IMG/VR virus record: IMGVR_UViG_3300028829_003504
Span: 124,001-188,000 of that record
Length of the DNA stretch: 64,000 nt
Direction: 5' to 3' (one strand)
Shown here piece by piece: positions 1 through 64,000 of the stretch. The position numbers and the translations under genes were made by a program. The notes below the pieces were generated by a model. That model was not told where the DNA came from, did no database searches, and was given only the letters and a program-made list of their open reading frames with translations. The first letter of the stretch is position 1. Each line of letters begins with the position of its first letter.

Positions 1-686
1 ATAATGTTGGCGATAAACTGCTCCAACATTAAGTGCTTCATCCGCTTAGATAAGTTTTTTTGTTTCTCTAAAAGATAACTAACTAAGTCTGCCTGAGTAA
101 CAGCGTGTATATAAGACTCTAAGGAAGTATCAGGCTCGATGTCCGCACCGAAACAATCCCGCATAACGGCTTCCAAATGGGCATTAGCACTATCGCCAGC
201 AAAAGCAAGAGGAGCATGAGAGGCTAACATTAACTCAGTCATTTCCTCAGTAATGGTTTTAGTGTTTTCTACAATATTTTCTATATAGTCTTCATCTACG
301 TCGATGACATTACCGAAAGGTATAGAACTTTCGTCTATAGTAGGTACAGAAGATAGTATAGTAGGTACTAAGTGATTCCGATGCTCGACTTCAACGACTT
401 CATCAGGTCCTATTAGTATACCTTCGTCGTCAAATTCGCCGTCGTCGTAAGACGGGACTACGCTCTCACCATCAAGGTCGCTGTCCCAAATAGGTTCATC
501 ATAATCATCGACGTAGGCAGGTTCGATAACAACTCTATCAGTAACTGGGATAGCTTGGCTACCGTCTAATGTAGGTAATATGTAAACACCGCTAAGTCCA
601 TCAGTAATGAACCCGTGTATTTCAGAGGAGGGGTTCGCCTCCCCTGAGCAAGCCCCGTAAACGGGATGCTCTAGGTTCTTTGTCAT
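1..686 (-). CDS. Hypothetical acidic protein, runs off the left edge
   Basis: ATG at 686 overlaps the helicase stop (ATGA). Frame MTKNLEHPVYGACS... stays open to position 1. Not in the supplied ORF track. Confidence 0.8.
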   Translation of the reverse strand, partial: MTKNLEHPVYGACSGEANPSSEIHGFITDGLSGVYILPTLDGSQAIPVTDRVVIEPAYVDDYDEPIWDSDLDGESVVPSYDDGEFDDEGILIGPDEVVEVEHRNHLVPTILSSVPTIDESSIPFGNVIDVDEDYIENIVENTKTITEEMTELMLASHAPLAFAGDSANAHLEAVMRDCFGADIEPDTSLESYIHAVTQADLVSYLLEKQKNLSKRMKHLMLEQFIANI

Positions 687-2134
687 TCTAGTGCGAAATC
701 CTTCTTACGTTTCTTGCTTGATTTATCTTTAAGGGCTTTCTTACTACTTCCAATACGCTTACTACGTTTGAAGCCTTTACCTTTAACTTTTTTGGCATCA
801 TCATTAAGGAGGGATCCATCTGAGTCGTTGTCGTCGTCATCGGAAGGATCAAGTCGCTTAGTTGAAGAGCCATCCATGTTGCTGACTCGCATTCTGTCAA
901 ACTCCTCTTTCAAGTCAAACGGCATTAACTCACCGTCACGGTTCTTATCTACTTTAATGTGTAGGATTTTCTCAGCACGGACTTCCTCCTCAGAGTAGTT
1001 CCACTTCCACATAACGTCACAATGTTCTTTAATACCTTTAGAGTAACGTAGCTTACTTGAGGTATCATCCAATTGACAAAGTAGTATAACTAGAGTACCT
1101 GTCGCTACCGAAAAACGCTTACAGATTGCGGCAATCTCAGATAATTTACGCCATTGATTTTCGTCATCAACCCCGTCCAGTAGACTGATGTAATCCAAAC
1201 AGATTACCTTATAGTTAAACGGACGGACCATTGATAGTACCTCATCTATGGTCATAGACTTTGTAGGTGCAACTAAGCCAAACTGAGTACCAGCTTTCAA
1301 TTTAAGTGCATCCCACTCCAACATTTTACGCTCAAGCTCTTTCTTCTCGCGCTTAGATAATTTACCTTGCTTGATCTTCCAGAACGGAGCTCCTGTTACC
1401 ATAGCGATTAAGCGATTAGTCTCTTGCTCAATACTCATTTCCAATGTAATACGGACAGTACTTATCGAGTTTAAGTCATTTAGATTTGCCAGTAGATTGG
1501 TTGAAGTTACTGATTTACCTCCTGACGTTGTAGCTGCGATAATCATAACGCCTGACGTAGGGAGTCCGCCGCTGTGTTCATCAAAGTCCTTGTAGCCCGT
1601 CTTGTACATACGTTCGGCAGGAGAATAGAGAACCTTATTGAGGACTTTCTGCATGTTACCACGCAAACCAAAGTTATAGATAGTCTGATCTTCTGAGTAG
1701 TTGCGATTGGCGTGATTCATATCGTTCCCGATTTCCTCAAACACACTCTCAACGTCAACGGACTCTCCTTCTAAGGCCTCACTAATCTTTTTACCTATAT
1801 CGTATAGCGACCTAATCTTACGATACCCATCTAACTGCTCCACTAAGGCTTTCGTCGATCTCTTAGTCTTACAGGGTTTAACATCTGTTTCTTCAAACAG
1901 TTCTCGATACTCTTCACTCAGTCCAGGGTCTTGGAGAAGGTCTTCCCAATCCATAATCTGGGCTTTCTTCTGAGCTATCTTTTGAAAACGGCTAAGTGCT
2001 TTACGTGCCGGGTCCAAATGGAACATCGACTTGTCTAGCTTACCTAGTATTGCAAGGCGCATGTTTTCAGGTATAGTATCAGAACCGAGAGTGCGGAGCA
2101 TTTGTATTTCACCACGTTGGTTAAATAGCTTCAT
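683..2134 (-). CDS. dnaB: DnaB-like (SF4) replicative helicase
   Basis: Walker A AATTSGGKS, ITLEMS, Walker B LDYISLL, LCQL, KNRDG arginine finger; acidic then Lys-rich tail. Confidence 0.93.
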   Translation of the reverse strand: MKLFNQRGEIQMLRTLGSDTIPENMRLAILGKLDKSMFHLDPARKALSRFQKIAQKKAQIMDWEDLLQDPGLSEEYRELFEETDVKPCKTKRSTKALVEQLDGYRKIRSLYDIGKKISEALEGESVDVESVFEEIGNDMNHANRNYSEDQTIYNFGLRGNMQKVLNKVLYSPAERMYKTGYKDFDEHSGGLPTSGVMIIAATTSGGKSVTSTNLLANLNDLNSISTVRITLEMSIEQETNRLIAMVTGAPFWKIKQGKLSKREKKELERKMLEWDALKLKAGTQFGLVAPTKSMTIDEVLSMVRPFNYKVICLDYISLLDGVDDENQWRKLSEIAAICKRFSVATGTLVILLCQLDDTSSKLRYSKGIKEHCDVMWKWNYSEEEVRAEKILHIKVDKNRDGELMPFDLKEEFDRMRVSNMDGSSTKRLDPSDDDDNDSDGSLLNDDAKKVKGKGFKRSKRIGSSKKALKDKSSKKRKKDFALE

Positions 2135-2142
2135 CTATATGA

Positions 2143-2547
2143 TCACTTTCTAGGTTTAGCGACGCAAAACTGATTTAACTCTGGTCTACTTGTACTTATT
2201 TTATCTAACCAGTGCTGCATCGTTTCGTTGTTAGGATTAATCTTATAGTGTTTTACACCTTTCGTTTTTGTAGATGGCCAGAAATGTATGGCATTAAATA
2301 CTTCCCTGGACATCAATACGGCAACTACCTTATCTATCAGATCTTTATCGATTGCGTACTTCTTTAGAATCCATTTAATGGATTTCACGGTTATGTTTGG
2401 ATTCTCCGTAATAGTCCTATACGTCAAGTATATGACCATTCGCTTGTAGTCAATATCGGGTGTGCCTGATATCAAGGCCAGTGCTTTCTTCTCGGTATCG
2501 GCGATGCTTACTGCCGCCGATCCTATTTCATTTTTTAATTCTGGCAT
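2143..2547 (-). CDS. Hypothetical protein, possibly winged-helix
   Basis: 134 aa ORF tightly packed in the operon. Confidence 0.6.
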   Translation of the reverse strand: MPELKNEIGSAAVSIADTEKKALALISGTPDIDYKRMVIYLTYRTITENPNITVKSIKWILKKYAIDKDLIDKVVAVLMSREVFNAIHFWPSTKTKGVKHYKINPNNETMQHWLDKISTSRPELNQFCVAKPRK

Positions 2548-2550
2548 AAA

Positions 2551-3741
2551 TTATCCCAATTCAATTGCGAGTTCTTTAGCAGACTTTACCAAGAATCTTA
2601 CCATAGTATCTACAGGTACGTTTAAATACTCAGATAGTATAGGCATAAACTCGTCGCGTGTTTTTTCCTCAATAAAGTCCACTCCAGTTTTTATATCCGC
2701 TTTGATTAATTGTTTTTTCCTCAACCAACGATCGAACCCATCAACCTGTCGGCCAACAACGATCAATAGTAGTCTAGATTTGCGGAGCCTTGACTTACGT
2801 GAACTTACAGGGCAGGCTAGTATACTGTGAAGTAATTGGTCTATCGACATACTGAATTCACGGTGTGCTATGATATCGCGGCTGGGTTCGATACATCCCA
2901 TTTCATCATAAGTTCTAGTATCGTCCCCGTTCTCACCGCCAGTACTTAATCGCATCTGACTTTCGGAAGAAGTACGTTGAACAAACACCGCACCTTCTTG
3001 ATTATCAGTACCTACATTAACTAAGCGTTGCCTACTTTCCGAAGTATAATGCTTAATCATGTTTATCCTATGATTCGACATCGATGCACGTAAGCGATTA
3101 AGGTGGTGCTCGTAGCTAACTTCATTAGGACTATAGTAGTAATGCGTTTTCAGGGCATGAGCCACCAAGTCTGTAGTGAATTCGTCGCGGTCAAAGTTCT
3201 CTGACTTAACGACAAAAGATAGTTTACGTACAGCACGTTTAGCGTGAGTATTTAACTCGTCGATCATGGATGTAAAAGTATCGCACATTTCGAAATAGGC
3301 TTCAGGTGTTACCGACTCAGATTTAATTACCTTCACTTTAGCTGAGTTAGCTATACTAGCCCTAACACCACGCCTTCCTAATATCCAGTAGATGGCCTCC
3401 GCGTCTTCTTCGTATACTTTATATTTTCTAGCCATTGCATGAGTACTGTCCTCACATAATGCTTTGCTAGTCTTACATAGGTGTAATACGAAGAATTTTA
3501 GGCAAGACATAGTATAACCAGATTCACGTAACGCTAGACGGAATTTACTTGCGGTGATTCTTAGTTCTTTAAAGTTAACTACTGCTCCCAACTTCTTATT
3601 GAAGTTCGCATAGTCAACAGAGTTGACGCAGTATCGTAAGCACAACTCAAAAGAATCTTCAAATTCCTCCGACTGGTAATCTACGTTTAGTATCTCACAT
3701 AAAAGGAAGGACAAACTTGATCTGTTTTTTATTAGTTCCAT
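2551..3741 (-). CDS. Putative divergent sigma-factor-like transcription factor
   Basis: Start placed at MELIKNRSS (GGAGG RBS). Segment DRDEFTTDLVAHALKTHYYY...LRASMSNHRINMIKHYT loosely matches sigma region 2; possible C-terminal HTH. Confidence 0.45.
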   Translation of the reverse strand: MELIKNRSSLSFLLCEILNVDYQSEEFEDSFELCLRYCVNSVDYANFNKKLGAVVNFKELRITASKFRLALRESGYTMSCLKFFVLHLCKTSKALCEDSTHAMARKYKVYEEDAEAIYWILGRRGVRASIANSAKVKVIKSESVTPEAYFEMCDTFTSMIDELNTHAKRAVRKLSFVVKSENFDRDEFTTDLVAHALKTHYYYSPNEVSYEHHLNRLRASMSNHRINMIKHYTSESRQRLVNVGTDNQEGAVFVQRTSSESQMRLSTGGENGDDTRTYDEMGCIEPSRDIIAHREFSMSIDQLLHSILACPVSSRKSRLRKSRLLLIVVGRQVDGFDRWLRKKQLIKADIKTGVDFIEEKTRDEFMPILSEYLNVPVDTMVRFLVKSAKELAIELG

Positions 3742-3757
3742 TGACAACACGCCTCCC

Positions 3758-4627
3758 TTAAAGCATATCGTTAAGTTCAATAGTACCTTTATTGGAGGTT
3801 TTTGTTTCTTTCTTTCTATACGATTTGTTCTTGACCCAGTTACCTCCAGCCACATCGCTTGCGAAGTCTGTAAGATCGTATGTGCGTTTTGATTTTTTAG
3901 CAGGCTTGTGTCCGTTAACTTTCATGACATCTGACATACCGACTACCATACCATCAAGTGACTCACTAGGCATTGCGGACAAATCGAATTCGTCAAGAGG
4001 TATAATAGATTTAGAAGTATTACGCTCTATATCAGGGTCGGTATGACGCCCCTTACTAACCATTAAATCTTTAAGTGGTTTGAAGTTTTTGCTACTATAG
4101 AGACTAGGCCCATTAAGTCCTGTATTCTCGTAAGATAAAGTGTAACGGCGCTCACGGGGATCGGCTGCAAATAGTTTGACTTCGTGATCATTTGCATATA
4201 AAACATAAGCACTCATGAAGTTACTAACGTAGTTAGACTTCTGGGTACCTCTATACCGTACGTAAACACGTTGGCCGAATGAGTAGCCATGTTTTCGGGT
4301 TTCGCCTTCTTGTAGAAACAAAGAGGCTACTAGTTTGAATTTCTCAGGAGGTACGCGGCGCATAATCTGACGTATGAAGGTAAACACATCTTCAAATGCG
4401 TCTCCTTCCATATCAAGCAGGGAAAATGCGTCGGGTTTAAATTTGGGGCAGGCTTTCTTAACTTCGTCCATACCTTGTTCAGAACATGAAGTGTTACTTC
4501 CATCAATTAACGCTTCTCTGTTAAGACCGACACAATCACCACAGTTTAGTAGCCCTGTTGTGATTTTTCTTGTTGGGAAGTTTTTTGTTATGTCTTGTGG
4601 TCTTATGTTCTCTGCAACTTTTGTCAT
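3758..4627 (-). CDS. Hypothetical protein with N-terminal Cys cluster
   Basis: CGDC...CS...CPKF motif; 289 aa. Confidence 0.7.
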   Translation of the reverse strand: MTKVAENIRPQDITKNFPTRKITTGLLNCGDCVGLNREALIDGSNTSCSEQGMDEVKKACPKFKPDAFSLLDMEGDAFEDVFTFIRQIMRRVPPEKFKLVASLFLQEGETRKHGYSFGQRVYVRYRGTQKSNYVSNFMSAYVLYANDHEVKLFAADPRERRYTLSYENTGLNGPSLYSSKNFKPLKDLMVSKGRHTDPDIERNTSKSIIPLDEFDLSAMPSESLDGMVVGMSDVMKVNGHKPAKKSKRTYDLTDFASDVAGGNWVKNKSYRKKETKTSNKGTIELNDML

Positions 4628-5075
4628 GGGGTATACCTTTATTATTTAATGTGAATTCAACACAGTACTTAACTAGATTAGATAGGTTAGTAATACCTTC
4701 TGATTTCAGATCTAGTTTAAGTATATCAATTGCGATTCTGAGCTGGCGTGATGCCTTAAACCCAGGAACCAATATAAGCTTATCCTCCTGAGAGACGGGA
4801 GGATTTAGCATAGAAGACAGTAAGACATTAAACCATATATCGGCTCTTTGCTCACAATCTGCTTTAATCCAGTACCTTTGCTTCGGCTGCTTACCACTTC
4901 CTTTAAGTAACGCGTAATAAGCATCCGCCTTGTGGTGAAGTGTATCATGGCAATCTCCACACAAGGGTATCTGAATACTATCCTCTCCGCCAAGTGAACG
5001 GGGAATCGTATGGTGCCAGTTTATGGTAAATGTCTTGTCATTACAGATAAGACATTGTTCTGACTTAGCTCCCAC
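4536..5075 (-). CDS. HNH endonuclease-domain protein
   Basis: CLIC...WHHTIPRSLGG...LCGDCHDTLH is a Zn-finger HNH signature. Confidence 0.85.
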   Translation of the reverse strand: MGAKSEQCLICNDKTFTINWHHTIPRSLGGEDSIQIPLCGDCHDTLHHKADAYYALLKGSGKQPKQRYWIKADCEQRADIWFNVLLSSMLNPPVSQEDKLILVPGFKASRQLRIAIDILKLDLKSEGITNLSNLVKYCVEFTLNNKGIPHDKSCREHKTTRHNKKLPNKKNHNRATKLW

Positions 5076-5084
5076 GAATCAATA

Positions 5085-6404
5085 TCACTTAGTAGGTTTG
5101 GATAGTTTGGCTTTACTCTGCCAAGGGAGTCCCCAACGCAATATCTTCATATTACCGCCAGTTAAAGAGGTCATGCGTCTATATAGCATTGTCGGTATAA
5201 ACCAATACATGACTAAATCAGAGTTCTTCGGGTTAGTCATAGGACTGCCCGTTATCAACGTGTAGTCGTTAGAACTCCGTGAACTTAATTCTTCCACAGT
5301 GTGCTGTGCGGTTGTAAACAATACGCTGCTTGGATCTAGTACACGTTTCTCTCTGGCCTTTAGTCTGCGTGAAGCATCTTTCTTCTGGTTATCAAGTTCA
5401 GCATGTTTGTCCTGTACGATCTTCAATTCTTTCTGAAAAGCTTTTAGGCTATTCATTACCTCACGAAGTAGTTCAGGAGTTTTATATAAATTCTTAGCTA
5501 AAGTATCAAAGTTAATACCTTGCTCCGATTCCATACGCTCAATGAATTTGGCTTGCTGGTCTTTAGTTTTCTTATTGAAGAGTTGGGCGATTTGGCTTTG
5601 CTTGGCTTTAATCTGTCTATTAAGATTACGCCTCATAGTTCCGTTCTTTTTAGAATCCGATGTTTCTTTGTATTCATCAAATTCTTCTTGCGCTAGTTCC
5701 ATTGCAGCCTTCTTACTAAACATAAGTAAGTTTTGGTTTTCAAAAACAACCATAGCCGTAGCACCTGCATAGTCCTTGCCGGAACTAATTCGATTAAACG
5801 GAATGCCTAATTTCTGCAATGTATTTGAACGCATGAACGCAGCCTGTTCGAACTGGGACATGACGGGGAGTTCTATGACTTGAATACCACCAGGGTTTCT
5901 CAACTTAGAAGGTATTTTATTTAGATACTTAGAACGGTATCTTTGGAATAGATCTTTAGTATCGCCTGAGCGTTCTTGATCTCGCTCTTGTCGGTTCTTG
6001 TCGAGCAAGTCGGCAAGTTCCTCGGAGCCTTTACCTGAATTAGATTCAGCAATCAATTTCTGATGGTTTAGGTAATTGGTGTGTAAAGTTTGCGCATCAT
6101 CAATAAATTCAGTTAACTTCCCACTAACCATAATTTTCATTTGAGCAAACTTCAATTCTTTAGATTGAACTCCATCTTGAATACCTTTAACGACATTCAA
6201 GGTATTCTTTAACTTTTTACGTATACCTGAGATAGAAGGAGTTTTTCCAGTTGCAGATAGAAATGACTCGATACTTTCTACGGTTGACGCGGTTGCTTCC
6301 AACATAACTTGGCGACCCTTAAGAGGATTGCTTTTGTCTAATGCTTGAGACTGGAAGGCTGTAACTGCTGAGATTACCTCAGCGATGTTTTCGTTAATAC
6401 TCAT
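5085..6404 (-). CDS. Hypothetical coiled-coil protein
   Basis: 439 aa with long helical K/E/Q stretches; TAATTTA motif upstream. Confidence 0.75.
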   Translation of the reverse strand: MSINENIAEVISAVTAFQSQALDKSNPLKGRQVMLEATASTVESIESFLSATGKTPSISGIRKKLKNTLNVVKGIQDGVQSKELKFAQMKIMVSGKLTEFIDDAQTLHTNYLNHQKLIAESNSGKGSEELADLLDKNRQERDQERSGDTKDLFQRYRSKYLNKIPSKLRNPGGIQVIELPVMSQFEQAAFMRSNTLQKLGIPFNRISSGKDYAGATAMVVFENQNLLMFSKKAAMELAQEEFDEYKETSDSKKNGTMRRNLNRQIKAKQSQIAQLFNKKTKDQQAKFIERMESEQGINFDTLAKNLYKTPELLREVMNSLKAFQKELKIVQDKHAELDNQKKDASRRLKAREKRVLDPSSVLFTTAQHTVEELSSRSSNDYTLITGSPMTNPKNSDLVMYWFIPTMLYRRMTSLTGGNMKILRWGLPWQSKAKLSKPTK

Positions 6405-6540
6405 TTTTGATCCCTAATTATAAGTGCGATTAAACACTGACGCTTTGAGCGTAAGAGCGGCCTCTATGCGAGTCCTGCAATTAGAATTTTAAATTATTAT
6501 TTTTGTTCAAGGTATCTTAGGTGTGTCTTGAGATTAAGTA

Positions 6541-7047
6541 TCAATCTCTGTTTAATTGTCGTAACCAATTGGAAGTATCTTTACTAGATACAATACGCAG
6601 CGCTGTTTCTCGGTCAAAACCATCTGCTGCTAAACGTTCTACTATTTCACTGTTAATGCTGGCACCTCCTTCAAGGGCTTCTAATATACTAATGCCTCGG
6701 GCGACCATAACAGTACCCAAGGCAATTAGTATTTTACCGTCGGTAACATGGCAATCACGTACCTTATCGGAATCTTCGTATTCACTAGAATCAACCGAAA
6801 GACCTTCTTTAGATGTAGAGTCGGCACCTTTAAGGTACCACTTAAGGTATTCTTCACCATAATACTCTTCAGGTACTACAGTATCCATACCCGATTCGTC
6901 TAAGTAAGGATTTTGAATACATGAACCATGTGAAGTGAAACTATCTAAAACATCCGTCATCAGGTCATTGTTTGAAAATATACGGCGGCGTTCGATATTT
7001 TCTAATTCAGGTGTTCTAAAGTTTGAAGTATTGATTAGATTTGTCAT
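6541..7047 (-). CDS. Hypothetical protein
   Basis: 168 aa, AAGGA RBS, downstream of a TATAAT promoter. Confidence 0.7.
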   Translation of the reverse strand: MTNLINTSNFRTPELENIERRRIFSNNDLMTDVLDSFTSHGSCIQNPYLDESGMDTVVPEEYYGEEYLKWYLKGADSTSKEGLSVDSSEYEDSDKVRDCHVTDGKILIALGTVMVARGISILEALEGGASINSEIVERLAADGFDRETALRIVSSKDTSNWLRQLNRD

Positions 7048-7197
7048 ACTGAGTTTCCTTTTAGTTAATAGAAATTGCGTCTTCTTAGAGACACTGCATT
7101 ATATCAAATTGGAACCTTGATGTATACAGAGAAATGAGACGGCGCTAGGCAAGTTAGGTCCTGTACGTATTATGACCACCTACCTAGAGACGTGTTC

Positions 7198-8796
7198 TTA
7201 CTTCTTCATTTTCTGCGTTTTAGTTTTAGCATTGAAATCATACTTAGGTGAAAGTGCCTTGTACTTCTTAACACGTTCTACTAAGTCAGCTTCGATGCGG
7301 GCATTCGGAGATTTACGCTCTTTAGCCAGAGACTTAATTTCCGCTTTAAGTTCTTTAATCGTTTTGACTATAGCAGAACGCTCAAGAGAGGCAAGGCGTC
7401 TAATCTGCAGGTCAAGGATACGTTTAGCGTATTCGACGGGTTTCTTAATTGCTTTACTTAAGGCGGCATCAGGCTCTTTCGCTTTAAGTACTTTAGGTAG
7501 TACTTTAAGTATCAAGTCTCTATTATCCACGGCGAACAATAATAGTTCTTGGTAATCAAGTTTGCGGGTTGCTTCTTTAATCAAGTAATCTATGTAGTCA
7601 ATTTCTAACTTGATGCGGTACTTAATCCAAGTATTAATAAATTGAGGAACATTAGGACGTTCGAACGTTACCTTGTCTATGTGCTTATGCGTACAGCCTA
7701 GATCAAAGTGCTCTTTAGTGGTAAGAATCTTTTCAACTTTCTCAGCCAGTTCGAAGAACTTGTCTTCACTAATTCCGCGCTTAGGTTCAACGATGTATAA
7801 GCAGCCATAAGGACCAGAACGACCATACTTATCTTTCTTACCCGTTCTATCGTAAGCACGCTGTACTGAGTCTAAAGCGTTAATCTTTTCGAGCTGCTTA
7901 ACAACTGAGGCTCCGCGAAAACCAGGGCTGTAGGATTGAATACTAATCTTCTTGGCTGCATCTTTGTTTTTGTGCTCCCACGTAGCAGATATGACAGGTG
8001 TAAAGGCCATGCTACCTCGTCCAGTCTTAATCAGCTCTGCGAAGTCATCGGCAGAAGTGACATCAATTGAGCCGTAAGGGTAGTGTACTTCAAGATTCTT
8101 AATGCAGGCTTTTTCAGTAATAGCCTTACCTCGTAGACCTCCGCGTAACAACTTAACAATACCTTCAATCGCGAATGGAGGATTACCAGCACGTACACCA
8201 TAAGCAGGTGCAGTAGGATTACCCATCATCAACATGACTGGCAGTAGGGCAGGTAAGTGGACAGGCATCATTGCTGTGTTGTCGAAGTTCTGCTGCATAG
8301 GTACAACATTCAAGTAGCCGCTATCTAGTAGGAATAACTTGCTGAATACAGATAGACGAGCTTCGGTATATCGATAAGCAGCAGCACCATCGACTGGGCT
8401 ACCCCAATTACCTTCGCCACGCACTAGCTTAGGGCTAGCGTTAGCTAAAGTAACCATTGCATCGTAACAAGCACCGTCACCATGCGGGTGATAAGAACCA
8501 ATTGTGTCACCTACAACTTTAGCGGACTTACGTGTCTTAGCCGTATAAGTTAAATTCAATTGCTGCATTGCCCATAATAAAGCTCTATGGACAGGTTTCA
8601 ATCCGTCACGATGTTCTGGTATAGCGCGTTCTTCAACAACATATGAACCATATATCTTTAGGGCCATCGATGCAAAGTTATTAATCGAGATATCTTTAAA
8701 CGTATCTGGATTCATAATATGGACGGAGCCTTTAGCCATACTAGTTTTACTAGTCTTGGCTATCCGAGTGGCATTCTTTTTTGTTCTATTAGTCAT
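7198..8796 (-). CDS. gyrA: Type IIA topoisomerase A subunit (GyrA/ParC-like), no C-terminal pinwheel
   Basis: RAIPEHRDGLKPVHR, YHPHGD, GNWGS, catalytic AAYRYTEARL. Start placed at MTNRTKK. Confidence 0.93.
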   Translation of the reverse strand: MTNRTKKNATRIAKTSKTSMAKGSVHIMNPDTFKDISINNFASMALKIYGSYVVEERAIPEHRDGLKPVHRALLWAMQQLNLTYTAKTRKSAKVVGDTIGSYHPHGDGACYDAMVTLANASPKLVRGEGNWGSPVDGAAAYRYTEARLSVFSKLFLLDSGYLNVVPMQQNFDNTAMMPVHLPALLPVMLMMGNPTAPAYGVRAGNPPFAIEGIVKLLRGGLRGKAITEKACIKNLEVHYPYGSIDVTSADDFAELIKTGRGSMAFTPVISATWEHKNKDAAKKISIQSYSPGFRGASVVKQLEKINALDSVQRAYDRTGKKDKYGRSGPYGCLYIVEPKRGISEDKFFELAEKVEKILTTKEHFDLGCTHKHIDKVTFERPNVPQFINTWIKYRIKLEIDYIDYLIKEATRKLDYQELLLFAVDNRDLILKVLPKVLKAKEPDAALSKAIKKPVEYAKRILDLQIRRLASLERSAIVKTIKELKAEIKSLAKERKSPNARIEADLVERVKKYKALSPKYDFNAKTKTQKMKK

Positions 8797-8807
8797 TATA
8801 ATTCCAA

Positions 8808-9347
8808 TTATTCGTTGCAGTCGGTGCAATCACTATTTACACTTTTAAGTGTATTAGACCTATTATGTGTAGAGGTACTTAGTCTACCGGACGTAATACC
8901 TTGAAAACTAGATCCGTTCAAAGTGACAGGCTTACTTATGAAGAAAGGCTGCAAAGCATTATATAGCAGACTAGGCACTCCTTGATTAAGTTCCATGTAC
9001 GAAGTAAGCGACTCATACTGGTCAAGCACCTTGCTGGTAATAGATCTTTGCAGTAAAGCGTAACGCCATTCGTGCAGGTCCTCAGTATTATAATCCAAGG
9101 CACGGCCTTTAACATAGTTCTCTAAGCCCTCAGGGTCAGTACAATTAGTGAGTCCGTTAATTGAATTCTTAGTAATCTCAAATTTATCATTAAGAATTAT
9201 GCTGGACGCAAAAGACATAGAGGCTATAGGATAGGTTGTAATAATCTTATCACCTATGTCATGTACTATTACGGGCATTTTAAGTACAACGATTTCAGGA
9301 TCGTGTGCTCTGACCCTAGGCCATTGTAGTAATAAATAGTGAAACAT
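8808..9347 (-). CDS. Hypothetical protein between the topoisomerase subunit genes
   Basis: 179 aa ORF filling the gyrB-gyrA gap. Confidence 0.7.
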   Translation of the reverse strand: MFHYLLLQWPRVRAHDPEIVVLKMPVIVHDIGDKIITTYPIASMSFASSIILNDKFEITKNSINGLTNCTDPEGLENYVKGRALDYNTEDLHEWRYALLQRSITSKVLDQYESLTSYMELNQGVPSLLYNALQPFFISKPVTLNGSSFQGITSGRLSTSTHNRSNTLKSVNSDCTDCNE

Positions 9348-9369
9348 GCGGGGTTCCTATTATTCGAGA

Positions 9370-11391
9370 TTAATGTTTAAGGCCAATAAGCTTACGTCTA
9401 GCTTCGGGTGAATCACCAACAACAGCAGTAAACCATTTGTCCATTTCAGGACTACACGCTGGGTTGATTTTAAATAAGCGGCGAGTTTCTGGGTTCATAC
9501 CAAAGTATTCTAACTCGTCTTCCGACATTTCGCCGAGTCCTTTGATGCGCTTAACACCAGTCTTACTGGTCCCTTTAGGAAGTTGGTCAGTAACTTCTTC
9601 GAGAGTCATACCGCCGTAGAATTGTCCGTTATGATTAATACTGAACAAGGGGTTATCAACTACGTAGACTAAACCTTCTTTATATACGTCAGGTACGAAC
9701 TTATGTAAGAAGCCAAGCAATGAAGTACCGATATGGAATCCATCAGGGTCGGCATCAGGCATGATGATAATAGCACCACGAACACGAAGTTTATCAATAC
9801 TGAATTGAGGAACACCCGTGTTACGCTTATCTATCTTCAACTCAAGACCAAGAGCAATCAGCAAATCTTGTATTACTTTATTGTTCACAACTTTATCAAG
9901 AGAAGCACTAACAGCATTCAAGGGCTTACCTCTAAGCTTCAACACTTCTTGGTACTCAGGGTCACGCGCGTTCTTAGCAGTACCACCAGCAGAGTCACCT
10001 TCTACAATGTAGAGTTCACGATGTTCTGGTTTTGCATCAGGTGCAATGGTTAATACTTCTGGAATGATTGCACCTTTCGATTTTTTCTTAGTATCGGAAA
10101 GAGATTTCATTACTGACTTCAACCCTTCAACTTGCTTCTGGAATTCAGTAGCACGTTTGATTAGGTTCTTAGCGATGTTGGGATTCTTCTTGAAGTACTC
10201 AGTCAGGGGATCGACTAACATATCCTCAACGTCTTTATCAACTTTCGATTCCAACTTATCTTTTATCTGACCGCTGAATTGCGCGCCGTGCATTTTCCAT
10301 TCGAAGAAACCTACAAGACCCATCATCAAGTCTTCACGCTTAAAGCCAAGGCCTTTCTTCTTACCTTTAGTTTTAGCTGCTGACTCATGAGGTTTGATTG
10401 CTCTGGCGAGTGCTGCTTTAAAGCCATTGACATGAGTACCGTGCTCAATACTCGGAGAACTGTTTACGAAAGATTTAAACAGTTCTGCATCAGTATGATC
10501 AGACCATTGAACGGCAACAGTCATGTAGTCTGTCTGTAGCGTGAATGGTTTACGGCCAACAGAATTCAATTCGTTCTCGTCCATAAATATTTTAGGTATA
10601 GCATCAAGACCTTTCTTGTTGACCATTGTCTTAGACTTTAACTTACCTTTAACTACTTGCGATACTGTCAACGTTAATCCTGGATTAAGCAATGTCATAT
10701 TGCGTAACCAAGGGCCTACGGATTTAGCATTCTGCTTAGCAGGAATTGGTTTGAATGTTTTCTTTTTGCGCTCTGAACGACTAGCGTTTTCGGCAATGAT
10801 TGTAAAGTCAGGAGTAAAACGAACGATTGTACCGTAGCCGCTTTTCTTCTGCAATAGATCCATAACATCTTTTCCGGGCTTCTTGTTCTTTGGATTAGGA
10901 AAGTCCGTCTCACCTTTTGTGAATGATTGATAAGACCACTTACCTCCAAATGACGACCATACTTCAAGCTTAGCAGAGCAGGCGTTAACAGCAGCACTAC
11001 CGACACCATGCGTACCAGCAGATGTTTTATAGGCATCTTGATTGTTCTTACCGCCAGCATGTATGCGAGTGAATACGGCGGTAAGAGAGTTTATCTTATC
11101 ACCGCCTTTGAGTTTCTTCATACCGACTGGAATACCGCCCGCGAAATCGGCAACGATATAACTGTGTTTTGTTGGGTCAAGAACAATCTCACCTGCTTTA
11201 CATCGACCCGCTATGTATTCATCGTAGAAGTTATCCACTTGCTCTTTGATCATTCTGAAAAGCATCGGATTACCTAAGGCACCCATGTACATACTAGGGT
11301 TCATTCTTATGCCATCAAGGCCTTCAAGGATTTCAATACTTTCCGAGCTATAATCCTTACCTTTCGTGGCTTTCTTTTTCTTAGCTACCAT
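9370..11391 (-). CDS. gyrB: Type IIA topoisomerase B subunit (GyrB/ParE-like)
   Basis: LEGLDGIRMNPSMYMG, HAGGK, GTHGVGSAAVNA, TOPRIM VEGDSAGG, LRGKPLN, DADPDG, RIKGLGEM. Confidence 0.95.
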   Translation of the reverse strand: MVAKKKKATKGKDYSSESIEILEGLDGIRMNPSMYMGALGNPMLFRMIKEQVDNFYDEYIAGRCKAGEIVLDPTKHSYIVADFAGGIPVGMKKLKGGDKINSLTAVFTRIHAGGKNNQDAYKTSAGTHGVGSAAVNACSAKLEVWSSFGGKWSYQSFTKGETDFPNPKNKKPGKDVMDLLQKKSGYGTIVRFTPDFTIIAENASRSERKKKTFKPIPAKQNAKSVGPWLRNMTLLNPGLTLTVSQVVKGKLKSKTMVNKKGLDAIPKIFMDENELNSVGRKPFTLQTDYMTVAVQWSDHTDAELFKSFVNSSPSIEHGTHVNGFKAALARAIKPHESAAKTKGKKKGLGFKREDLMMGLVGFFEWKMHGAQFSGQIKDKLESKVDKDVEDMLVDPLTEYFKKNPNIAKNLIKRATEFQKQVEGLKSVMKSLSDTKKKSKGAIIPEVLTIAPDAKPEHRELYIVEGDSAGGTAKNARDPEYQEVLKLRGKPLNAVSASLDKVVNNKVIQDLLIALGLELKIDKRNTGVPQFSIDKLRVRGAIIIMPDADPDGFHIGTSLLGFLHKFVPDVYKEGLVYVVDNPLFSINHNGQFYGGMTLEEVTDQLPKGTSKTGVKRIKGLGEMSEDELEYFGMNPETRRLFKINPACSPEMDKWFTAVVGDSPEARRKLIGLKH

Positions 11392-11395
11392 TATA

Positions 11396-11836
11396 TCATC
11401 CTAATAGGTTTTCTGGAATACCGTAATCATCAGCCGTATTGTTACTTGGCTCCATGACTCTTAATTGGTTTACGTACTGTCTAAAAGCCGAGATGGCTTC
11501 TTCGTTTTTGTCAAAGGGAAACTCTAAGCCACCAGGCTCTTTATCGTCATCTAATTCACCACTCAACCAACGTCTAATTATAACGCTGTGCTGGATGTGA
11601 GTATAGGACGCTTCAAGAAGTTCCATACTACAAATCGATCTATCTAACTGGTCAATGTTGACTGGGTGGAACATACAATTAGTGAAGTCCAGTTTAATAG
11701 TGTTTGTGTTAACGTCAAAGAATACTATTGAGTAGTATTCACCTATAGGTATAACGCGAAATACTGAGTCTTTTGTTTGTTCTATTTTATCCTTGATTGC
11801 TTCTACCAGATGATTAAATTTATTTAGATCGTTCAA
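11396..11836 (-). CDS. Hypothetical protein
   Basis: 146 aa, operon-packed. Confidence 0.7.
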   Translation of the reverse strand: MNDLNKFNHLVEAIKDKIEQTKDSVFRVIPIGEYYSIVFFDVNTNTIKLDFTNCMFHPVNIDQLDRSICSMELLEASYTHIQHSVIIRRWLSGELDDDKEPGGLEFPFDKNEEAISAFRQYVNQLRVMEPSNNTADDYGIPENLLG

Positions 11837-12374
11837 TTATATGTACCTCTGTCTCGGCCGTCATCATCAATAAGCGCTCAATGCTATCTTGTGTGAGGTT
11901 GTTATTACGGGGTAGTACAGTAGTGCCATAAAAGGGAAGTTCCTTTAACGGTTGTGTTTTGATAGCATTAGCATGATTGTACATGATCATTTCATATATC
12001 TGAGTAATGCCTTCATTCTTAAATAAGGGGAGCACCTCGCATTGCGCCAAAACTGTCTCCATAATTAGCTTAGCTTTACTTAAATCCTCCAAGTGCTTAA
12101 CTAGAACTCCGTACTTAGCTTTAGCTTTCGTACTCTCAGCTTCGGCTTGATACAGGTCTTGGTGCTTAATATTATTATTTGCAACGGAGGAGTCGGCCAC
12201 AATATTCTTATGATAAGCAATTGCTGCTTGACCCATGGATATATCTCCAGCGACATCGCCCATAGAGGATTCTATATTTAATAATTCACGTACGGTGAAG
12301 TGATACACACTAGAGTCTAAGATGAAACTCTTAGCGGCTAGTAGATAGGATACGTGAGGTAGTTGATCAGGCAT
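11820..12374 (-). CDS. Hypothetical protein
   Basis: 184 aa, AAGGA RBS. Confidence 0.7.
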   Translation of the reverse strand: MPDQLPHVSYLLAAKSFILDSSVYHFTVRELLNIESSMGDVAGDISMGQAAIAYHKNIVADSSVANNNIKHQDLYQAEAESTKAKAKYGVLVKHLEDLSKAKLIMETVLAQCEVLPLFKNEGITQIYEMIMYNHANAIKTQPLKELPFYGTTVLPRNNNLTQDSIERLLMMTAETEVHIIERSK

Positions 12375-12397
12375 GTGAGTTTCCTTTTGACAAAAGC

Positions 12398-12425
12398 AAA
12401 AAAGGCAGCTACAGGAGCCGCCTTT
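12398..12425 (-). terminator. Intrinsic terminator
   Basis: AAAGGCGGCT-CCTGT-AGCTGCCTTT followed by a T run on the minus strand. Confidence 0.75.
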
Positions 12426-12449
12426 CTATTTTTACTGGACGAGATTCAA

Positions 12450-12872
12450 TTAATCATCGAAATCGAAATCTTCGTCATCAGACTTTTTTGCCGCTTTACC
12501 TTTCTTAGCTTTCACTTTTTTAGCTTTAGCTGGTTTTTCTTTTTTAGCTTTAGCTGGTTTTTCTTTTTTAGCTTTAGCTGGTTTTTCTTTTTTAGCTTTA
12601 GCTGGTTTTTCTTTTTTAGCTTTGCCTGACTTTTCTTTTTTAGCTTTGCCTGACTTTTCTTTTTTAGCTTTAGGAGCTTCACCAGAAGCATCAGAAGATG
12701 TAATAGTCTCTACTTCTGCATCTATAGCATCCGCTTCGGCGTTAAGGGCATCAACAACTTTCTGCTGTGCAGCTAGACCCTTCTCAATAAGTGTTGCTTG
12801 TTTGCGGATTGATTTAGCGTTTCTAGTTATAGCGCCGGTGCTTTTCTTTGTAGCTAGGAAACCTTTAGCCAT
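12450..12872 (-). CDS. Histone H1-like Lys/Ala-rich protein
   Basis: Start MAKGFLAT (GAGG RBS); repeated KAKKEKPA/KSG units; acidic end DEDFDFDD. Confidence 0.75.
   Translation of the reverse strand: MAKGFLATKKSTGAITRNAKSIRKQATLIEKGLAAQQKVVDALNAEADAIDAEVETITSSDASGEAPKAKKEKSGKAKKEKSGKAKKEKPAKAKKEKPAKAKKEKPAKAKKEKPAKAKKVKAKKGKAAKKSDDEDFDFDD
12517..12671. repeat. 24-nt tandem coding repeat, about 6 units (KAKKEKPA/KAKKEKSG)
   Basis: TTTTTTAGCTTTAGCTGGTTTTTC units read directly. Confidence 0.9.
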
Positions 12873-12973
12873 TGTAAATTCCTCTTTTAGAGATTTAAGT
12901 AGGTGCGGACGAAATGCCCGCACGCGTTCAATTAAAATTATAACGATTTGTGAATCAAAGTAAGACGGTCGGA

Positions 12974-13765
12974 TTAATCTTCGTCTTCGTCCCACTCTTC
13001 GTCTTCATCATCGTCTTCATCTTCATCGTCTTCTTCGTCTTCGTCTTCGTCTTCGTCCCACTCTTCGTCTTCTTCTTCACCATCTTCATCGTCATCGCCG
13101 TCTTCATCGCCGAAGGTTTCGTTGTAAAGTTCTTCAACGTCATCGTCGTCCATTTTCTTGGCTTTGCCTTTCTTGATGGTACCTTCTTCGACTAAAGCGG
13201 CACGCATGTCGTCGGCTGACATTTCTTCTTCTTCGTCATCGTCATCGCCGTCTTCATCGCCGAAGTTTTCGTTGTAAAGTTCTTCAACGTCATCGTCGTC
13301 CATTTTCTTGGCTTTGCCTTTCTTAACAATGCCTTCTTCAACTAAAGCGGCACGCATGTCGTCGGCTGACATTTCATCGCCGTCTTCATCTTCGTCTTCA
13401 TCATCGCCGTCTTCAAGATGTTCGGCAGCAAGTTCTTGAAGATCACTATCGTCCATTTTCTTCAACTTAGCTTTAGTTTTACCTTTAAGTTTTAATGCAA
13501 CAAGTTCACGGATAACTTCGTCACGATCGAACTCTTCATCTTCATCTTCATCTTCCCACTCTTCATCATCAGGTTCAGCTTTTTTAGCTTTGCCTTTGCC
13601 TTTAGATTTAGGTGAAGTATTAGGTGAAGTATCGGTATCGCCGGCTGCCACTTGCGCTTGTTCAATTACATCTTCAAGAGTAAGACCAGCTTCTTCTGCG
13701 CCAGTTAAAAGATTAAGTAATGCAGTTGCTACGTTGTATACTGGTGCTTTATTTTTCTTAGCCAT
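12974..13765 (-). CDS. Highly acidic protein with three small helical repeat modules
   Basis: Two near-identical MSADDMRAALVEEG.KKGKAKKMDDDDVEELYNE.FG units (120 nt duplication) plus one diverged unit. Confidence 0.85.
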   Translation of the reverse strand: MAKKNKAPVYNVATALLNLLTGAEEAGLTLEDVIEQAQVAAGDTDTSPNTSPKSKGKGKAKKAEPDDEEWEDEDEDEEFDRDEVIRELVALKLKGKTKAKLKKMDDSDLQELAAEHLEDGDDEDEDEDGDEMSADDMRAALVEEGIVKKGKAKKMDDDDVEELYNENFGDEDGDDDDEEEEMSADDMRAALVEEGTIKKGKAKKMDDDDVEELYNETFGDEDGDDDEDGEEEDEEWDEDEDEDEEDDEDEDDDEDEEWDEDED

Positions 13766-13866
13766 TTTGGTTTTCCTTTAAGGGTATTTCATTTAATAAG
13801 ATTTAATAAAAGACAAGACAGAGTGCCTTGTCTCAATTGTTTACAGTTTGCAGGGTAACTAATGTT

Positions 13867-14361
13867 TTACTTTAAAAAAGAGATTACGTTAACAGTGACG
13901 CCTGGGCGTTTTTGGATATGAATTTCAGCACCGTCTGGTTCTTTCAAAATGTATGCACCATCTTTAATTGAAACAGAAACATCTTTAAACAAAGCAACTT
14001 CGGTTTTTTCAGTTACTACGATTTTAGCTTTTCCACCTACAGTACCTTCAACGGCAATTACGTTATCACGATCAATAAGCATAACGCCTTCTTTAGAAGA
14101 ACCTGACTTAGGCTTGGTAAGGAAGCTAATCGAACTAGAATCCATACTTGAGATAATACCGAAACGAGTAACTACGCTATCCGCCAGTACCGATACGGTA
14201 GATAGTGCGCCTTTATAGGCTTTTACAGTACTCTTAACTTTAACTTTTGCTTCATTACGTTGGACACGTATGTTGCTTTTACTACTTGACTTAGTAGACT
14301 TCTTTGCTAGGCCTGATGATTTAGACTTAGCTACAGTTTTTTTACTTTTCTTGTCTGCCAT
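13867..14361 (-). CDS. Hypothetical protein, Lys/Ser-rich N-terminus
   Basis: 164 aa, AGGAG RBS, AAACTGTAAA motif upstream. Confidence 0.75.
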   Translation of the reverse strand: MADKKSKKTVAKSKSSGLAKKSTKSSSKSNIRVQRNEAKVKVKSTVKAYKGALSTVSVLADSVVTRFGIISSMDSSSISFLTKPKSGSSKEGVMLIDRDNVIAVEGTVGGKAKIVVTEKTEVALFKDVSVSIKDGAYILKEPDGAEIHIQKRPGVTVNVISFLK

Positions 14362-14427
14362 TGTGCATGTTCTCCTAGAACGTTTAATTGTGGTTACAAT
14401 ATTATTTTACAGTTTTAGTTAAAGTGG

Positions 14428-14453
14428 ATAGTGAGAGTACGTACTCTCACTAT
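14428..14453. repeat. Perfect 26-bp palindrome
   Basis: ATAGTGAGAGTAC|GTACTCTCACTAT, intergenic. Confidence 0.9.
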
Positions 14454-14462
14454 GGGAAAATA

Positions 14463-15794
14463 TTATTCTTCTGAAACCAATTCGCTTTCTGCCGCACTGT
14501 CTAAGCTACTTACTAACAGTAGATCACCACCATGTAGGAACAAGGCGTCTAATTCTTCGTCTGTTACCGGATTGATCTCAGCAGGAAGCAAGGATTCGCC
14601 TCCAAGGGAATCTTCTAGAGAGTCACGGCTAACAGCCATGAAGCCTGAGCTAACCAATGAATCAATAAGAATTCGCAAGTCTGGGTCTGTTACTGCAAGG
14701 TCAGAGTTGAATGCGAATGATACTACGGCAGGTAAGTCTCCGCGTAGTCTGCCAATAAGAGCCACTAGTTTACGTGCCATAACATCAGGACGTTGCGTTG
14801 CATACAAGGCAGGCACTTGCATAGAAATATTAACAACGCTATTTGTTATGACTTCCAGACTGCTTTGGTTTTGAGGCGAGCTATAACCTACTGCGTCGAT
14901 AAATTCTTCGAAGCCAATTAATGAACCTGCTTCTTCTTCATCATCATCACCGCCTGCATCGACGACAACGCCTTCAATTTCATTGAGTTCGATATCACAA
15001 TGCGTATTTAAAAGTTTCCATTGTACCAGTTCGCCTACATGAGAGGAAAGCATATCAGTAATCTGTCTGCCGTGTAAATCAGGAGCAACAACACGAATTT
15101 CTTCACTAGGTAGATTACTCAAGTATTCAATTACACTACGTAAAGGTTTTGCGAAGGCCGGGACTGCATCATTTTCAGATTTAACACGTTGGAATGGAGA
15201 CCAATAATTAACTGAAACTTCTTCGGTGACGTCAACATTAACTAACTGAGACTTCAATCCGGCAAATAAGTCAGGACCCGTCAAGTTGAATGTAGCGACA
15301 AGGACAGGACTTAATTTATGTGAAGCGTAGTTTGACATAAATGACGAGAAAGAGCCTTCTTCGAATAATTGATTACGATCAAGTGTAGGTTCTTCTTCGG
15401 CGTCCATATCTTCTTCGGCGTCCATATCTTCTTCGGCGTCCATATCTTCTTCGGCGTCCATATCTTCTTCGGCGTCCATATCTTCGGAATCTAAATGTGT
15501 ATCTGCGTGGAAATCTGACGGCACAAGAGCATCAATCTCACCGTTACTTACGTTCAAAGTTATAGCTTCCTCAGAAGCTTGTACGTTTTGACCACCCGTA
15601 TTCAAGTGGGCTTTGTTTTGATTTTCTTGGTTAGACATAATAGCTTTCCTTTTATTACTTTTATGATTGGCAGGGTTGAGCCCTGCCGCGATAGCACGTT
15701 GATTAGCTAAGTTTGCAGTAGGCGCTTCACCTAGGGCTTTCTGTATAACAGAACCTAAATTAACCGCCGTTGCTACTTTAACTTTATTTTGCAA
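14463..15794 (-). CDS. Hypothetical acidic protein (alternative start 15638)
   Basis: 443 aa; MDAEED x5; both candidate starts have an RBS. Confidence 0.75.
   Translation of the reverse strand: MQNKVKVATAVNLGSVIQKALGEAPTANLANQRAIAAGLNPANHKSNKRKAIMSNQENQNKAHLNTGGQNVQASEEAITLNVSNGEIDALVPSDFHADTHLDSEDMDAEEDMDAEEDMDAEEDMDAEEDMDAEEEPTLDRNQLFEEGSFSSFMSNYASHKLSPVLVATFNLTGPDLFAGLKSQLVNVDVTEEVSVNYWSPFQRVKSENDAVPAFAKPLRSVIEYLSNLPSEEIRVVAPDLHGRQITDMLSSHVGELVQWKLLNTHCDIELNEIEGVVVDAGGDDDEEEAGSLIGFEEFIDAVGYSSPQNQSSLEVITNSVVNISMQVPALYATQRPDVMARKLVALIGRLRGDLPAVVSFAFNSDLAVTDPDLRILIDSLVSSGFMAVSRDSLEDSLGGESLLPAEINPVTDEELDALFLHGGDLLLVSSLDSAAESELVSEE
15392..15487. repeat. 18-nt tandem coding repeat (DMDAEE x5)
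   Basis: TCTTCTTCGGCGTCCATA units. Confidence 0.9.
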
Positions 15795-15808
15795 AACAGA
15801 CCCCTTTA

Positions 15809-17215
15809 TTAAAGTTTATACCAGAGTTGCTCTGTGTTTTGATTTACAGTTTTGTTATCGCATGTTCGAACGATAACCCCAGTGTGAGGTACTCCTTTAA
15901 CTTTCTGTACAACTGCCATGGCACGCTGCTTTAAAGTCTTGGTGGACCCTACTTTTATCTCTACTATAGGTAGAGCTGATATACCCATTCGCTTGAACTG
16001 CTTTTGGATATTAATAAATCCAGCTCTAACAAAGCGTACGCCCTCAACATTGTCATCTATAAACATATCGAATGCGTAGAACTTAGCGCGTTGACCTATG
16101 TTAGCATCTTTTCGCCATGTAGATTCTTGCTTCTTTCTATCCTTTACAATTTCAGTAAAGGCATGTACGCTGGAAAGGAAGGATTTAGCCTTTTCGCATT
16201 TAATACGATTAGACTTTTTAACGCGCCGCCCATTTGTATCCAATAAGGTAACCCTATCAACAAGGTCCTGTGCTTGCCTAATAACAATCTTCTTTTCGGA
16301 TAAATATCTTGAAGCTTCTCGCTGCTCGGTATTTAAACCTACTACGCAATCTTTATGATCTGATAAGTCTTGGTCCAACCAGTCGCTAAACAAAGATTCC
16401 TTAGTAGCGCCGAGGCGACTCCCTGATAACTCCTTTACAGCTTTAGCATTTAATACGGTTTTACCTGTTACTACAACGTATGTTCCTACGTAAGGCATTA
16501 CCTCAGCACTAAGCTTAGAGGGTATAGATCCACAAGAACAGGCTTGCTTGAGAAAAGGTACGAACTTACTATTCTCTTTGAGAAAGGCTCCGTATAGTCT
16601 GTACCCTTCTCGGGCTGAGCTAGTTCTATATACTAGTAACGTATCACGGCCATCAAGGTTAGGTCCAACGAATACGCTCTTTGGATTGTATGTCTTAATT
16701 GCGTTTTCTATATTACTATCTTTTACAGAAAACATACTAGTATACTTAGCATAGTGCTTTTGTACATTAGACATATAGGCGGTTAAACCGTCAGGGCTAT
16801 TAGAAATGGCCTGCTGTATATGCTGTTTAAGTGCGAATAGTATATCCTCATAGGATACAATATTACCTCCGTATTCAGGTCTATCGCCATAAGCAAAGCA
16901 ACGCCAGAATGAGGACAACCTCGCATCTAAAGGTAGACCTAAGCCTGCCGCGTATAGTTCTGATATACGAACACATGACGTTAGAGAGAACTCCCTAGAT
17001 ACAGTTCTATACAGGACTTTAAGGGTTCTTAGATACAACCTTGGAACTAAGTGGCGAGAAGCTGGACCTCGCTGATCTTGAACAGGAGGTTTAATCTCAA
17101 AAGACATTGAAGTTTTAATCAAATCAGTGTCCGTTGTTTCCTCAAACACAGAGTTATGATATAGCTTTATTATGGCCGCTAAAGGTACGTCGGATAGGAC
17201 ATGGGTTAGAGACAT
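15809..17215 (-). CDS. Degenerate NAD-dependent-ligase-like adenylation-domain protein
   Basis: VGPNLDG (cf. EPKLDG), VVTGKTV (cf. VRGEV), FYAFD, TGVIVR (cf. DGVVIK), terminal LWYKL (cf. AYKF). Confidence 0.5.
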   Translation of the reverse strand: MSLTHVLSDVPLAAIIKLYHNSVFEETTDTDLIKTSMSFEIKPPVQDQRGPASRHLVPRLYLRTLKVLYRTVSREFSLTSCVRISELYAAGLGLPLDARLSSFWRCFAYGDRPEYGGNIVSYEDILFALKQHIQQAISNSPDGLTAYMSNVQKHYAKYTSMFSVKDSNIENAIKTYNPKSVFVGPNLDGRDTLLVYRTSSAREGYRLYGAFLKENSKFVPFLKQACSCGSIPSKLSAEVMPYVGTYVVVTGKTVLNAKAVKELSGSRLGATKESLFSDWLDQDLSDHKDCVVGLNTEQREASRYLSEKKIVIRQAQDLVDRVTLLDTNGRRVKKSNRIKCEKAKSFLSSVHAFTEIVKDRKKQESTWRKDANIGQRAKFYAFDMFIDDNVEGVRFVRAGFINIQKQFKRMGISALPIVEIKVGSTKTLKQRAMAVVQKVKGVPHTGVIVRTCDNKTVNQNTEQLWYKL

Positions 17216-17219
17216 TATA

Positions 17220-17576
17220 CTACTCCAAATTTAATAGGTCAGGCCTACAAGCTTCTTCTGCTATGAATAATAACGTACTTGGGTCGTGGTTTTGGCCGTG
17301 CGTCAATATAGCTACTTGTATGCCTGGCAATTGGTTTGATGTGAATTCAATCAGTTCAATTTTAGAATCGGCTGCTTTCAAATCCGCATTCATTGAGTCA
17401 ATGTCCAGGGTTACTACTCCGAAGTTGGCAAGTAGTAACTTTAACTGGGACAAATCTATAATAGATAAAATATCTACAAGATCCTTTAATACTAGGTTAA
17501 GCGACTCGCCTGCAGAGGCTGACCCTAAAGGGATATTAACCATTGCTGATAAAGTTTGATTAGTTCTTGATTCCAT
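17220..17576 (-). CDS. Hypothetical protein
   Basis: 118 aa, operon-packed. Confidence 0.6.
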   Translation of the reverse strand: MESRTNQTLSAMVNIPLGSASAGESLNLVLKDLVDILSIIDLSQLKLLLANFGVVTLDIDSMNADLKAADSKIELIEFTSNQLPGIQVAILTHGQNHDPSTLLFIAEEACRPDLLNLE

Positions 17577-17914
17577 AATTCAATCTTATCTCTATTCTTA
17601 TAAGTTTTTAATATGTCGGCTGCTTCTCTTTCGGAAACATTCCGCTGATGGACAACACACTTCTTTAAAAAAGCTTGCGTTGGCGTATGGTCTTGCTTAG
17701 TTATAACGGCCGTAATCATAGGTCGTCCATTAACTGCTTCGTACTTAGCAATAGCATCTAAGTATTTATATACTACGTCTGCCATACCCTCGGCTTCAAA
17801 CGGTAAACCGCATTTTGAGACTAAAGCCTCAAGGGTAATGGTTGATCGCATTCCAGCAGTCTCGACTAACGCAGAGTAGACTTTATATAAAAAGACTTTT
17901 TCTAGTTGGGACAT
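17525..17914 (-). CDS. Hypothetical winged-helix-like protein, probable paralog of 21099..21731
   Basis: STITLEAL...YLDAI...NGRPMITAVI resembles KTISYKKL...HLDRV...NRLPMLAALVV. Confidence 0.6.
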   Translation of the reverse strand: MSQLEKVFLYKVYSALVETAGMRSTITLEALVSKCGLPFEAEGMADVVYKYLDAIAKYEAVNGRPMITAVITKQDHTPTQAFLKKCVVHQRNVSEREAADILKTYKNRDKIELWNQELIKLYQQWLISL

Positions 17915-17967
17915 AAGACACCTCGAAGATTAGGGAAGTTAGAGACTTAACTTCCCAGATATATTAG

Positions 17968-19725
17968 TTAGTCTTCTTCGTCAAAATCGGTGTCGTCATC
18001 TAAATCATCAAGATCTTCATCACCATCTAGGTCGTCATCTAAATCATCAAGATCTTCATCACCATCTAGGTCGTCATCTAAATCATCGATGGCGTCAAGG
18101 TCTTCGGCAAGTTCTTCGTCAGCATCGATTGAAGAGATATGATCTTTATACATTTTAGTGATTTCGGCATCCGTTAATTTACGGACGTCACGAGGTTTGA
18201 TTAAACCTTCCTCCAGTAACGCGTCAATCATTAAGTCAACATGAGGAAGTTCCTCATCGTCAGTGCCGAAGTGCTGGTCATAAGCGGCTAGTATAGCTGC
18301 ATCGTCCATTTTACGTAACTGCTTAGCATCAACAAAATCACCGTCACTCAAGGCATCGGCCATTGCATCAAAATCTAACTCAGAATCAATTTCTTCGTCA
18401 AGGCCGGTTTCATCACCGTCTTCATCAATTAGGTCATCTTCTAGATCGCCGTCCAAATCATCGATATCGGAAAGGTCTTCGGCAAGTTCCATATCATCTT
18501 CGTCCACACCGTCACCTTCGGTAGCACCAATCAATTCAGCAAGGCGTAAGGCATCCCCTTTACTGATGATTTTGCTAATATCAGAGGTTTCTTCATAGTT
18601 TTCTTCGATGTAAGTAATCATAACGTCAGTGGAGTAGTTCTCAAGTAAGAACTCCGCAATCGCTTCCGAGTCACCGTTGAATTGTGAAAACACTTCTTCA
18701 TCTAATGTAGAGGCCATTTCTGAATTTTCTTCTTCGTCCAAGTCATCGCCGTCAACCATATCATCAAAGTCGAAGTCATCTTCATGGCTATCTTCTTCGT
18801 CAAAACCTTCATCAGGCTTAACCTGTTGTAGTAGTTCGGCTGCGCGGGTAATAGTAAGTTGCTTAACTACTACCTTATCACCAGTTGCGTCAAACACAAG
18901 ACGGGCACCTTCTTCGGTTTTACGGGCACCGACAAACATAAACTCTGTGCCCCTATCCGACTCAAGTAGAGTACCTAGTACAAGAGGCTCACCGAAAGCT
19001 TTAGCGGCACGGTCTTGCGCTTTAGTAGACTTCTCCCATAGACCAGTAGTAACAATCTTCTTAGCCTTAATTGACATAGTTAAAGGTACGTCGAGTTCGA
19101 CGTCTTGCTCAGGTAAATCTTGAACCACAGTACAGTTTATGGCAACAACAGGACTGTTTGGATCATCGACAATCTCAGGCGCGAATACTTCTGTATTAAT
19201 TCTAAGGTCACCGTCATAGTCATATAAACTATCAAAGTGGTCACGTACTACTTTTGAAACTTTAGATATCAAGGGCTCAAGTATAGGTTTGTCGGCAAAC
19301 GAATCGATAAACACTTTCGCTTTAGTCTTGCTAGACTTAGGCTTACTGGTTTTACTCTTGCTAGACTTAGGTTTACTGGTTTTACTCTTGCTAGACTTAG
19401 GTTTACTAGTTTTACTCTTGCTAGACTTAGGCTTACTAGTTTTACTCTTGCTAGACTTCATAGGCTTGCCGTGAACTTCCTCGAACAGTTCAGCATCTAT
19501 GATATTTGCAAAACCTTTACCGCTATCTTCAATCTGCGAAGCTCTAGGTTTTTCTATTTCAGTTAGGCTTGCGCCGACTTTAACCATACTGCCTGCCATT
19601 AGTTGCTTGCTTCGACCAGTTACTTTATAACCACGAGTAGTAACGCTTTCAATTTTGCCTGACGTACCGTCTAATAGTTGAACTTTACGTTTAATCAATG
19701 ATTCGTTGTTTTGTACTTTAGCCAT
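17968..19725 (-). CDS. Large protein with basic repeat region and acidic C-terminal half
   Basis: Start MAKVQNN (AAGGA RBS); KPKSSKSKTS repeats; DDLDGDEDL repeats. Confidence 0.85.
   Translation of the reverse strand: MAKVQNNESLIKRKVQLLDGTSGKIESVTTRGYKVTGRSKQLMAGSMVKVGASLTEIEKPRASQIEDSGKGFANIIDAELFEEVHGKPMKSSKSKTSKPKSSKSKTSKPKSSKSKTSKPKSSKSKTSKPKSSKTKAKVFIDSFADKPILEPLISKVSKVVRDHFDSLYDYDGDLRINTEVFAPEIVDDPNSPVVAINCTVVQDLPEQDVELDVPLTMSIKAKKIVTTGLWEKSTKAQDRAAKAFGEPLVLGTLLESDRGTEFMFVGARKTEEGARLVFDATGDKVVVKQLTITRAAELLQQVKPDEGFDEEDSHEDDFDFDDMVDGDDLDEEENSEMASTLDEEVFSQFNGDSEAIAEFLLENYSTDVMITYIEENYEETSDISKIISKGDALRLAELIGATEGDGVDEDDMELAEDLSDIDDLDGDLEDDLIDEDGDETGLDEEIDSELDFDAMADALSDGDFVDAKQLRKMDDAAILAAYDQHFGTDDEELPHVDLMIDALLEEGLIKPRDVRKLTDAEITKMYKDHISSIDADEELAEDLDAIDDLDDDLDGDEDLDDLDDDLDGDEDLDDLDDDTDFDEED
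17993..18087. repeat. 39-nt tandem coding repeat (DDLDDDLDGDEDL)
   Basis: About 2.5 direct units visible. Confidence 0.85.
19327..19458. repeat. 30-nt tandem coding repeat (KPKSSKSKTS, about 4.5 units)
   Basis: CTTGCTAGACTTAGG(C/T)TTACT(G/A)GTTTTACT units. Confidence 0.9.
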
Positions 19726-19811
19726 GATATGTTTTCCTTTAAATTTGTAATTAAGTTGGGCTTGGGTTTTTACTTTTGCTTTTAGCTTCTTTTTAACGTA
19801 TGTCTCACCAA

Positions 19812-20624
19812 TCAATTAGATAAGGGAAACACGTCGCTGACCTCCATAACAGCGGTCTTACCAGATTTAACATTCAATAGGCGAACTCTCTCCTTACTAG
19901 CACTTGCCGCAATAATTCTATAGACGCGGTCATCAATTTGAATTGGTTTCCAGAACAACTTAGGTGAAAGACCTTTAGTTGAAAGTTTCTTAGCTTGCAC
20001 TTTGAACTTCTTCTCTAGTTCAGCTTTTTTAGAATTGCTATATGGATTAACACCAGTCACTTTAGTTTTGACTAGTTTTGCACCAGATTCTGTTGATTGC
20101 TTCGTTCCATCCGAAGCCTGTTTCTTTTTTAAAGGTTTGCGCTCTTTGATTTTAGGAGAAGATGTATCACCAGACAAAGCAGCTAACACGGCTTTCTTTG
20201 TGCCGTTGACAATTCTACCATTCTCCTTACGGAGACGGAACTTGCCATTTTCAAAACCAACGATCATCACTTCTACCTCTCTAACAGAGATTACTTTGCC
20301 GAACATATTGTTCTTAATACCGTCTTCGTCGGTAATGCTTTCTTTGTACTGCACACGTAACGCTTTCTTCTCACCACGTACAAACTCTAGACCAGAAACT
20401 TCACTGGAAGGGGCTATCGCTTTTACTGTTGGTGTTTTCTTTTGTTCAGGTTGACCGTTGGGTTTGAATTTTATTGTGATAGTTCCGTTATCTTGGTCGA
20501 TAACCATACCACGAGTATTAAGTTTAAGGACATCTACTAATGATGCGCTGCCTTGGTTTGAACCAACAGAAACGATTTCATTTATAGCTTTACGGATTGC
20601 GCTTAATTTTAATTGAACAGTCAT
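19812..20624 (-). CDS. Hypothetical basic protein
   Basis: Start MTVQLK (AGGAG RBS); three promoter motifs upstream. Confidence 0.75.
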   Translation of the reverse strand: MTVQLKLSAIRKAINEIVSVGSNQGSASLVDVLKLNTRGMVIDQDNGTITIKFKPNGQPEQKKTPTVKAIAPSSEVSGLEFVRGEKKALRVQYKESITDEDGIKNNMFGKVISVREVEVMIVGFENGKFRLRKENGRIVNGTKKAVLAALSGDTSSPKIKERKPLKKKQASDGTKQSTESGAKLVKTKVTGVNPYSNSKKAELEKKFKVQAKKLSTKGLSPKLFWKPIQIDDRVYRIIAASASKERVRLLNVKSGKTAVMEVSDVFPLSN

Positions 20625-20941
20625 GACGACTTCTCCTATGTTTATACAACATTCGCTCAACGTGAGCTTTCGGTTTATATGAGGGGGTTTGAAGTTGAAA
20701 AGTGTTGCTTCAACTTGATTACATTATAGCAAAATATAAGGTGGTTGACTAAGGTATTATTGGCCACTATTAGGCAATGTATCTATGCGATACTCGAATA
20801 CTAATATTATCAATTGCAACTCACTATCTTTACAGTTTTATAAATACCAGTTAGTGCTTATATTGAGGCTGAAACGTTTTGCTTCAACTGGACGCATTAT
20901 AACAAATATCAGCCCCTGTGTCTTGTTTGTTTCAGACGGCA

Positions 20942-21106
20942 CTAGGCAAGCAAGCAGAATAGACATATCGCTACCATGCACGATATAAGCAAAGCTAGTA
21001 ACATACGGTCAGCACGTTTTGATTTACGTATGACTTCTTCTATAGCTTCTGTCCTACGGAGTTCGTGGACTTCATCACGCCACTTGTGTATAGATTGATT
21101 ACTCAT
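20942..21106 (-). CDS. Small membrane-anchored protein
   Basis: MSNQSIH... ending in hydrophobic LLALLISCMVAICLFCLLA. Confidence 0.6.
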   Translation of the reverse strand: MSNQSIHKWRDEVHELRRTEAIEEVIRKSKRADRMLLALLISCMVAICLFCLLA

Positions 21107-21731
21107 AGTCACCCTCAACCCAACGCTTGTTGCCACTAATGTACATTACAATATCACCAGTCTCTACTTCACGGGCTACGCCGCTAATTATACCCTTAGT
21201 GGATATTTCACCGATTGCTTCTAAACTATTAAGTCTACCTGTCATCAGAGAACCTTTGTGTGGAGTTAATGTGATACAATACTTCGCATCTTTATTTCCA
21301 TTAGGGAACACAGGTTTAGTCTCGTCTCCATAGTCTTCACCGAAAGTACCTTCGTGGTGTTCTTCTTTCCAGAAACGATAAACGCGATTTGTCATTTCGT
21401 AGTGAAGTCTTGTTTTGAGTTCACGTGGTATATCCATCATACACATACCGTGAAGTGCCTGCCAAGTCCAGAAGCCGTTGCCAGGTAATCCCTGCTCAGA
21501 TCCACTTGAACGAACAACTAACGCAGCTAGCATAGGCAGGCGATTGTTGTGGCAGAATAGATTCACACGATCTAAATGACTGCCCAATACTTTACCCAAC
21601 TGACTGCCTGTTTCAGGTACTTGCATCGGTCTGGTATTGTTTATCGCCTCTGCCAGTTTCTTGTATGAAATGGTCTTTTCCTCAATGGCACAATCAATCA
21701 GGACTTGAAGAATTTTAGAATATATGTTCAT
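21099..21731 (-). CDS. Hypothetical winged-helix-like protein
   Basis: TISYKKLA...LG..LD.VN......LPMLAALVV...GLPGNGFW pattern. Confidence 0.7.
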   Translation of the reverse strand: MNIYSKILQVLIDCAIEEKTISYKKLAEAINNTRPMQVPETGSQLGKVLGSHLDRVNLFCHNNRLPMLAALVVRSSGSEQGLPGNGFWTWQALHGMCMMDIPRELKTRLHYEMTNRVYRFWKEEHHEGTFGEDYGDETKPVFPNGNKDAKYCITLTPHKGSLMTGRLNSLEAIGEISTKGIISGVAREVETGDIVMYISGNKRWVEGDYE

Positions 21732-21833
21732 AGATAAGATCTCTCTATATAGAAACAGTTCGTGGAACTGTGAGCTACAACACGCGGCTCATTGCAGGGC
21801 ACTAGCTAGAATGCCCTGAATATGAAGCGCAGG

Positions 21834-22064
21834 TTAATTGCTTGCTTGCATACCATACCCGTCATCATCATGTGTAATAAGGATAGTACTGCCATCCTCA
21901 AATGTGTAAGTACAGTGCTCGTCATCCTCGCCGTGAACTTCTATAGGTGACACCATCAAGTCACAACACATGTCGGCGGTAGCTGCAACCGCCTCGCTGT
22001 AATTCTCACTGTGGCAGTCTTCAAGTATCTGTTGCGCTATGTTTTTCTTTTCAGGTTCTGTCAT
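21834..22064 (-). CDS. Small acidic hypothetical protein
   Basis: 76 aa, GGAG RBS. Confidence 0.7.
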   Translation of the reverse strand: MTEPEKKNIAQQILEDCHSENYSEAVAATADMCCDLMVSPIEVHGEDDEHCTYTFEDGSTILITHDDDGYGMQASN

Positions 22065-22066
22065 GG

Positions 22067-22441
22067 TTATTCTCCAGTTGGTTTTAGGCTTTCAATTGTT
22101 TGCTCAATATCATAATTCTTACCGAATGTAACGAAGCGGCGGTAAGCAGGGACTCTACTATATGCCGTTTGAATACCCACTCGCTTCTCGCTTAGGTTCT
22201 CCATCATAGTAGATAGTGCTTCCTCAACGGTAGCACCTGTCGCAGTAGCAGTAAGGGGCAATTCATGTTTAATGTTTTCAGGTATACCGACATAAATACA
22301 TTCAGGATGGTGAGGTTCGTCCGAAGCATTCAAAGTAACAGTTACTTGGGAGACTGTATCTGTACTAAATAACTCGGTACGGGTTTTGGTAAGCAAGTGA
22401 ATTGTCAGGTCATTCTCTGACAAGAATTTAAGTAAGTTCAT
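22067..22441 (-). CDS. Hypothetical protein
   Basis: Start MNLLKF (AAGGGA RBS). Confidence 0.7.
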   Translation of the reverse strand: MNLLKFLSENDLTIHLLTKTRTELFSTDTVSQVTVTLNASDEPHHPECIYVGIPENIKHELPLTATATGATVEEALSTMMENLSEKRVGIQTAYSRVPAYRRFVTFGKNYDIEQTIESLKPTGE

Positions 22442-22452
22442 AATATATTCCC

Positions 22453-22794
22453 TTAGGGATGCCCGTAGTTGGCTTCGTCTTGTTCTTTTAGGATCTGCAA
22501 CATTTCGGCGAAACATTCAGGGCGATGCGATTCGATTTCGTCATCAAGTTCTGATTCAGGTATCCCATTAAGTATATCTTCGGCCACAGCACGTAAGTAG
22601 CAAGATAAGGCTTCATCTAACTGCTTACCTAGTGGTACCTCACCTTGTATACCAGAACCGCGGTACCTAGATGTATCTAATGAGTAAGACTGACGAAACC
22701 GCTGATACTTAAATGAGCGGAGAGTGCAAAGTACCTCAGCACGTTCGTGTAAGTACTTGTGTATATGTTGTGTAAACTGAGTAGGCTCTAGCAT
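22453..22794 (-). CDS. Hypothetical protein
   Basis: Start MLEPTQ (AGGA RBS). Confidence 0.65.
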   Translation of the reverse strand: MLEPTQFTQHIHKYLHERAEVLCTLRSFKYQRFRQSYSLDTSRYRGSGIQGEVPLGKQLDEALSCYLRAVAEDILNGIPESELDDEIESHRPECFAEMLQILKEQDEANYGHP

Positions 22795-22875
22795 AGTAGA
22801 AGTTCCTGTAATTAAATACTGCGACGGGCGATACCTCAATCTCCGTATTAACGTATCCGTATTCGGAATAATTCC

Positions 22876-23190
22876 TTATTCTTCTGATTCGGTTTGTGCA
22901 AAGTCAGGTCGTATTGACGTGGATATGTCATAGACCGTATCATTCATTTGTGCGAATACCGCGACAATGCCGTAAACGACTACCGAGATGCCTGCTCCAA
23001 GGAACCCCATCCAACCTGGAATGTATTCATCTATAGTCAAACTTACAACTCCGTTAAGAGTCGCTACTGCCGCTAAGGTCGTAAGTACTAAAATATAAAT
23101 CTTACGTTTAGTAGCTTTGTCATACAGTCTTTCAAGTACTTCGAATTCTTTATCAGTCATAGCTTTTTTAATGTCATTGGTATTACGCAT
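22876..23190 (-). CDS. Two-TM membrane protein
   Basis: Hydrophobic IYILVLTTLAAVATLNGVV and WMGFLGAGISVVVYGIVAVFA. Confidence 0.75.
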   Translation of the reverse strand: MRNTNDIKKAMTDKEFEVLERLYDKATKRKIYILVLTTLAAVATLNGVVSLTIDEYIPGWMGFLGAGISVVVYGIVAVFAQMNDTVYDISTSIRPDFAQTESEE

Positions 23191-23247
23191 AACAACTCCG
23201 TTCTCGTATTAAGTATTTGCCGTTGGGTTAAATTAGATGTAAGGGAT

Positions 23248-23370
23248 TTAATATTGAGCTCCAGACAATAACCCTACAAGAATTAGCACAACTAAAGCTA
23301 CTATAGGTGTGCTCATAAATGCCTCAATAGCAAGTCTTATACGTGTAGATCTATTCAATTTAATTTTCAT
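23248..23370 (-). CDS. 40-aa membrane peptide
   Basis: MKIKLNRSTRIRLAIEAFMSTPIVALVVLILVGLLSGAQY; AAGGA RBS; below the ORF-track cutoff. Confidence 0.55.
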   Translation of the reverse strand: MKIKLNRSTRIRLAIEAFMSTPIVALVVLILVGLLSGAQY

Positions 23371-23432
23371 AGTAGTATTCCTTTAAGTGTAAGTAATAAG
23401 GTAGGGTGCGTAGCCCTTAACTTGTGTTTTAA

Positions 23433-25268
23433 TTAATCCATATTAATCAATTTACGAACTTCAAACAAAGAGAACTCAATGCCTTTAAGGCACATAAAGT
23501 TTTCAGTATCGGAGTTCGAAGTGACCAACATTAGAATCTGCTCTACGGTAAAATCTATATCCTTTATAGTTTTGAAAACCCCGCCCTTAGTAACTTTACG
23601 TTTATGTAAGGCGAATCTAATTTTCTTCACCCAAGCATCAAAGACCTCGTAGAGAAGGATTTCCAGTTTCTTATAAGTAGGATCAGTAATTAATGTGACG
23701 CCCAGTTCCTTTACCATAACCTTCATATTGTGATATTTTAACGCTGAGGGTGTTTCTTCACACACAGTCAAAGTATATAAAGCTACAATATATGAATCTG
23801 GGGCAAAAGCTAAAATTTCTTCTTCAAAGCCATTTATGTTACATTTGATAAGTGCGCTTATGATTTCCATGCGGTCCATAGGCTCAAGGTCACTTTCGAA
23901 TTCAAAATCGGAGCTACTGGCTGGGTTAATTTTACGTTTACCTGTAAGCATATGACCGATTTCATCTTCGTCGTGTCCGCCTTCGTCCCAGGCGTCCTCT
24001 TCATCCTCTTCATCCCACGCTGCGTCTTCCTCTTCTTCGTCCCAGTCGTCTTCTTCGTCGTTTGCGTAGTACTCACGTACATCAGAATAGGACATGGCGT
24101 CAAGCATATCACGAGTAATACCATTGTCTTCAGCTAAAATCATTTGGCGGAGCTGGCCGTTAGTCTTAACCTTATGAGGTTTCTTTTCAAGATCTACTAT
24201 GAGGTATTCCTCATACAACGTGTTAATCTTTTCATCAGACGCCTTACAGTAAAAGTCTTTACCTATATAAGCAACAGAATAAAGATATAGGGCTTTGCGC
24301 GAAGCTTCTTCCGAGCGAGCGGATGTATGACTAATACCAGTTAATTGGTATTCCCTTTCCTTAAGTCTAGTAATCGTTTCAGTAAGGGTAGATACTCTAT
24401 TGTTGTAAAGTTCACGGCAGTTGGCTTGACCCGCCATACCTTCTTTAGGTTTATCGCGTGAACTACAGAAGACTGCGTGGGTCATAGGCTTAAGGAATTT
24501 CGAAGCACACCAACAGCACTTACACGTAGCTCCTTTAGGAAAGTCTTTAACTGCTGAATTAGATGCCTTCAGATCACTAAGTTCTGTCTCTGCCGATAGT
24601 CTACGGGCAATTATGTGATCTAGTTGAGTAGGGTTCTTCTTTCCTAGTTCTGATAATTCGATAGTTTCCATGCCAGTGGCCTCGTCTAATGTTGGTACGT
24701 TTGCGGTTTTATCATCTGCCTTTATATCTTCGTGAATGGCTTCATAATCTAAACCAAGAAACTTTGCCTCATCTTTAGATAGAGATTTAACAGTCTTCTT
24801 AGAAAGGCGGTTGTGTTTACGTATAGCAGTATCCTCAACTTCCTGACGTCGATTCTTCTCAGCAAGAGCGGCCTGCTCAACATACATCGAGCAAGTTATT
24901 TTGCCGTTGGTAGGGTCACGGTATAAATCGATTTGAGAGAAGCGTCCGGAGCCTTGCTTGAAAGCCGTTATGCTATAGTCTTCCGTATCTTCTATATTGA
25001 TACGTTTCATGTTAAGGCGCCCGAATAAAAAGCTTGTTAGAGATACACCCACTCCCTCTTTACCAGATCGTCGGCAAGTGTAACCTCTACTGTCTTTGAT
25101 AATAAACAGGTGGCCGTGAGGAGCTCGTTTACATAAGGTATGCTCATTAAACAAATGCTGTTTGTCGCCATCTATAATGATTGATTCAGTTTCACCTGAA
25201 GGGTCGTAACTGTTAGAAGTTAAACGTACTTCAACTATGGTTTGTTCTTGTTCTTTCATAATATACAT
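23433..25268 (-). CDS. Multidomain hypothetical protein (Zn finger, acidic tract, helical repeat modules)
   Basis: CKCCWC...FCS...CR motif; DDWDEEEE tract; 611 aa. Confidence 0.8.
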   Translation of the reverse strand: MYIMKEQEQTIVEVRLTSNSYDPSGETESIIIDGDKQHLFNEHTLCKRAPHGHLFIIKDSRGYTCRRSGKEGVGVSLTSFLFGRLNMKRINIEDTEDYSITAFKQGSGRFSQIDLYRDPTNGKITCSMYVEQAALAEKNRRQEVEDTAIRKHNRLSKKTVKSLSKDEAKFLGLDYEAIHEDIKADDKTANVPTLDEATGMETIELSELGKKNPTQLDHIIARRLSAETELSDLKASNSAVKDFPKGATCKCCWCASKFLKPMTHAVFCSSRDKPKEGMAGQANCRELYNNRVSTLTETITRLKEREYQLTGISHTSARSEEASRKALYLYSVAYIGKDFYCKASDEKINTLYEEYLIVDLEKKPHKVKTNGQLRQMILAEDNGITRDMLDAMSYSDVREYYANDEEDDWDEEEEDAAWDEEDEEDAWDEGGHDEDEIGHMLTGKRKINPASSSDFEFESDLEPMDRMEIISALIKCNINGFEEEILAFAPDSYIVALYTLTVCEETPSALKYHNMKVMVKELGVTLITDPTYKKLEILLYEVFDAWVKKIRFALHKRKVTKGGVFKTIKDIDFTVEQILMLVTSNSDTENFMCLKGIEFSLFEVRKLINMD

Positions 25269-25284
25269 TCCATTTGATCCTAAT

Positions 25285-25320
25285 TAATAGTAAAAGTTTC
25301 TTTTGAAACTTTTACTATTA
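25285..25320. promoter_or_regulatory. 16-bp perfect inverted repeat over a -10 box and start site
   Basis: TAATAGTAAAAGTTTC-TTTT-GAAACTTTTACTATTA. Confidence 0.7.
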
Positions 25321-25398
25321 TAGTATATAAGAGGCCACTAAGTATATGCTATTTTGGGAAGGTCTTAGGCGCTGAAACGACAAGAGAGCCGAAGCTCC

Positions 25399-25854
25399 CT
25401 AATGTAGTGTTCTATCTAACTGATCTAGCTGGGCGACAATCATGCCGGATAGTGATGGAAGTACTTTGAACGTGGCATTTTGCAATAATATTTTTACGTC
25501 ATATTCATCAAAGTATTCAATCAAGAAGCAGAAGGGATTATTGTTTCCATTGACTGAGGCGTCATTAATAATATATCTGAACATTTCGTCTCGACCCCAA
25601 TCGCCAGTTCTGTCCAGTTCCATGTAACCGTTGCATAGTAGAATTAGGATTTCTCCGCGCAGGCCTTCTAATACATGCTCTCTACTTTCTTCTGGATTAC
25701 GTTCAATGTTGTTGCTGGCTAACAAGTCGGCATCACATGAAATAAGGTAGTTTTCCAGAGAAGCGTATGTCACTTCCTTTCGGGTAGATAAGTATGTACT
25801 TATTGCGTCACCTAATAAGTCACCTAGTACGCAGAATTTAAGAGTCTTACTCAC
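25399..25854 (-). CDS. Hypothetical protein
   Basis: 151 aa, GTGA overlap with the upstream gene. Confidence 0.7.
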   Translation of the reverse strand: MSKTLKFCVLGDLLGDAISTYLSTRKEVTYASLENYLISCDADLLASNNIERNPEESREHVLEGLRGEILILLCNGYMELDRTGDWGRDEMFRYIINDASVNGNNNPFCFLIEYFDEYDVKILLQNATFKVLPSLSGMIVAQLDQLDRTLH

Positions 25855-26327
25855 GGCTCCACGCCTCTATCTCGAAGTTGGGTAACAATCTTAACAAGCC
25901 TAGCATTGTTTGACTCTAGGTCACCGCATGACATACCCATATCACTATTGACATTATCAACAGCCGCGTATGTTACTTTAAGCAGTTCGTCTATTAAAGA
26001 GCCTTGACATTGCTTGGCTTTTTTACGGTCTACCTCTTTCTGGCAGATAGTTTTAAGGGCTACGCTCTCACGTTCTAACTTTTGCACCTTATCTTTGTAA
26101 CCTGTAAGAATGCCAATTAATGGATGCTTAACGAAACGAGCAAATGTTTCAATAGGGTAGATATTAAGATTTCGGTTGAGGGTAAAACCCGTACGCTTAT
26201 CGTCTACTATATACTGTACGATAACCCAATCAGCGGCGCTATCTGTTAAGATATCAGGTTTCTCTGTACGAGGTAAAGCTAAGTACCACTCACCAGACAC
26301 TAACTCAGGTAATTCTTGCGTTTCCAT
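25851..26327 (-). CDS. Hypothetical protein
   Basis: Start METQEL (AAGGA RBS). Confidence 0.7.
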   Translation of the reverse strand: METQELPELVSGEWYLALPRTEKPDILTDSAADWVIVQYIVDDKRTGFTLNRNLNIYPIETFARFVKHPLIGILTGYKDKVQKLERESVALKTICQKEVDRKKAKQCQGSLIDELLKVTYAAVDNVNSDMGMSCGDLESNNARLVKIVTQLRDRGVEP

Positions 26328-26337
26328 AATGACTTCC

Positions 26338-27192
26338 TTATTTGTTATCTCTATGGCAAGCTCGTCTCCACTTGCACCAGCGTTTAAATCTAGGTAACCA
26401 GTTTCGCCAACCACGGCCGGGTTCATACCAAGGGTTGAATACTTTACCTATTAGTTGTTCGTGGATAAGATACCACATTATGTCTCTACTTAACTCAGGA
26501 AGATTGGCGTCTTTGAGGTAGTCGCTTGACGCCCAGGTAAACCAGTTTCCGTCGTCATAATGTAGCTTCCTAATACTTCGTATGTAATCATCCATGTTAA
26601 AGCCAATGCGGCCTAATGTATGTACTAAATTACCCGACTGATGGAAGATAGGGAAATGCCTATAGCCACTGTCATCGATTGCAATTAGCTCTTTAGCATT
26701 ATCAAGGTCGTCACATGTGAAGTCTCGTAACCATTCAAAGAACTGCTGCTCTCGATTAATACCTCCGCCTCCACGTGTTTGCCCAACAACGAAAGGTAAA
26801 GGGTTTTCAATATTAAGCAATTCCATTAAGGCTTCAACTCCTCTACAGGTATCGGCGTTGCTTACCCAACTACTTACTATGATAAATCCAAACTTACCGT
26901 CTGAGGCCAAGGCACATAGATAAGACAAGGATTCAAACTGAACACCTCGAACATCATGCTTACCTATAGCGCCACTGTCAATATACTCCTTGTACTCGAC
27001 CAAGAACTTCTCTATTCTAGGATCTTGCATATTAGGATGATCATATCTTATATGGCTAAGCCAGGTATCGGCAAACACGCCATCAATATCAAGAGCAATA
27101 AATCCTTTATATTGCTTTAAGAATTCTTTGTCATACAGGCTCAGGTATTTAGTGTTACTCATAAAACTCCCATAGTTTAGTATGTCAGTCAT
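26338..27192 (-). CDS. HAD-superfamily phosphatase (RNA-repair 'Swiss army knife' type)
   Basis: FIALDIDGV (motif I), IIVSSW (motif II), IAIDD (motif IV). Confidence 0.75.
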   Translation of the reverse strand: MTDILNYGSFMSNTKYLSLYDKEFLKQYKGFIALDIDGVFADTWLSHIRYDHPNMQDPRIEKFLVEYKEYIDSGAIGKHDVRGVQFESLSYLCALASDGKFGFIIVSSWVSNADTCRGVEALMELLNIENPLPFVVGQTRGGGGINREQQFFEWLRDFTCDDLDNAKELIAIDDSGYRHFPIFHQSGNLVHTLGRIGFNMDDYIRSIRKLHYDDGNWFTWASSDYLKDANLPELSRDIMWYLIHEQLIGKVFNPWYEPGRGWRNWLPRFKRWCKWRRACHRDNK

Positions 27193-27214
27193 TTACAGTT
27201 CAATTAAAGATTGC

Positions 27215-28060
27215 CTATATACGAGATAAAGCACGTATGGCCTCGCGTTCTTGTTTAATGTAATCGTGTTGATTAGTAATAGACTCGGCGGTAAGTTCAC
27301 CTGTATTACGTGCATCGGCAAGCAAGTGCTTATTAAACAAAGGTCCGTACTTAGAATAGTCACTACGATTAGCTCTGTGTATACCCAAAGCGCAATGGTA
27401 ACAGTAATAGGCGTTAGTACCTGCGTTGAAGAACAATGCAGTGCCCGGTAATTGACAAGCGTTAACATTACAGCGACCGCCTAGCTCCCCTTTACCTTCG
27501 AAGTCATCTTGACTAAGACGATACCCAGAAGGAAAACGATTATCTTTTCGTGTCCCAACGGCAACGACATTACCCCGTAGCGATTTAATCGCGTGCATTA
27601 GGGTAGACACGTTGTACAGGCTGTGAACAGTCATACTATTAGACTCATGTATATGTTTCTCCAAGTCTCGTACTGCCAGCCAATCGTTTAACATGGTAGC
27701 ACCCATGTACGAAGATACTTTTGTTTTCCAGTACAGATCCAAAGATCCTACATTGTCCATCGTACGGGCTTGAGCTTTAATCGATGCGTAATTAACAATA
27801 GGTAAATTACCTTCCGAGAGCACTGAGACATTTAACGATAAGGCGCCTAAGTCCAAATCATCTTTCATGAATTCGACTTTACCTGAGTCATATACTTTAA
27901 ATACAACAGGTGATACTCCCATAAGAGTCTTAGGAAACAGTTGGCCAGGATCTTTAATATCAGTAGACTCAAGTAACAGTAAACCTGTAGAGTCGTGCGA
28001 TATAATTCCATCGAACAGTGGTGATAACAAAATGGTGTGAACTAAACAATAAGCTTTCAT
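27215..28060 (-). CDS. Hypothetical protein with C-terminal Zn finger
   Basis: KGELGGRCNVNACQ...YYCYHCA. Confidence 0.75.
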   Translation of the reverse strand: MKAYCLVHTILLSPLFDGIISHDSTGLLLLESTDIKDPGQLFPKTLMGVSPVVFKVYDSGKVEFMKDDLDLGALSLNVSVLSEGNLPIVNYASIKAQARTMDNVGSLDLYWKTKVSSYMGATMLNDWLAVRDLEKHIHESNSMTVHSLYNVSTLMHAIKSLRGNVVAVGTRKDNRFPSGYRLSQDDFEGKGELGGRCNVNACQLPGTALFFNAGTNAYYCYHCALGIHRANRSDYSKYGPLFNKHLLADARNTGELTAESITNQHDYIKQEREAIRALSRI

Positions 28061-28165
28061 TAGGTATTTCCTATAGATAAAAATTAGCGGTGCGATTAGG
28101 TGTAAGCCAGAACAAAGCGTCAGCTAAGATAAGTAAGAATATGTCAGCCTCTCTGGAGACTAAGG

Positions 28166-28966
28166 TTAAGCACTGTCGTTTAACTCGGCAGTGTAATATT
28201 GAATAGTAGGTAGTGTGCCTTTCTTCTTACGTAACCATTTACGTACACGCTCATGCAACTTACCTGTTGTGTTCTTACCTTGTCGATCGGTATCAACTCC
28301 CCAGAATTTCTCTTTGTCCCAGGGGGCTATCTCAACAATAGGCACATCCTCGGTTCCCATAAGCATCTCGCCCATAACTACATTCTGAGAGTACTTGGCT
28401 TTAAGAATCTCAAACATAATAGACTCTTTAACTTCATCCCAATCATCGCGTAATGGACAGCCTGCTTTAGCGCTGCCTTGATAACGGGCATCTTTAGGCT
28501 TTATGCAATTGCGAATCTTAGTGCGATGTTCGGCGCTTTCCGTTTTCATGTACTGGAAGGCCTGTTCAGCACTATAGAACATTATGTATGCGTCGTTCAC
28601 TAAACAATAGACTGGTGCAACGTGCATATTGCTAAAGATTTCATACCCAGGAGTAGTAACCTTACCGAATGTTATTTCATTGTGCTTGAAAGGTTTAGGT
28701 TTAGGTTTAGGTTTACGTAGACCGGGAGCCTTTTTAATCTTAACGTCAGTGTCGTCACGCGTAGAAGATTTCTTTTTCTTAGTAGAGGCTTTTTTGGTCT
28801 CAGGAGATTCGGATTTAGCATCAAGCTTCTCCACAGACGCACGTATGCGTTCTACTGTAAGCTTGCCTGGGATATCAAACTCTCGTAATTCTTTTAAAAG
28901 CTTTAAAGTTGATTTGCCTCGGTAGCCAATCTTACGTAAGGCTGGCATAAGTTTAATTTGAGCCAC
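28166..28966 (-). CDS. NADAR (YbiA-like) protein with Lys-rich N-terminal extension
   Basis: FSNMH, SAEQAFQYMK, WDEVKESIM..ILKAKYSQN, IVEIAPWD..FWG, GKNTTGK. Confidence 0.9.
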   Translation of the reverse strand: MAQIKLMPALRKIGYRGKSTLKLLKELREFDIPGKLTVERIRASVEKLDAKSESPETKKASTKKKKSSTRDDTDVKIKKAPGLRKPKPKPKPFKHNEITFGKVTTPGYEIFSNMHVAPVYCLVNDAYIMFYSAEQAFQYMKTESAEHRTKIRNCIKPKDARYQGSAKAGCPLRDDWDEVKESIMFEILKAKYSQNVVMGEMLMGTEDVPIVEIAPWDKEKFWGVDTDRQGKNTTGKLHERVRKWLRKKKGTLPTIQYYTAELNDSA

Positions 28967-29153
28967 AATTGCTCTCCTGTTCTAAGTTCTGTTGCATAAA
29001 TTGAAGTACTGAGCACCGTTTACACTTATGTGCAAGTGTCCAGCCTTCTCCAAAGTCCATTCCGTTAATTGGGTTGTCATCGCTGCAATTAATACGCTCG
29101 TGTTCAGGGAACATGGCATCTAACAGCATTTTATTATTTGTCATAGACATCAT
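28953..29153 (-). CDS. Small Cys/His protein
   Basis: PEHERINCSD...CKRC; overlaps both neighbours. Confidence 0.6.
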   Translation of the reverse strand: MMSMTNNKMLLDAMFPEHERINCSDDNPINGMDFGEGWTLAHKCKRCSVLQFMQQNLEQESNCGSN

Positions 29154-29907
29154 TCCACTTTTTACCTAATGATCGGACTTCAAGGCCCCGGCTAAACAAG
29201 TCCGTTAAGTAGATGTGTTGATCTTTTGCTTCTTCGATACGGGCCAGGGAGTTTTTCTTTATTTCCTTAATTATGTCAGGAAGTTGCTCCTTAGTTTCAC
29301 CTTTTAGGACTTTACGTCCGTCGGCTTTGTTGTGTAAATTTTTATACAGCGATATAGTTTTATCGGTACTACCTAATATGTAAGAAGCGAGTTCTTCAAG
29401 CTCCTCACCATTCAGTTCCCAACTCTGTATGTGATTAACAAACCAGCGCTCGCCTATTACACGGGAGTCGATAGGAGATAGCTTATTAGGAGTAAGGTGT
29501 CCAGATCTATGTTTAATTATGCACATTCTATTTTCACAGAGAGGGCTACCGCAGACAAGACCCATAGTAGAATCGCAGTTATGATTAGACTGTCCTCCAC
29601 ATAGAGAGCATTTCTCCTCTAGGTGACTGAGGCAAAAGTCCGTACCGTCAATACAAACTTTACCGCAAGTGCCTTGCCAAGCTTCGTCGTAGATGCACGT
29701 TGTATTACGCGTGTATTCAGCAGCACCTAAGTAATGATCTTGATTTACTTTCGGTACGGTAGTCGCAGCTTCGAAGTTGTATGTATGACCTGAGTAAGTT
29801 AAAGATTCAGGCCATTCAGTAAGAGCTTTCTTACTAAAGATAGTAACTACTTTGCCTTCAATACCTGCTGCGTAAAATACGGCAGGGTCTAAGTTAATTT
29901 GAGCCAT
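29134..29907 (-). CDS. Cys-rich Zn-binding hypothetical protein
   Basis: Start MAQINL; CIY..AW.GTCGK...FCLSH...CSLCG...CGSPLC. Confidence 0.75.
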   Translation of the reverse strand: MAQINLDPAVFYAAGIEGKVVTIFSKKALTEWPESLTYSGHTYNFEAATTVPKVNQDHYLGAAEYTRNTTCIYDEAWQGTCGKVCIDGTDFCLSHLEEKCSLCGGQSNHNCDSTMGLVCGSPLCENRMCIIKHRSGHLTPNKLSPIDSRVIGERWFVNHIQSWELNGEELEELASYILGSTDKTISLYKNLHNKADGRKVLKGETKEQLPDIIKEIKKNSLARIEEAKDQHIYLTDLFSRGLEVRSLGKKWNDVYDK

Positions 29908-30295
29908 TAGCCTTCTCCTCGAACTCAGGGAACATAACAATGATGCGACCTTTAACTAAGGAGATAAGATCCTTAATTTCTTCTCCATCCATTTTAAATG
30001 TTTCAGTAAGGTAGCGCTTAGCTCTATCCAGGTTTAGTTCAAAATTACCATATTCTACTATTTGCATTTGCACAGTAGCACTGACCATTGCTCTGTTTCC
30101 GTACTTGCCGTCAATATATGCGTATAGTGCTGCAACCCCTCCGTTATGTAGTATAGAATCATTAAGTCCTGGGTTCGAATCAGGAATATCATTAAGCAGA
30201 GTAGCCACCAGCTTATCTATCGTCATTTCAACGTCAGGTATTATAACCAACATAGACATTTGGTTAAGTGTATTGGTTTGGAATAAGGTACCCAT
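29894..30295 (-). CDS. Hypothetical protein
   Basis: 133 aa, AGGAG RBS. Confidence 0.7.
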   Translation of the reverse strand: MGTLFQTNTLNQMSMLVIIPDVEMTIDKLVATLLNDIPDSNPGLNDSILHNGGVAALYAYIDGKYGNRAMVSATVQMQIVEYGNFELNLDRAKRYLTETFKMDGEEIKDLISLVKGRIIVMFPEFEEKANGSN

Positions 30296-30304
30296 ATCAA
30301 TCTC

Positions 30305-31609
30305 CTATATATTTGATTTAGAGTAGAGGACAGCTTGATTGTCGTCTTCGGATTCTACTTTCTTGATGAATCCATACGCTTCGAACTTATCAAGTATGTA
30401 GGAACTATGCCAGTTGCTCATTATGTTTGATGCCTTTTCAAATTCATCACTAGTAAATGGGGATTCTAAATTATCTAAGGCTTTAGTCGCCGTTATAATA
30501 ATCTGAAACTCTCTCTTCTGATAGCCTTGAGGATCAATAAATTCTTCCCATACCTTTAAAGAAGTATAACCTCCACGTGGATCTTTTTCAGTAATGTAAT
30601 TAGCTATGTGAGACAGAACGGTGTACCCGTTAGCCATAAGCGTTTCGAGTTCATCGACAAGTAGTTCATCTTCGGTAAACTTACTTTCGTCAGTCTGCTT
30701 AGTACCGCGCCAACGATTATGCTGTTTGTAATCACCGTTATCTATTTCTTGGAAACGAAGACTCATGTAATGGAGAACCTCACTAAGTCCCGGCTTCGTG
30801 GGTTCAGGTATTGTCATAAACGTAATATGGTCAGCCCACTCTGTGCTTACTTTCCGGGCAGAAGGAGTGTAGGCTCTCAGAGTTGAGAGCAGATCAACTC
30901 CAGCACGTTCCCAGAGTTCGATGTCATCCTCGACGTCAATAACGTCTTCCATTAGGTAAACGGCTCTGGCTATATCCTGCTTGTTGTATGCCGCTGCGAC
31001 AAGTTCATCAAACAAATGCTGGAATGAATCATACGCTTTACTAAAGTCCGTAGTCTCGAACTCAACGCCAGCGACTTCTAATATACGGGTCCACTCTTTT
31101 ATCATAGCTATAATGGAATGAGGTACACTATCAGGATTAAGATTAAAGTCAGGTATAGGTGATTCATACACTACAGGCTGAGGTGTTTTAGTTAAGCGAG
31201 TAACAATGTTAACCGAATCTTTAACTACAAGTGGTTGGCATATAACAGATTCCTGAGGTGTGCTAAATAAAGAATCCTGTAACCTTGCTTGCATATCGTT
31301 ACAGAACTTAAGTCCTTTTGGAGATACATGGAATTCGTACTGATAAGGCCTATCTTTGAGAATACCATTGACCGTATAGTCGTTTAATTTAAGGTCAACC
31401 CGTTTAGCCTCCAGATTGTCAATGTGTATTTTACAGGAAGTAATGAGGCCTTCGCTATCAAGTCGTAGTAAAGATTCTAAAGCCTCTCGGTAAGGCGAGT
31501 CAAAGTCGGCTGCGTCTTTCTTATATACAAAGACTAGGTCTTCCAGTACAACGCCTCGAGGTGTTATTGCTAAAAATATTTGCGTATCTTTTAAAGTTAT
31601 ATTGTGCAT
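30305..31609 (-). CDS. Hypothetical protein
   Basis: 434 aa, AAGGA RBS. Confidence 0.75.
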   Translation of the reverse strand: MHNITLKDTQIFLAITPRGVVLEDLVFVYKKDAADFDSPYREALESLLRLDSEGLITSCKIHIDNLEAKRVDLKLNDYTVNGILKDRPYQYEFHVSPKGLKFCNDMQARLQDSLFSTPQESVICQPLVVKDSVNIVTRLTKTPQPVVYESPIPDFNLNPDSVPHSIIAMIKEWTRILEVAGVEFETTDFSKAYDSFQHLFDELVAAAYNKQDIARAVYLMEDVIDVEDDIELWERAGVDLLSTLRAYTPSARKVSTEWADHITFMTIPEPTKPGLSEVLHYMSLRFQEIDNGDYKQHNRWRGTKQTDESKFTEDELLVDELETLMANGYTVLSHIANYITEKDPRGGYTSLKVWEEFIDPQGYQKREFQIIITATKALDNLESPFTSDEFEKASNIMSNWHSSYILDKFEAYGFIKKVESEDDNQAVLYSKSNI

Positions 31610-31621
31610 ATCTGTTCCTTA

Positions 31622-32665
31622 TTAAGAATGGGTAATGATTTTTTGTTTTACGGCCTGTAGATAAAGTTGACCGCTAGCTAAGTTTTTGGCCTTGGCCTCA
31701 CACATGATATCGAATTCAGGTAAAAATGAAAGGGCCCAGCTATTCATTCTTTTATTACCGAACAACATACTGTGGGCACGTAGTTTAGTTTTTGGGAAAC
31801 CCATAGAGATAAGTTCGTCAAAGTTGAACATTCTATTTCTAGGTAATCCTAAAGTGTACTGCTCTTTACTATTTGAATAATGGATTGTAGGTCTTTTTCC
31901 ACGCCAACTGTCTTTTATGTACTTTAACCTCCCATCAGTAGATCTTATATATTCACCTTCACTGTTAATCCAATGGTGATGAATATCTAATACCAAGCCA
32001 ATTTTCTTATACAAAGGTAGCAGGTCATCTATACTGGCTCCAAACTCGTCGTTTTCTAAAGTAATAACTCTACGGGCTTCAGGTGACAGTCTGCTATAGG
32101 TCCGTTTAAACTCAGGTATTCCACCCCGACCAGATAGATGCACATTGACCTTCATGTCCAACTTCTTCTTTGCAAAACCTAAATATTTACAAATGTCTAC
32201 ATGATGCTCAAATTCCAATAGGGACGATGATACTACTTCAGGTTTATCGGAAGCTAGAACCGTAAACTGACCTGGATGGAAAGATAACTTAACGTTCAGT
32301 CTACGTGCAAGGTCCCCTACAGGTTTAAGATTATCGGATAGATACTTCTGTACATCGGGTTTATCATAGAACCAAGACCACGTCCTGTGTGTTGCGCCTG
32401 GACATATACTTGAACCTAGGCGCAACATACGTAGTTGTTCTGGGTACTCAGATAACTTGCGTACTAAGTTACGTATGGCTTTACAGTTGTTTTGCATAAT
32501 CTCATATAGACGGTCCTCTGCAATACTCTTGTTTTCATTTAACCATTTTATAGTAGTGCTCTGGAACCTGTAAGGTTTTACCCAACGCTCGGATTCTGCT
32601 TTAGATGAAGCTTGTGCTTCTACATCGGGAGGTAACTCGTACACGCACGCAAATCCAATCTTCAT
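31622..32665 (-). CDS. uvsE: UV damage endonuclease UvsE/UVDE
   Basis: KIGFAC, RMLRLGS, LSFHPGQFTVLAS, ITLENDE, LVLDIHHHW, HYS, LRAHS, DIMCEAKAKNLA. Confidence 0.95.
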   Translation of the reverse strand: MKIGFACVYELPPDVEAQASSKAESERWVKPYRFQSTTIKWLNENKSIAEDRLYEIMQNNCKAIRNLVRKLSEYPEQLRMLRLGSSICPGATHRTWSWFYDKPDVQKYLSDNLKPVGDLARRLNVKLSFHPGQFTVLASDKPEVVSSSLLEFEHHVDICKYLGFAKKKLDMKVNVHLSGRGGIPEFKRTYSRLSPEARRVITLENDEFGASIDDLLPLYKKIGLVLDIHHHWINSEGEYIRSTDGRLKYIKDSWRGKRPTIHYSNSKEQYTLGLPRNRMFNFDELISMGFPKTKLRAHSMLFGNKRMNSWALSFLPEFDIMCEAKAKNLASGQLYLQAVKQKIITHS

Positions 32666-32705
32666 AATAGATATCCTTGTATATAGATTTAATCGCTAGC
32701 TAGGT

Positions 32706-33281
32706 TTAGCTGTAGCGTGGCTTTTTCTTTTTTAGCTTCTTTCTCTTAGGACCCTTCCTTAAATCCTTAACCAACATCTTAGATACCATCTTAAATACGG
32801 CTAGGCTTTCTTCCTCGCCTAGACTCGCAATAGATTCTTGTAACAAGGAACTAACATCTAGTCTATGTTTATGGAGGTCGACCCATTCTCCGTTTTCATC
32901 GCTCCCATAAGAATGTATGCGATGCTTGTACGCAATGTAATGACCGCCGACAGTAGGGTCTATGTCTATAATTACGCGGTCTTCTTCTAGGCTTAAATGG
33001 AAAGCCATAGTTAGTCCTTCAACATCCGTTGTGAATTCCATAGAATCGTCGCCGCACACTGAATCGCTACTGGGGAACAATTCAATTACAGATCGAATAC
33101 TAACTATCAGGTTAGTCCATATAGGCTTAAAATCTCCGGCCACAATAAAAGTATTACGGGTTTTGTGTATCTTACCTAAACTCAACGTATTAATTTTTAC
33201 GGTATCCTTTAAGGAAGTTTCAGGGTTGCTTAATACGGCAAGGATGCTCGTTATTGAAGTTTCTAAGTTTGACGATTTCAT
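32706..33281 (-). CDS. Hypothetical protein with basic tail
   Basis: 191 aa. Confidence 0.7.
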   Translation of the reverse strand: MKSSNLETSITSILAVLSNPETSLKDTVKINTLSLGKIHKTRNTFIVAGDFKPIWTNLIVSIRSVIELFPSSDSVCGDDSMEFTTDVEGLTMAFHLSLEEDRVIIDIDPTVGGHYIAYKHRIHSYGSDENGEWVDLHKHRLDVSSLLQESIASLGEEESLAVFKMVSKMLVKDLRKGPKRKKLKKKKPRYS

Positions 33282-33293
33282 TTTGTTTTCCTT

Positions 33294-33761
33294 TTAAGAA
33301 TTGATTGACTCTTTAGTAATTATGTCAACAGGTGCAAGTTCGTACTTAACAACACAATCGGTACAGGCATGAATGTGGTTATTAACTTTGCCGTTTAACT
33401 TACCTGCGAAGTGATATAGATTTTCATAATCTTTCAGATTTTCAAAGTTGTAGCCACAGCAGTCACAAGCTAGAGGCTCAGTCGAATTACCATTAGGTAT
33501 AATTACTTCATCTATACAAACGGCAATCGTATTACCTTGAACGTATGCCGCACTAGTTCCTAAGTCCGCTCCAAACGCCTGAACGAAGATGTGCATAGGC
33601 ACGCGATAGAAACCATCGTCGTCAAATGCGAATTCGTCAGTACGGACAGGCGAATCATCTATAAGCTCGACGCCTCTTTTATTAGGTTTGAATCTAACGA
33701 AAGTATTCATGTTTAGCGCAACGTAGGTTCTACTACCTGATACATAAGAGTTGATTTGCAT
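33294..33761 (-). CDS. Hypothetical protein with C-terminal Zn ribbon
   Basis: CDCC...CTDC. Confidence 0.7.
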   Translation of the reverse strand: MQINSYVSGSRTYVALNMNTFVRFKPNKRGVELIDDSPVRTDEFAFDDDGFYRVPMHIFVQAFGADLGTSAAYVQGNTIAVCIDEVIIPNGNSTEPLACDCCGYNFENLKDYENLYHFAGKLNGKVNNHIHACTDCVVKYELAPVDIITKESINS

Positions 33762-33827
33762 TGTTATCTCCGATAATTAAAGGGCCGCACTTTGATACAT
33801 AGGGCTGCGGAATACCCAAGGTAAATA

Positions 33828-34070
33828 TTAGATAAAAGGCTGTGCTGGAATACCTGCGTACTTTGATATAGCGTCGATAATTTCCATGTCGTCGCAGTCA
33901 ACCACAAGAAGTTTAGGTGGTGCTCCTTGAGGACGAATCTCAATTACAATGACTTCAATAGAAAGTTGCCCTTTCTTGAAACCATATCTTGAAACCGATG
34001 CGTTAGCGCCACATGTCCGCAGTAGCATAGTTAAACTTGAAGCTGGGTTATCGCCTAAACATATTAACAT
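33828..34070 (-). CDS. Small hypothetical protein
   Basis: Start MLICLG (AGGAG RBS). Confidence 0.65.
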   Translation of the reverse strand: MLICLGDNPASSLTMLLRTCGANASVSRYGFKKGQLSIEVIVIEIRPQGAPPKLLVVDCDDMEIIDAISKYAGIPAQPFI

Positions 34071-34154
34071 TGTTTTCTCCTGGGTGAATAAAAAATGATG
34101 GGTGAATATAAGATGTTCCATTTCACCCATCGAACATCGCAGCAGTCTCAAGTG

Positions 34155-34892
34155 CTACGAAAGTTTAACTGACTCAATTACTTCTTTACCGATAGTGCCA
34201 CTGTTTGCATCAGCCGCTATATCTTTGTGTAGGCGTAGATCCTTTTCGCCGAATGCGAAGATAACTTGAAACTCTTTACGCATGTCCTTTTGTTTCCATT
34301 CGATGTCCAACTCGGAAGGAAAGACAATCTCGGTCTTAGATAAAGAAGGGTAAACCCTAAGCTGTTCGTTTTCGCTTCTAATGTTAGTCGGTTGATTGAA
34401 GTCTACCTTTCTAACAGCGATCAAGTAGACGTTTTGCTGTGCGGCTAACGGTGCGAGTTTCTTGTGGATGAACTCGCACGTAACAGCTCCAGCCATGTTG
34501 TATCTTCCGCAGATACCTACATCAAAGATTGACTTGTCATCATCTTTGATGAAAGTGTTTACGAAAGTCGCACGGCTTGCACCGTAGCCATAAACTTCCA
34601 TTTGTGTAACGTCACCTTTTCTATACACGCTCATAGTGTCTGTGCCTTTGGACCAGAACGGGCGATACTCGCGGTTCGATTCTAGGTCGGCCGAGTAGAT
34701 TCCGTAATGCGCGTAACCATTAGCAGACCCTACAAGCAATACTAAAGCGTTCGTCAGAGGAATAATGTGGCGCGCCACGTTGCGGCCACTATACTCGTCT
34801 TCATCTTTAACGTGAATTGTTATATCTGGGTAGTTACCGCAGTTCGCCCACCAATTGATTGACAACCTAGTAGGTTCGATTAATTTGCTCAT
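34155..34892 (-). CDS. Hypothetical protein
   Basis: Start MSKLIEP, ATGA coupling to the upstream gene. Confidence 0.75.
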   Translation of the reverse strand: MSKLIEPTRLSINWWANCGNYPDITIHVKDEDEYSGRNVARHIIPLTNALVLLVGSANGYAHYGIYSADLESNREYRPFWSKGTDTMSVYRKGDVTQMEVYGYGASRATFVNTFIKDDDKSIFDVGICGRYNMAGAVTCEFIHKKLAPLAAQQNVYLIAVRKVDFNQPTNIRSENEQLRVYPSLSKTEIVFPSELDIEWKQKDMRKEFQVIFAFGEKDLRLHKDIAADANSGTIGKEVIESVKLS

Positions 34893-35212
34893 TCTTTTTC
34901 TCTCCAAATAGTTAAGTTTGTGGAATCATCAGGTTGACTTTTAAAATTGTGATCTTGGATAGTCGTAGATAACATCTGCAACCCTAGAATACTTTTACCA
35001 GCATAAGGTATTATACCTGTCACGCGTCTGCCTAGTGGAAGACCCAGTACCTCATCCCAACTAGAATAACCTGCAGACTTCGCAAAGGTGTCTGCGGGGT
35101 GCTCGATTTTTACCTCATTAAATGCGTGTTGTTCAGATAGCTTCAATGCGTGGCGAAGTGCAGGAGTCTTATCTAAATCCAACGAGTAATCCAGATTCTG
35201 TGTAAACTTCAT
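34889..35212 (-). CDS. Hypothetical protein
   Basis: 107 aa; FAKSAGYSSWDEV motif. Confidence 0.65.
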   Translation of the reverse strand: MKFTQNLDYSLDLDKTPALRHALKLSEQHAFNEVKIEHPADTFAKSAGYSSWDEVLGLPLGRRVTGIIPYAGKSILGLQMLSTTIQDHNFKSQPDDSTNLTIWREKE

Positions 35213-35223
35213 TATTTAATTCC

Positions 35224-35577
35224 TTATTTGAATAAGCTTTCGGCCAAGTCAGGTTCGTCTGAGTTTTTAACTGCCCAGATAATTTGAGCTTTCAACGCTT
35301 CAAAGAATTCGTTTTTCTTAGTGTGCCATTCACGGCGATCACTATCGTAGTCTTTAGGTGAAAAGAACTCTCTTACAATTAAAGCTTCAAGCATCGAAAC
35401 TTGTGCGGTCTCCAGGGCTTGAGTAGTTTCCCATATATGTATATAAGCCTTGCTGTTGACATAATCATGTAAGCCTATTGACATACCGCCTACGTCAACA
35501 ATTAAACGTTGCATTTCCATAATGGCCGGAACAAGGTGAGGTTGTTGGTTAAGAAAGTTCTTAGGCAATTCTTTCAT
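35224..35577 (-). CDS. Hypothetical protein
   Basis: 117 aa, GGAG RBS. Confidence 0.7.
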   Translation of the reverse strand: MKELPKNFLNQQPHLVPAIMEMQRLIVDVGGMSIGLHDYVNSKAYIHIWETTQALETAQVSMLEALIVREFFSPKDYDSDRREWHTKKNEFFEALKAQIIWAVKNSDEPDLAESLFK

Positions 35578-35666
35578 TAGTTAATCTCCGTTGCTTTACC
35601 ACGTTGCGTCCGCAGATTGGTAAATTGATTGGGCTCTTTTAGCAGTAGTCATTTGGGTAATACCTT

Positions 35667-35876
35667 TTATAGTTGTTTTACTTTAACTAGGGAGTAACAG
35701 TCTTTAAATTTAGCTAGGCGTTCGGAAGACCACGCTTCTTGGTAGTCATCACGGAGTTCTCCATTCAAACAGACGTACTCACTACCATCGGTGAATCTAA
35801 ACATCTTCTTTGGGTATAGACCGCAATCAACGGCGACTTTATATACGCCGTAGTCCTCAAGTATAAGTTGCGACAT
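35667..35876 (-). CDS. Small hypothetical protein
   Basis: 69 aa, AAGGA RBS, first gene after a promoter. Confidence 0.7.
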   Translation of the reverse strand: MSQLILEDYGVYKVAVDCGLYPKKMFRFTDGSEYVCLNGELRDDYQEAWSSERLAKFKDCYSLVKVKQL

Positions 35877-36140
35877 ATTAACATTCCTTTAGTTTAAATC
35901 AATATAGTTGTCTTGCTCTTTATGTCTTAGTATAACACATCGTAGCTATCAGTAATATAGCATAATAAGACGGCATTAGGCAGTGAAATACAGAGCATAC
36001 AGCTAGCTAGAGAGCGCCTGAGGCTGGTGGTTTTTAGCTTCAATATGAAGTACTAGAAAGGACGAAATGTCTTTAAAAGGGGTAGTATGTAGTCATCCTT
36101 CTCTCGCATACCCCACCCATTGTAAGCTGATCAATACCTT

Positions 36141-37739
36141 CTAGTATAGGTCAGCTAGGTCTATAGTATTTAGGCGTTCGGCATCATGTATAGTTTTATA
36201 CCAAGTCGTAGCAATAAAATTTTCTCCGAGTAACAGGTTCTTGTATTGAGACTTAGAAATAATTTCCTGTACGTTTTCTCTAAAGTCGGTAATCAATCTA
36301 TATCGAGGTCCATCTTTATATAAGAAACCCCAAATAGTCAATCTATTCAAGATAGACGATATGTGATGAGGTTTACGTCCAATCCGTTTTCCTAAGTCTT
36401 CATAAGTAATAAGGTTAGAGTTTAAGTCGTCGATGTGAGGTAAGACCAAAGTAGCTAAACCAAAGTAGTTGTTATTTATAGGAGTAAGGCCTATTAGGTA
36501 TCCTAGGTATTTTAAATTCTGTGTGTTCATAGTATTTTCTTTATCTAAGTTGATTAATTTACATAATGCTTCTTTCATACTTCTTAAGCTCTGGGCGACA
36601 CCAAGACTATCGTTTTTCAAATTCGCTTCAATACCTTTATTAATTAAACTAAGTAAGACTTCAGGTGCTACGGCTTCTTCAACTTCTGTGCGTTGATCTT
36701 GAAGTTTTTGTCTGTCCAACTCAAGTGCCTTTAGTTCCAGGCGGGCTTCTACAGGACTGCGGCCTCCAAGGTCGTACCTTATACCGTCTGAGTAAGACAA
36801 GGTCGTCTTATATTGAGGACATAAGTTATACATTGTTATAAAATCTTTTAGTACTATACGAGGTCTTAGCACATAAAGGTAGTCTAAGGCAGAGTCTACA
36901 TTATCAGATTGTCTATTACCGAGACCGTAGAAAACCCTAGCAGCTATGTATAATTCTACGCAAGGTAATACTAGTGGGAACTTGGCACTTTGCTCTATGG
37001 CAATTAGACCCTGGACTATTTCAATATCTCGGTTTGCCTGTCTATTAAACTCAGCAGATATAGTACTTATTTTTCCGTCACACTTACTTTTAAATATTTC
37101 GTACAGAGTGACTGGGTCACATTCAGTTAGATTAACTAAGTCGATGTGGTCAGGTATAAGATTCTTCTCTTTTAAATAGTCAGTGATTTCACTTAGGCTA
37201 GGGTCACAATTATAAGCACATTCTTCTAGGGAACTTCCATAATCATAGGCAGCCATCAGCCAGTTGTACATGGCGTCATGGCCTTGAGACTCGATTTCTT
37301 TTTTCTGTTCGTCACTTTGGATTAAATTTAAGTTGTTCCCTTGTCGATCCTTAAGGTAAGACAACAACACGGATGTCACTATTTCACTTTCTTGGAAAGG
37401 TCCTACGACATAAGTATGGGTGTGATATTCCTCATACTTAGGAATTTCGCCGTCTATGCCTTGTGCGTTAAAATCAGGACAATGGTTATGGGTATATACA
37501 GTATGTGCAACTGCCGGTGCTGGAAAATCTTTTGAGGAGCTATACTTCTCAAGGGCCTGTAGGAACAGACTGTGTTTGACTTTAGACGTACAGCCACTGT
37601 CGTCGTCAATTGCCAGGTCGTTGAATGTTATTTCTAAAAATGGACCTGCAGGCTTTACTGATATGATATTATGTGCTTCTGACCATTGTGAAGAAAGCAC
37701 CTTTGAGTGAGATAGTATTTCTTTAATTGAGTTTAACAT
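36141..37739 (-). CDS. Hypothetical protein with probable C-terminal winged HTH
   Basis: ITYEDLGKRIGRKPHHISSILNRLTIWGFLYKDGPRYRL. Confidence 0.75.
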   Translation of the reverse strand: MLNSIKEILSHSKVLSSQWSEAHNIISVKPAGPFLEITFNDLAIDDDSGCTSKVKHSLFLQALEKYSSSKDFPAPAVAHTVYTHNHCPDFNAQGIDGEIPKYEEYHTHTYVVGPFQESEIVTSVLLSYLKDRQGNNLNLIQSDEQKKEIESQGHDAMYNWLMAAYDYGSSLEECAYNCDPSLSEITDYLKEKNLIPDHIDLVNLTECDPVTLYEIFKSKCDGKISTISAEFNRQANRDIEIVQGLIAIEQSAKFPLVLPCVELYIAARVFYGLGNRQSDNVDSALDYLYVLRPRIVLKDFITMYNLCPQYKTTLSYSDGIRYDLGGRSPVEARLELKALELDRQKLQDQRTEVEEAVAPEVLLSLINKGIEANLKNDSLGVAQSLRSMKEALCKLINLDKENTMNTQNLKYLGYLIGLTPINNNYFGLATLVLPHIDDLNSNLITYEDLGKRIGRKPHHISSILNRLTIWGFLYKDGPRYRLITDFRENVQEIISKSQYKNLLLGENFIATTWYKTIHDAERLNTIDLADLY

Positions 37740-37813
37740 AGTCGTTCTCTCTACTTAGTTTAAGTTTATGGGTGGTACGCCAACCTGAAGCCAGCATTCA
37801 AAGTATGTTTAGT

Positions 37814-38800
37814 TTATTTGGTTTTCTTTTTGGCTACTACTTTCTTTTTGGCTACTACTTTCTTTTTGGCTTTAGTAGTGGATTTTACTTTCTTAGATTC
37901 GGTAGGGCGTTCTGTTTTATCTCCGTCGCCCGGTACCGTTGTTGCTTTAGCTTTCTTGAAGTTCTCAAGCTTGCTTAGGCTAACGGCTATGATTAGACCT
38001 GATCCAGGAAGTTTAACTTGCATATTTTTACCCATCATACCCTGGCTGATAGCCGAATCTTTTGAGTCAATACCTGCGCTCTCTAGGAGTCCTAAAACTT
38101 CAAGGGCTGCTGTGTCAAAATCTAAGGCACGTTGCTCTGCTACAATCTCTTTAGCAGATTTCAAACGAGCTTTAATTTTATCAAGTGATTTGGTGTGTAC
38201 GCTAATAGCTTTAACTGCGGCTACCATGTGCTTTTCCATTTGTTCAGATAAGGTACCTTTAGGTAAAGCGTATAATATAACGTTAGACTTAGCAGTGGCT
38301 TTCTTCTGCTCTTTAACAGGCGCACATCGGCGCGTCAGGTAAGCATAAGAATCACCAGCTTTGTTTTTCTTAGCGTCGAATTCTTCGTACTTACCTTTAC
38401 CTATAGTGAACACGGCTGTAGGTGAAGTTGGGAATTTACTACCCAACAAAGCTGAGATAGATAATGAAGTATGTTCACCAAATAACATTTCTTTAGGTAA
38501 GACAAGTTTGAAGCTACCGTCTTTCATCTTAGTGGTCATTGAAGATTTTATCTCACGTGGCGCTTCAATTAAACCTGACTCAAGTAACGAATCGACTATC
38601 TGCTTACGGTTACGAGAATGAATTTTAGTAATAGTTACTGATTCTCTAGTGACACGACAAGGTGCCAACTTATTAGATAAGGCTGCAACAATCTTAGTTT
38701 GCAGTAATTCGACTTTACCACGGTTTAATAAGCCGTCTCTGTTCAAGTAAGGGTTAGTAAAGTTAGAAGTAAGGGTAATTAATGTGTTTGAGTTTTTCAT
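37814..38800 (-). CDS. Hypothetical basic protein with Lys-rich tail
   Basis: 328 aa; AKKKVV repeats. Confidence 0.75.
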   Translation of the reverse strand: MKNSNTLITLTSNFTNPYLNRDGLLNRGKVELLQTKIVAALSNKLAPCRVTRESVTITKIHSRNRKQIVDSLLESGLIEAPREIKSSMTTKMKDGSFKLVLPKEMLFGEHTSLSISALLGSKFPTSPTAVFTIGKGKYEEFDAKKNKAGDSYAYLTRRCAPVKEQKKATAKSNVILYALPKGTLSEQMEKHMVAAVKAISVHTKSLDKIKARLKSAKEIVAEQRALDFDTAALEVLGLLESAGIDSKDSAISQGMMGKNMQVKLPGSGLIIAVSLSKLENFKKAKATTVPGDGDKTERPTESKKVKSTTKAKKKVVAKKKVVAKKKTK

Positions 38801-38866
38801 AATAACATTCCTTTAAGTATTTAAGTTGTTTCGTTCGCTTTGGACTTATACATAATATAGTAAATT

Positions 38867-38889
38867 AAGAGGGTAGGTCGTACCCTCTT
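38867..38889 (-). terminator. Hairpin, possible terminator
   Basis: AAGAGGGTA-GGTCG-TACCCTCTT; weak U tract. Confidence 0.45.
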
Positions 38890-38911
38890 CGGGGACAATT
38901 GTAATATTGAA

Positions 38912-39295
38912 CTAATTACCCTTGAACGTTTGTTTGCAATTCAGGCACTCGTAGTATTCAAAATACGAATCGCATGAAGTCATCTTAGCGGGGCCTGAAC
39001 ATGACGAACAAGAGCCTGCCCAGTCATCACCTTCGTCATCGCTAATAATAGGTTCACCCGTCTGTTTGCGCCATATTTGAAACACGTAATCGAACACGGC
39101 ATCAATTTTTCTGAATTCGCGGAACTTAGTTGACTCAGAACCGTAGCTCGTCATCTCCAAACCGCATACACATAACGGATCGACACACGCTCCAGGCGTA
39201 TGGCTGCGAGGGTCATTAGGAACTAATTCCTCAAAAGGACCCAGCTTACTTGAGTCTTTACCGCATGAACATTTCCAATCAAAAATATCAGTCAT
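38912..39295 (-). CDS. Small Zn-ribbon protein
   Basis: CSCG, CVCG, CSSC, CLNC. Confidence 0.75.
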   Translation of the reverse strand: MTDIFDWKCSCGKDSSKLGPFEELVPNDPRSHTPGACVDPLCVCGLEMTSYGSESTKFREFRKIDAVFDYVFQIWRKQTGEPIISDDEGDDWAGSCSSCSGPAKMTSCDSYFEYYECLNCKQTFKGN

Positions 39296-39340
39296 AGTTT
39301 TTCCTTATTCATATAAGTTTGCTTGCTTCGTTATGGACTC

Positions 39341-39393
39341 ATTATAGCAGGTTAATACCTTTGATTATACTCTTAAATGAGCCGACATTAGGC
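39341..39393 (-). promoter_or_regulatory. TATAAT promoter with upstream GCCTA(A/G)TGCCG-like box (representative copy)
   Basis: Six copies with -10 at 7098, 20723, 20896, 25317, 35929, 39341 and plus-strand TAGGC 47-49 nt further on. Confidence 0.7.
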
Positions 39394-39418
39394 GACGAAA
39401 GATATATACCGCAGACAT

Positions 39419-39450
39419 AAAAAAACCACTGTACTCGAAAGCAAGTGGTT
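39419..39450 (-). terminator. Intrinsic terminator closing the ncRNA cassette
   Basis: AACCACT-TGCTTTCGAGTAC-AGTGGTT followed by TTTTT on the minus strand. Confidence 0.75.
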
Positions 39451-39456
39451 AGTGTT

Positions 39457-39569
39457 AGAATACATTGGGATAAAAAAGAACTGAGTATATTTCAACTCAG
39501 TCCAAAATATCAAAAACTGTTTAACTGATTGGGTTGATAGTTGTCTCACTTCCTATCCCAATGTATTCT
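39457..39569 (-). ncRNA. Structured RNA A (16-bp perfect closing stem, two inner hairpins)
   Basis: AGAATACATTGGGATA / TATCCCAATGTATTCT; inner ACTGAGT/ACTCAGT and TATCAA/TTGATA. Confidence 0.6.
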
Positions 39570-39576
39570 TAATAGG

Positions 39577-39647
39577 TTGAATACCGCATGAGGCAAAAAC
39601 GCGGCTAAACGATTGCTGGTAAATAAGGAGCCTCATGCTGTATTCAA
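39577..39647 (-). ncRNA. Structured RNA B (8+9 bp stem, 35-nt loop)
   Basis: TTGAATAC-x-GCATGAGGC / GCCTCATGC-x-GTATTCAA. Confidence 0.6.
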
Positions 39648-39653
39648 ATGGTC

Positions 39654-39706
39654 GCAACTCTAACTCCTTAAGAGGAACCCCATTCAACCGGAGGAGTTAG
39701 AGTTGC
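39654..39706 (-). ncRNA. Structured RNA C (15-bp perfect stem, 23-nt loop)
   Basis: GCAACTCTAACTCCT / AGGAGTTAGAGTTGC. Confidence 0.6.
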
Positions 39707-39741
39707 TTTTCTACTGTTCGAGTTACGAAGTCAAACAGCAA

Positions 39742-39822
39742 GAAAGTTTCAGGGTTATCTTACGGAAGGGAGAGCCTTGCTCACCTAACAGCCTTATCCT
39801 AACAAAGTTAAATGAAACTTTC
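39742..39822 (-). ncRNA. Structured RNA D (10-bp closing stem)
   Basis: GAAAGTTTCA / TGAAACTTTC; interior has TGTTAGG twice and AAGGC twice on the minus strand. Confidence 0.5.
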
Positions 39823-39863
39823 AGAGGCATGTCTAAATAGAACATGTAAGGAGATTCGTTTAA

Positions 39864-40156
39864 TATACTGTGGGTATTTCCCTAGTAGAAGAACTCAAGC
39901 TGTACCTTAGATACCACACGTTGGCCTTAGTGTTTGTGCTGGGTCTTTGAGTTTACATGCAAAGTGACCTGCCACACAGGTAAATAGTACAGCTCGGTAA
40001 TACGTTTGCGTTTAGTACGTATCGACATTCCTTTCCGATATTCTTACGTTGTGACATAGATACCGTGCGATAGGTAAATAGCCTTTCGTGCAATCGGAGT
40101 TCGCTTCTTCTAGACCCTTAGCGTCGAGTCCTGTTTAAGAAAATACACAAAGTATA
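39864..40156 (-). ncRNA. Structured RNA E (~290 nt, multibranched)
   Basis: Nested stems TATACT..GTATTT/AAATAC..AGTATA, CTAG.AGAAG.AACTC/GAGTT..CTTCT.CTAG, AGCTGTAC/GTACAGCT, ATACGT/ACGTAT. Confidence 0.6.
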
Positions 40157-40162
40157 CTAGTA

Positions 40163-40302
40163 TACTTTACTTAGTGCTACCCACTCAATGAGCTAAGATT
40201 AGGGCCTTGCGTGTGAACGGCGCGAACCTCTGTAGCTCTCTAAACAATGCCTCAACGCAACTTGGCATGGACAGATTAGAGTGAGTACCACTAAAGAAAG
40301 TA
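40163..40302 (-). ncRNA. Structured RNA F (~140 nt, long interrupted closing stem)
   Basis: Minus strand TACTTT-CT-TTAGTG-G-TACTCACTC pairs with GAGTGGGTA-G-CACTAA-GT-AAAGTA (a G-U pair favours minus); inner GAGCTA/TAGCTC and TGCC/GGCA. Confidence 0.6.
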
Positions 40303-40323
40303 GGATAGAGTCCTAGCGAGAAA

Positions 40324-40399
40324 TGGTGGGTCGTGCAAGATTCGAACTTGCGGCAAATTGGTTAAAAGCCAACTGCTCTACCAACTGAGCTAACGACCC
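40324..40399 (-). tRNA. tRNA-Lys(UUU)
   Basis: GGGTCGTTAGCTCAGTTGGTAGAGCAGTTGGCTTTTAACCAATTTGCCGCAAGTTCGAATCTTGCACGACCCACCA; 76 nt cloverleaf with encoded CCA. Confidence 0.97.
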
Positions 40400-40515
40400 A
40401 TAGTACAAACTATATATTAGTGTTTACAGTTTGTATTTTACATAAATACTGGAGGTATACGTACACCAGAATTAAACGTATTATATAGGCGTTGAACGTG
40501 TACGCGTTCTAGCCA

Positions 40516-40618
40516 TGTCCCTGACAGGAATTCGGGTTCTACCTGTAACTTACTATTTGAATTGAGGGTATCGCACCTCGCAGAAACAGCAATGCTCTAA
40601 GCTTTGAGCTATAGGAAC
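40516..40618 (-). ncRNA. tRNA-like RNA G (extended anticodon arm, enlarged T-loop, no CCA)
   Basis: Acceptor GTTCCT/AGGGAC, TA, D-arm GCTC-AAAGCTTA-GAGC, arm TTGCTGTTT/AAATAGTAA capped by GAGG/CCTC, T-stem ACAGG/CCTGT with 13-nt loop. Confidence 0.6.
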
Positions 40619-40644
40619 TTTTCGTTTAATCGCGTATAACAAAA

Positions 40645-40735
40645 TGAACAAGGCTGGAATCGATACCAGCAATGCCAGAATAGGGCTTACCGTAACACGA
40701 GCCTAACTGTTGGTTTATCTTAACTCTACTTGCTC
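40645..40735 (-). ncRNA. tRNA-like RNA H (acceptor and T arm intact, rest remodelled)
   Basis: Acceptor GAGCAAG/CTTGTTC then A; T-arm GCTGG-TATCGATT-CCAGC; starts about 11 nt after an AAACTGTAAA motif. Confidence 0.6.
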
Positions 40736-40746
40736 ACGTATTAATG

Positions 40747-40756
40747 TTTACAGTTT
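40747..40756 (-). promoter_or_regulatory. AAACTGTAAA promoter motif (representative copy)
   Basis: (A)AACTGTAAA core also at about 13840, 14406, 15843, 20829, 40423, 43485, 45353, 52079, 59585, 59608 (minus) and CTGTAAA near 56565, 62574, 62962, 63994 (plus), always oriented with the downstream gene. Confidence 0.7.
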
Positions 40757-40775
40757 TGTATTAAGTAGGATTTAC

Positions 40776-42296
40776 TTAATCTTCTTCGTCCGCAACTAGG
40801 TCACCTTTACCTGCACAGATAAGAGCGAAATTCTTGAGAGCTTTACCATTCGCCAATTGCTTCTTACACCAGAAGCGTATATCAACAGGCTTAACACCAA
40901 GTAAGTCGCAAGTTTCTTTTACCTGTCGCTTGTTACCTAACACCAGTGCTTTGAATGATAACCAAGAACACTTCTTAGCTCCGTGTAAGGGACAATCTTC
41001 GTGGAATTTCATATTACCACGAGTACCGCCTACTACGCCTAACATCTTCAAGAAGTTCCAAGTATCAAACACTGGATCTAGGCCTCTAGCCACACCATCA
41101 GCATCACGAATCCAGATACGTGCAAATGTATCTTGATACTGTAGCCCGCCAAGTTTGTTCTTGATAACTTTCAAGTTGATGAAACGATATTCGTCGTTTC
41201 CTTCGTGCTCAACAGACTTCTCATCCATAGTAGGACCTTTACCCCAACCTGAAGGTAGAGCACGGCTGGTAGATTTTATTCTACAGTCAGAGAAGAATTT
41301 CAACGCTTCACCTCCCGGCTCATACTCAGGATTACCAAACATAGTCGCAGGCTTCTGTCGTAATTGATTAACCCCAAATACTGTCATGCGTTTCTTCTTC
41401 ATAGAACCTTTAATGCGTTTAAGTTCTTTGGAGAACATCCGCGCTTGCAGGGCCATTGCATTGCTACCTTCGTCCGTATCTTCTTGCCTAGGTAACATAG
41501 CAGGATAGGAATCTAGTAGCGCGATTGCTTGCATCATACCATCTGCGGCAGGCACTTTAATTTTGTTATGCTTAGATAAGTACTTAGGGTCATATACAGA
41601 TTTGAATCGCTTGAGTAATTTCTTATCATGAGGGAACAAATAGTAATACTCTTTGCCTAATTTAACTTTATCAGGTAGTATTCTTTTTAGTCGATTATAG
41701 AATTCGAAAAATTCCTCGCCTCCATCAGTGGAGATATAATCAACGATCGGAGGTGTAATTTCCTCACCTGTATCGGGGTCTCTCTCTCCGAAGATTTGGC
41801 TCAACGTTTGCTTAACGCCTTGTGATTTTAGAATACTCTCAATGTAGTCAGGGCTACCTGAACCTTCGTAATCCCAGTAGCTGGCTTTACCCTCAAAGCC
41901 TTGTTTAATTATAGCTGACATTATTGTCATAGCTATTGTTGTCTTAGCGGATTGTTCACCACCAAAGATAGTGTACCAGCCACCTGATACGATACCACCG
42001 CCTATTAATAGATCAAGTGATACTAAACCTGTATGTAAACGAGGTTCGTCTGGGTCAAAAGCTGTACCTGCAAGACCCATCTTCTTCTTAACGTCTGTAA
42101 TGGATTCATCTAACATGTTTTCCAATAGAGATTTCGTTAAGGCGACTGCCTCTGAATGAGCGTTATCTGCAACTAAGGTAGCTTTATCGGAATTCTTGGC
42201 TTTCTTAGTTTTAGGAACATCAGCAACCTCAAGAGCCTTTTTGGCTCCTTTAGTTACTTTGGCTGATTTAGATCTAGTCGCTGTTTTAGTTGCCAT
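40776..42296 (-). CDS. recA: RecA/UvsX-like recombinase
   Basis: TGLVSLDLLIGGGI, Walker A GGEQSAKTT, DYE, LLDSY, ALQARMFS, VNQLR, MFGNPEYEPGGEALKFFSD, KNKLG. Confidence 0.93.
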   Translation of the reverse strand: MATKTATRSKSAKVTKGAKKALEVADVPKTKKAKNSDKATLVADNAHSEAVALTKSLLENMLDESITDVKKKMGLAGTAFDPDEPRLHTGLVSLDLLIGGGIVSGGWYTIFGGEQSAKTTIAMTIMSAIIKQGFEGKASYWDYEGSGSPDYIESILKSQGVKQTLSQIFGERDPDTGEEITPPIVDYISTDGGEEFFEFYNRLKRILPDKVKLGKEYYYLFPHDKKLLKRFKSVYDPKYLSKHNKIKVPAADGMMQAIALLDSYPAMLPRQEDTDEGSNAMALQARMFSKELKRIKGSMKKKRMTVFGVNQLRQKPATMFGNPEYEPGGEALKFFSDCRIKSTSRALPSGWGKGPTMDEKSVEHEGNDEYRFINLKVIKNKLGGLQYQDTFARIWIRDADGVARGLDPVFDTWNFLKMLGVVGGTRGNMKFHEDCPLHGAKKCSWLSFKALVLGNKRQVKETCDLLGVKPVDIRFWCKKQLANGKALKNFALICAGKGDLVADEED

Positions 42297-42300
42297 CTAA

Positions 42301-43449
<1,149 letters not shown>

Positions 43450-43491
43450 TTAGATTTTCTCCTGTTTATAATTCGAAAAATACATTTACAG

Positions 43492-44541
43492 TTATGTATT
43501 TTGTAGACCTTGTTCGCGCATAGATACGCGCATCTTCTCTTTTTCAGATTTAGAAAACACCTCACCTATATCAAGGGTTAGTCTAGCACAACCATTAATG
43601 TCGGCGTGTTTTGCCAAGTACATAATATTATTAGACTCTCTCATGTTAGCAACCTCACTACTTAAGTCATAGTCGTTTGTAACTTTGTTATGTAGACCTT
43701 CCGCTGAATCCCCATCATCGTCTTCAACTATTTGGTCTAAGCTTGTGCTGAAATTAATCATAGTATTGGCCGAGCCTGACATAGCTAATTTTTTCTTCTG
43801 ACCTTGAGGCACAGTAAAGGCTATGCCGTACTCATGCTCAGAACTACTACAGGTCTGAGCATTAAACATCCACCACTTTATGTAGGAAGTTAAGGCACCT
43901 TTGTTTGCATCGTACTTGTTTAGAGCAATTATAACATTCTGTAGGAGACCTTGCCTTACGTCTAGGAAGTCGTATTGGTTATGAGGATTGGCCATAACGT
44001 GCTGCTTAGCCTGTGTGCTGCAAAGCCTTACGTATTCTTTCGCTACGTCTTGTTGATAGGCGTAAAACATCTTTAGGTAGTCAGTACTTTGATTGAAGCA
44101 TAAATATAAGTCGGACCGCTTTGTTGCGCCTAGGTCACGTTGGATTAGATCCAAATGCCTTGACCAACGGGCCCTGCGATTATCGAAGTTTGTAAGAAAT
44201 TTATCGTACAAACAATTAAACTCATCCTTATACCTATCCAACAAACGTTTAATGAAACAGTGGATAAAACTCCTCTCTATTCCAATCTTACGTATTAAGT
44301 TAAACTTCTTCTGCCTGTCAGACTCAAGATGTATCTGGCATAATATGTTAATGGCGTCTTCCCGTTCAAGAGCAACGAGTTTACGCTTTTTGTTTCTCGT
44401 TATCACCGATAGTATGTGAACCATTTGGGTATCAAATATATCAGTATGCAGGACAACGGGCTCAAGTGCATTATAGAGTAAGGTATCCATAATCTCACTT
44501 ATCTGGTCGCCCGTTAAGTTCTTGGTTTGGTCATCGGACAT
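43492..44541 (-). CDS. Sigma70-family sigma factor
   Basis: FLDVRQGLLQNVIIALNKYDANKGALTSYIKWWM matches region 2 (DLIQEG...AVDKFD..RG.KFSTYATWWI); TSLDQ matches region 3. Confidence 0.8.
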   Translation of the reverse strand: MSDDQTKNLTGDQISEIMDTLLYNALEPVVLHTDIFDTQMVHILSVITRNKKRKLVALEREDAINILCQIHLESDRQKKFNLIRKIGIERSFIHCFIKRLLDRYKDEFNCLYDKFLTNFDNRRARWSRHLDLIQRDLGATKRSDLYLCFNQSTDYLKMFYAYQQDVAKEYVRLCSTQAKQHVMANPHNQYDFLDVRQGLLQNVIIALNKYDANKGALTSYIKWWMFNAQTCSSSEHEYGIAFTVPQGQKKKLAMSGSANTMINFSTSLDQIVEDDDGDSAEGLHNKVTNDYDLSSEVANMRESNNIMYLAKHADINGCARLTLDIGEVFSKSEKEKMRVSMREQGLQNT

Positions 44542-44559
44542 TAAACAGACTACCTTAGA

Positions 44560-45219
44560 CTATGATTTCTTTTTGTTTCTTGGAGGGTGTTTTGACTTTA
44601 GGGTAGATGGAGTTCCCAACTCCGTACCGATAAATTCCACACTATCTTCATTATCGACCGTGCTAGCGAGTCCGTGAGATAGTTCGACTACTTCTTCGTC
44701 TACCTCTACCTCTTCGTATACATCACCAACTACCTCTACCTCTTCGTTGGATTCTAATGACTTAGTAGTAGGCATGCTTACGGCTGATGTAACACGAATA
44801 ACATCCGCAATATTTGTAGAAACTTTCTCACCCGTAAGCACGGATTGATGTACTTTAACAATGTCGTTAAGTACTTGGATATCTATAGTGTTCATACCAT
44901 TACTGTCTGGAGATTGCTTTAAAAGCTGCTCACAGTACCAAGTCAAAGCACCGACTTTAAGTGAGGCATCTTTAGATACTCCTACCCACTTAAGGGTTTG
45001 CTCTTGTGACGCCGCAAGTTGCTGAGTAATAAGTCCGAGCTTCTCTTGGACTTCGATACGATTCTCAACCTCAAGGGCATGAAGGACTTGAATCTCAGTC
45101 AATTGATCCAGTATGCCATCTCGTTGATTCTTCATAGAGTTAGCGCGATGTGTTGCTGTTTTCAGTTGCGTAATGAAGGCTCCTGATACGGTAGGAGCAT
45201 TTTCTTTGTTATCGGACAT
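44560..45219 (-). CDS. Hypothetical coiled-coil protein
   Basis: 219 aa. Confidence 0.7.
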   Translation of the reverse strand: MSDNKENAPTVSGAFITQLKTATHRANSMKNQRDGILDQLTEIQVLHALEVENRIEVQEKLGLITQQLAASQEQTLKWVGVSKDASLKVGALTWYCEQLLKQSPDSNGMNTIDIQVLNDIVKVHQSVLTGEKVSTNIADVIRVTSAVSMPTTKSLESNEEVEVVGDVYEEVEVDEEVVELSHGLASTVDNEDSVEFIGTELGTPSTLKSKHPPRNKKKS

Positions 45220-45453
45220 TTATTTTCCTTTGGGACAGTTTTCAATGGTTGCAGATTCTGGAAACTTAGAGGGATTGCCGTCAATGCCGCATGTATCACA
45301 GGTCATGACGTAACCTTTAGGTGTCAGTTTAGTTCTCTTAGCACATACTGTATTTACAGTTACATCAGGACTAAGGGTCTGCTTACGTGTAATTAGTCTA
45401 TGGAAAGAACGTTTTATTAAACTGGAACGTCTTGTACATCTACCGCATGCCAT
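45220..45453 (-). CDS. Small Cys-rich protein
   Basis: MACGRC...C...CDTC...CP; abuts neighbours; AGGAG RBS. Confidence 0.65.
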   Translation of the reverse strand: MACGRCTRRSSLIKRSFHRLITRKQTLSPDVTVNTVCAKRTKLTPKGYVMTCDTCGIDGNPSKFPESATIENCPKGK

Positions 45454-45454
45454 A

Positions 45455-46132
45455 TTAGGCTCCTTTACTTATAACAGCGTCAGCAGTGGCGATAAGATGT
45501 TTACAAAGACCAGGCGTCTCACCTGGGTTAGTAAAGTTAGGCTTATCACCGTTGCCATATATAATACGCGCCGCGCCGTACTTGGCGTTTGCATATTCCC
45601 ACATGTATGTATTATTCTCACAGTCACATGATACTAGGACTTTCTGATTCCTATCTGAAATCTTCAAGTCGTGAAGTCTACCTATGATAGTAACTTTATG
45701 ATCTCGCGGCGTAGCGTCAGGTCGCCATGTATCAAAATGCCTACATGTGGCTGTAACCGCAGGTAACCCTGACGCCGTCTTAGTACGCTTGAACTTTCTA
45801 ACTGTAGTCTCAGAGCCATTCTCCTTCATCAATCTAGGAGTATTACGGTACAGTTGCTTCAAAGTCAAACCTTTCTTAGAAAGAGATGTCTCGGGAAGCT
45901 GCTGCACCAGGTTCTGACCTTGCAAAGGCATTATACGAACCTGTCTTACTTTTTGCGCCCTAGTAGTTCTAGTGGCTGCTTTCTTCGGCTTTGCTTTTGC
46001 TGCCGTAGACTCAAGACCTTTATACTTAGTTTTACGTGTCGAGGTACGGGCTTTACTGGCGCGTTCAGCGTTACGCTTAGCTGGAGACTTGGTTTTCTTA
46101 ACAGAGGATTTAATTCCAGTGTATTTGGGCAT
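45455..46132 (-). CDS. SWIM-like Zn-finger protein with basic N-terminus
   Basis: VSCDCE...NP...GLCKHLIA. Confidence 0.7.
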   Translation of the reverse strand: MPKYTGIKSSVKKTKSPAKRNAERASKARTSTRKTKYKGLESTAAKAKPKKAATRTTRAQKVRQVRIMPLQGQNLVQQLPETSLSKKGLTLKQLYRNTPRLMKENGSETTVRKFKRTKTASGLPAVTATCRHFDTWRPDATPRDHKVTIIGRLHDLKISDRNQKVLVSCDCENNTYMWEYANAKYGAARIIYGNGDKPNFTNPGETPGLCKHLIATADAVISKGA

Positions 46133-46167
46133 GACTATTCACCTTTTCAATATAGATTAAAAGTAAA

Positions 46168-46608
46168 TTACTTATCGTGAGTCATCCATTTCAACCCTTC
46201 TAGAGTATCGTGCAATTTAAACAATCGAGTCTTAGTGCCTTCTTTTGTTTCACCTACGATATAAAGATTAGCGCTGTAATTACTAGGTACCTTATCTTTA
46301 ATCTGTTTAAGGGAGGCATAAGATTTCTTACCTTTCTTCTTACCCTTATACAATGAGTAGGAAGAATACTTTTCGCCCAACCAGCTCTTAACAATCTCAA
46401 GCATTTCATCAGGATATTTGTACTGCATCTCCTCGTCATTCAAACGATAGAACATCGTGTTTGCACCGCCCTTACCGACTAGGTAAGTAACGCCAGCAAC
46501 AGTTGCTAAGAACTGCCACTGGAAAATCTTTCTTTCTTCGGGAGTCAATGAAGCTTCTTTAAGTAAAGCTCCTTTCACTTGGTCATGTAGTACTTTAAAT
46601 GGATTCAC
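46168..46608 (-). CDS. Hypothetical protein at the end of the modification operon
   Basis: 146 aa, GTG start. Confidence 0.65.
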   Translation of the reverse strand: MNPFKVLHDQVKGALLKEASLTPEERKIFQWQFLATVAGVTYLVGKGGANTMFYRLNDEEMQYKYPDEMLEIVKSWLGEKYSSYSLYKGKKKGKKSYASLKQIKDKVPSNYSANLYIVGETKEGTKTRLFKLHDTLEGLKWMTHDK

Positions 46609-46622
46609 GTTACCGCCTGTAG

Positions 46623-47510
46623 TTACAATAGTTCTTTTGGTATTTTACCTAACCGAACATCGTTATATATCGCAACTACTGATTTAGAGTTTCGTATATT
46701 CCAGTCAGAGCTAAGTAGTTTATCGCTAAAGTTGTCTGCGATGTTAGTATCACCTAATTGAAAGTTCTGGTGAGGCTTAACTATACATTTTTTCAAGTCA
46801 TCGGCAAAGGCTTCACGTAACTGGCGTTTCTGAGGCTTGTGCATCTCCTCGTAAGTCCCGACCGATAACATTTCTGCCCACACACGGCAAGTAGTGAAAG
46901 GTATGTGGAAGATTTTATCTTTCTTGTAAGCCAAGTTCTGGAAGAAAGTATTTTGAATCTTTACGTCACCGCGAAAGTTAGATTGCCAGTACTTCTTAAC
47001 AATATCTTTGGCGTGCATACTAGGTTTCTTAGCAGTGGCGAAGTAGATATCTGAATCAAAGCCAACTACAATATGCTTTGCTGGGCAGTTACGTACTGCT
47101 TGCATCATAGGCCAGATACATTCAATTGAACTTTTCTTAATAAGACCTAACTTACCGACAGCATGTTTAACCCAACTCTTTAGGTGTTTCTCGGAAGAGT
47201 TTAAAATAACTGGATTAAACTCCAAGCCGTAAACTTCTGAGGCATGTTTAGCTGCTTTGAAGTCGGTACTTTCATGTGTGTCTAAAGTAAACGAAGTGAT
47301 TAATGGGCGGTGTCCTAGAGCTAGCATGGCCCATAGTACCGCGTGGCTATCCATACCGCTAGACATAAATACGGAAGTACTTTGTGTAGTAGGTATAGGC
47401 CGCAGGGCACTCATTAATGCCATCTTCATGTCAGCAGGGCGAGAGCAGTTGTCCTCAAGCTCTTGTCTAAACTTCTCTCGCATCTTTTTTGTGCTTTCTG
47501 ATATAGCCAC
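46623..47510 (-). CDS. Asparagine-synthetase-like ATP-dependent amide ligase (synthetase domain only)
   Basis: PP-loop VFMSSGMDS, STDFKAA, VGFDSDIYF (cf. GEGADELF), IPF, K..LREAF, FQLG; no Ntn glutaminase domain. Confidence 0.8.
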   Translation of the reverse strand: MAISESTKKMREKFRQELEDNCSRPADMKMALMSALRPIPTTQSTSVFMSSGMDSHAVLWAMLALGHRPLITSFTLDTHESTDFKAAKHASEVYGLEFNPVILNSSEKHLKSWVKHAVGKLGLIKKSSIECIWPMMQAVRNCPAKHIVVGFDSDIYFATAKKPSMHAKDIVKKYWQSNFRGDVKIQNTFFQNLAYKKDKIFHIPFTTCRVWAEMLSVGTYEEMHKPQKRQLREAFADDLKKCIVKPHQNFQLGDTNIADNFSDKLLSSDWNIRNSKSVVAIYNDVRLGKIPKELL

Positions 47511-47520
47511 GCACAGTCTC

Positions 47521-48534
47521 CTATTTTACGTTAAAGAACTCGTCTGCTTTGACAAACGCCGTAAGCAACTCAGGTTCGCGTGTAGGATCGAATACAGGTA
47601 CGCTGTATTGCGCTTTCAGCTTATCACGTAAGGCAGCGTATACTTCGAAGCTTACTTCACGGCTAAATAAAGAGATTGCACCTAGACGTACATTAGGATT
47701 AGAAAAACGAGCAACCTGTAAGTTGAATCGAATTGTCTCATCTAAATCAATAGGCGTAGTAGTATCATTAATAATAGTACGGCTAGGATCGTGGCAGGCG
47801 ATCATCATATCAGGCTGTGAGCCTTGAATGATCGCATAAGTAGAACCGCCGAAACTAGGATGCAATATAGAGCCTTGACCTTCAACAACGTCAATGTGAT
47901 TATGGGGTGCAGAAGGTGTCTCTTGCTCAAGTGCCCCTACAATGAAATCAGCAGGTATCGTGTCGTTGGTAATGCCTGCACCGCTGATCAAGTAGCCTGT
48001 CTGGCCAGTTGCAACGAAACGACTGGAGTAACTTTGATTTAGCAATTCTTTCCATACTGATAAGGCTGTGAACTTCTTGCCTGATGCACAATCTGTACCG
48101 AAGGTAAGAATACGATAACCTGAACGTTCCTCGCCCGTACCTTTAATCCAATCGATAGGTTTATGTCGGAAATCGTATACTTCTATTCCGTTTAAGTCAC
48201 CAAACTCAGCAAGCAACACAGGCTCAAGTTTAGCATGAGAGCCTGATGCTATATTTAAGCCCAGGTCAATTGCTTCTTTACATACGCTAAGTACTCTAGA
48301 ATTGAAGTTACTTACTTCTCGAGGACTGAATCCGAGTAATAATGTTTTAGCGCCTGCTTCTTTAGCTTGCGCTAAACTCATATCAGGAAGACCTAGGTCG
48401 TAGGCTTCTTCGCTATCACGGTGTTGAGCCAGACATCGCTCAGGGGCCCAATCGACAATACCACATGCTGTCTTTACTTTACGGAATATAGTTTCGGAGC
48501 CTACATATATAATAAATGGATGTTGAATATTCAT
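47521..48534 (-). CDS. DUF1611 / DgcN-like P-loop protein (N-acetyltransferase family)
   Basis: Start MNIQHPF; KTACGIVDW.PE, DLGLPDMS, GAKTLLLG, GTDCASGKKFTAL, FVATGQTG, DFIVGA, VVEGQGSILHPSF, GSQPD...CH. Confidence 0.88.
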   Translation of the reverse strand: MNIQHPFIIYVGSETIFRKVKTACGIVDWAPERCLAQHRDSEEAYDLGLPDMSLAQAKEAGAKTLLLGFSPREVSNFNSRVLSVCKEAIDLGLNIASGSHAKLEPVLLAEFGDLNGIEVYDFRHKPIDWIKGTGEERSGYRILTFGTDCASGKKFTALSVWKELLNQSYSSRFVATGQTGYLISGAGITNDTIPADFIVGALEQETPSAPHNHIDVVEGQGSILHPSFGGSTYAIIQGSQPDMMIACHDPSRTIINDTTTPIDLDETIRFNLQVARFSNPNVRLGAISLFSREVSFEVYAALRDKLKAQYSVPVFDPTREPELLTAFVKADEFFNVK

Positions 48535-48548
48535 TTGTTTACCTTGTG

Positions 48549-49325
48549 TTATTTGATGCAGACCCAGCCTGCGAAGTTTAAATGACGATAGAAGCAATCG
48601 ATGTTCTTAAAGCCCGCAAGCGTTAACATTTCCTCATTGGCTCTAGCGGTTTGCGGAACAAGAACGCCTTCGAGTGAGGCTTTCTTGCGATCAATATCTT
48701 CGTAAGAATAACCATTACTGTGTTTCATTTTATGATACTCACCGACAAATAATTTGTTCAATCTACTACCACTACCTAGAATCTTCTCCACAAAGATAAA
48801 GGCTCCGCCGACAGGTAAGGCATCATAGATATTCTGAATGATTTCAAGTCGGTACTCTATAGGAGTAAACTGGATAGTTAGTATAGAAAGAATCAAACCA
48901 TGCTTCTCAGGCCAACCTATAGTTTGAGGACACTGAAAAATATGAGGCTGCCTCAAATCATCTCGATACACTTCAACGTTTCGGTTCTCAATGAAACGAT
49001 CGTCAAGCTCGGTCAGCATAGGCTCAGATATCTCAATAGCATAGCAGCCTATAGTAGGGTCTTTAGTGAACGGGGCGAGTGCTTCACCTCGACTAGCTCC
49101 TAGATCAAGGACAGTACGTAGACCGAAGTTTGAGCGGTTTTGCTCTGCTCTAGGTAAAGCATTCAATACGTCCATACCTAACTGGTAAGTCAGACTACGC
49201 ATCATGTCGTAGCTAGGTATACTACGTGATAGCATGTTATCAAAAGATTGTGCAACATCCTGGTTAAACTCCCACTTGTCGCCTGGGACGTGCGTATCTT
49301 CTCGGACTTTGGGTTCGTCTTTCAC
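48549..49325 (-). CDS. cmoA: CmoA-like carboxy-S-adenosylmethionine synthase
   Basis: WEFNQDVAQSFDNMLSRSIPSY (cf. FPDMIQRSVPGY), DLGASRG, TIQF, FVEK, K.SNGYS..DI.RKK.SLEGV, LNFAG. Confidence 0.88.
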   Translation of the reverse strand: MKDEPKVREDTHVPGDKWEFNQDVAQSFDNMLSRSIPSYDMMRSLTYQLGMDVLNALPRAEQNRSNFGLRTVLDLGASRGEALAPFTKDPTIGCYAIEISEPMLTELDDRFIENRNVEVYRDDLRQPHIFQCPQTIGWPEKHGLILSILTIQFTPIEYRLEIIQNIYDALPVGGAFIFVEKILGSGSRLNKLFVGEYHKMKHSNGYSYEDIDRKKASLEGVLVPQTARANEEMLTLAGFKNIDCFYRHLNFAGWVCIK

Positions 49326-49438
49326 CGATAGTCTCCTTATGTTTCTGTTGTAGGGTTTCGACGGTTTGAATAAAGTACATATATCTTACCGTATATAGAC
49401 GGTGATATTTAAGTCTTTACAGTAATCTATTGACCTAA

Positions 49439-49804
49439 TTACCAGCTATCTTTATAGGGGTTTTCCGTTTCAGTCAGGTCATACTTAGATAGAGGGACTT
49501 CATCGGATAGGTAGGTAATAGGGTCTCTTAAAATACATAATACACTTCGAGTAACGTAATCTGACACAGGTGTGGCTGCTTGAAGTATGTACCCTCCTGA
49601 GTCAATCTGTGCGCCTGTATAGGTCGAGTAGTTAATACTGTTTTTAAGTCGCTCAACATCTAGTGCGAACTCAGGATCAGTAACGGTATCCCGTTTGTGG
49701 TCAAAAGCCATGTGCGTACCAAGCTCAATCAAACGTAAACCTAATATCTTAGATCGCTCTCTGCTATAGAAAGGTAGAATTAGATTCTTGAATAGTTTAA
49801 GCAA
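49439..49804 (-). CDS. Hypothetical protein
   Basis: 121 aa, TTG start uncertain. Confidence 0.55.
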   Translation of the reverse strand: MLKLFKNLILPFYSRERSKILGLRLIELGTHMAFDHKRDTVTDPEFALDVERLKNSINYSTYTGAQIDSGGYILQAATPVSDYVTRSVLCILRDPITYLSDEVPLSKYDLTETENPYKDSW

Positions 49805-49937
49805 GGCAGAACAGTCCGATACAAAAGCCTGTAAGAAAAGCCACTGATAATCCAGCTGTCATGTAGATGTTGAATCTATCAATGATTTTCTTACGAGGCC
49901 ATGTGCTTTTGAATAAGTAGATCTTATTAAAGAGCAT
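49797..49937 (-). CDS. 46-aa membrane peptide
   Basis: ATG directly after the transferase stop; MLFNKIYLFKSTWPRKKIIDRFNIYMTAGLSVAFLTGFCIGLFCLA. Confidence 0.5.
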   Translation of the reverse strand: MLFNKIYLFKSTWPRKKIIDRFNIYMTAGLSVAFLTGFCIGLFCLA

Positions 49938-51002
49938 CTATATACCCTTACCGCTTACGGGGCCTTTAGTATAGTCTAAACCACAGCCATCGGCAATAAC
50001 CTTAAGCAGATTGTTGACAATCTCTTTAGTTATACAGTACATCATTTGCGGAGGTACGGAACGACCAAGACGCTCCCATTGCTGCTCATACGTACCTATT
50101 AACTTGAAGTCTTCCGGGAAACCGCACACTACCTTCAATTCTTCGATCGTGTACTTACGCTGTACGCCCTCAAACGTCTCGATAAACCCACCAGAACTAA
50201 ACTGAGCCGTAGGTGAAGTAGCACCGTCACTAGCCGTAATGGTAGGATGAGGAACTTGCGCAGTAGCCCAGTTAAGGGTTCCTCCGGCTTCTTTAGATCT
50301 AAGCATAGCGATGTGCGGCAGTTTCTCCTGCACAGTAACCTGTCTGTGTGCAGGTTTAGGGAACACAGGCTTCAAGTCGTACTTCTTAGCAAGGTCTTTT
50401 CTGATGCCGACGTAGATTATACGTTCACGCCCTTGAGGAACACCTAACCAAGAACCGTTTATCTTTGCAGCACGTACAACGTAACCGCATTCAGCAAGCT
50501 TACCAGTTATTTCTTTGAAGTAACCTTTAGCATCACCTTTAATAAGGCCAGTAACGTTTTCTGCTACGAACACCCAAGGCTTTAAACCTTTTAACTCACG
50601 GCAGAATTCAAAGAACAAATCGTCTACACGTTGCTTAACGCCTTCTGAGTAATCCTTTGCTTCGCCCCATCCATCTTCACGAGTACCTGCTGTAGAGAAC
50701 GCACTGCATGGTGGGCTTCCGTCAAGAAAAGGTAAGTGTCCTTTCTTTATTCCTAAAAGCTTCAATACGTCGGAAGGTTTAACCTTTCGGATGTCTGAAC
50801 CATCGCAGAAGCTTTTAACGTGGTTGGCTTCATACGTTTCACGCGCAACGGGAATAAATTCGTTAGCGTATTTTATATCAATACCCGCCATTTTGTGCCC
50901 TGTACAAGAACCACCACAACCTGAGAAGAAACTTGCTCCTAAGAACAATTTCTTCTTCTTGTTTATCTGCTTCATTGTAGGAATCGTAGGAGGAAGTTTC
51001 AT
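49938..51002 (-). CDS. DNA cytosine-C5 transferase, predicted carboxymethyltransferase
   Basis: Motif I FFSGCGG, IV GSPPCSAFS, VI AENV, VIII VPQGRERI, X QQWERLGRSVPP (Asn replaced by Arg). Start placed at MKLPP. Confidence 0.9.
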   Translation of the reverse strand: MKLPPTIPTMKQINKKKKLFLGASFFSGCGGSCTGHKMAGIDIKYANEFIPVARETYEANHVKSFCDGSDIRKVKPSDVLKLLGIKKGHLPFLDGSPPCSAFSTAGTREDGWGEAKDYSEGVKQRVDDLFFEFCRELKGLKPWVFVAENVTGLIKGDAKGYFKEITGKLAECGYVVRAAKINGSWLGVPQGRERIIYVGIRKDLAKKYDLKPVFPKPAHRQVTVQEKLPHIAMLRSKEAGGTLNWATAQVPHPTITASDGATSPTAQFSSGGFIETFEGVQRKYTIEELKVVCGFPEDFKLIGTYEQQWERLGRSVPPQMMYCITKEIVNNLLKVIADGCGLDYTKGPVSGKGI

Positions 51003-51115
51003 ATAACCCAACCTAGTTTCGTTTGAATTTGAATAAGAGTATAGTTAAATATAATAGATGCCTGTTCCATAAGAGTAAGCATCAATATAATCTCTTGTAT
51101 ACATATATGCGGCAT
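50999..51115 (-). CDS. 38-aa peptide coupled to the transferase start
   Basis: AGGA RBS; TGA overlaps the next ATG (ATGA). Confidence 0.35.
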   Translation of the reverse strand: MPHICIQEIILMLTLMEQASIIFNYTLIQIQTKLGWVI

Positions 51116-51132
51116 AATATGTCCTATTAGAA

Positions 51133-52023
51133 TTATTTACCTGCGAAGCGGTACTTACATCGAGGACAACACTGATCAAGTTCATCATCAAATGTATCCT
51201 CACCGTATTCCTCAAATGAGGCAGGACCTTTACCTTTTGACTTAGAATCAGTAGACTCGTCACTGGAACCTAGTGAAGGTAACTCGGGAAGTGTTTTAAT
51301 TTTAAGGGCGTCAAGCCCCATAGTATCGATATCAAACCCTCCGTCGCGTATTTCAAGTTCTTCCACCATGAAAGCAAGTTTACTATTGTCGAACTCACCA
51401 CCATGTGCGTTAGCTGCAATGTTTGCGGCGAATTCTACTTTCTTATCGGACCAGTCTACTACGCGGAATGGAATACGGTAGTTTCGATTATCTCCTAGAA
51501 TAACAGTCATGAATCCTTCTTCGATAGTACCGTGCTGGCAATCTTTAATAGGATTAGTTATGATTTTAGTCTCATAACCTTTCTTCCTGATACTAGAAGT
51601 ACGTTGATGTCCAGATACTAAGTGGCCTGAACGTCGGTTAAAAACGATACCTGACAGGTCACCGAATTCTTCGTATGACTTACCTAAGTTATCTAATCTA
51701 CGTGCAGTAATGAAACGTGGGTTATAGCTCGCACCTCTTAAGTCAGTTAGGCCCCAATCTCCTTTACGTTTAGAAGTCTTCTTATTCTCCCGAACCTTCT
51801 TAACTTTAAATTTCTTTGTGGCTACTTTTGATATACCTGATATCTCAAGTGAACCAGAAGCAGAAGTGGACCCAGACTTAGGTTTAACTATTTTATCCAG
51901 TTTCCCTGATTTCTTGGCCTTTTTAGTCTTTTTAGCTACTTTAGACTCAGAGGTAGCCTTAGATTTCTTTGTTAATTTCGCAGCTTTCCCTCTAACAGCT
52001 ACTTTCGTTTCTTTCTTTGCCAT
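51133..52023 (-). CDS. ParB/Srx N-terminal-domain protein with Lys-rich N-terminus and C-terminal Zn ribbon
   Basis: YNPRFI...LGKS.EEFG...IVFN....LVSGHQR...NIAAN..GGEFD; CPRCKYRF. Confidence 0.85.
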   Translation of the reverse strand: MAKKETKVAVRGKAAKLTKKSKATSESKVAKKTKKAKKSGKLDKIVKPKSGSTSASGSLEISGISKVATKKFKVKKVRENKKTSKRKGDWGLTDLRGASYNPRFITARRLDNLGKSYEEFGDLSGIVFNRRSGHLVSGHQRTSSIRKKGYETKIITNPIKDCQHGTIEEGFMTVILGDNRNYRIPFRVVDWSDKKVEFAANIAANAHGGEFDNSKLAFMVEELEIRDGGFDIDTMGLDALKIKTLPELPSLGSSDESTDSKSKGKGPASFEEYGEDTFDDELDQCCPRCKYRFAGK

Positions 52024-52119
52024 TTTTTCGCACCTTAAACAAGAATACCCAATAATCTTAATTGACTATTGGGTATTCTTTACAGTTTTGTGTTTAGTAG
52101 TAGTAGTATATCCACTACA

Positions 52120-52533
52120 CTAAAGTTCGTCGTCCGTATCATCAAAATCTTCGTCGTCATCTTCACCAGAATCTTCGTCGTCATCTTCACCAGAATCTTC
52201 GTCGTCATCACCGAAGTCCGCAGAACCATCACTATCTTCACCGGTCTTAGTATCATCGTCTACTAAGGAGTCAGGATCAGATCCACCTGCTTTCTTATCT
52301 TTCTTTTTCTTATCATCTTCTTCACCTAGCTCTTTTATTAACTCTTCGTTACGTTCAGCCATGCGCTTCTTGGCCATTTTCTTTTCATGCTCAATAAGAT
52401 CCTTATCGTCTAAGGTAGACGGATTGTTAATCCCAGGAACATTAGGTCTATAAGGCTGCTTACTAAAGGCTTTTAGCATAAACTTATCAGTAACTAAGCA
52501 GTCGGATTTTAGAAACAAAAGCACAGGGCGCAT
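52120..52533 (-). CDS. Hypothetical protein with acidic repeat tail
   Basis: 27-nt EDSGEDDD repeats at about 52146-52213. Confidence 0.7.
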   Translation of the reverse strand: MRPVLLFLKSDCLVTDKFMLKAFSKQPYRPNVPGINNPSTLDDKDLIEHEKKMAKKRMAERNEELIKELGEEDDKKKKDKKAGGSDPDSLVDDDTKTGEDSDGSADFGDDDEDSGEDDDEDSGEDDDEDFDDTDDEL

Positions 52534-54194
52534 TAGATATCTCCTAACTCAGGAAGTTCATTGACTAAGTCTTGCATTACTGATTTACTTAACTTAGCGA
52601 GGGCTTTACGAATGTTAGCAGGCGTCATACCCATCGACATACCTTCCTTGATGTTATTAAGGAACTTAGTATCTGAGGCTATTTGTTTTTTAGCGTCGTC
52701 TGGTCGTCCGCCTACCTTCAATGATCTAGTAACGGCATTGAACTTATTAGATGCGGCAGGTGTAGAAAAGAACTTGCTTCCGTCAGTAAATACAGAACTG
52801 ATAATTACTTTCTTAGCTGTATGTATTTGCATCTTAGCCATAAGACCATTAATGGAAATCACAGCCTGTTTGCCGTCTACGTAAGTTGTAATGTTAGCCT
52901 GGTTTGGATTCAGTATAGGTTCTATGTTCAAAATAGACGAGCTGGTATCAGTATTATTTTTAAGTTGCTTCAATAACTTAATAGCAACATCGAATGCAGT
53001 ACCTTTAGATTCGAACTGTACTGCGTCACGGCCATCAACAGCAGACTCAATATTCTTCATACCTGCTTTCTTCATTGCATCAGCCATGAACTCACCGAGC
53101 TCCGAGCCAATACCCTGAGCGATAGTATAGCCTTGAGCTAGCTCTTGGTTGATACGGCGTTGCTTGTCACTCAAGCCGGAGGTTAAAGCTTTGTTTTTCT
53201 TAACCTTCTTAGGTTGCTTCACACTAAGTATGTTGGCGTACGGTACTTTGAAAGGACCAGGCATGATAACTTCATCGTCATAAACCAAAGCATATTTTTT
53301 CAATGTTTTGTGTATTGCATCAGCCGTTCTAGTCTTTCCGTCTTCGTCAGTATATTCGAAAGATAAGACTCCATCAATGTCATCTTGGGTAAACTTAGGT
53401 GTAGGTTTACGGGCTTTAAGAACTTTATTAGCAGCTTTCTGGGCAGCTTTGTTTGAAGTATCAGAAACTTTATTAGCAACGCCCGTACCAGCAGCATTAC
53501 CTAATAAGGTATTGAACTTCATTACTTCTTTAAGATCTTTGTTGTACGCTGTCTGGGCGTCAAGTAACTTAGGAAGTTTAGAGGCTACAGCTTTCAATCT
53601 AGTACCTAACGTGTCAAAGCCTTTACGTTTCTTCAAACGGTCTATAGTACGTTGGTCGAAGGAGGCTTTAAGGAATGCACCTAAGTTATCAACTAATGCA
53701 GATTCGGCTTGACCTAATTTCTTTTTAAGCTTCAACAAGATATCGTACTGAGCAACAACTACTTTACCTTTAGCGCCCCATACTACCTTTGCAGTTTCTT
53801 GTTGATTCTTGGTAGATGACGTTGAAGACATCTTACCTGCTTCTTTACCCAACAAAGTACTAAAGGCGTTAAGACCTTTCATACCCTTGTCGTGTGCTTC
53901 ACGTAGGACAGCTAGCTTGGAGGCTTGTACCGCTACACGCTTTAATCTAACAGGTAAAGTATCGAAGCCTTTACGTTTCTTCAATTTAGCAATAGACTTA
54001 TCATCTAGTTCCGTTTTAAGAAATTCTGTAAGGGTAGATAGTAAACTATTTTCGTCTTCGCCTAACTTCTTTTTAAGTTTGATCAATGTGTCGAAGTTAG
54101 CAAGGAGGGTTTTTCCCTTAGCACCCCAAATAAGTTTAGCTGTTGCCTGCTGCTTCTTGTTGGCTGACTCTGAAATCAGTACATATCTAGCCAT
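52533..54194 (-). CDS. Basic protein with duplicated ~115-aa N-terminal domain, possibly virion-internal
   Basis: TAK..WGAKGK...LKKKLG...LKKRKGFDTL..RLK.VA occurs twice. Confidence 0.8.
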   Translation of the reverse strand: MARYVLISESANKKQQATAKLIWGAKGKTLLANFDTLIKLKKKLGEDENSLLSTLTEFLKTELDDKSIAKLKKRKGFDTLPVRLKRVAVQASKLAVLREAHDKGMKGLNAFSTLLGKEAGKMSSTSSTKNQQETAKVVWGAKGKVVVAQYDILLKLKKKLGQAESALVDNLGAFLKASFDQRTIDRLKKRKGFDTLGTRLKAVASKLPKLLDAQTAYNKDLKEVMKFNTLLGNAAGTGVANKVSDTSNKAAQKAANKVLKARKPTPKFTQDDIDGVLSFEYTDEDGKTRTADAIHKTLKKYALVYDDEVIMPGPFKVPYANILSVKQPKKVKKNKALTSGLSDKQRRINQELAQGYTIAQGIGSELGEFMADAMKKAGMKNIESAVDGRDAVQFESKGTAFDVAIKLLKQLKNNTDTSSSILNIEPILNPNQANITTYVDGKQAVISINGLMAKMQIHTAKKVIISSVFTDGSKFFSTPAASNKFNAVTRSLKVGGRPDDAKKQIASDTKFLNNIKEGMSMGMTPANIRKALAKLSKSVMQDLVNELPELGDI

Positions 54195-54642
54195 TATGTT
54201 CTCCCAATAGGTCTAAGGTTGATTTAATTTTTTTGTAGTTTACTGATATCGCTTGATATCGACAGGTACAGTACCGTTGTTGCTTAATTCTACTGATCTG
54301 TATATCTTCCAGCAACTCAGGTGAGCACATACCTAGTTGCTTATGCAAACGTTTTAATCCATGTACGGCATCTACGTAATCAGTTACAGATCTAACGTAT
54401 ACGAAGAAGTTGGAATAAAATGAGTTTGCATAGTTGTCCTTAAGTACAGCATTAACCAAATCAGGTGTGGCTGAATTCCTTTCAAAGAACTCGACCAAGA
54501 ATAAATATACACCTAATTCTCGGCTTAACTTCTCAGGGGCTCGCCCAAGAGACTCAAGGTTTTGTACGAATCGTCTATGATTGATAGGTCGCGGACGAAT
54601 AAATATACCAAAAGCATTATCTGTAATCAGATCGTGCTTCAT
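54187..54642 (-). CDS. Hypothetical protein
   Basis: 151 aa, AGGA RBS. Confidence 0.7.
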   Translation of the reverse strand: MKHDLITDNAFGIFIRPRPINHRRFVQNLESLGRAPEKLSRELGVYLFLVEFFERNSATPDLVNAVLKDNYANSFYSNFFVYVRSVTDYVDAVHGLKRLHKQLGMCSPELLEDIQISRIKQQRYCTCRYQAISVNYKKIKSTLDLLGEHNG

Positions 54643-54670
54643 AATGTTTCCTGTTTACTTGAATATATGT

Positions 54671-55798
54671 CTAAAGAGTTTCGTGGGTTATTTTATGTTC
54701 GGACTTCCGAACACCAAGTTTCTGGTATTCTTCATTCTTAATTATCTCAATGGTCTGCTCGAAAGTCGTTTCTTGCAGTTGGCCTTTATCGTGTACTTTC
54801 TTCCAAAGTTTAAGCCGCTTACGTAACTTATTAGGACTAAAGCATACGTCAAGCATTGGACAATCATCATACCCGTGCATATTCTTACGGTAATCACGCT
54901 CACAGCTACAAGGCTTCTGGTAGATAGATTCCTCGAAGGTATCTTCTTCCAAATCCTGTAACACAGCTTTATACCGTTTAACATTTTGCTTAATTACTTT
55001 GACGCTATGTTTATCCCATTTATCAGACCATGGGGCATTGTACTCATAAAACATAAAAGGATTATCGCGAGGCATATAGATTAAAGAGAAGCCTCTAATA
55101 TTCATCTTATGTTTCTTTTTCAAAATGTAAGCATATACAGGTAGTTGAGCCAGATGTTTTTTCTCAGGGAAATTCTTATCACCGTCTACTACTTTCTTCA
55201 AGCCCGTTGTCTTATAATCTACAACCCAATAACCACCACCCATACTCTTGGGTAACTTCCAAACCCCGTCTATATGGCCGGTAAGTCCTTTGTAGGATAC
55301 CTCAAGTTCTATATAGAACATAGGTATCTTACACTTAGGGCATATATTATCACAACTAAACTTTCGCGTAAGCTTACCTTCTTTAACCATTTGACCGTCT
55401 GCGGTCTTTATGTCACAAGCTGCTTTACCGTGCTTACATTTAGGATTCAAGCATTTCCAATGTCCAAATTGGACTTTGGTCAGACCCATGAAAAGCTGAC
55501 TAATCTCATGTACCGCGGTACCGACACCAGTAAAGTAATCCATACTAAATTTACGTTCAGCTATGTGGTGCCCTAGTGTAGCACCTCTATATTTCTGCAT
55601 CCATACTTTTACAGAACATTGAGGAAAGCTAGAAGGTCTTAATTCAGGTCCTCGACCCATCGGATGTAAAAACGATGACTCAAGACAATCCATGAATGTT
55701 TTACTAACCCAGGAGTCACTATTAGGGTTATACTTGGTTCTTGCTGTATTGCTTTTGTTTTTAGTGGCTATAGCACCACCACCAATTCGCCTAGACAT
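54671..55798 (-). CDS. Cas4-like PD-(D/E)xK exonuclease
   Basis: LRPSSFPQC, GTAVH, GHIDG, VVDYKTT, QLPVY, C-terminal C...CP...C; internal Zn-finger insert. Confidence 0.85.
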   Translation of the reverse strand: MSRRIGGGAIATKNKSNTARTKYNPNSDSWVSKTFMDCLESSFLHPMGRGPELRPSSFPQCSVKVWMQKYRGATLGHHIAERKFSMDYFTGVGTAVHEISQLFMGLTKVQFGHWKCLNPKCKHGKAACDIKTADGQMVKEGKLTRKFSCDNICPKCKIPMFYIELEVSYKGLTGHIDGVWKLPKSMGGGYWVVDYKTTGLKKVVDGDKNFPEKKHLAQLPVYAYILKKKHKMNIRGFSLIYMPRDNPFMFYEYNAPWSDKWDKHSVKVIKQNVKRYKAVLQDLEEDTFEESIYQKPCSCERDYRKNMHGYDDCPMLDVCFSPNKLRKRLKLWKKVHDKGQLQETTFEQTIEIIKNEEYQKLGVRKSEHKITHETL

Positions 55799-56113
55799 TT
55801 ATTTTACCCGCGCTTTTAGGGCCGTCGAGTCACTGAAAGCCGTTATATCTATAATAGTTTTACTATCGAGATGGAAAGCTTGTATAAAGATACCAGCCAA
55901 TGAGCAGGAGGCTAACAGAGAGGCTTTTGATTCTACTACCGCTGCTAGTTCCCTAGATGATTTTACAGTATTAGGTATGTCATACCCTATTACTCTATTA
56001 TCATTAGCCTTTATCTCATATTCATTAATATTAGGTATATGTGGAACTAGTATAGCGCGTAGTTTCTGTGTAGGTATCCCTACAATGCGAGTTTCAGTTT
56101 TTATTAACTGCAT
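55799..56113 (-). CDS. Hypothetical protein
   Basis: 104 aa, abuts the next gene. Confidence 0.65.
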   Translation of the reverse strand: MQLIKTETRIVGIPTQKLRAILVPHIPNINEYEIKANDNRVIGYDIPNTVKSSRELAAVVESKASLLASCSLAGIFIQAFHLDSKTIIDITAFSDSTALKARVK

Positions 56114-56116
56114 AAG

Positions 56117-56548
56117 CTAAACCTGACGGGTGTATGCACCCGTATATAGTTGACTAGGGCAGTACCTAACAGCATCTTCACTAGTTAGTTGCTCGCCAAA
56201 CCAATTAGCCAGCAATGGGTGTGCGTTAATGAAATGCGTGGCTTGCTTTACTAGAGCGGGCTTTGCTTCTGGCGGAAAGATGAAATGACAATCCCCAGTT
56301 ACGAATATTTTTCGAGCCATAATGTCATCGGCCAGTAGGGCATCCACAGACAACTTACTGCGGATGTTTGTACCTAAGGCATCTACGATATGTTGAGCCT
56401 GTCCTCTGTCTACGCCTTTCCCTTTGAGGAATACGAATAGGCGTAAGCATACATGTTGTGCGTGGTGGCCTCTAGTTTTATATAGATAGCTTTTCGGCAG
56501 CATATCCGCTGTGGCTGGTCCTGGCATATTAATAGCAACTGGTAACAT
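56117..56548 (-). CDS. Hypothetical protein
   Basis: 143 aa, GGAG RBS, GTAATTTA upstream. Confidence 0.7.
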   Translation of the reverse strand: MLPVAINMPGPATADMLPKSYLYKTRGHHAQHVCLRLFVFLKGKGVDRGQAQHIVDALGTNIRSKLSVDALLADDIMARKIFVTGDCHFIFPPEAKPALVKQATHFINAHPLLANWFGEQLTSEDAVRYCPSQLYTGAYTRQV

Positions 56549-56612
56549 AGTAGATCTCCATGATCTGTAAATACATAAGAGTATATATAAATTACGAAAT
56601 TAAGGCTCACCT

Positions 56613-57701
56613 ATGTCCAAAGAAGAAATAGATGCACATAGTACAATTATGTCAGAACTCAGCAGTGTCCGGGGTTGGAAGAAAGTAGCCGGGGATACCT
56701 TAATGTGCCAGTGTCCTTTCCACGAGGACAAAAGTCCAAGCTGCGGAGTATACACAGCAGTAGGTATGGAAATACCTTTAGGGTTCTTTAACTGCTTTGG
56801 GTGCGGAGAAAAAGGTCCTTGGAATAAGTTTGCAGAAAAGCTAGGGCTGAAGACTATAGCTGGATGGCAGATGATTGAAGGTGAAGGGGCTAACCTAACA
56901 TCTAGATATAGGAAAAACTCGGATAAGCTACTTACATTAGATACGAAGACGTTCAAGTCATTGATGCGGAGTATAGGAGATGTACCGAATTTCCCATGGT
57001 CCCATAAGACTGAATGGCGAGGATATCCAGGTAAGCTGATTAAAGATTGTGAAGGGCAGTATCTAGTAGAGTCCTGGAAAGAGGATACAGATAACCTTAT
57101 GTGCTTCTTCCCAGTAGCGATAGGTAAAAAGTACTACGGTGGTATACGTGCCTACATGATCAAGCCTGCGGGAGGTATGTCGTATGTTAATACAAAAGGT
57201 GATTGGGTTAAAAATCACGGACTGTTCCCGTACAACTTAACCGCTAAGATGATTAGACAATACGGATTGAACTACGTAGTGTTGACAGAGGGGCCACGTG
57301 ATGCTCTTAGATTAATTGCGGCCGGAATACCCGCAATGGCTATACTTGGAGGGCATAACTTCACAGCAACCAAACTAAGTCTAGTTTTAAAACTAGGTCT
57401 CGATTCAGTTTTTGTAATGTCCGATAACGACAAAGCAGGAAAGCAAATGAGGAAGTTAATTAAGAAAACATGCTATGATGCAGATGTAGCGTTCAAGGCG
57501 TTAAGACTTCCTGAAGATTATAATGAAAAAGATAAGTTGATTAAGATGGACCCCGATGATGCTCCGAACAGTGTCATCAGGGAAGTACGTAAGTATCTTA
57601 GAAGTGAAGCAGGCGGCCTATTACCTAGGAATGACGCGTATAAGCGTATACCTAAGCGTAAAGGATGCAAAGGCAGGAAAGCGTTGGAGATCAAGAAGTA
57701 A
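56613..57701 (+). CDS. dnaG: DnaG-type DNA primase
   Basis: CHC2 finger CPFHEDKSPS...FNCFGCG; TOPRIM LTEGPRDAL, A.LG, SDNDKAG, KMDP. Confidence 0.92.
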   Translation: MSKEEIDAHSTIMSELSSVRGWKKVAGDTLMCQCPFHEDKSPSCGVYTAVGMEIPLGFFNCFGCGEKGPWNKFAEKLGLKTIAGWQMIEGEGANLTSRYRKNSDKLLTLDTKTFKSLMRSIGDVPNFPWSHKTEWRGYPGKLIKDCEGQYLVESWKEDTDNLMCFFPVAIGKKYYGGIRAYMIKPAGGMSYVNTKGDWVKNHGLFPYNLTAKMIRQYGLNYVVLTEGPRDALRLIAAGIPAMAILGGHNFTATKLSLVLKLGLDSVFVMSDNDKAGKQMRKLIKKTCYDADVAFKALRLPEDYNEKDKLIKMDPDDAPNSVIREVRKYLRSEAGGLLPRNDAYKRIPKRKGCKGRKALEIKK

Positions 57702-57706
57702 ACAAT

Positions 57707-57740
57707 AAGCCCAGCATCTTTTAGGTGTCTGGGCTTTTTT
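57707..57740 (+). terminator. Intrinsic terminator between convergent genes
   Basis: AAGCCCAG-CATCTTTTAGGTGT-CTGGGCTT then TTTT. Confidence 0.75.
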
Positions 57741-58176
57741 GTACTTGTAAAGGGACAAACATAGTCCAATAGTATAGCTCCTCAGATTTAACTACATCGA
57801 CCCCTAAATGAGCTTTGCTAGGGTTCGGGTCGTGTACCACTATGCCCTCACTGTTAATCAATACTGCGTGGAATCCTCGCGCAAAAGACCTACTTTTAAC
57901 ACTTGCGTAGATACATCCTTGAATCAAAAACTCCTCACGTAAATCCGCATAAGTTTCTTCTTTATTAGGCGCTAGCTCTCTAGTTCCTTCAACCTCATAT
58001 CCTTTTGCCTCCATGAAGTCCATAAACTTAAGTAACCACTTAGATGTATCTTCTTCACATACGTAGTCTATGAAGTTAGGTACTTCGTCTAGTCTAAGTT
58101 CTAGCAGGCTGGCTACTGCTGCCTGCATACAATTACCTATATCTTTATCTACTACTGTTTGATATACGGGTTTCAT
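57721..58176 (-). CDS. Papain/C39-like fold protein
   Basis: Q...GNCMQAAVASLL, FHAVL, HDPNP (Cys-His-Asp arrangement). Confidence 0.6.
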   Translation of the reverse strand: MKPVYQTVVDKDIGNCMQAAVASLLELRLDEVPNFIDYVCEEDTSKWLLKFMDFMEAKGYEVEGTRELAPNKEETYADLREEFLIQGCIYASVKSRSFARGFHAVLINSEGIVVHDPNPSKAHLGVDVVKSEELYYWTMFVPLQVQKSPDT

Positions 58177-58194
58177 TTTGGTTCCTCAGATAAT

Positions 58195-58221
58195 AAAAAA
58201 CCCAGATACAATACTGGGTTT
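58195..58221 (-). terminator. Intrinsic terminator
   Basis: AAACCCAG-TATTGTAT-CTGGGTTT then TTT on the minus strand. Confidence 0.7.
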
Positions 58222-58245
58222 GGTGTACTTAACAAGGGAGGTAGA

Positions 58246-58938
58246 TTAACCTAAGTTAATGCCGTCAACGTCTGTATTATCGTCTTCTAAAGCTTCTAAA
58301 GCTAACTTAGTTAGACTAGATCCAGTTACGTTATCAGCTATGTATTTTAAATCAGATTCAGAGAACTCACCCATGCGTGTACGGAAAGCATTCACAAGAG
58401 TTTCTTCAGGCTCACCGCCTTCTTCACGGGCAACGATAGATAGAGCCATATCGGAAGCCTGACGTTCGTGGTCCATAGAAGACTCACTAGATTTACGTGC
58501 GCCGTCTAAGTCAAGACCTTCTTCTTCGGACAAGCTGGCGGTTGCTACTGAGCCTGTGGCTGCAAGTACAGAATCGTACTCAGCACGGCATTCAGGACGC
58601 TTAAGTGCATCTTCGGCTCCAATAAAACCAAGTTTAGCTTTTTCGTCAGAGACGTTAGCCATAACAATAGTTATAACACCTTTACGAAGTAACGCTTTGA
58701 ATTCCGTAGAATTAATTAGCTTCTCACGCTGCGCCTGCTCAGTAAGGTCTACTGGAATCCATGTCGCTGGAACCTTAACTGTTTGAGGACTGCCTAACTC
58801 ACCCATACAAGAGAAAAGTATTTGACCTTTGTTACGCTTCATCGTATTAACGATAAATAAGGCCGAACCTGTTTCATCTTTAGTCTCTTTAATGTAAGTA
58901 GATAACTCTACGTTACGAAGTTTAATTTTTTTACTCAT
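58246..58938 (-). CDS. Hypothetical protein
   Basis: 230 aa, AGGAG RBS; VPATWIPVDLT motif. Confidence 0.75.
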   Translation of the reverse strand: MSKKIKLRNVELSTYIKETKDETGSALFIVNTMKRNKGQILFSCMGELGSPQTVKVPATWIPVDLTEQAQREKLINSTEFKALLRKGVITIVMANVSDEKAKLGFIGAEDALKRPECRAEYDSVLAATGSVATASLSEEEGLDLDGARKSSESSMDHERQASDMALSIVAREEGGEPEETLVNAFRTRMGEFSESDLKYIADNVTGSSLTKLALEALEDDNTDVDGINLG

Positions 58939-58976
58939 TCTAACACTCCTAGCTGTTTAGCTTTTGCTGTTTTTGA

Positions 58977-59573
58977 TTAACACATACGTTGGACATCAAG
59001 TTGGACTTTGGCTAATTTCTTAGGCACTAAGTCTAACATGTTTTTTAAATTAACATCGGAATTCTTATTTTGCACGTTTGACTCCATATACTCTTCTAAG
59101 ATGTTCTCGTCCAGGATGAATCTTAGCATCCAGGGTTTAAACTTCAATCGCTTAATACGTAGAGGGTACGATGATATAAGGTCGTCAACTCTTTGCGATA
59201 CACCGGCTTCGTACTCAAGACCTTCATCTTCAGGAAACTTTTCATCTATATAGAATATAAAGTACTGTAGTATGATTATATTACGCACCCGAGCTACGGC
59301 CAGTTTACGTTTAGTGTTGACATTTCTTTGGGTGACAGGCCCTCCTTTGAACTTATAGTGGTAGAGTTCAATATCAGTAATTGCCTTGCTGCTACTCTCT
59401 TTTCTATCAAGAGACAAACAGCCCCTAGAGGTTTCCGTTGTGTAGTATTGGCAACTCCGAATAGAACACTTACCTATGTACGCGAAAAAGTCCTGCTCAG
59501 GGCAACTATTTACCTCAGTCGTATTAACTACAGGTATCTCTTGATCTTCGAGTCTAAACTTCTTACGAGCCAC
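58977..59573 (-). CDS. Hypothetical Cys-containing protein
   Basis: CP...CSIRSCQY...GC; GTG start with AGGAG RBS. Confidence 0.7.
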   Translation of the reverse strand: MARKKFRLEDQEIPVVNTTEVNSCPEQDFFAYIGKCSIRSCQYYTTETSRGCLSLDRKESSSKAITDIELYHYKFKGGPVTQRNVNTKRKLAVARVRNIIILQYFIFYIDEKFPEDEGLEYEAGVSQRVDDLISSYPLRIKRLKFKPWMLRFILDENILEEYMESNVQNKNSDVNLKNMLDLVPKKLAKVQLDVQRMC

Positions 59574-59609
59574 GGGTCGTCTCCTTTACAGTTGTTCCAA
59601 AGTATATGT

Positions 59610-60269
59610 TTACAGTTTAGGGCAATCCTTGAACATAGACATAAAGGTATCGAAGTAACTTTCAGTATCAAAGATTTCAAAGTCGTCTATACCGAAATGC
59701 TGATGCAATCCATAGACACCTATCAAGGTAGAATCCAGTTGATGTTCAGTAGGTCCTTCATAAGTCTTAGCTTTAGAAGTTAGGCCTTGGTTTTTATACT
59801 CATGCTTCAAGTCAAACTTCTTGTTGGCTCTATTCTTCCAAGTAGCAGCAGTAATAAACCGAGGGTACTTAGGACCAAGGTGATTAAACATGCTAGTTAT
59901 TCTCCCTAAGCCCATATTTATAGCTTCGATTGTACTGCCTCCATTGCCTCTGGATTGAAAACGCTCCATGTAAACAATCCCTATATCAAAAGGATGTAGA
60001 AGTTTAGTTAAATTTTCCTCGAAAGCCATAAGCTCCGCTTGGGCTTCAACTACGTTATATAGTAGTTTATCGTGAGCCAACATGCCTGTACCTAATATCT
60101 CAATCTCAAGTCTCTTACTGACTAGTTTGCGTTTGTGCTTCTTTCCATCGACCACTATATCCTTATAGGTAATTTCGCTTATACATCTGCCTTTTAAAAC
60201 AGTGATGGCAAAATTCTTCGTACCGGGATCAGCACTGAACATTGTTATCTCTTCGACTTTAGTTGTCAT
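59610..60269 (-). CDS. RuvC-like Holliday junction resolvase
   Basis: SADPGTKNFAI, YMERFQ, AATWKN, HQLDS. Confidence 0.8.
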   Translation of the reverse strand: MTTKVEEITMFSADPGTKNFAITVLKGRCISEITYKDIVVDGKKHKRKLVSKRLEIEILGTGMLAHDKLLYNVVEAQAELMAFEENLTKLLHPFDIGIVYMERFQSRGNGGSTIEAINMGLGRITSMFNHLGPKYPRFITAATWKNRANKKFDLKHEYKNQGLTSKAKTYEGPTEHQLDSTLIGVYGLHQHFGIDDFEIFDTESYFDTFMSMFKDCPKL

Positions 60270-60284
60270 GTTAAATCCTATGCT

Positions 60285-60944
60285 CTAAGGTTTTTCAAGT
60301 TTGCGACTAATTAGGTCTAGGGCTTTAAGCACTTCATCCATCTTATTGAAAGACTCAGCAACCTGTTGAGCATTACGTATGTTAATCTGCTGCTGTTTAC
60401 TGTTGAATTCTTTAACTTGCCTAGCTAAGTCTTCTAGTTGTAGTGCTTGTAGCTTCTGTTCGGTTATTGAGGAGTCAAAACGAGATATTACCTCGTCAGC
60501 CTTATCCTGTAGTTCTTCCTGTTGATCTTTAATCAACGCGGTTTCTTCGGCACTTTTCTGTATAAACCTCTCGGTAGAATCTTGCGCCTGCTTTAATTTC
60601 TCGTCAAACACCTGAGACTGTCCATTAATCTGGGCTGCTACTATTTCCCGATTAGCATCCTTCATTGTAGTGACTAACGTATTAAGCATATCTGGATTGA
60701 TGCCTGTCTGGGCTAAAACTGTATGAATACCTGTAACCTGATTTCCTATATCTCTAAGAATCTCAGTGTCTCTTTTCTGTAGCTGTTCTATGCTACCTTT
60801 AAGACTTACGTGTGTATCTTTGGTGTTAGCCCAGACTGCACTAACTCCCCATACACTTAAAGCACTAGTTATTCCTAAGATAGAAATCAATAGAGGTACG
60901 CCTTTTTTCATCTTACCTTTATTATCCATAATACCAAAAATCAT
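60285..60944 (-). CDS. N-terminally anchored coiled-coil membrane protein
   Basis: TM segment VPLLISILGITSALSVWGVSAVWA then long coiled coil. Confidence 0.7.
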   Translation of the reverse strand: MIFGIMDNKGKMKKGVPLLISILGITSALSVWGVSAVWANTKDTHVSLKGSIEQLQKRDTEILRDIGNQVTGIHTVLAQTGINPDMLNTLVTTMKDANREIVAAQINGQSQVFDEKLKQAQDSTERFIQKSAEETALIKDQQEELQDKADEVISRFDSSITEQKLQALQLEDLARQVKEFNSKQQQINIRNAQQVAESFNKMDEVLKALDLISRKLEKP

Positions 60945-60975
60945 ATTTAGGTTCTCGCATTTATTAGGTATAGTA

Positions 60976-61002
60976 TAAATTACGTCCTTATCTTCTAATT
61001 TA
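60976..61002. promoter_or_regulatory. Divergent TAATTTA motifs (putative late promoters)
   Basis: GTAATTTA on minus (60976-60983) and CTAATTTA on plus (60995-61002); other minus copies at 6490, 46164, 56588. Confidence 0.5.
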
Positions 61003-61034
61003 TATTCATAATCACAAAGAGTAAGGGTTTATTT

Positions 61035-62255
61035 ATGACGTGGATAAAACGAGGAGCTGCCAGAAGGCCTAGGAAGAATGCTAGAAACTTCACACAAGTT
61101 TCCGCACAGAAAAGAATGGACGAGACAGTAGACGCATTCCACCAGAAGATTGAGAATGCTTTATTTGTTAACTCCAGAGCGGCTATAATATTTAAGCAAA
61201 CTAAAATAGGAATGGGCCGACCGTGCACATGTAACAAAGTAGAGTCACTAGGAGAATACGATGAAGTCATGGACGTTGATTCGGATGATCTTCAAGAAAG
61301 AACTAGAGACGCTTCACCTACCGCCCCTATACTTGCGCCGCAGTCAAGTCCCATGGATGGCGTTGAGATTAGGGTAAATAATGACAATTTCTTCGGAGAT
61401 ATAGGCATAGCTGAGAAACATGACCACATAGGAGATGCTGACCAGAACGGTGCCATAGAACTAGGGGACTTAAATAGAGATAGTAAATTGTATAACTTAG
61501 ATCACATGGACAGAAGCTCTATTGAGGACCTAGACCCAGCACTGCAAGCTATATATGAGGAGAATATATTCTCAGGTGCTACACTTAACTGTGGTATTTG
61601 CTTTAGGACAGGGTTTCAGCCCGGCTTCGAAGTACCAGGATATCACTATGAAGTTAAAACAAACTACGATATAGTGGATTCACGAGGCTATCACGTAGAC
61701 GTGTCGGCACACCCTGCTCAGTTCCAGAAGCAAGCAGAGGATGGTTTCATCGACTTCGAAGTGCTGGTGCCTTTGTTTTACACGGAATGTACGTTCAGTG
61801 TTAGAGATAACGAAGATGTCCTGGGGCGTGTTCTTATATATGAGGCAGGGGATGACTCAACTAGCAAGAAGCCTATAAGTAAAGAGTACTTTAATGAGTT
61901 CAGAGGTAAACATGTACGTATTAGGGTATATGAAAGTAACTTCACCCATGTATCTATCTGTTTCGATTTAGGCATGGAACCTATTTATGTTAACCTTAGT
62001 GAAGAGGCTCAGACTCTAGACTTTGAACGTGATATAACCTCAGGCAACCCCACTGTTATCTTACCTGCCCGTATAGGCGTATTAAATGTAGGAGATGTCA
62101 TTATTATACCCGATAGAAACTACTCGTTGAAAATTACGGATGCTCCGCGTAAGCAATTAGCTGACCGAGTAATAATTGAATGGGCTGTTAATACTAGGAC
62201 ATTGCAAACCAATGAGGCGTTACGGAATATCCATAAGGGATATAAGCTAAAGTAA
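61035..62255 (+). CDS. Hypothetical protein with split Zn finger, possibly virion neck/head-completion
   Basis: RPCTC ... CGICFRTGF; beta-rich C-terminus; TAATTTA upstream. Function is a weak inference. Confidence 0.65.
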   Translation: MTWIKRGAARRPRKNARNFTQVSAQKRMDETVDAFHQKIENALFVNSRAAIIFKQTKIGMGRPCTCNKVESLGEYDEVMDVDSDDLQERTRDASPTAPILAPQSSPMDGVEIRVNNDNFFGDIGIAEKHDHIGDADQNGAIELGDLNRDSKLYNLDHMDRSSIEDLDPALQAIYEENIFSGATLNCGICFRTGFQPGFEVPGYHYEVKTNYDIVDSRGYHVDVSAHPAQFQKQAEDGFIDFEVLVPLFYTECTFSVRDNEDVLGRVLIYEAGDDSTSKKPISKEYFNEFRGKHVRIRVYESNFTHVSICFDLGMEPIYVNLSEEAQTLDFERDITSGNPTVILPARIGVLNVGDVIIIPDRNYSLKITDAPRKQLADRVIIEWAVNTRTLQTNEALRNIHKGYKLK

Positions 62256-63008
62256 ATCTAGATAATAAGAAATGATCTACAATAAACTGGTCATTTTTTG
62301 GACGGTCAGGTTAAATAATTTTAGTTTGAAAAACCCCCACGCTTAGATTGAGCATATACGTACGCCTGTGTAGCATATAGGGCAGTATAGGTCGACTAAA
62401 ACTAAATGGTTAATGTAATCAACCACTTACGATTTATTTTACACTAAAATTCAGGAAAAAGCCAACCCGGAATTGGCAGATATAGCATTCTACGTGGTTT
62501 AGGGTATAGCAGAGTACTTCTACCGTACGCCGGGGTCTAGATCGAGGTTTCTAAAAAGTTGGTTTAGGGCATTCTGTAAAGTGAGTGCAACGAGTATGAT
62601 GTTCTAAGCCATCAGAAACAAAAGACCACAAGGGTCCAAAGAGAGAAAAAAGAAAGCACGATCAGAACGTCGAGCGGGGAACCCGCTTGACGACAAACGC
62701 GATTAACAAAGAAACAATGCAAAACCCCGCAGACGATTACAACGATGCAAAGACCCTTGAGAAAACGGCGAGAAGGACCATTGCGCCCTTAAAAGGACCT
62801 TCGGTTTTACCTATTAAAAGGAGATCTAAGTACCTTGGTTCTCAATAGACTAATGGATCGTTTTCGGTAATAGGTTTATTGTTTATTGGGAGGTTTAGTT
62901 AAGAAAGAGATCGACCAAAGGTCTCCTCTTCCAACGGAGGTACCCTCCGACTATTATCTTTCTGTAAAGTATAATCATTAATATGATAATGATAATAGAG
63001 ATCTCCTT
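62256..63008. other. 750-nt non-coding structured region (origin or ncRNA candidate)
   Basis: No ORF; hairpins CGTCGAGCGGG/CCCGCTTGACG and CGGAGG/CCTCCG; long-range CAAGGGTC/GACCCTTG and ACCTATTA/TAATAGGT; A-rich plus strand. Confidence 0.5.
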
Positions 63009-64000
63009 ATGGCTATTTCCCGCGAGCCCCGCGCTGCCTTCCCAAAACTCACACTGCAAGCAACACGCTCCCAGATTAAAGTACTACGCAGTATGATAAA
63101 GCGTGCCTCTGAAATATACGTATGGACTATTGAGAAACACCAGTCTAACTACTTCACTGATGATAGCCAGCTACCTATTTACATCGACAGACTCTACGCT
63201 AATGATCCACTTGAATGGTTTCCCAGAGAACTTTTCTTAAACATCTTACGTCGAGGTAGAATGCACTACTTATCCTCGCCTGATGCAAAAGCCCAAGTCC
63301 CCAGAGGCTGGAGCTTACCTTTCCAATTCAAAGACTTCAAAGTACGGTCATTAGGTATAGACTTTACCTTACTGGAAGAAGTTCCCCACCTTGAGAAAAC
63401 CTTTATACCCTCAACTAATACAAACAAACAATTAAAGTTAAGCGAAGCCATGACCACTGGTTGGTGTCTTTTAAAGTACACTAAATTTAATGACCAGCTC
63501 CGTATTACACACGAACGATTCCGTAATATGGGCATGCGCTCCGACGTAGTTGCAGAAGATACTATGTGTTACGGATCTATCTCAATAAGCACCAAGGAGC
63601 TAAAGCTACTGGAGGACACAGCTAAGATAATAGGACCTGTCCGTAAGATTATTATTAATAGTATGTTCGACCACCACGAAGCAACTGGTAAATACCCAAC
63701 ATGGAATACTATTAAGAAAGAGTTACCCTTGATTAAGCACCAACTAGACTCGTCCCAGTTAGAGTTGTACTCTGCGGCCATCAGTGCCTCTTTCTATCAT
63801 ACGGCTATGCAGGCCTTACATAAATTTCATACTGAGGGCGATGCTAAGTTCTGGTACAGCGCCTTGGATAGAGTTAGCTTGTTAGTCGAGACCCCTGCCA
63901 AATACCTAGAGCGCGGTTCTATACACATACCTAAATTTGCACGTAGACCCTACATGACCTATAAGCGCCAGCTCTACTTAAACATAGAGGAAACTGTAAA
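63009..64000 (+). CDS. Partial ORF (>330 aa) resembling tandem TnpB N-terminal (WED/REC) domains
   Basis: ATG at 63009, open to the window end (MAISREPRAAFPKLTLQATRSQIKVL...); not in the ORF track. The ORF is clear; the TnpB resemblance is by eye. Confidence 0.6.
   Translation, partial: MAISREPRAAFPKLTLQATRSQIKVLRSMIKRASEIYVWTIEKHQSNYFTDDSQLPIYIDRLYANDPLEWFPRELFLNILRRGRMHYLSSPDAKAQVPRGWSLPFQFKDFKVRSLGIDFTLLEEVPHLEKTFIPSTNTNKQLKLSEAMTTGWCLLKYTKFNDQLRITHERFRNMGMRSDVVAEDTMCYGSISISTKELKLLEDTAKIIGPVRKIIINSMFDHHEATGKYPTWNTIKKELPLIKHQLDSSQLELYSAAISASFYHTAMQALHKFHTEGDAKFWYSALDRVSLLVETPAKYLERGSIHIPKFARRPYMTYKRQLYLNIEETV

What the first reader, a model, noticed from the sequence alone, without database searches (positions are those of the whole stretch)
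7098..39393. Promoter class with -10 TATAAT, no consensus -35, and a fixed-distance box near -55
Seen, as plus-strand starts of the -10 complement and of TAGGC: 7098/7146, 20723/20771, 20896/20943, 25317/25366, 35929/35977 (TATACT variant), 39341/39389. Spacing is 47-49 nt each time. Minus-strand consensus is about GCCTA(A/G)TGCCG. The -35 positions are poor (TATACA, TAGTCA, AAGACA) and several leaders contain AAGCAA. Inference: host sigma70 promoters switched on by a phage or virion-delivered activator.
Basis: partly seen in the sequence, partly recalled or inferred. Interest (0 to 1): 0.62.

Follow-up and report, generated by a model that had tools for sequence, protein, structure and literature searches.

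The report
Early promoters of a jumbo phage
The six sites are real and look like the early promoters of a 262-kb marine jumbo phage; host-type, with a "TG" extended -10, a weak -35 and a conserved upstream box, they recur at matching positions in every close relative examined and in six more distant cultured phages, but nothing shows that an activator is needed.

Summary
All six sites exist as stated. On the minus strand each reads (T/C)GCCTA(A/G)nnnCGkCT, about 30 nt, TGn, TATAAT, in intergenic DNA 45-100 nt before a start codon.

GCCTA-N38-40-TGnTAYAMT occurs 5 times, against 0.2 in shuffles. The genome holds no other sigma70-like intergenic promoters.

The window lies in a 261,788-bp phage that has its own sigma factor; no RNA polymerase was looked for. 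Two commoner motifs precede replication genes (AAACTGTAAA) and tail genes (TAATTTA). The TATAAT class precedes mostly ORFans, so it is most likely the early class, read by host sigma70 polymerase.

The same architecture, in the same register, is seen in six cultured relatives (one site found in JA29), and orthologous promoters keep box and -10 in closer marine contigs. The box lies at -60 to -46, the UP-element position. Short A/T patches sit near -43 and -55, but conserved G/C positions are not explained by alpha-CTD. It has no dyad symmetry.

An activator is possible but unshown. No RNA data exist. This is a new variant of a known kind.

The parts
7091..7151 (-). Site 1 promoter. Box TGCCTAGCGCCGTCT at 7137-7151; -35-like TATACA at 7121-7126; TGA at 7104-7106; -10 TATAAT at 7098-7103; predicted start near 7091.
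   Evidence: Orthologous promoters at L078:9413 and L079:4040 keep the box and the -10 while the spacer diverges.
20716..20776 (-). Site 2 promoter. Box TGCCTAATAGTGGCC at 20762-20776; -35-like TAGTCA at 20746-20751; TGC; -10 TATAAT at 20723-20728.
   Evidence: It is the best genome-wide hit of a matrix built only from relatives. Its ortholog is L082:8980.
20889..20948 (-). Site 3 promoter, in tandem 173 nt upstream of site 2. Box TGCCTAGTGCCGTCT at 20934-20948; -35-like AAGACA at 20919-20924; TGT; -10 TATAAT at 20896-20901. No ORF lies before site 2.
   Evidence: Its ortholog is L082:8741, and the tandem arrangement is kept there. Y3 also has a tandem pair at 239811/240000.
25310..25371 (-). 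Site 4 promoter, the weakest member. Box CGCCTAAGACCTTCC at 25357-25371; no TG (TAC); -10 TATAAT at 25317-25322.
   Evidence: its upstream-element score ranks 16th among 842 control hexamers. No recognisable ortholog was seen in the ENA contig.
35922..35982 (-). Site 5 promoter. Box TGCCTAATGCCGTCT at 35968-35982, which is the consensus; TGT; -10 TATACT at 35929-35934.
39334..39394 (-). Site 6 promoter. Box CGCCTAATGTCGGCT at 39380-39394; TGC; -10 TATAAT at 39341-39346.
   Evidence: Its ortholog L082:3915 keeps CGCCTAAcaTCGGCTCA and TATAATGAGTCCA, and has GTGACA as -35 at 17 bp.
6541..7047 (-). First gene after site 1: a 168-aa acidic ORFan (pI 4.5).
   Evidence: No PHROG or Pfam match. The slot is variable in relatives: 69 aa in one, 126+67 aa in another, Acb1 plus a pesticin-like protein in L081.
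19812..20626 (-). First gene after sites 3 and 2: about 270 aa, basic (pI 10), an ORFan. The ATG at 20624-20626 is preceded by AGGAGA. The longest ORF starts with TTG at 20660.
23433..25268 (-). First gene after site 4: 611 aa, 13 Cys, with only a weak PHROG match.
35667..35876 (-). First ORF after site 5: 69 aa. It is followed by a run of ORFans extending to about 32700.
38912..39295 (-). First gene after site 6: 127 aa, acidic, 10 Cys, so possibly zinc-binding.
25383..25400 (-). Terminator-like hairpin (GGGAGC-TTCG-GCTCTC followed by a T-rich tail) ending just upstream of the site 4 box.
39478..39503 (-). Terminator-like hairpin followed by TTTTTT, about 85 nt upstream of the site 6 box.
20827..20839 (-). 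AAAACTGTAAAG, a member of the other promoter class (replication or middle type), lying between sites 3 and 2.
   Evidence: It is conserved in the ENA relative.
20692..20716 (-). 5'-proximal leader stem-loop of site 2 (AAGTTGAAGC...CTTTTCAACTT), which contains AAGCAA.
   Evidence: z = -4.6. The hairpin is retained, with base changes, in the ENA relative.
20868..20888 (-). 5'-proximal leader stem-loop of site 3 (GTTGAAGC-AAAAC-GTTTCAGC).
   Evidence: z = -3.5.
25289..25316 (-). 5'-proximal leader stem-loop of site 4 (AGTAAAAGTTTC-AAAA-GAAACTTTTACT).
   Evidence: z = -3.3.
7077..7094 (-). 5'-proximal leader stem-loop of site 1 (GTGTCT...AGACGC).
   Evidence: (z = -3.2).

Best explanation
The six sites are the early-class promoters of a jumbo myovirus that carries its own sigma factor. 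Relatives of this group are reported to lack an RNA polymerase and to rely on the host enzyme (PMC7824862); no polymerase gene was searched for here. Early genes would therefore be read by the host's sigma70 holoenzyme.

Each promoter is a composite. It has a TGn extended -10 plus TATAAT, read by sigma regions 3.0 and 2.4. It has a degenerate -35 (T-35, A/T-34; 4 of 6 matches in sites 1-3) at 17-bp spacing. It has a clade-specific upstream element at about -60 to -46 (-41 in the cultured relatives).

That element occupies the place of an UP element. Short A/T patches centred near -43 and -55 (and -64), on roughly one face of the helix, are proposed to dock the two alpha-CTDs. The G/C positions conserved across the clade (G/C at -59/-58, G at -49) frame these patches or add a further contact; in the marine lineage the frame reads GCC and CGkCT.

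Transcripts begin about 7 nt after the hexamer, at the conserved CCA, and mostly open with a stable 5' stem-loop that often contains rAGCA(A). This stem-loop would protect or mark the early mRNAs. Phage-specified promoters then take over: AAACTGTAAA for replication genes and TAATTTA for virion genes.

Shown: the motif, its statistics, its position relative to genes and terminators, its conservation and register across relatives, and the division of gene functions among the three motif classes. Inferred: that it is read by host sigma70, that it is early, that alpha-CTD contacts the box, and the role of the 5' hairpins.
For: (1) The motif is real and non-random.

(2) All sites are intergenic, co-oriented with the genes and 45-100 nt before start codons. 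Two lie directly after terminator-like hairpins.

(3) They are the only sigma70-like intergenic promoters in 262 kb. No canonical -35/-10 class exists, and generic sigma70 matches are not enriched over shuffles.

(4) Gene functions divide into three classes. TAATTTA precedes three tail sheath genes and a tail protein gene. AAACTGTAAA precedes the genes for SSB, clamp loader, NAD ligase, RNase H, NAMPT, NMNAT and tRNA-Lys. The TATAAT class precedes proteins with no family or an unnamed one.

(5) The same architecture occurs in the same register in Phage NCTB (5 sites), Yersinia fHe-Yen9-02 (6), Erwinia Y3 (10), Dickeya AD1 (10), Erwinia Yoloswag (7) and Dickeya JA29 (1 site found). All are co-directional and lie in the 10-65 kb downstream of the sigma-SSB-UvsX genes.

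(6) A matrix built from relatives only returns our sites 2, 5, 1 and 6 as the four best hits in the genome. An upstream-only matrix ranks our six sites 0, 0, 3, 3, 16 and 28 among 842 control hexamers.

(7) In closer marine relatives (57-78% amino-acid identity), orthologous promoters keep the box and the -17 to +7 region. Identity there is 0.56-0.96, against 0.25-0.45 in the flanks; parts of the spacer fall between these values.

(8) Positions conserved across the clade are A/T at -56/-55 and -44 to -42, G at -49, T at -35, T at -17, TG, and the hexamer. Alpha-CTD subsites lie near -43 and -53 (PMC3326320).

(9) Phage Lu11 keeps the sigma ortholog and 36 ACTGTAAAT sites, which its record annotates as middle/late promoters. 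It shows no enrichment of TGnTAYAMT (7 against 15 in the control). The TATAAT class therefore does not track the phage sigma.

(10) Leader structure: mean z = -1.68 over 45 sites, p = 3e-9.
Against: No transcription start or expression data exist. Only DNA runs hold this phage.

The box in this phage is G/C-rich, and GCCTA is invariant in 6 of 6 sites. Alpha-CTD makes no base-specific contacts (PMC3326320), so the UP-element reading does not explain the most conserved letters.

The phage sigma gene is not downstream of any of the six sites, so how the switch to phage promoters is primed is unexplained.

Site 4 lacks TG, has a weak box, and has no recognisable ortholog in the closest relative.

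The host is unknown, so 'host sigma70' is an extrapolation from the universal -10/TG consensus.

The assignment 'early' rests on gene content and on analogy, not on timing data.
Confidence: 0.6

Rival explanations
1. The promoters are intrinsically weak sigma70 promoters that need an activator. The activator would be phage-encoded, or delivered with the virion, would bind the box at about -53 and would recruit the polymerase in a class I-like way.
For: The box has invariant G/C letters that alpha-CTD cannot read (PMC3326320). It sits at a fixed register 30 nt from TGn in all relatives. Its sequence drifts between phage lineages: TGCAAATA..GGnCAAAAT in the enterobacterial phages, TTTTTTATCnnGGTACAAAA in NCTB, TGCCTAAT-GCCGTCT here. 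That drift is what co-evolution with a phage protein would give. The box never occurs without the -10. From memory, there are precedents: P2 Ogr sites at -55, Mu Mor/C, and virion-delivered T4 Alt acting on alpha.
Against: TGn plus TATAAT plus a partial -35 is sufficient without an activator (PMC4390567). The box has no dyad symmetry. The core GG/CG..C(T) is nearly the same in phages of different hosts and genera, so lineage specificity is modest. No candidate protein was identified: there is no AsiA match and no Pfam DNA-binding domain in the ten proteins scanned, eight of them genes following the sites. An immediate-early class cannot depend on a protein made after infection, so only a virion-borne or host factor would fit.
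Confidence: 0.25
2. The class is read by the phage's own RpoD-like sigma factor (window 43492-44541). It would then be a middle rather than an early class.
For: The phage sigma retains the region 2 aromatic residues used for -10 melting (Y..WW). A profile of it matches only RpoD/SigA region 2 in the PDB, at E 0.04-0.27. All phages that have the class also have this sigma.
Against: Lu11 has the sigma ortholog and abundant CTGTAAAT promoters but no TGnTATAAT class. PaBG also lacks the class. The -10 plus TG is exactly the host consensus. Some promoter class must work before any phage protein exists, and no other sigma70-like class is present.
Confidence: 0.1
3. The box is not a promoter element but a separate signal that happens to lie upstream. 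Candidates are an operator for late shut-off of early transcription, or part of the preceding terminator or 3' end.
For: Two sites lie next to terminator-like hairpins. Shut-off of early promoters is a common phage need.
Against: The distance to the -10 is fixed within 1 nt in about 50 sites from nine phages and contigs. An independent signal would not keep that register. Most sites have no terminator next to the box. A shut-off operator function is not excluded, but it would come in addition to promoter function.
Confidence: 0.05

Closest known systems
T4 early promoters (sigma70-dependent, with a phage-specific extended consensus that includes upstream A-rich positions; Alt-modified alpha favours them). 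Recalled from memory, not tested here.
   Same: Both are host sigma70 promoters of a large lytic myovirus. Both form a tight class with conservation reaching to about -55 or -60, drive mostly small genes of unknown function, and are followed by phage-specified middle and late classes. Here the late-type motif TAATTTA and the motif TGTAAATA resemble T4's single-element late promoter TATAAATA.
   Different: Here the -35 is degenerate and TGn is near-universal. The upstream element carries invariant G/C letters rather than only A-tracts. There are only 5-10 members per genome, all in one co-directional region.
UP-element promoters such as rrnB P1 (alpha-CTD subsites near -43 and -53; PMC3326320, PMC4390567).
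   Same: The element occupies -60 to -41. A/T positions at -44 to -42 and -56/-55 coincide with the two subsites. In the enterobacterial relatives these are true A-tracts (AAATA, AAAAT).
   Different: UP elements are A/T-rich throughout and are poorly conserved in sequence. This element has conserved G/C blocks (GCC, CGkCT, G-49), and in the marine phage it is mostly G/C.
Activator-dependent phage promoters without a -35: P2/P4 late promoters (Ogr/Delta, TGT-N12-ACA centred at -55; from memory) and Mu Pm (a Mor dimer at -43.5 with alpha-CTD at -55/-54; PMC4390567).
   Same: A good -10, a poor -35, and a conserved element at a fixed distance around -45 to -55. In Mu, alpha-CTD is involved next to that element.
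   Different: Those sites are dyad-symmetric and bind dimers. This box is asymmetric and TGT-N12-ACA is absent. Those classes are middle or late; this one looks early. Here TGn is present.
Extended -10 promoters of Thermus phage P23-45 (middle/late; phage proteins disable -35 recognition so that TGnTATAAT promoters win). From memory.
   Same: A phage class defined by TGnTATAAT with little reliance on a -35.
   Different: No upstream box is described there. It belongs to a different temporal class. No homologs of those phage factors were searched for here.
'Putative middle/late promoters' annotated in Pseudomonas phage Lu11 (NC_017972.1).
   Same: The same phage group. Their 16-nt motif CTGTAAAT... 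is the AAACTGTAAA class found here.
   Different: That is a different class from the one in the finding. No annotation or paper was found that describes the TGnTATAAT-plus-box class.

Membership tests
sigma70 extended -10 promoter | TG at -15/-14, one base upstream of the -10 hexamer | tested here: met
   Five of six sites have it (TGA, TGC, TGT, TGT, TGC); site 4 has TAC. TG is near-invariant in the 45 aligned sites from seven phages.
sigma70 extended -10 promoter | -10 hexamer close to TATAAT, with A at position 2 and T at position 6 | tested here: met
   TATAAT in five sites and TATACT in one.
sigma70 extended -10 promoter | Transcription starts 6-8 nt downstream and is made by sigma70 holoenzyme | not testable with these tools
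   Only DNA sequencing runs hold this phage. A conserved CCA lies 5-7 nt after the hexamer in sites 2, 3 and 6 and their orthologs.
canonical -35/-10 sigma70 promoter | -35 hexamer near TTGACA at 16-18 bp | tested here: inconclusive
   TATACA, TAGTCA and AAGACA match 4 of 6 at 17 bp; sites 4-6 match 2-3 of 6. T-35 is conserved across the clade at 1.27 bits. One ortholog has GTGACA.
UP element | A/T-rich tract from -59 to -38, with A-tracts at the alpha-CTD subsites near -43 and -53 | tested here: inconclusive
   A/T fraction is 0.9-1.0 at -56/-55 and at -44 to -42, both in the marine set (n=11) and in the other relatives (n=39). But -59 to -57 and -51 to -47 are mostly G/C in the marine set.
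UP element | Stimulation depends on alpha-CTD | not testable with these tools
   This needs in vitro transcription with alpha truncated at residue 235, or R265 mutants.
P2 Ogr / P4 Delta dependent late promoters | Dyad TGT-N12-ACA centred near -55 | tested here: not met
   Absent at all six sites. No inverted repeat is better than in shuffles.
Mu Mor/C dependent promoters | Dyad-symmetric 16-bp site centred at -43.5 (PMC4390567) | tested here: not met
   No dyad was found in -66 to -39.
T4 middle promoters (sigma appropriation) | MotA box at -30 and an AsiA anti-sigma factor | tested here: not met
   There is no conserved element at -30. Pfam AsiA (PF09010) finds nothing in the genome at E<=1; this is a weak test for a diverged phage.
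Early promoter class of the Lu11/PaBG/Y3-related jumbo phages (proposed here) | Upstream element in a fixed register 30 nt from TGn-TATAAT; co-directional cluster downstream of sigma-SSB-UvsX | tested here: met

The most novel reading that the evidence does not exclude
The conserved asymmetric box (-60 to -46 here; extending to -41 in the cultured relatives) is the binding site of a dedicated factor. That factor would be conserved across this clade of jumbo phages, either carried in the virion or borrowed from the host. It would sit between the two alpha-CTD positions and license immediate-early transcription, or later shut it off. This would be a monomeric, non-dyad, class I-type regulator system of a kind not described for phages.
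Probability: 0.25. Interest if true: 0.65.

Novelty: new variant of a known kind. Interest (0 to 1): 0.45.

Why it matters
The jumbo phages related to Lu11, PaBG, Y3, AD1 and NCTB have no mapped transcription programme. Only a 'middle/late' motif had been annotated, in Lu11.

This work gives a testable three-class map. The classes are TGnTATAAT plus an upstream box, AAACTGTAAA, and TAATTTA. The first class delimits a small early regulon of 5-10 promoters that drive fast-evolving ORFs. In one relative the equivalent slot holds the anti-CBASS gene Acb1, which is where anti-defence and host-takeover genes are expected.

The upstream box is a rare case of a G/C-containing element that keeps its register at the UP position over deep divergence. 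Working out what reads it (alpha-CTD, a virion protein or a host factor) would show how polymerase-less jumbo phages capture the host enzyme in the first minute of infection.

The promoters would also serve as compact, strong, -35-independent parts for expression in gammaproteobacteria.

Tried and rejected
Close DNA relatives. megablast of 6 kb against GenBank phages found nothing. An IMG/VR pattern scan for box plus -10 gave 4 loci: one is a 100% identical fragment of the same phage and three are unrelated chance hits. IMG/VR protein-seeded scans with two early ORFs gave only the same fragment, or nothing. A metagenome scan seeded with the topoisomerase gave the same contig plus relatives at 31-46% identity.

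RNA evidence. Only two DNA runs of one marine sample hold the stretch.

Rfam. Only the tRNA was found.

Sigma and anti-sigma searches. Pfam Sigma70_r2, Sigma70_r4 and AsiA searches of the genome found nothing. The phage sigma is too diverged for them; it is recognised by PHROG 17569 and weakly by a PDB profile search. A single-sequence PDB search found nothing.

Rejected readings:
- The TATACA/TATAAT hexamers between box and -10 as an upstream tandem -10 with the box as its -35. The spacing is inconsistent (18-20 nt) and there is no conservation in relatives.
- The box as a Neisseria-type DNA uptake sequence (GCCGTCTGAA occurs at site 3). That is one site only.
- Fis, IHF, CRP, DnaA and marbox consensus readings of the box. 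These were compared by eye from memory, no script was run, and none fits the register.
- Identification of an activator by phyletic pattern. Judged too unspecific and not attempted.

The sixth strict-pattern hit (genome 71462) was rejected as chance. It has no TG and its TATAATG contains the start codon.


Full report
**Observation.** The six coordinate pairs are exact. Read on the minus strand, each site is (T/C)GCCTA(A/G)nnnCGkCT, about 30 nt, TGn, TATAAT. Sites 1, 3 and 5 carry near-identical 15-mers (TGCCTAGCGCCGTCT, TGCCTAGTGCCGTCT, TGCCTAATGCCGTCT). Sites 6, 2 and 4 are progressively weaker. The 15-mer with up to 2 mismatches occurs nowhere else in intergenic DNA of the whole genome.

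The GCCTA-to-TATAAT distance histogram has its only peak at 46-48 nt, with 6 pairs against a mean of 0.88. With the TGn included, 5 matches are observed against 0.2 expected.

Five of six sites have a TGn extended -10.

**Context.** The window is bases 124,001-188,000 of a 261,788-bp IMG/VR virus record with terminal repeats. It has 40.7% G+C and comes from a marine metagenome.

It encodes topoisomerase II subunits, a DnaB-like helicase, a UvsX-like recombinase, an SSB and a 349-aa sigma factor, PHROG 17569. The sigma is 39-47% identical to those of Yersinia phage fHe-Yen9-02, Phage NCTB, Erwinia phages Y3, Yoloswag and Alexandra, Dickeya phages AD1 and JA29, and Pseudomonas phages PaBG and Lu11. 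In published comparisons NCTB, Lu11 and PaBG fall in the group of jumbo phages that lack an RNA polymerase and carry sigma factors (PMC7824862, PMC7412058).

**Three motif classes.** K-mer enrichment in upstream regions shows two much commoner motifs.
- AAACTGTAAA(T) precedes the genes for SSB, clamp loader, NAD-dependent ligase, RNase H, NAMPT, an NMNAT/Nudix enzyme, a ParB-like protein and tRNA-Lys.
- (G/C)TAATTTA precedes three tail sheath genes, a large tail protein gene and other conserved genes.
- The TGnTATAAT class precedes proteins with no PHROG or Pfam family, or only an unnamed one. It sits in a 25-kb stretch dominated by such ORFans.

No canonical -35/-10 promoters occur in intergenic DNA, and generic sigma70 matches are not enriched over shuffles. 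The six sites are thus the only host-type promoters in the genome. The simplest reading is early (host sigma70), then replication or middle, then late.

The AAACTGTAAA motif is conserved in NCTB (16 sites against 0 in the control), fHe-Yen9-02 (12 against 0) and Lu11 (36 against 0), where GenBank annotates it as 'putative middle/late promoter'.

**Comparative evidence.** The decisive result is that relatives have the same architecture in the same register.

| Phage | Sites | Upstream element |
|---|---|---|
| Phage NCTB | 5 | AACTTTTTTATCnnGGTACAAAA |
| Yersinia fHe-Yen9-02 | 6 | TGCAAATAGCCGTCTAAAAT and variants |
| Erwinia Y3 | 10 | cTGCAAATAAnnGGnCAAAATAGCGGT |
| Dickeya AD1 | 10 | cTGCAAATAAnnGGnCAAAATAGCGGT |
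| Erwinia Yoloswag | 7 | cTGCAAATAAnnGGnCAAAATAGCGGT |
| Dickeya JA29 | 1 found | cTGCAAATAAnnGGnCAAAATAGCGGT |

In each case the core ends 30 nt before TGn-TA(T/C)A(A/C)T. All sites lie on the coding strand, in the 10-65 kb downstream of the sigma-SSB-UvsX cluster, as in the window.

A weight matrix built from relatives alone returns our sites 2, 5, 1 and 6 as the four best hits in the genome. A matrix of the upstream part alone (-64 to -33) ranks our six sites 0, 0, 3, 3, 16 and 28 among 842 other TAYAMT hexamers.

Protein searches then found closer marine relatives: a 311-kb ENA contig, a Logan contig and a JGI contig. In these, orthologs of sites 1, 2, 3 and 6 are present at the syntenic places, including the tandem 3-2 pair with the AAACTGTAAA motif between them. 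The box and the -17 to +7 region are conserved, with identity 0.56-0.96. The flanks diverge to 0.25-0.45, with parts of the spacer in between. Site 4 has no recognisable ortholog.

**Anatomy.** With the hexamer placed at -12 to -7, the positions conserved across seven phages are:
- A/T at -65/-64;
- G/C at -59/-58;
- A at -57 to -54, strongest at -55;
- G at -49 and C at -46;
- AAA at -44 to -42;
- T at -35 and A/T at -34;
- T at -17;
- TG at -15/-14;
- the -10 hexamer.

The marine lineage keeps the A/T positions at -56/-55 and at -44 to -42, and G at -49. It has replaced the remaining A-tract letters by G/C (GCC TA..; CGkCT). The box has no dyad symmetry.

Downstream, a conserved CCA lies where a start is expected. 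The first 35 nt of the leader fold more stably than shuffles: mean z = -1.68 over 45 sites, p = 3e-9, and z < -3.2 for our sites 1-4. AGCA(A) lies 7-14 nt after the hexamer in about 21 of 45 sites. The two leader hairpins of site 2 are retained in the ENA relative, with changes that include a T-A to C-G exchange.

Terminator-like hairpins end just upstream of sites 4 and 6.

**Mechanism.** I take these to be early promoters read by host sigma70 holoenzyme. An extended -10 drives transcription without a -35 or an activator (PMC4390567). Here it is reinforced by a partial -35 and by an upstream element in the place where the two alpha-CTDs bind, near -43 and -53, through narrow A/T minor grooves and without base-specific contacts (PMC3326320).

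The conserved A/T patches fit that model. The conserved G/C letters do not, and they are the unexplained part.

The phage's own sigma is an unlikely reader. Lu11 keeps the sigma ortholog and the CTGTAAAT class but shows no enrichment of TGnTAYAMT (7 against 15 in the control), and PaBG shows none either. The phage sigma does retain the Y..WW melting residues.

The box is more sequence-specific than an UP element, it drifts between lineages, and it never occurs without the -10. An immediate-early class could only use a virion-borne or host factor, however. No candidate was found, and the site is not dyad-symmetric like the Ogr, Delta, Mor or C sites.

One loose end remains. The sigma gene is preceded by the other two motifs, not by this class, so how the switch is primed is unknown.

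**Comparison with known systems.** Functionally the closest are T4 early promoters, as a phage-specific extended sigma70 consensus with upstream conservation (from memory), and UP-element promoters. In form the class resembles the activator-dependent promoters of P2/P4 and Mu, but it fails their defining dyad. It shares the extended -10 strategy with Thermus phage P23-45 (from memory).

Searches of the open literature on these phages found no description of this class. PA5oct, another polymerase-less jumbo phage, is reported to use TTGAC/TATAATA promoters (PMC7318152).

**Verdict.** This is a new variant of a known kind, of moderate interest.

**Limits.**
- There is no RNA evidence.
- The host is unknown.
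- Gene calls outside the tools' ORF lists are my own greedy ORF calls.
- For four relatives only the roughly 65 kb downstream of the sigma gene was read.
- The T4, P2 and P23-45 comparisons rest on memory.

Noticed in passing
window 13847, 14413, 20836, 27199, 40430, 40754, 43492, 49423, 52086, 59592 (minus strand), and genome-wide: A second intergenic motif, AAACTGTAAA(T), lies 30-90 nt before replication and nucleotide-metabolism genes and directly before tRNA-Lys. It is conserved in NCTB, fHe-Yen9-02 and Lu11, where it is annotated as a middle/late promoter. It is probably read by a phage sigma.
   Followed up: partly
window 2553, 6496, 23235, 46170, 56594, 60982/60996, and genome-wide: A third motif, (G/C)TAATTTA, lies 25-50 nt before start codons. 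It precedes three tail sheath genes and a tail protein gene. It is a late-type single-element promoter reminiscent of T4 TATAAATA.
   Followed up: partly
window 39520-40323 (minus strand): An 800-nt stretch without ORFs of 60 aa or more lies downstream of tRNA-Lys. It folds far better than shuffles (z = -4.3) and has no Rfam match. It may be a large non-coding RNA.
   Followed up: partly
window 6405-6540 (minus strand); L078:9900-10000; L079:4875-4976: The 439-aa basic protein gene (5085-6404, PHROG 34809) has its own TAATTTA motif followed by a leader of about 90 nt that is almost identical in two relatives. That is unusually strong conservation for non-coding DNA.
   Followed up: partly
L081:8637-9684: In a 44%-identical relative, the slot after the topoisomerase gene (where site 1 drives a 168-aa ORFan here) holds an Acb1 family (anti-CBASS) gene and a pesticin-like lysozyme-domain gene. 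This suggests the slot collects anti-defence or accessory genes.
   Followed up: no
relatives: L043-L058 (Y3, AD1, Yoloswag, JA29), L024-L036: The distal half of the relatives' upstream element, CTGCAAATA, differs by one base from the core of the other promoter class, CTGTAAATA. Whether the phage sigma holoenzyme also touches the early promoters is open. The marine phage (TGCCTAAT) has lost this resemblance.
   Followed up: no
window 20600-20720 (minus strand) against L082:9000-9100: The site 2 leader has two hairpins kept in the ENA relative with base changes (GCTCA/TGAGC against GCCC./.GGGC, and a GAAA tetraloop version of the first hairpin). It also has a fully conserved 40 nt around the ribosome-binding site.
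   Followed up: partly
window 38912-39295 and 23433-25268 (minus strand): The first genes after sites 6 and 4 are Cys-rich (10 Cys in 127 aa; 13 Cys in 611 aa). They may be zinc-binding early proteins. No family match was found.
   Followed up: no
window 43492-46200 (minus strand): The phage sigma gene is preceded by a TAATTTA motif (46170) and an AACTGTAAAT motif (45360), not by the host-type class. How the first sigma molecules are made is unexplained.
   Followed up: no
L082:6329-8047: The ENA relative carries a thiamine-pyrophosphate enzyme gene (TPP_enzyme N/M/C domains) inside its early ORFan region. It is absent from the window.
   Followed up: no
relatives: Y3 237931 and AD1 236480 (in L045, L049): One orthologous promoter pair is followed at once by a perfect hairpin plus a T-run (AGCGTAGCA..TGCTGCGCTTTTTT). 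This would be a very short transcript or an attenuator.
   Followed up: no

What the first reader, a model, noticed from the sequence alone, without database searches (positions are those of the whole stretch)
39419..40756. Self-contained 1.3 kb polycistronic cassette of structured non-coding RNAs
Seen: no ORF; two AAACTGTAAA promoters (40747, 40423) and a terminator (39419-39450), all on the minus strand. Between them, nearly end to end, lie two tRNA-like RNAs, a hairpin (40449-40512), tRNA-Lys and six elements closed by long stems with unrelated interiors. G-U pairs (element F, hairpin 39714-39738) favour the minus strand. It is not a CRISPR array because the stems differ in sequence. Inference: one transcript is processed into a panel of small RNAs, possibly decoys or antitoxin mimics against RNA-sensing defences, or antisense regulators. 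Annotation tools would report only the tRNA.
Basis: partly seen in the sequence, partly recalled or inferred. Interest (0 to 1): 0.85.

Follow-up and report, generated by a model that had tools for sequence, protein, structure and literature searches.

The report
Jumbo-phage island of structured small RNAs
A 1.5 kb gene-free stretch of an uncultured jumbo phage is a real transcription unit that carries one lysine tRNA plus several new, evolutionarily conserved folded RNAs (two derived from tRNAs), much like the unexplained "stable RNAs" next to phage T4's tRNA genes; their function is unknown.

Summary
The observation largely holds. Window 39296-40775 has no ORF in any frame or genetic code. 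It carries two copies of a recurrent phage promoter motif, a terminator and one tRNA-Lys(UUU). Rfam and ARAGORN recognise only the tRNA.

GenBank phages and IMG/VR hold no homologue, but relatives from ENA and Logan do (L035, RecA 87% identical; L039). These conserve most modules at 70-80% nucleotide identity with no conserved reading frame. Base pairs are kept through compensatory and G.U changes that fit only the minus strand:
- tRNA-like 2
- element A (34 pairs, 7 compensatory)
- a ~273-nt central RNA (69 pairs, none broken between two phages)
- a 60-nt hairpin motif found in seven phage contigs
- hairpin F

The middle ones form one larger RNA. One closing stem is not conserved. One hairpin (G) is specific to this lineage.

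Modules are gained, lost and interleaved with ORFs among relatives, so they are separate genes and not one large RNA. The closest analogue is T4's tRNA cluster with rnaC/rnaD. A decoy or anti-defence role is plausible but untested. I rate it a new variant of a known kind, of moderate to high interest.

The parts
40747..40756 (-). Promoter-like motif P1 (AAACTGTAAA), upstream of tRNA-like 1
   Evidence: 9 exact copies in the window against 0.36 expected, 8 of them on the minus strand. Contexts lie upstream of ORFs. The motif is conserved at the same place in L035.
40645..40733 (-). tRNA-like RNA 1. It has a 7-9 bp acceptor-like stem, a T-like arm with an 8-nt loop, one long variable arm, and an invariant 17-nt stretch where the D arm would be.
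   Evidence: Fold. About 85% identical in L035, with one-sided G.U to G-C changes in the acceptor stem. The 3' two-thirds are present in L039. ARAGORN and Rfam do not call it.
40516..40617 (-). tRNA-like RNA 2. It has a 6-bp acceptor stem, a canonical 4-bp D arm, a hypervariable extended 'anticodon' arm, and a 5-bp T-like stem with an invariant 13-nt loop.
   Evidence: Three-phage alignment A8: the acceptor, D and T stems are 100% paired and each has one compensatory pair, while the long arm differs completely in sequence. Minus strand -27 kcal/mol (z -1.75) against plus strand -21.8 (z 0.09).
40449..40512 (-).
   Evidence: z -0.6. The 5' half is deleted in L035 and the 3' half is about 80% conserved.
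40423..40432 (-). Promoter-like motif P2, 23 nt upstream of tRNA-Lys
   Evidence: The same motif precedes the tRNA-Lys array in L035. A CTGTAAA motif precedes tRNA-Met in L004.
40324..40399 (-). tRNA-Lys(UUU), with CCA encoded
   Evidence: ARAGORN. Rfam 75.4 bits. 92% identical to E. coli tRNA-Lys; the differences are the compensated 31-39 pair, the variable loop and one compensated T-stem pair.
40167..40303 (-). Element A: a ~130-nt RNA closed by a ~19-bp stem, with an invariant inner 10-bp helix. It always follows a tRNA or tRNA-like gene.
   Evidence: Alignment A9 (window, L035, L039): 34 pairs, 95.9% of cells paired, 7 pairs with compensatory change. Slid controls give 37-49% paired.
40149..40168 (-). 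Perfect 20-nt palindrome found only in this genome. It overlaps a sigma-70-like -10 hexamer.
   Evidence: Not conserved in L035.
39874..40146 (-). Central ~273-nt multi-helix RNA (12 helices), closed by long-range 11-bp and 7-bp helices
   Evidence: Alignment A11 (window against L035, about 77% identical): 69 predicted pairs, all kept in both sequences. 7 pairs changed on both sides and 10 on one side through G.U. Slid controls give 33-44% paired. 15 of 138 cells are G.U, so the plus strand would lose them.
39737..39796 (-). D motif: a conserved 60-nt unit with a 6-bp covarying stem around an almost invariant 20-nt C/U-rich loop
   Evidence: Found in seven distinct phage contigs (window, L035, L039, L029, L043, L045, L046). 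4 of 6 pairs are compensatory and 94% of cells are paired. The covariance model scores 67-78 bits, with one copy per locus.
39712..39741 (-). Hairpin E, with two G.U pairs; specific to this genome
   Evidence: -10.8 kcal/mol on the minus strand against -5.3 on the plus strand. The stem is not kept in L035.
39654..39706 (-). Hairpin F: a 15-bp stem with a conserved 23-nt loop
   Evidence: z -6.0. In L035 the stem keeps all pairs through one compensatory change and three U.G changes, which would be A.C mismatches on the other strand. The loop core recurs in L039 on a different stem.
39577..39647 (-). Hairpin G: an 18-bp stem; lineage-specific insertion
   Evidence: z -5.2. Absent from L035, where about 10 unrelated bases take its place. 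No other copy in the window or in IMG/VR.
39455..39571 (-). Element H: a ~21-bp closing stem that encloses small hairpins and a terminator-like hairpin plus U6 (39478-39503)
   Evidence: z -6.4. Terminator scan. Conserved in L035. L039 has the same architecture with an unrelated sequence (z -5.5).
39419..39450 (-). Intrinsic terminator (hairpin plus U7) that ends the unit
   Evidence: L035 and L039 have a terminator of different sequence at the same place, followed by a conserved block with TGCTATAAT for the next gene.

Best explanation
This is a dedicated non-coding 'stable-RNA island' of an uncultured ~262-kb jumbo phage of the NCTB / Yoloswag / AD1 group. It lies between the RecA/UvsX-like gene and a block of unknown genes.

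Two phage-type promoters drive minus-strand transcription through:
- two tRNA-derived RNAs
- one genuine tRNA-Lys(UUU)
- a ~130-nt stem-closed RNA (element A)
- a ~273-nt multi-helix RNA
- a small hairpin RNA with a conserved C/U-rich loop (D)
- several hairpins (E, F, G, H)

Transcription ends at tandem terminators.

Shown: the region is non-coding, and most modules are conserved. Their helices are maintained by selection at the RNA level on the minus strand. The modules are independent genes that are shuffled, multiplied or lost among relatives.

Inferred:
- The primary transcripts are cut into individual RNAs by host tRNA-processing enzymes (RNase P and Z at the tRNA and tRNA-like ends) and by RNase III at the 15-21 bp closing stems, as in the T4 tRNA/rnaC/rnaD operon.
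- The tRNA-Lys backs up the host tRNA-Lys, which is the target of anticodon nucleases such as PrrC and PARIS.
- The tRNA-derived RNAs keep the acceptor, D and T features but have a freely varying 'anticodon' arm. They may act as non-decoding tRNA mimics that bind tRNA-recognising proteins (nucleases, modification or processing enzymes).
- D and F present conserved C/U-rich loops suited to pairing with purine-rich (Shine-Dalgarno-like) sequences.
For: - Non-coding. Similarity to relatives appears as short fragments in all six frames, not in one frame.
- Transcription signals. The promoter motif and the terminator position are conserved in L035 and L039.
- Conservation and covariation: tRNA-like 2, element A, central RNA, D motif in 7 contigs, hairpin F, element H.
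- Strand: the G.U-only changes fit the minus strand.
- Modularity: in L035 a sigma-like gene and other ORFs sit between the modules, tRNA-Lys is present three times, and extra tRNA-like genes occur. L039 has a different order and no tRNA-Lys on the recovered contig. L036 and L013 lack the cassette near RecA.
- T4 parallel: tRNA-Arg, rnaD and rnaC lie end to end. rnaC has a canonical T arm inside an expanded fold and is also invisible to Rfam.
- Background on tRNA-Lys as a target and on phage tRNAs as counter-defence: PMC10264068, PMC11555353, PMC13096335.
Against: - There are no expression, end-mapping or stability data.
- Covariation rests on 2-3 sequences for most modules, and the tested structures were derived from those same alignments. 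Only the D motif has 7 sequences.
- Hairpins E and G, the palindrome and the spacer are not conserved and may have no function.
- The host is unknown, so nothing shows that it carries a tRNA-Lys-targeting nuclease.
- The phage tRNA-Lys has an unchanged anticodon loop, so it gives no sign of nuclease evasion.
- No RNA ligase, RNA kinase or other RNA-related gene was found among the roughly 30 neighbouring ORFs screened. One PHROG 'tRNA methyltransferase' label matched only a generic methyltransferase domain in Pfam.
- The decoy and base-pairing roles are inference only.
Confidence: 0.6

Rival explanations
1. Decaying tRNA array. The tRNA-like elements are pseudogenes and the hairpins are neutral debris in a hyperplastic region. 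Only tRNA-Lys is functional.
For: tRNA-like 1 and 2 fail ARAGORN and Rfam. Hairpin G, hairpin E and the palindrome are genome-specific. The region varies widely among relatives.
Against: Helices are kept through compensatory and G.U changes at 70-80% identity, and loops are invariant. The D motif persists in phages whose RecA is only about 60-65% identical. Neutral decay would break pairs.
Confidence: 0.12
2. Trans-acting base-pairing regulators. D, F and perhaps others are sRNAs whose conserved C/U-rich loops pair with ribosome-binding sites of host or phage mRNAs. The tRNA context only provides processing and stability.
For: The conserved loops contain CUCUCC (D) and UUCCUCUU (F), and a conserved AUCUCC lies upstream of D. 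H ends in a hairpin plus U-run, like Hfq-type sRNAs.
Against: No specific target was identified. Anti-SD-like strings would match almost every gene. This does not explain the tRNA-like RNAs, element A or the central RNA.
Confidence: 0.15
3. DNA-level element: a replication origin, packaging or recombination site made of palindromes next to the recombination genes.
For: It lies beside the SSB and RecA genes. Three stems are perfect or near-perfect inverted repeats that fold equally well on both strands.
Against: Relatives keep the stems through G.U pairs that are mismatches in DNA and on the other strand. There is no GC-skew inflection. Promoters and terminators bracket the unit. The modules move independently among genomes.
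Confidence: 0.04
4. One large ornate RNA of the GOLLD / ROOL kind, which are often found next to phage tRNAs, rather than several small RNAs.
For: It is adjacent to a tRNA. The MFE model shows long-range helices, and the central part is a single ~273-nt domain.
Against: No Rfam match even at E = 10. In L035 and L039 the modules are separated by ORFs and promoters and occur in different combinations.
Confidence: 0.04

Closest known systems
Phage T4 tRNA gene cluster with stable RNAs rnaC (species 1) and rnaD (species 2)
   Same: The tRNA gene is followed end to end, on the same strand, by 120-140-nt structured RNAs with no ORF. T4 rnaC, like tRNA-like 1 and 2 here, combines a T arm and an acceptor-like closing stem with expanded other arms. 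Rfam models none of them. As far as I know, their function is unknown.
   Different: There is no sequence similarity. Here there is a single tRNA species (Lys), more and larger non-tRNA modules including a ~273-nt RNA, and the cassette has its own promoters and terminators in a jumbo phage of a different lineage.
Phage-encoded tRNAs as counter-defence against tRNA-cleaving immunity (PrrC, PARIS, Retron-Eco7, Septu)
   Same: The only canonical tRNA is Lys(UUU), the substrate of PrrC (PMC10264068). The relative L035 carries three diverged copies, which recalls copy-number gain of phage tRNA genes under immune pressure (PMC13096335).
   Different: No defence system or host is known here. The anticodon loop is identical to the E. 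coli type. The other RNAs of the cassette have no precedent in that literature.
Computationally predicted structured RNAs of phages (about 10,000 candidates from IMG/VR, PMC10690425)
   Same: They share the same kind of evidence (covariation in metagenomic phage contigs), and that set also includes many tRNA-like candidates.
   Different: I could not check whether these particular motifs are in that catalogue. Here several motifs are organised into one cassette.
Gammaherpesvirus MHV68 tRNA-miRNA encoded RNAs (from my own knowledge)
   Same: Viral tRNA-like modules are fused to stem-loops and released by host tRNA-processing enzymes.
   Different: That is a eukaryotic virus using Pol III and miRNA biology. 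It is only a functional analogy.

Membership tests
tRNA (Rfam RF00005) | Cloverleaf that scores above the family threshold, with a 7-nt anticodon loop | tested here: met
   This applies to 40324-40399 only: 75.4 bits against a gathering score of 29, anticodon UUU.
tRNA (Rfam RF00005), applied to tRNA-like 1 and 2 | Cloverleaf that scores above threshold; canonical anticodon and T loops | tested here: not met
   No hit even at E = 10. ARAGORN finds nothing even when introns are allowed and the threshold is lowered. The T-like loops have 8 and 13 nt, and the 'anticodon' arm is a long variable helix.
T4 rnaC / rnaD-type stable RNAs | Contiguous with tRNA genes on the same strand, non-coding, 100-150 nt and structured | tested here: met
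T4 rnaC / rnaD-type stable RNAs | Sequence homology to T4 rnaC or rnaD | tested here: not met
   nhmmer finds nothing. blastn finds only 10-14-nt chance or T-loop words.
T4 rnaC / rnaD-type stable RNAs | Accumulates as a stable RNA processed from the tRNA precursor | not testable with these tools
   No expression data exist for this uncultured phage.
CRISPR array or ToxI-like antitoxin repeat array | Regularly spaced direct or tandem repeats | tested here: not met
   Only short two-copy direct repeats and one 8-nt dimer were found.
GOLLD / ROOL / other large ornate RNAs, Y RNA, 6S, tmRNA, ribozymes, riboswitches (Rfam 15) | Match to the family covariance model | tested here: not met
   Only the tRNA passes. 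The other matches at E up to 10 are sub-threshold miRNA models. The same holds for the relatives.
Intrinsic (Rho-independent) terminator | GC-containing hairpin followed by a U run, at the end of a transcription unit | tested here: met
   39419-39450 (hairpin plus U7) and 39478-39503. The position is conserved in L035 and L039 with a different stem sequence.
Retron or other reverse-transcriptase-linked ncRNA | Adjacent reverse transcriptase gene | tested here: not met
   No RT domain was found in the neighbouring ORFs screened with Pfam and PHROGs.

The most novel reading that the evidence does not exclude
The cassette is an RNA-only anti-defence island. It would combine a spare tRNA-Lys with non-decoding tRNA mimics, whose 'anticodon' arms evolve freely, and with other folded RNAs. 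Together these would titrate or misdirect host tRNA-targeting or RNA-sensing immune nucleases. Modules would be swapped among jumbo phages in the way protein anti-defence genes are. This would also give a function to the T4 rnaC/rnaD class.
Probability: 0.2. Interest if true: 0.85.

Novelty: new variant of a known kind. Interest (0 to 1): 0.6.

Why it matters
Phage genomes are annotated almost entirely as proteins. Here one locus yields at least five RNA motifs that Rfam does not hold and that show signs of selection on their structure. They are organised like the T4 tRNA/stable-RNA cluster, whose non-tRNA products remain unexplained. The lineage shows rapid module turnover, tRNA-Lys multiplication and tRNA-derived RNAs with a hypervariable arm. 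That pattern is expected of arms-race loci, so the cassette offers a concrete set of candidates for RNA-based counter-defence or host take-over. The covariance models built from it could be used to search metagenomes for the same class.

Tried and rejected
- DNA searches of GenBank phages, near and distant, matched only the tRNA.
- RecA-guided loci from IMG/VR and JGI metagenomes gave only the same phage or relatives too distant to align.
- Exact-motif scans of IMG/VR returned the phage itself plus one chance hit inside a coding region of a high-GC phage (L038).
- The genome-contig scan for the D motif returned one chance hit in a Patescibacteria MAG (L047, stem not formed) and one 778-nt contig identical to L043.
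- Alternative genetic codes and small conserved ORFs are rejected.
- Replication origin is rejected.
- Hairpin G as a repeated mobile element: no second copy was found.
- The neighbouring 127-aa and 328-aa proteins gave no family, and the Atlas gave no usable lead.
- The covariance model of the D motif found no extra copies in the window or in the other loci searched.
- There is no sequence similarity to T4 rnaC/rnaD.
Full report
**Where the window comes from**

The window is part of IMGVR_UViG_3300028829_003504, a 261.8-kb contig. An identical copy exists in a JGI metagenome (L012).

Protein matches place it among jumbo phages related to Phage NCTB, Erwinia phage Yoloswag and Dickeya phage AD1. 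The matched proteins are an SSB (phrog_15004), a phage sigma factor, a RecA/UvsX-like recombinase and topoisomerase II. Almost all genes are on the minus strand.

**Checking the observation**

The stretch 39296-40775 lies between the RecA-like gene (40776-42296) and a 127-aa ORF (38912-39295). It has 24-33 stop codons in each of the six frames, and reassigning TAA, TAG or TGA opens no frame. It is the largest gene-free gap in the window.

ARAGORN and Rfam find only tRNA-Lys(UUU) at 40324-40399. Even at E = 10 nothing else credible appears.

The motif AAACTGTAAA occurs 9 times exactly against 0.36 expected. Eight copies are on the coding strand, typically in intergenic DNA upstream of ORFs.

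A hairpin plus U7 at 39419-39450 is a good intrinsic terminator. A second terminator-like hairpin lies at 39478-39503.

The 982 nt from the tRNA start to the terminator fold with z = -7.4 on the minus strand and -6.2 on the plus strand. Taken one by one:
- Only three 3' elements are strongly non-random (39654-39706, 39577-39647 and 39455-39571; z -5 to -6.4). As near-perfect inverted repeats they fold equally well on both strands.
- Element A (about 40167-40303) is moderate (z -2.2).

The single sequence therefore supports only part of the description and hardly fixes the strand.

**Finding relatives**

GenBank phages share only the tRNA. RecA-guided loci from IMG/VR and JGI were either the same phage or too distant.

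A search of the large protein collection with RecA found an 87%-identical protein on a 311-kb ENA contig (L035). A search with the downstream 328-aa protein found a 54%-identical homologue on Logan contigs (L039-L041).

L035 aligns to the cassette at 70-80% nucleotide identity in five blocks. L039 shares several modules.

Translated similarity between the cassettes is scattered over all six frames in 10-37-residue fragments, so the conservation is at the nucleotide level and not in an ORF.

**What the comparisons show, module by module**

*tRNA-like 1 (40645-40733).* It is nearly invariant in its 5' 'D-region' and in its T-like stem. One G.U in its acceptor stem becomes G-C in L035.

*tRNA-like 2 (40516-40617).* It has acceptor, D and T-like stems that are paired in all three phages, each with one compensatory pair, and an invariant 13-nt T-like loop. 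The long arm in the anticodon position has a completely different sequence in each phage.

*tRNA-Lys.* It is 92% identical to E. coli tRNA-Lys, with an unchanged anticodon loop. L035 has three diverged copies. The L039 contig has none.

*Element A.* It follows a tRNA or tRNA-like gene in all three phages. Of its 34 pairs, 95.9% of cells are paired and 7 pairs changed on both sides. Sliding the partners by 1-3 columns drops pairing to 37-49%.

All 69 pairs are kept in both phages, 7 by double changes and 10 by one-sided G.U changes. Slid controls give 33-44%.

*D region.* The 10-bp closing stem seen in the window is not conserved. Its interior holds a 60-nt motif found in seven distinct phage contigs. 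The motif has a 6-bp stem in five sequence versions (4 of 6 pairs compensatory) around an almost invariant 20-nt loop.

*Hairpin F.* In L035 it keeps all 15 pairs through one compensatory change and three U.G changes. Its loop core recurs in L039 on an unrelated stem.

*Element H.* It is conserved in L035. L039 has the same architecture with an unrelated sequence: a long closing stem around a strong hairpin plus U-run, followed by the true terminator.

*Not conserved.* Hairpin G is missing from L035 and has no other copy. Hairpin E and the 20-nt palindrome are also specific to this genome.

**Strand and level of selection**

The one-sided changes create G.U pairs, which would be A.C mismatches on the other strand or in DNA. 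Examples are three in hairpin F of L035, 15 of 138 cells in the central RNA, and 13 of 97 cells in element A.

The helices are therefore selected in RNA read from the window's minus strand, the same strand as the promoters, the terminator and the tRNA. A DNA-level role as an origin is also not supported by the GC skew, which runs straight through the region.

**Organisation**

The modules are separable genes. In L035, tRNA-like 1 and 2 are followed by a sigma-like gene and other ORFs before a second promoter, the three tRNA-Lys genes, element A, extra tRNA-like genes, a 90-aa ORF and then the central RNA, D, F and H.

L039 shows yet another order. L036 (RecA 83%) and L013 (65%) have no cassette near RecA.

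This excludes a single large ornate RNA. 'One polycistronic transcript' is a feature of this genome only.

**Comparison with known systems**

The closest known arrangement is the T4 tRNA cluster, where tRNA-Arg, rnaD (119 nt) and rnaC (139 nt) lie end to end. rnaC folds with a canonical T arm and an acceptor-like closing stem around expanded arms, and Rfam has no model for it. There is no sequence homology to the present RNAs.

tRNA-Lys(UUU) is the substrate of the anticodon nuclease PrrC (PMC10264068). Phage tRNAs, and gains in their copy number, are documented counter-defences (PMC11555353 and PMC13096335).

**Most likely mechanism (inference beyond the shown facts)**

- The transcripts from P1 and P2 are cut by RNase P and Z at the tRNA-like ends and by RNase III at the long closing stems.
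- tRNA-Lys supplements a host tRNA that immune nucleases target.
- The tRNA-derived RNAs act as non-decoding mimics for tRNA-binding proteins.
- D and F expose C/U-rich loops that could pair with purine-rich sites.

None of this could be tested. There are no expression data, the host is unknown, and the neighbouring proteins gave no clue.

**Limits**

Most modules rest on two or three sequences, and the tested structures were predicted from the same alignments. The controls with slid partners are therefore the fairer comparison. Only the D motif has a broader sample.

**Verdict**

The feature is real: a conserved cassette of RNA families that are new to Rfam. It is organised like a known but unexplained kind of phage locus.

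Noticed in passing
L001 (Phage NCTB) 11843-12078; L005 7573-7806; also L014, L015, L022: More distant relatives carry a different conserved ~235-nt ORF-free element directly after RecA. It is closed by a 17-22-bp stem and has conserved inner motifs, including one stem with a compensatory change (GTGAG/CTCAC against GTGGG/CCCAC). It has no similarity to the window's modules.
   Followed up: partly
L035 13828-13975 and 13982-14098; L039 1455-1571: These are tRNA genes with 41-58-nt insertions in the anticodon arm. Rfam tRNA scores are 44.3 and 30 bits, above threshold, and 21.7 bits for a third. One insertion is conserved at about 81% identity between two phages. They are too short for group I introns. 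None is present in the window.
   Followed up: partly
L035 13217-13538: There are three diverged tRNA-Lys(UUU) paralogues in tandem behind one promoter motif. They differ in the acceptor, anticodon and T stems but have an identical anticodon loop.
   Followed up: partly
L035 13742-13826; L039 1171-1256; L045 4287-4371: A third tRNA-like module has a 7-bp acceptor stem and a canonical-looking T arm but no normal D or anticodon arm. It is conserved in three phages and absent from the window.
   Followed up: no
window 62256-63265: This is a second ORF-free stretch of about 1 kb at a strand switch. It has no tRNA or Rfam hit and only weak inverted repeats.
   Followed up: partly
window 39300-39415; L035 15243-15340; L039 2520-2620: Just after the terminator lies a conserved block (TTTCGTCGCCTAA ... 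CGGCTCA) and an extended -10 element TGCTATAAT. This looks like a host-type promoter for the next gene and is kept in all three phages.
   Followed up: no
L004 / L016 9593-10630: A more distant relative has, after tRNA-Met and one small ORF, its own ~1-kb ORF-free stretch with several long-stem elements (arms of 12-25 nt) that ends in a terminator. The habit of keeping such an RNA island appears wider than the sequence families.
   Followed up: no
window 40776-42296 and proteins P0002, P0018, P0032, P0040: The RecA/UvsX-like gene of many relatives carries an intein (PF14890), sometimes with a homing-endonuclease domain. The window's copy (506 aa) has none.
   Followed up: no
L043 2944-3754 (= L048): In this relative the D motif lies about 180 nt upstream of tRNA-Met and tRNA-Arg(CCU). 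A further conserved block downstream of D is shared with L029.
   Followed up: no
window 46623-49325: This gene cluster encodes a methyltransferase (labelled tRNA methyltransferase by PHROGs but only a generic domain in Pfam), a DUF1611 P-loop protein and a weak Asn-synthase-like protein. It is conserved next to a DNA methylase in L035 and L036.
   Followed up: partly

What the first reader, a model, noticed from the sequence alone, without database searches (positions are those of the whole stretch)
39864..40156. ~290-nt RNA E carries the same internal-loop motif twice
Seen on the minus strand: CUAUUUACC paired with GGUAUCUA(A/U)G occurs in two separate arms (plus coordinates 39979-39987 with 39906-39915, and 40073-40081 with 40055-40064). 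Each gives UACC/GGUA, a UU/UC mismatch, two pairs and a bulge. UAUUUACC recurs in the loop of element B (39618-39625). Inference: a multivalent protein-binding (sponge) RNA.
Basis: partly seen in the sequence, partly recalled or inferred. Interest (0 to 1): 0.68.

Follow-up and report, generated by a model that had tools for sequence, protein, structure and literature searches.

The report
Orphan phage noncoding domain, repeated motif
A marine jumbo phage carries, behind its only tRNA gene, a roughly 300-base noncoding stretch in which one split sequence motif really does occur twice, but no relative has this stretch and no RNA data exist, so nothing supports calling it a protein sponge.

Summary
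On the minus strand, CUAUUUACC(U) lies at 40081-40072 and 39987-39978, and GGUAUCUA(U/A)G at 40064-55 and 39915-06. UAUUUACC occurs a third time at 39625-18, in a hairpin loop. Arm 1 pairs robustly (UACC/GGUA probability 0.9, closed by an 11-bp stem). Arm 2 is only a near-optimal alternative fold (probability 0.05, 1.5 kcal/mol above the minimum). As a chance event the split repeat is unlikely inside this locus (about 0.006), but unremarkable genome-wide.

The stretch lies in the largest ORF-free gap (1,480 bp) of a 262-kb marine jumbo phage. It follows a phage promoter-like motif and tRNA-Lys and precedes two terminators, in a hypervariable island after recA. I found no Rfam family and no homolog. 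The closest relative (87% RecA identity) keeps the element just upstream of RNA E but lacks RNA E. Independent samples hold identical copies only. No RNA data exist.

Most likely this is a lineage-specific part of a tRNA-linked noncoding transcript, and the duplicated module is a sequence-specific recognition element with an unknown partner. Chance or a neutral relic remains a serious rival. The sponge idea is untested. Interest is low to moderate.

The parts
40776..42296 (-). RecA/UvsX-like recombinase gene (506 aa). It is the last conserved core gene before the variable island.
   Evidence: NCBIfam RecA 7.5e-27. Homologs reach up to 87% identity over the full query. Synteny with L076 and L077 is conserved upstream only.
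40745..40756 (-). Phage promoter-like motif AAACTGTAAACA (P1), directly after the recA stop codon.
   Evidence: The motif CTGTAAA[CT]A occurs 18 times in the genome, 14 of them on the minus strand and several shortly before an ATG. P1 and P2 are 94% alike over 18 nt (D2).
40421..40432 (-). Second copy of the promoter-like motif (P2), about 20 nt upstream of the tRNA.
   Evidence: A similar motif precedes the tRNAs in L004 and L076.
40324..40399 (-). tRNA-Lys(UUU), the only tRNA in the 262-kb genome.
   Evidence: Rfam 75.4 bits; ARAGORN.
40164..40264 (-). Conserved element after the tRNA. It is shared with the closest relative and ends exactly where RNA E begins.
   Evidence: 78% identity to L076 10612-10669, plus shared 14-mer and 16-mer.
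40149..40168 (.). Perfect 20-bp palindrome AAAGTATACTAGTATACTTT at the 5' edge of RNA E. It overlaps a weak sigma70-like -10 hexamer.
   Evidence: (I10). The promoter scan found no more sites than its own shuffles.
39861..40159 (-). RNA E: a predicted closed multi-branch domain. The outer stem has about 22 bp, an inner stem is AGAAGAA/UUCUUCU, and the branches include arm 1 and arm 2.
   Evidence: MFE -77.5 kcal/mol, z -2.0 to -2.3. The same fold appears in the 909-nt context. However, 7% of random 293-nt genome segments reach z <= -2, and local 150-nt windows give z -0.5 to +1.4.
40053..40083 (-). Motif copy 2 (arm 2): GGC-UAUU-UACC-[UAUCGCAC]-GGUA-UCUAU-GUC.
   Evidence: Sequence. Pair probability 0.05; isolated hairpin -4.2 to -4.8 kcal/mol; enforcing it costs +1.5 kcal/mol.
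39896..39996 (-). Motif copy 1 (arm 1): an 11-bp stem, an internal loop AUU/UCUAA, the UACC/GGUA helix, and a 63-nt branched cap.
   Evidence: Pair probabilities 0.84-1.0; isolated arm -28.5 kcal/mol.
39618..39625 (-). Third UAUUUACC, single-stranded in the loop of the 18-bp hairpin 39577-39647. The nearby GGUAUUC belongs to that stem and is not a motif half.
   Evidence: (D4, I1).
39746..39794 (-). Neighbouring conserved hairpin GGUGAGC-[stem]-CUCUCC-N5-GUAAGAUAA-[stem']. It is not part of RNA E.
   Evidence: Found in L122, L121 and L130. Three of six stem pairs change on both sides and 91.7% of cells are paired.
39478..39503 (-). Intrinsic terminator-like hairpin followed by a U run (first terminator of the noncoding unit).
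   Evidence: Similar copies occur elsewhere in the genome.
39410..39448 (-). Second terminator-like hairpin followed by a U run.
   Evidence: 95% identical over 39 nt to the start of contig L088, from a relative whose 127-aa ORF homolog is 67% identical.
38912..39295 (-). First gene after the noncoding unit: an orphan Cys-rich 127-aa protein with several CxC and CxxC pairs.
   Evidence: Translation. Only 2 homologs among 5.8 billion proteins. No family assignment: NCBIfam and PADLOC gave nothing, and PHROGs gave one marginal hit to an unknown-function family (phrog_29481, E 8.5e-05).

Best explanation
RNA E is a lineage-specific noncoding domain inside the long 3' trailer of a phage tRNA-Lys transcription unit. 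The order is: phage promoter-like motif, tRNA-Lys, a conserved ~100-nt element, RNA E, further hairpins, then two terminators. The unit lies in a fast-turnover accessory island downstream of recA in a marine jumbo phage.

Shown: the locus is the largest ORF-free stretch of the genome. Its layout is that of a noncoding unit on the coding strand. The split repeat exists. Arm 1 folds robustly in silico. An adjacent hairpin is conserved with compensatory changes in related phages.

Inferred: the domain is transcribed with the tRNA and released or stabilised by its ~22-bp closing stem. The twice-repeated module (CUAUUUACCU ... The partner could be a protein (binding or endonucleolytic processing) or another RNA, and it is unknown. 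Two sites suggest at most bivalent binding, not a titrating sponge.
For: - The 1,480-bp gap is the largest ORF-free region of the 261,788-bp genome, about twice the next largest.
- Promoter-like motifs that recur through the genome, mostly on the minus strand, lie upstream. tRNA-Lys follows, and two terminator-like hairpins lie downstream.
- RNA E folds identically alone and within 909 nt, with closing-stem probability about 1.0, at z -2.0 to -2.3.
- The motif halves are 19/20 identical, while flanks and loops are near random.
- The spacing between halves is 8 versus 63 nt. That fits an RNA helix with a variable cap, not a dimeric DNA site.
- The expected chance count in the gap is about 0.006. 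A triple 8-mer arose in 51/2000 shuffles.
- A hairpin 70 nt downstream is conserved in three other phage contigs with covariation, so RNA-level elements do exist in this island.
Against: - No homolog of RNA E was found anywhere, so there is no covariation or conservation evidence.
- The closest relative keeps the flanking element but lacks RNA E.
- Copies from other samples are 100% identical and carry no information.
- Local 150-nt windows inside RNA E show no excess structure.
- 7% of random genome segments reach the same z-score, and the boundaries were chosen to fit the closing stem.
- Arm 2 is not the favoured fold.
- No RNA data exist.
- Genome-wide, such a split repeat is expected about once per strand by chance.
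Confidence: 0.4

Rival explanations
1. There is no function. The stretch is spacer or debris in a rapidly rearranging tRNA island (decayed or recombined sequence). The repeat is then a chance coincidence or a neutral relic of a small internal duplication.
For: - RNA E is absent from the closest relative, and the whole island is absent from L077.
- No homologs were found anywhere.
- Split repeats of this kind arise about once per strand per genome in shuffles.
- The z-score is within the 7% tail of random segments.
- Local windows are unstructured.
- The 3' flanks of the two copies are 7/12 identical, and a 22-nt stretch is 73% alike, as a decaying duplication would leave.
Against: - The contrast is sharp: 19/20 identical in the halves against near-random loops and 5' flanks.
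- The expected chance count in this locus is about 0.006.
- A third exact 8-mer lies in a hairpin loop (p about 0.025).
- Phage genomes rarely keep a 1.5-kb noncoding block, and this is the largest in the genome.
- Neighbouring elements are demonstrably conserved.
Confidence: 0.3
2. One reading: a multivalent decoy (sponge) RNA that titrates an RNA-binding protein through the repeated internal loops.
For: - Identical sequence is presented twice on a helix with different caps, plus a third half-site in a loop.
- The adjacent ORFs have composition typical of nucleic-acid binders: a Cys-rich 127-aa protein and a 328-aa protein with a Lys-rich tail.
Against: - There are only two full sites.
- Arm 2 is thermodynamically marginal.
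- GGA and ANGGA motifs are not enriched.
- The neighbouring proteins match no RNA-binding family.
- The motif was not found in relatives or in the collection scans, apart from chance hits.
Confidence: 0.1
3. The modules are RNA-RNA tertiary or quaternary contact sites, resembling an 11-nt tetraloop receptor. They would help a large tRNA-island RNA fold or self-assemble, as A-minor and kissing contacts do in ROOL and GOLLD.
For: - Arm 1 has UAU opposite UAAG with a G-U closing pair, which is the core of the CCUAAG/UAUGG receptor.
- Large phage RNAs near tRNA islands that assemble through such contacts are known.
Against: - The receptor's two C-G pairs are replaced by U opposite UC.
- Arm 2 reads UAUG, so it has no A-A platform.
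- No GNRA hairpin with a stem of 3 bp or more exists anywhere in 40775-39380.
- Neither the window nor 14 related loci give a GOLLD or ROOL match.
Confidence: 0.08
4. The features act as DNA: operator or iteron sites of a replication origin or regulatory region beside recA.
For: - A perfect 20-bp palindrome lies at the edge of the domain.
- Short words are repeated in the region.
- The region is adjacent to a recombination gene.
Against: - The spacing between the halves is 8 versus 63 bp, which does not fit a fixed dimer site.
- There is no AT-rich dip and no GC-skew turn at this position.
- The motif words are not enriched genome-wide: 5 and 11 copies against roughly 3 and 10 expected from base composition by my own hand estimate.
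Confidence: 0.05

Closest known systems
Stable small RNAs co-transcribed with phage tRNA clusters (T4 species 1 and 2 / RNA C and D; from my own knowledge, not tested here)
   Same: Noncoding RNA encoded next to phage tRNA genes, presumably cut out of a common precursor, with function still unknown.
   Different: The T4 RNAs are about 120-140 nt and are known experimentally. Here nothing is known about expression, there is only one tRNA, and no sequence relation was tested or is expected.
GOLLD and ROOL large ornate RNAs of phages and prophages (bioRxiv 10.1101/2024.12.08.627333)
   Same: Large noncoding region encoded in a phage beside a tRNA, in a marine metagenome, with unknown function.
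   Different: There is no covariance-model match in the window or in relatives. There is no family of homologs and no demonstrated ornate conserved structure. RNA E alone is about 300 nt.
11-nt GAAA tetraloop receptor, CCUAAG/UAUGG (bioRxiv 10.1101/2024.03.11.584472)
   Same: Arm 1 carries UAU opposite UAAG with a G-U closing pair in an asymmetric internal loop.
   Different: The C-G pairs are missing. One strand has an extra nucleotide. Arm 2 has UAUG instead of UAAG. There is no GNRA partner loop in cis.
Protein-sponge RNAs such as CsrB/RsmZ (from my own knowledge)
   Same: A short sequence repeated within one structured RNA.
   Different: Those RNAs carry many (about 8-20) GGA motifs in hairpin loops. 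Here there are 2-3 copies of an unrelated motif, and GGA is not enriched.
Bacterial and phage Y RNAs (PMC4201824; abstract only, seen)
   Same: Structured noncoding RNA that binds a specific protein through a conserved helix with a bulge or internal loop.
   Different: RNA E has no tRNA-like module. No Ro60/Rsr gene was recognised among the neighbours. There is no Rfam Y RNA match.

Membership tests
Any Rfam 15 family (4227 models) | Covariance-model score at the gathering threshold, or at least E <= 10 | tested here: not met
   Only tRNA passed. The other hits in 39200-40800 were miRNA-model noise outside RNA E.
GOLLD / ROOL | Match to the family covariance model | tested here: not met
   No hit in the window or in 14 related loci.
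GOLLD / ROOL | Encoded in a phage or prophage next to tRNA genes | tested here: met
   The stretch lies downstream of tRNA-Lys in a jumbo phage. This is context only and does not define membership.
11-nt GAAA tetraloop receptor | CCUAAG/UAUGG sequence with two C-G pairs, a U-A pair, an A-A platform and a G-U closing pair | tested here: not met
   Arm 1 has UCUAAG opposite UAUU, without the C-G pairs and with one extra nucleotide. Arm 2 has UCUAUG.
11-nt GAAA tetraloop receptor | A GAAA (GNRA) tetraloop partner | tested here: not met
   No GNRA hairpin with a stem of 3 bp or more in 40775-39380. A partner in trans cannot be excluded.
Protein-sponge RNA (CsrB/RsmZ type) | Many repeated binding motifs (GGA) exposed in loops | tested here: not met
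GGA 10 observed against 10.0 expected in the trailer; ANGGA 3 against 2.9.
Protein-sponge RNA (any) | Demonstrated binding and titration of a protein | not testable with these tools
   Needs pull-down or EMSA and abundance measurements.
Retron msr-msd RNA | Adjacent reverse-transcriptase gene | tested here: not met
   The downstream ORFs (127, 328, 532 aa) give no hit to a reverse transcriptase or any annotated family in NCBIfam, PHROGs or PADLOC; the only hit is one marginal PHROG match of unknown function for the 127-aa ORF.
tRNA / tRNA-like element | Cloverleaf or T-arm and acceptor detected by a tRNA model | tested here: not met
   Rfam at E <= 10, and ARAGORN allowing introns up to 400 nt, find only tRNA-Lys.
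Conserved structured ncRNA (generic) | Homologs with compensatory base changes | tested here: inconclusive
   No homolog was found, so covariation cannot be scored.

The most novel reading that the evidence does not exclude
RNA E is the first seen member of an unrecognised kind of phage tRNA-island RNA. Its duplicated, sequence-specific internal-loop module would recruit or sequester a particular RNA-binding protein, either a host factor or one of the adjacent orphan proteins (Cys-rich 127 aa, Lys-tailed 328 aa), during infection.
Probability: 0.1. Interest if true: 0.6.

Novelty: new member of a known kind. Interest (0 to 1): 0.3.

Why it matters
Phage tRNA islands are known to hold enigmatic noncoding RNAs, such as the T4 stable RNAs, GOLLD and ROOL, whose functions are still open. 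If RNA E is a stable RNA with a defined protein or RNA partner, it would add a small, tractable example from marine jumbo phages, which are little studied at the RNA level. As the evidence stands, it is a single-genome candidate with a real but only moderately improbable repeat. Its main practical value is to flag this 1.5-kb locus, and the conserved hairpin and post-tRNA element beside it, for transcript mapping.

Tried and rejected
- **Rfam**, at gathering and E <= 10 thresholds, on the window and on 14 related loci: tRNAs only.
- **blastn** against INPHARED phages, near and distant modes: only the tRNA matched.
- **Own genome**: no second copy of RNA E and no antisense target. Only terminator-like repeats matched.
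- **Exact-motif scans**:
  - IMG/VR gave 65 hits, none related by blastn. That number is in the range I estimated by hand for chance.
  - JGI metagenomes gave 22 hits, of which one is an identical copy of the same phage from another sample.
  - GTDB genomes gave 5 hits, none related.
- **Relatives via RecA** and via the 127-aa ORF:
  - The island is not syntenic in these relatives.
  - Contigs break at the tRNA or at the terminator.
  - Smith-Waterman alignment of RNA E against the gene-free gaps of seven related loci scored no better than shuffles.
  - A helix-plus-loop descriptor found only background hits.
  - Whole-record blast of five IMG/VR relatives matched only tRNA.
  - ENA and JGI records could not be searched whole.
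- **Reads**: only the source marine sample holds the sequence, as contigs, with no variants and no RNA.
- **Ideas rejected**:
  - Retron: no reverse transcriptase.
  - tRNA remnant or intron-containing tRNA.
  - CsrA-type sponge.
  - Tetraloop-receptor pair in cis.
  - Small ORF: only a 46-aa TTG frame.
  - Pseudoknot at the third copy: its GGUAUUC is part of an 18-bp stem.
  - Promoter at window 16,746 resembling the palindrome: it lies inside a 468-aa ORF.
  - MITE: no other copy in the genome.
- **Neighbouring proteins**: the protein atlas gave nothing usable.
- **Considered but not formally tested**: a CRISPR-repeat mimic. I judged it unlikely because the two halves are 8 and 63 nt apart.

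Full report
**Setting.** The window is bases 124,001-188,000 of a 261,788-bp IMG/VR virus record with direct terminal repeats, so it is a jumbo phage. The only sequencing runs that hold this stretch are from one marine metagenome sample. Nearly all genes in the window lie on the minus strand. The finding lies in a 1,480-bp stretch (39296-40775) with no ORF of 60 aa or more on either strand. This is the largest such gap in the genome, about twice the next one.

Read on the minus strand, the order is:
- a RecA/UvsX-like gene (40776-42296);
- a promoter-like word AAACTGTAAACA at 40756-40745;
- about 300 nt of noncoding sequence;
- the same word again at 40432-40421;
- tRNA-Lys(UUU) at 40399-40324, the only tRNA of the phage;
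- about 900 nt of noncoding sequence that includes RNA E;
- two terminator-like hairpins with U runs (39503-39478 and 39448-39410);
- an orphan Cys-rich 127-aa ORF.

The word CTGTAAA[CT]A occurs 18 times in the genome, 14 of them on the minus strand and several shortly before an ATG. It is therefore a plausible phage promoter.

**The observation.**
CTATTTACCT occurs at 40081-40072 and 39987-39978 (10/10 identical). GGTATCTATG and GGTATCTAAG occur at 40064-40055 and 39915-39906 (9/10 identical). TATTTACC occurs a third time at 39625-39618.
- In arm 1 the UACC/GGUA helix has pair probability about 0.9. It sits on an 11-bp stem (39996-39986 with 39896-39906) across an AUU/UCUAA internal loop, capped by a branched 63-nt insert. 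The same picture holds whether 293 nt or 909 nt are folded.
- In arm 2 the proposed hairpin has probability only 0.05. The minimum-energy fold pairs GGUAUC with AAUAUCGG instead. Its base has only three pairs.
- The third 8-mer lies unpaired in the 35-nt loop of an 18-bp hairpin. The GGUAUUC that follows belongs to that hairpin's stem and is not a motif half.

**Chance.**
- In 20 block-shuffled genomes, a split 9+8-nt repeat with unequal gaps and a 4-bp complement arises at about one locus per strand per 262 kb. The repeat would therefore not stand out in a whole-genome trawl. In the 1.48-kb gap on one strand, however, the expected count is about 0.006.
- Three copies of any 8-mer within 500 nt of the trailer occurred in 51 of 2000 shuffles.
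- The halves are 19/20 identical, while the adjoining loop and flanks are 2/7, 3/7, 3/12 and 7/12 identical. That contrast is the best internal argument that these particular letters are constrained.
- The unequal spacing of the halves (8 versus 63 nt) fits an RNA helix with a variable cap better than a DNA site for a dimer.

**Is RNA E a structured RNA?**
- The domain (40159-39861) is closed by about 22 pairs and folds the same way alone and in context. Its z-score is -2.0 to -2.3.
- However, 7% of random 293-nt segments of the same strand reach z <= -2, and the boundaries were chosen on the closing stem.
- Sliding 150-nt windows inside RNA E give z between -0.5 and +1.4. The tRNA and the hairpins at 39780-39430 give -3.5 to -6.3.
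- The thermodynamic support is therefore modest.
- No RNA run holds the sequence. The source contigs show no variants, and assemblies break at the tRNA.

**Homologs.**
- None was found for RNA E. Rfam gives only the tRNA, and INPHARED blastn gives only the tRNA.
- Exact-motif scans of IMG/VR, JGI metagenomes and GTDB genomes returned unrelated hits, plus one 100%-identical copy of the same phage from a different JGI sample.
- Through RecA I reached a 311-kb ENA contig (L076; 87% RecA identity over the full query, 91% in the tblastn alignment), a JGI contig (L077, 83%) and several contigs at about 64%. Gene order is conserved upstream of recA, but not downstream.
- L077 lacks the whole island (roughly window 31,600-40,775).
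- L076 has other genes after recA (including a sigma factor), three tRNA-Lys genes, and the same ~100-nt element that follows the tRNA in the window (40264-40164). It then diverges exactly where RNA E begins.
- Local alignment of RNA E against the gene-free gaps of seven related loci scored no better than shuffles. A helix-plus-loop descriptor found only background.
What can be said is that RNA E is lineage-specific within a hypervariable island.

**Context that does show RNA-level conservation.** About 70 nt downstream of RNA E lies a hairpin (39794-39746; GGUGAGC, a 6-bp stem, then CUCUCC-N5-GUAAGAUAA in the loop). It recurs in L122 directly after recA, in L121, and in an unrelated-looking 75-kb IMG/VR contig (L130). 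Three of its six stem pairs change on both sides, and 91.7% of cells are paired, against 12-50% when the partner columns are slid. The stretch after recA (40758-40593) is also 80% identical to L076. The island therefore carries modular noncoding elements, some conserved. RNA E is not one of the conserved ones.

**Interpretation.**
- *Best reading (confidence about 0.4).* RNA E is part of the tRNA-Lys transcription unit's trailer. The duplicated module is a sequence-specific recognition element on a UACC/GGUA helix, with an unknown partner.
- *No function (about 0.3).* Chance, or a neutral relic of a small duplication in fast-turnover DNA. The 22-nt, 73% similarity extending 3' of the second halves fits a duplication.
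There are two sites and one half-site, no identified protein, no GGA enrichment, and the neighbours are orphans with no usable structural or family match. Their Cys-rich and Lys-rich composition is at best suggestive.
- *Receptor-like RNA-RNA contact (about 0.08).* Arm 1's UAU/UAAG core recalls the CCUAAG/UAUGG receptor. But the C-G pairs are missing, arm 2 lacks the A-A step, and no GNRA hairpin exists in the locus.
- *DNA-level reading (about 0.05).* It is disfavoured by the unequal spacing of the halves and by flat base composition and skew.

**Comparison with known systems.** By position, this resembles noncoding RNAs of phage tRNA islands. Examples are the T4 stable RNAs (from my own knowledge) and GOLLD and ROOL, which are often near tRNA islands, one GOLLD lying downstream of tRNA-Met in a marine sample. 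It is not a member of any described family: every tested defining feature failed (see the membership table).

**Verdict.** The repeat is real and moderately unlikely by chance in this locus. The claim of the same internal-loop structure twice holds for sequence but only partly for structure. The sponge inference is untested. I rate this a single-genome candidate of low to moderate interest.

Noticed in passing
window 39746-39794 (minus); L122 1649-1699; L121 2939-3004; L130 10257-10322; degenerate copy at window 40705-40745: Small conserved hairpin: GGUGA(U)GC, a 6-bp stem, then the loop CUCUCC-N5-GUAARAUAA, followed by CAAC. It is found in four phage contigs. The stem varies as CAAGG/CCCUG, CAGGG/CCCUG, CUAAG/CUUAG and CUAGG/CCUAG. 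In L130 it lies between a CTGTAAA promoter-like word and the next gene's start, so it may be a 5' leader element. It has no Rfam match.
   Followed up: partly
window 40164-40264 (minus); L076 10573-10672: About 100 nt after tRNA-Lys are conserved (78%, with shared 14- and 16-mers) in the closest relative, also after a tRNA-Lys. A UUGCGU/ACGCAA stem is present in both. This is possibly a small RNA or a processing element. Its similarity to L076 ends exactly at the RNA E boundary.
   Followed up: partly
window 40593-40758 (minus); L076 7575-7742: The noncoding stretch right after recA is 80% identical between the two phages, although it precedes different things: the tRNA here and a sigma-factor gene in L076.
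   Followed up: no
L076 10740-11100: Besides three tRNA-Lys(UUU) genes, the closest relative carries tRNA-like genes with insertions. One scores 44 bits as tRNA over 117 nt, and ARAGORN calls a 41-nt intron in it. Another has an acceptor stem and T arm around an insert of about 80 nt. That insert contains UUUACC-GUAA-GGUAC and AGUUCUUC, two 8-mers that also occur in the same order in the 3' part of RNA E. The resemblance is weak.
   Followed up: partly
L120 2510-2534: GGTATAATCGCACTACTATTTACCC contains the three blocks of the window's copy-2 hairpin (CTATTTACC, ATCGCAC, GGTAT) in a different order. It lies in a gene-free gap downstream of recA in a relative with 64% RecA identity. The region shows no excess fold stability (z -0.09). 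Unexplained.
   Followed up: partly
window 40149-40168: Perfect 20-bp palindrome AAAGTATACTAGTATACTTT at the 5' edge of RNA E. A near copy at window 16,730-16,747 lies inside a 468-aa ORF.
   Followed up: partly
whole genome (G000); examples at window 40421-40432, 40745-40756, 13846, 45359, 59615: The recurrent word (A)AACTGTAAA[CT]A occurs 18 times, mostly on the coding strand and several times shortly before an ATG. It resembles a phage-specific (late-type) promoter.
   Followed up: partly
window 31,600-40,775: The block downstream of recA is an accessory island. It is absent from L077 and replaced by other genes in L076. Its ORFs (127, 328, 532 and 250 aa, among others) are orphans. The 127-aa protein is Cys-rich, and the 328-aa protein ends in a Lys-rich tail.
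   Followed up: partly
window 42,440-42,656 (genome 166,440-166,656); genome 245,121-245,467 and 143,344-143,433: Coding regions with dense short tandem or direct repeats turned up in the repeat census. One lies in the 382-aa ORF next to recA.
   Followed up: no
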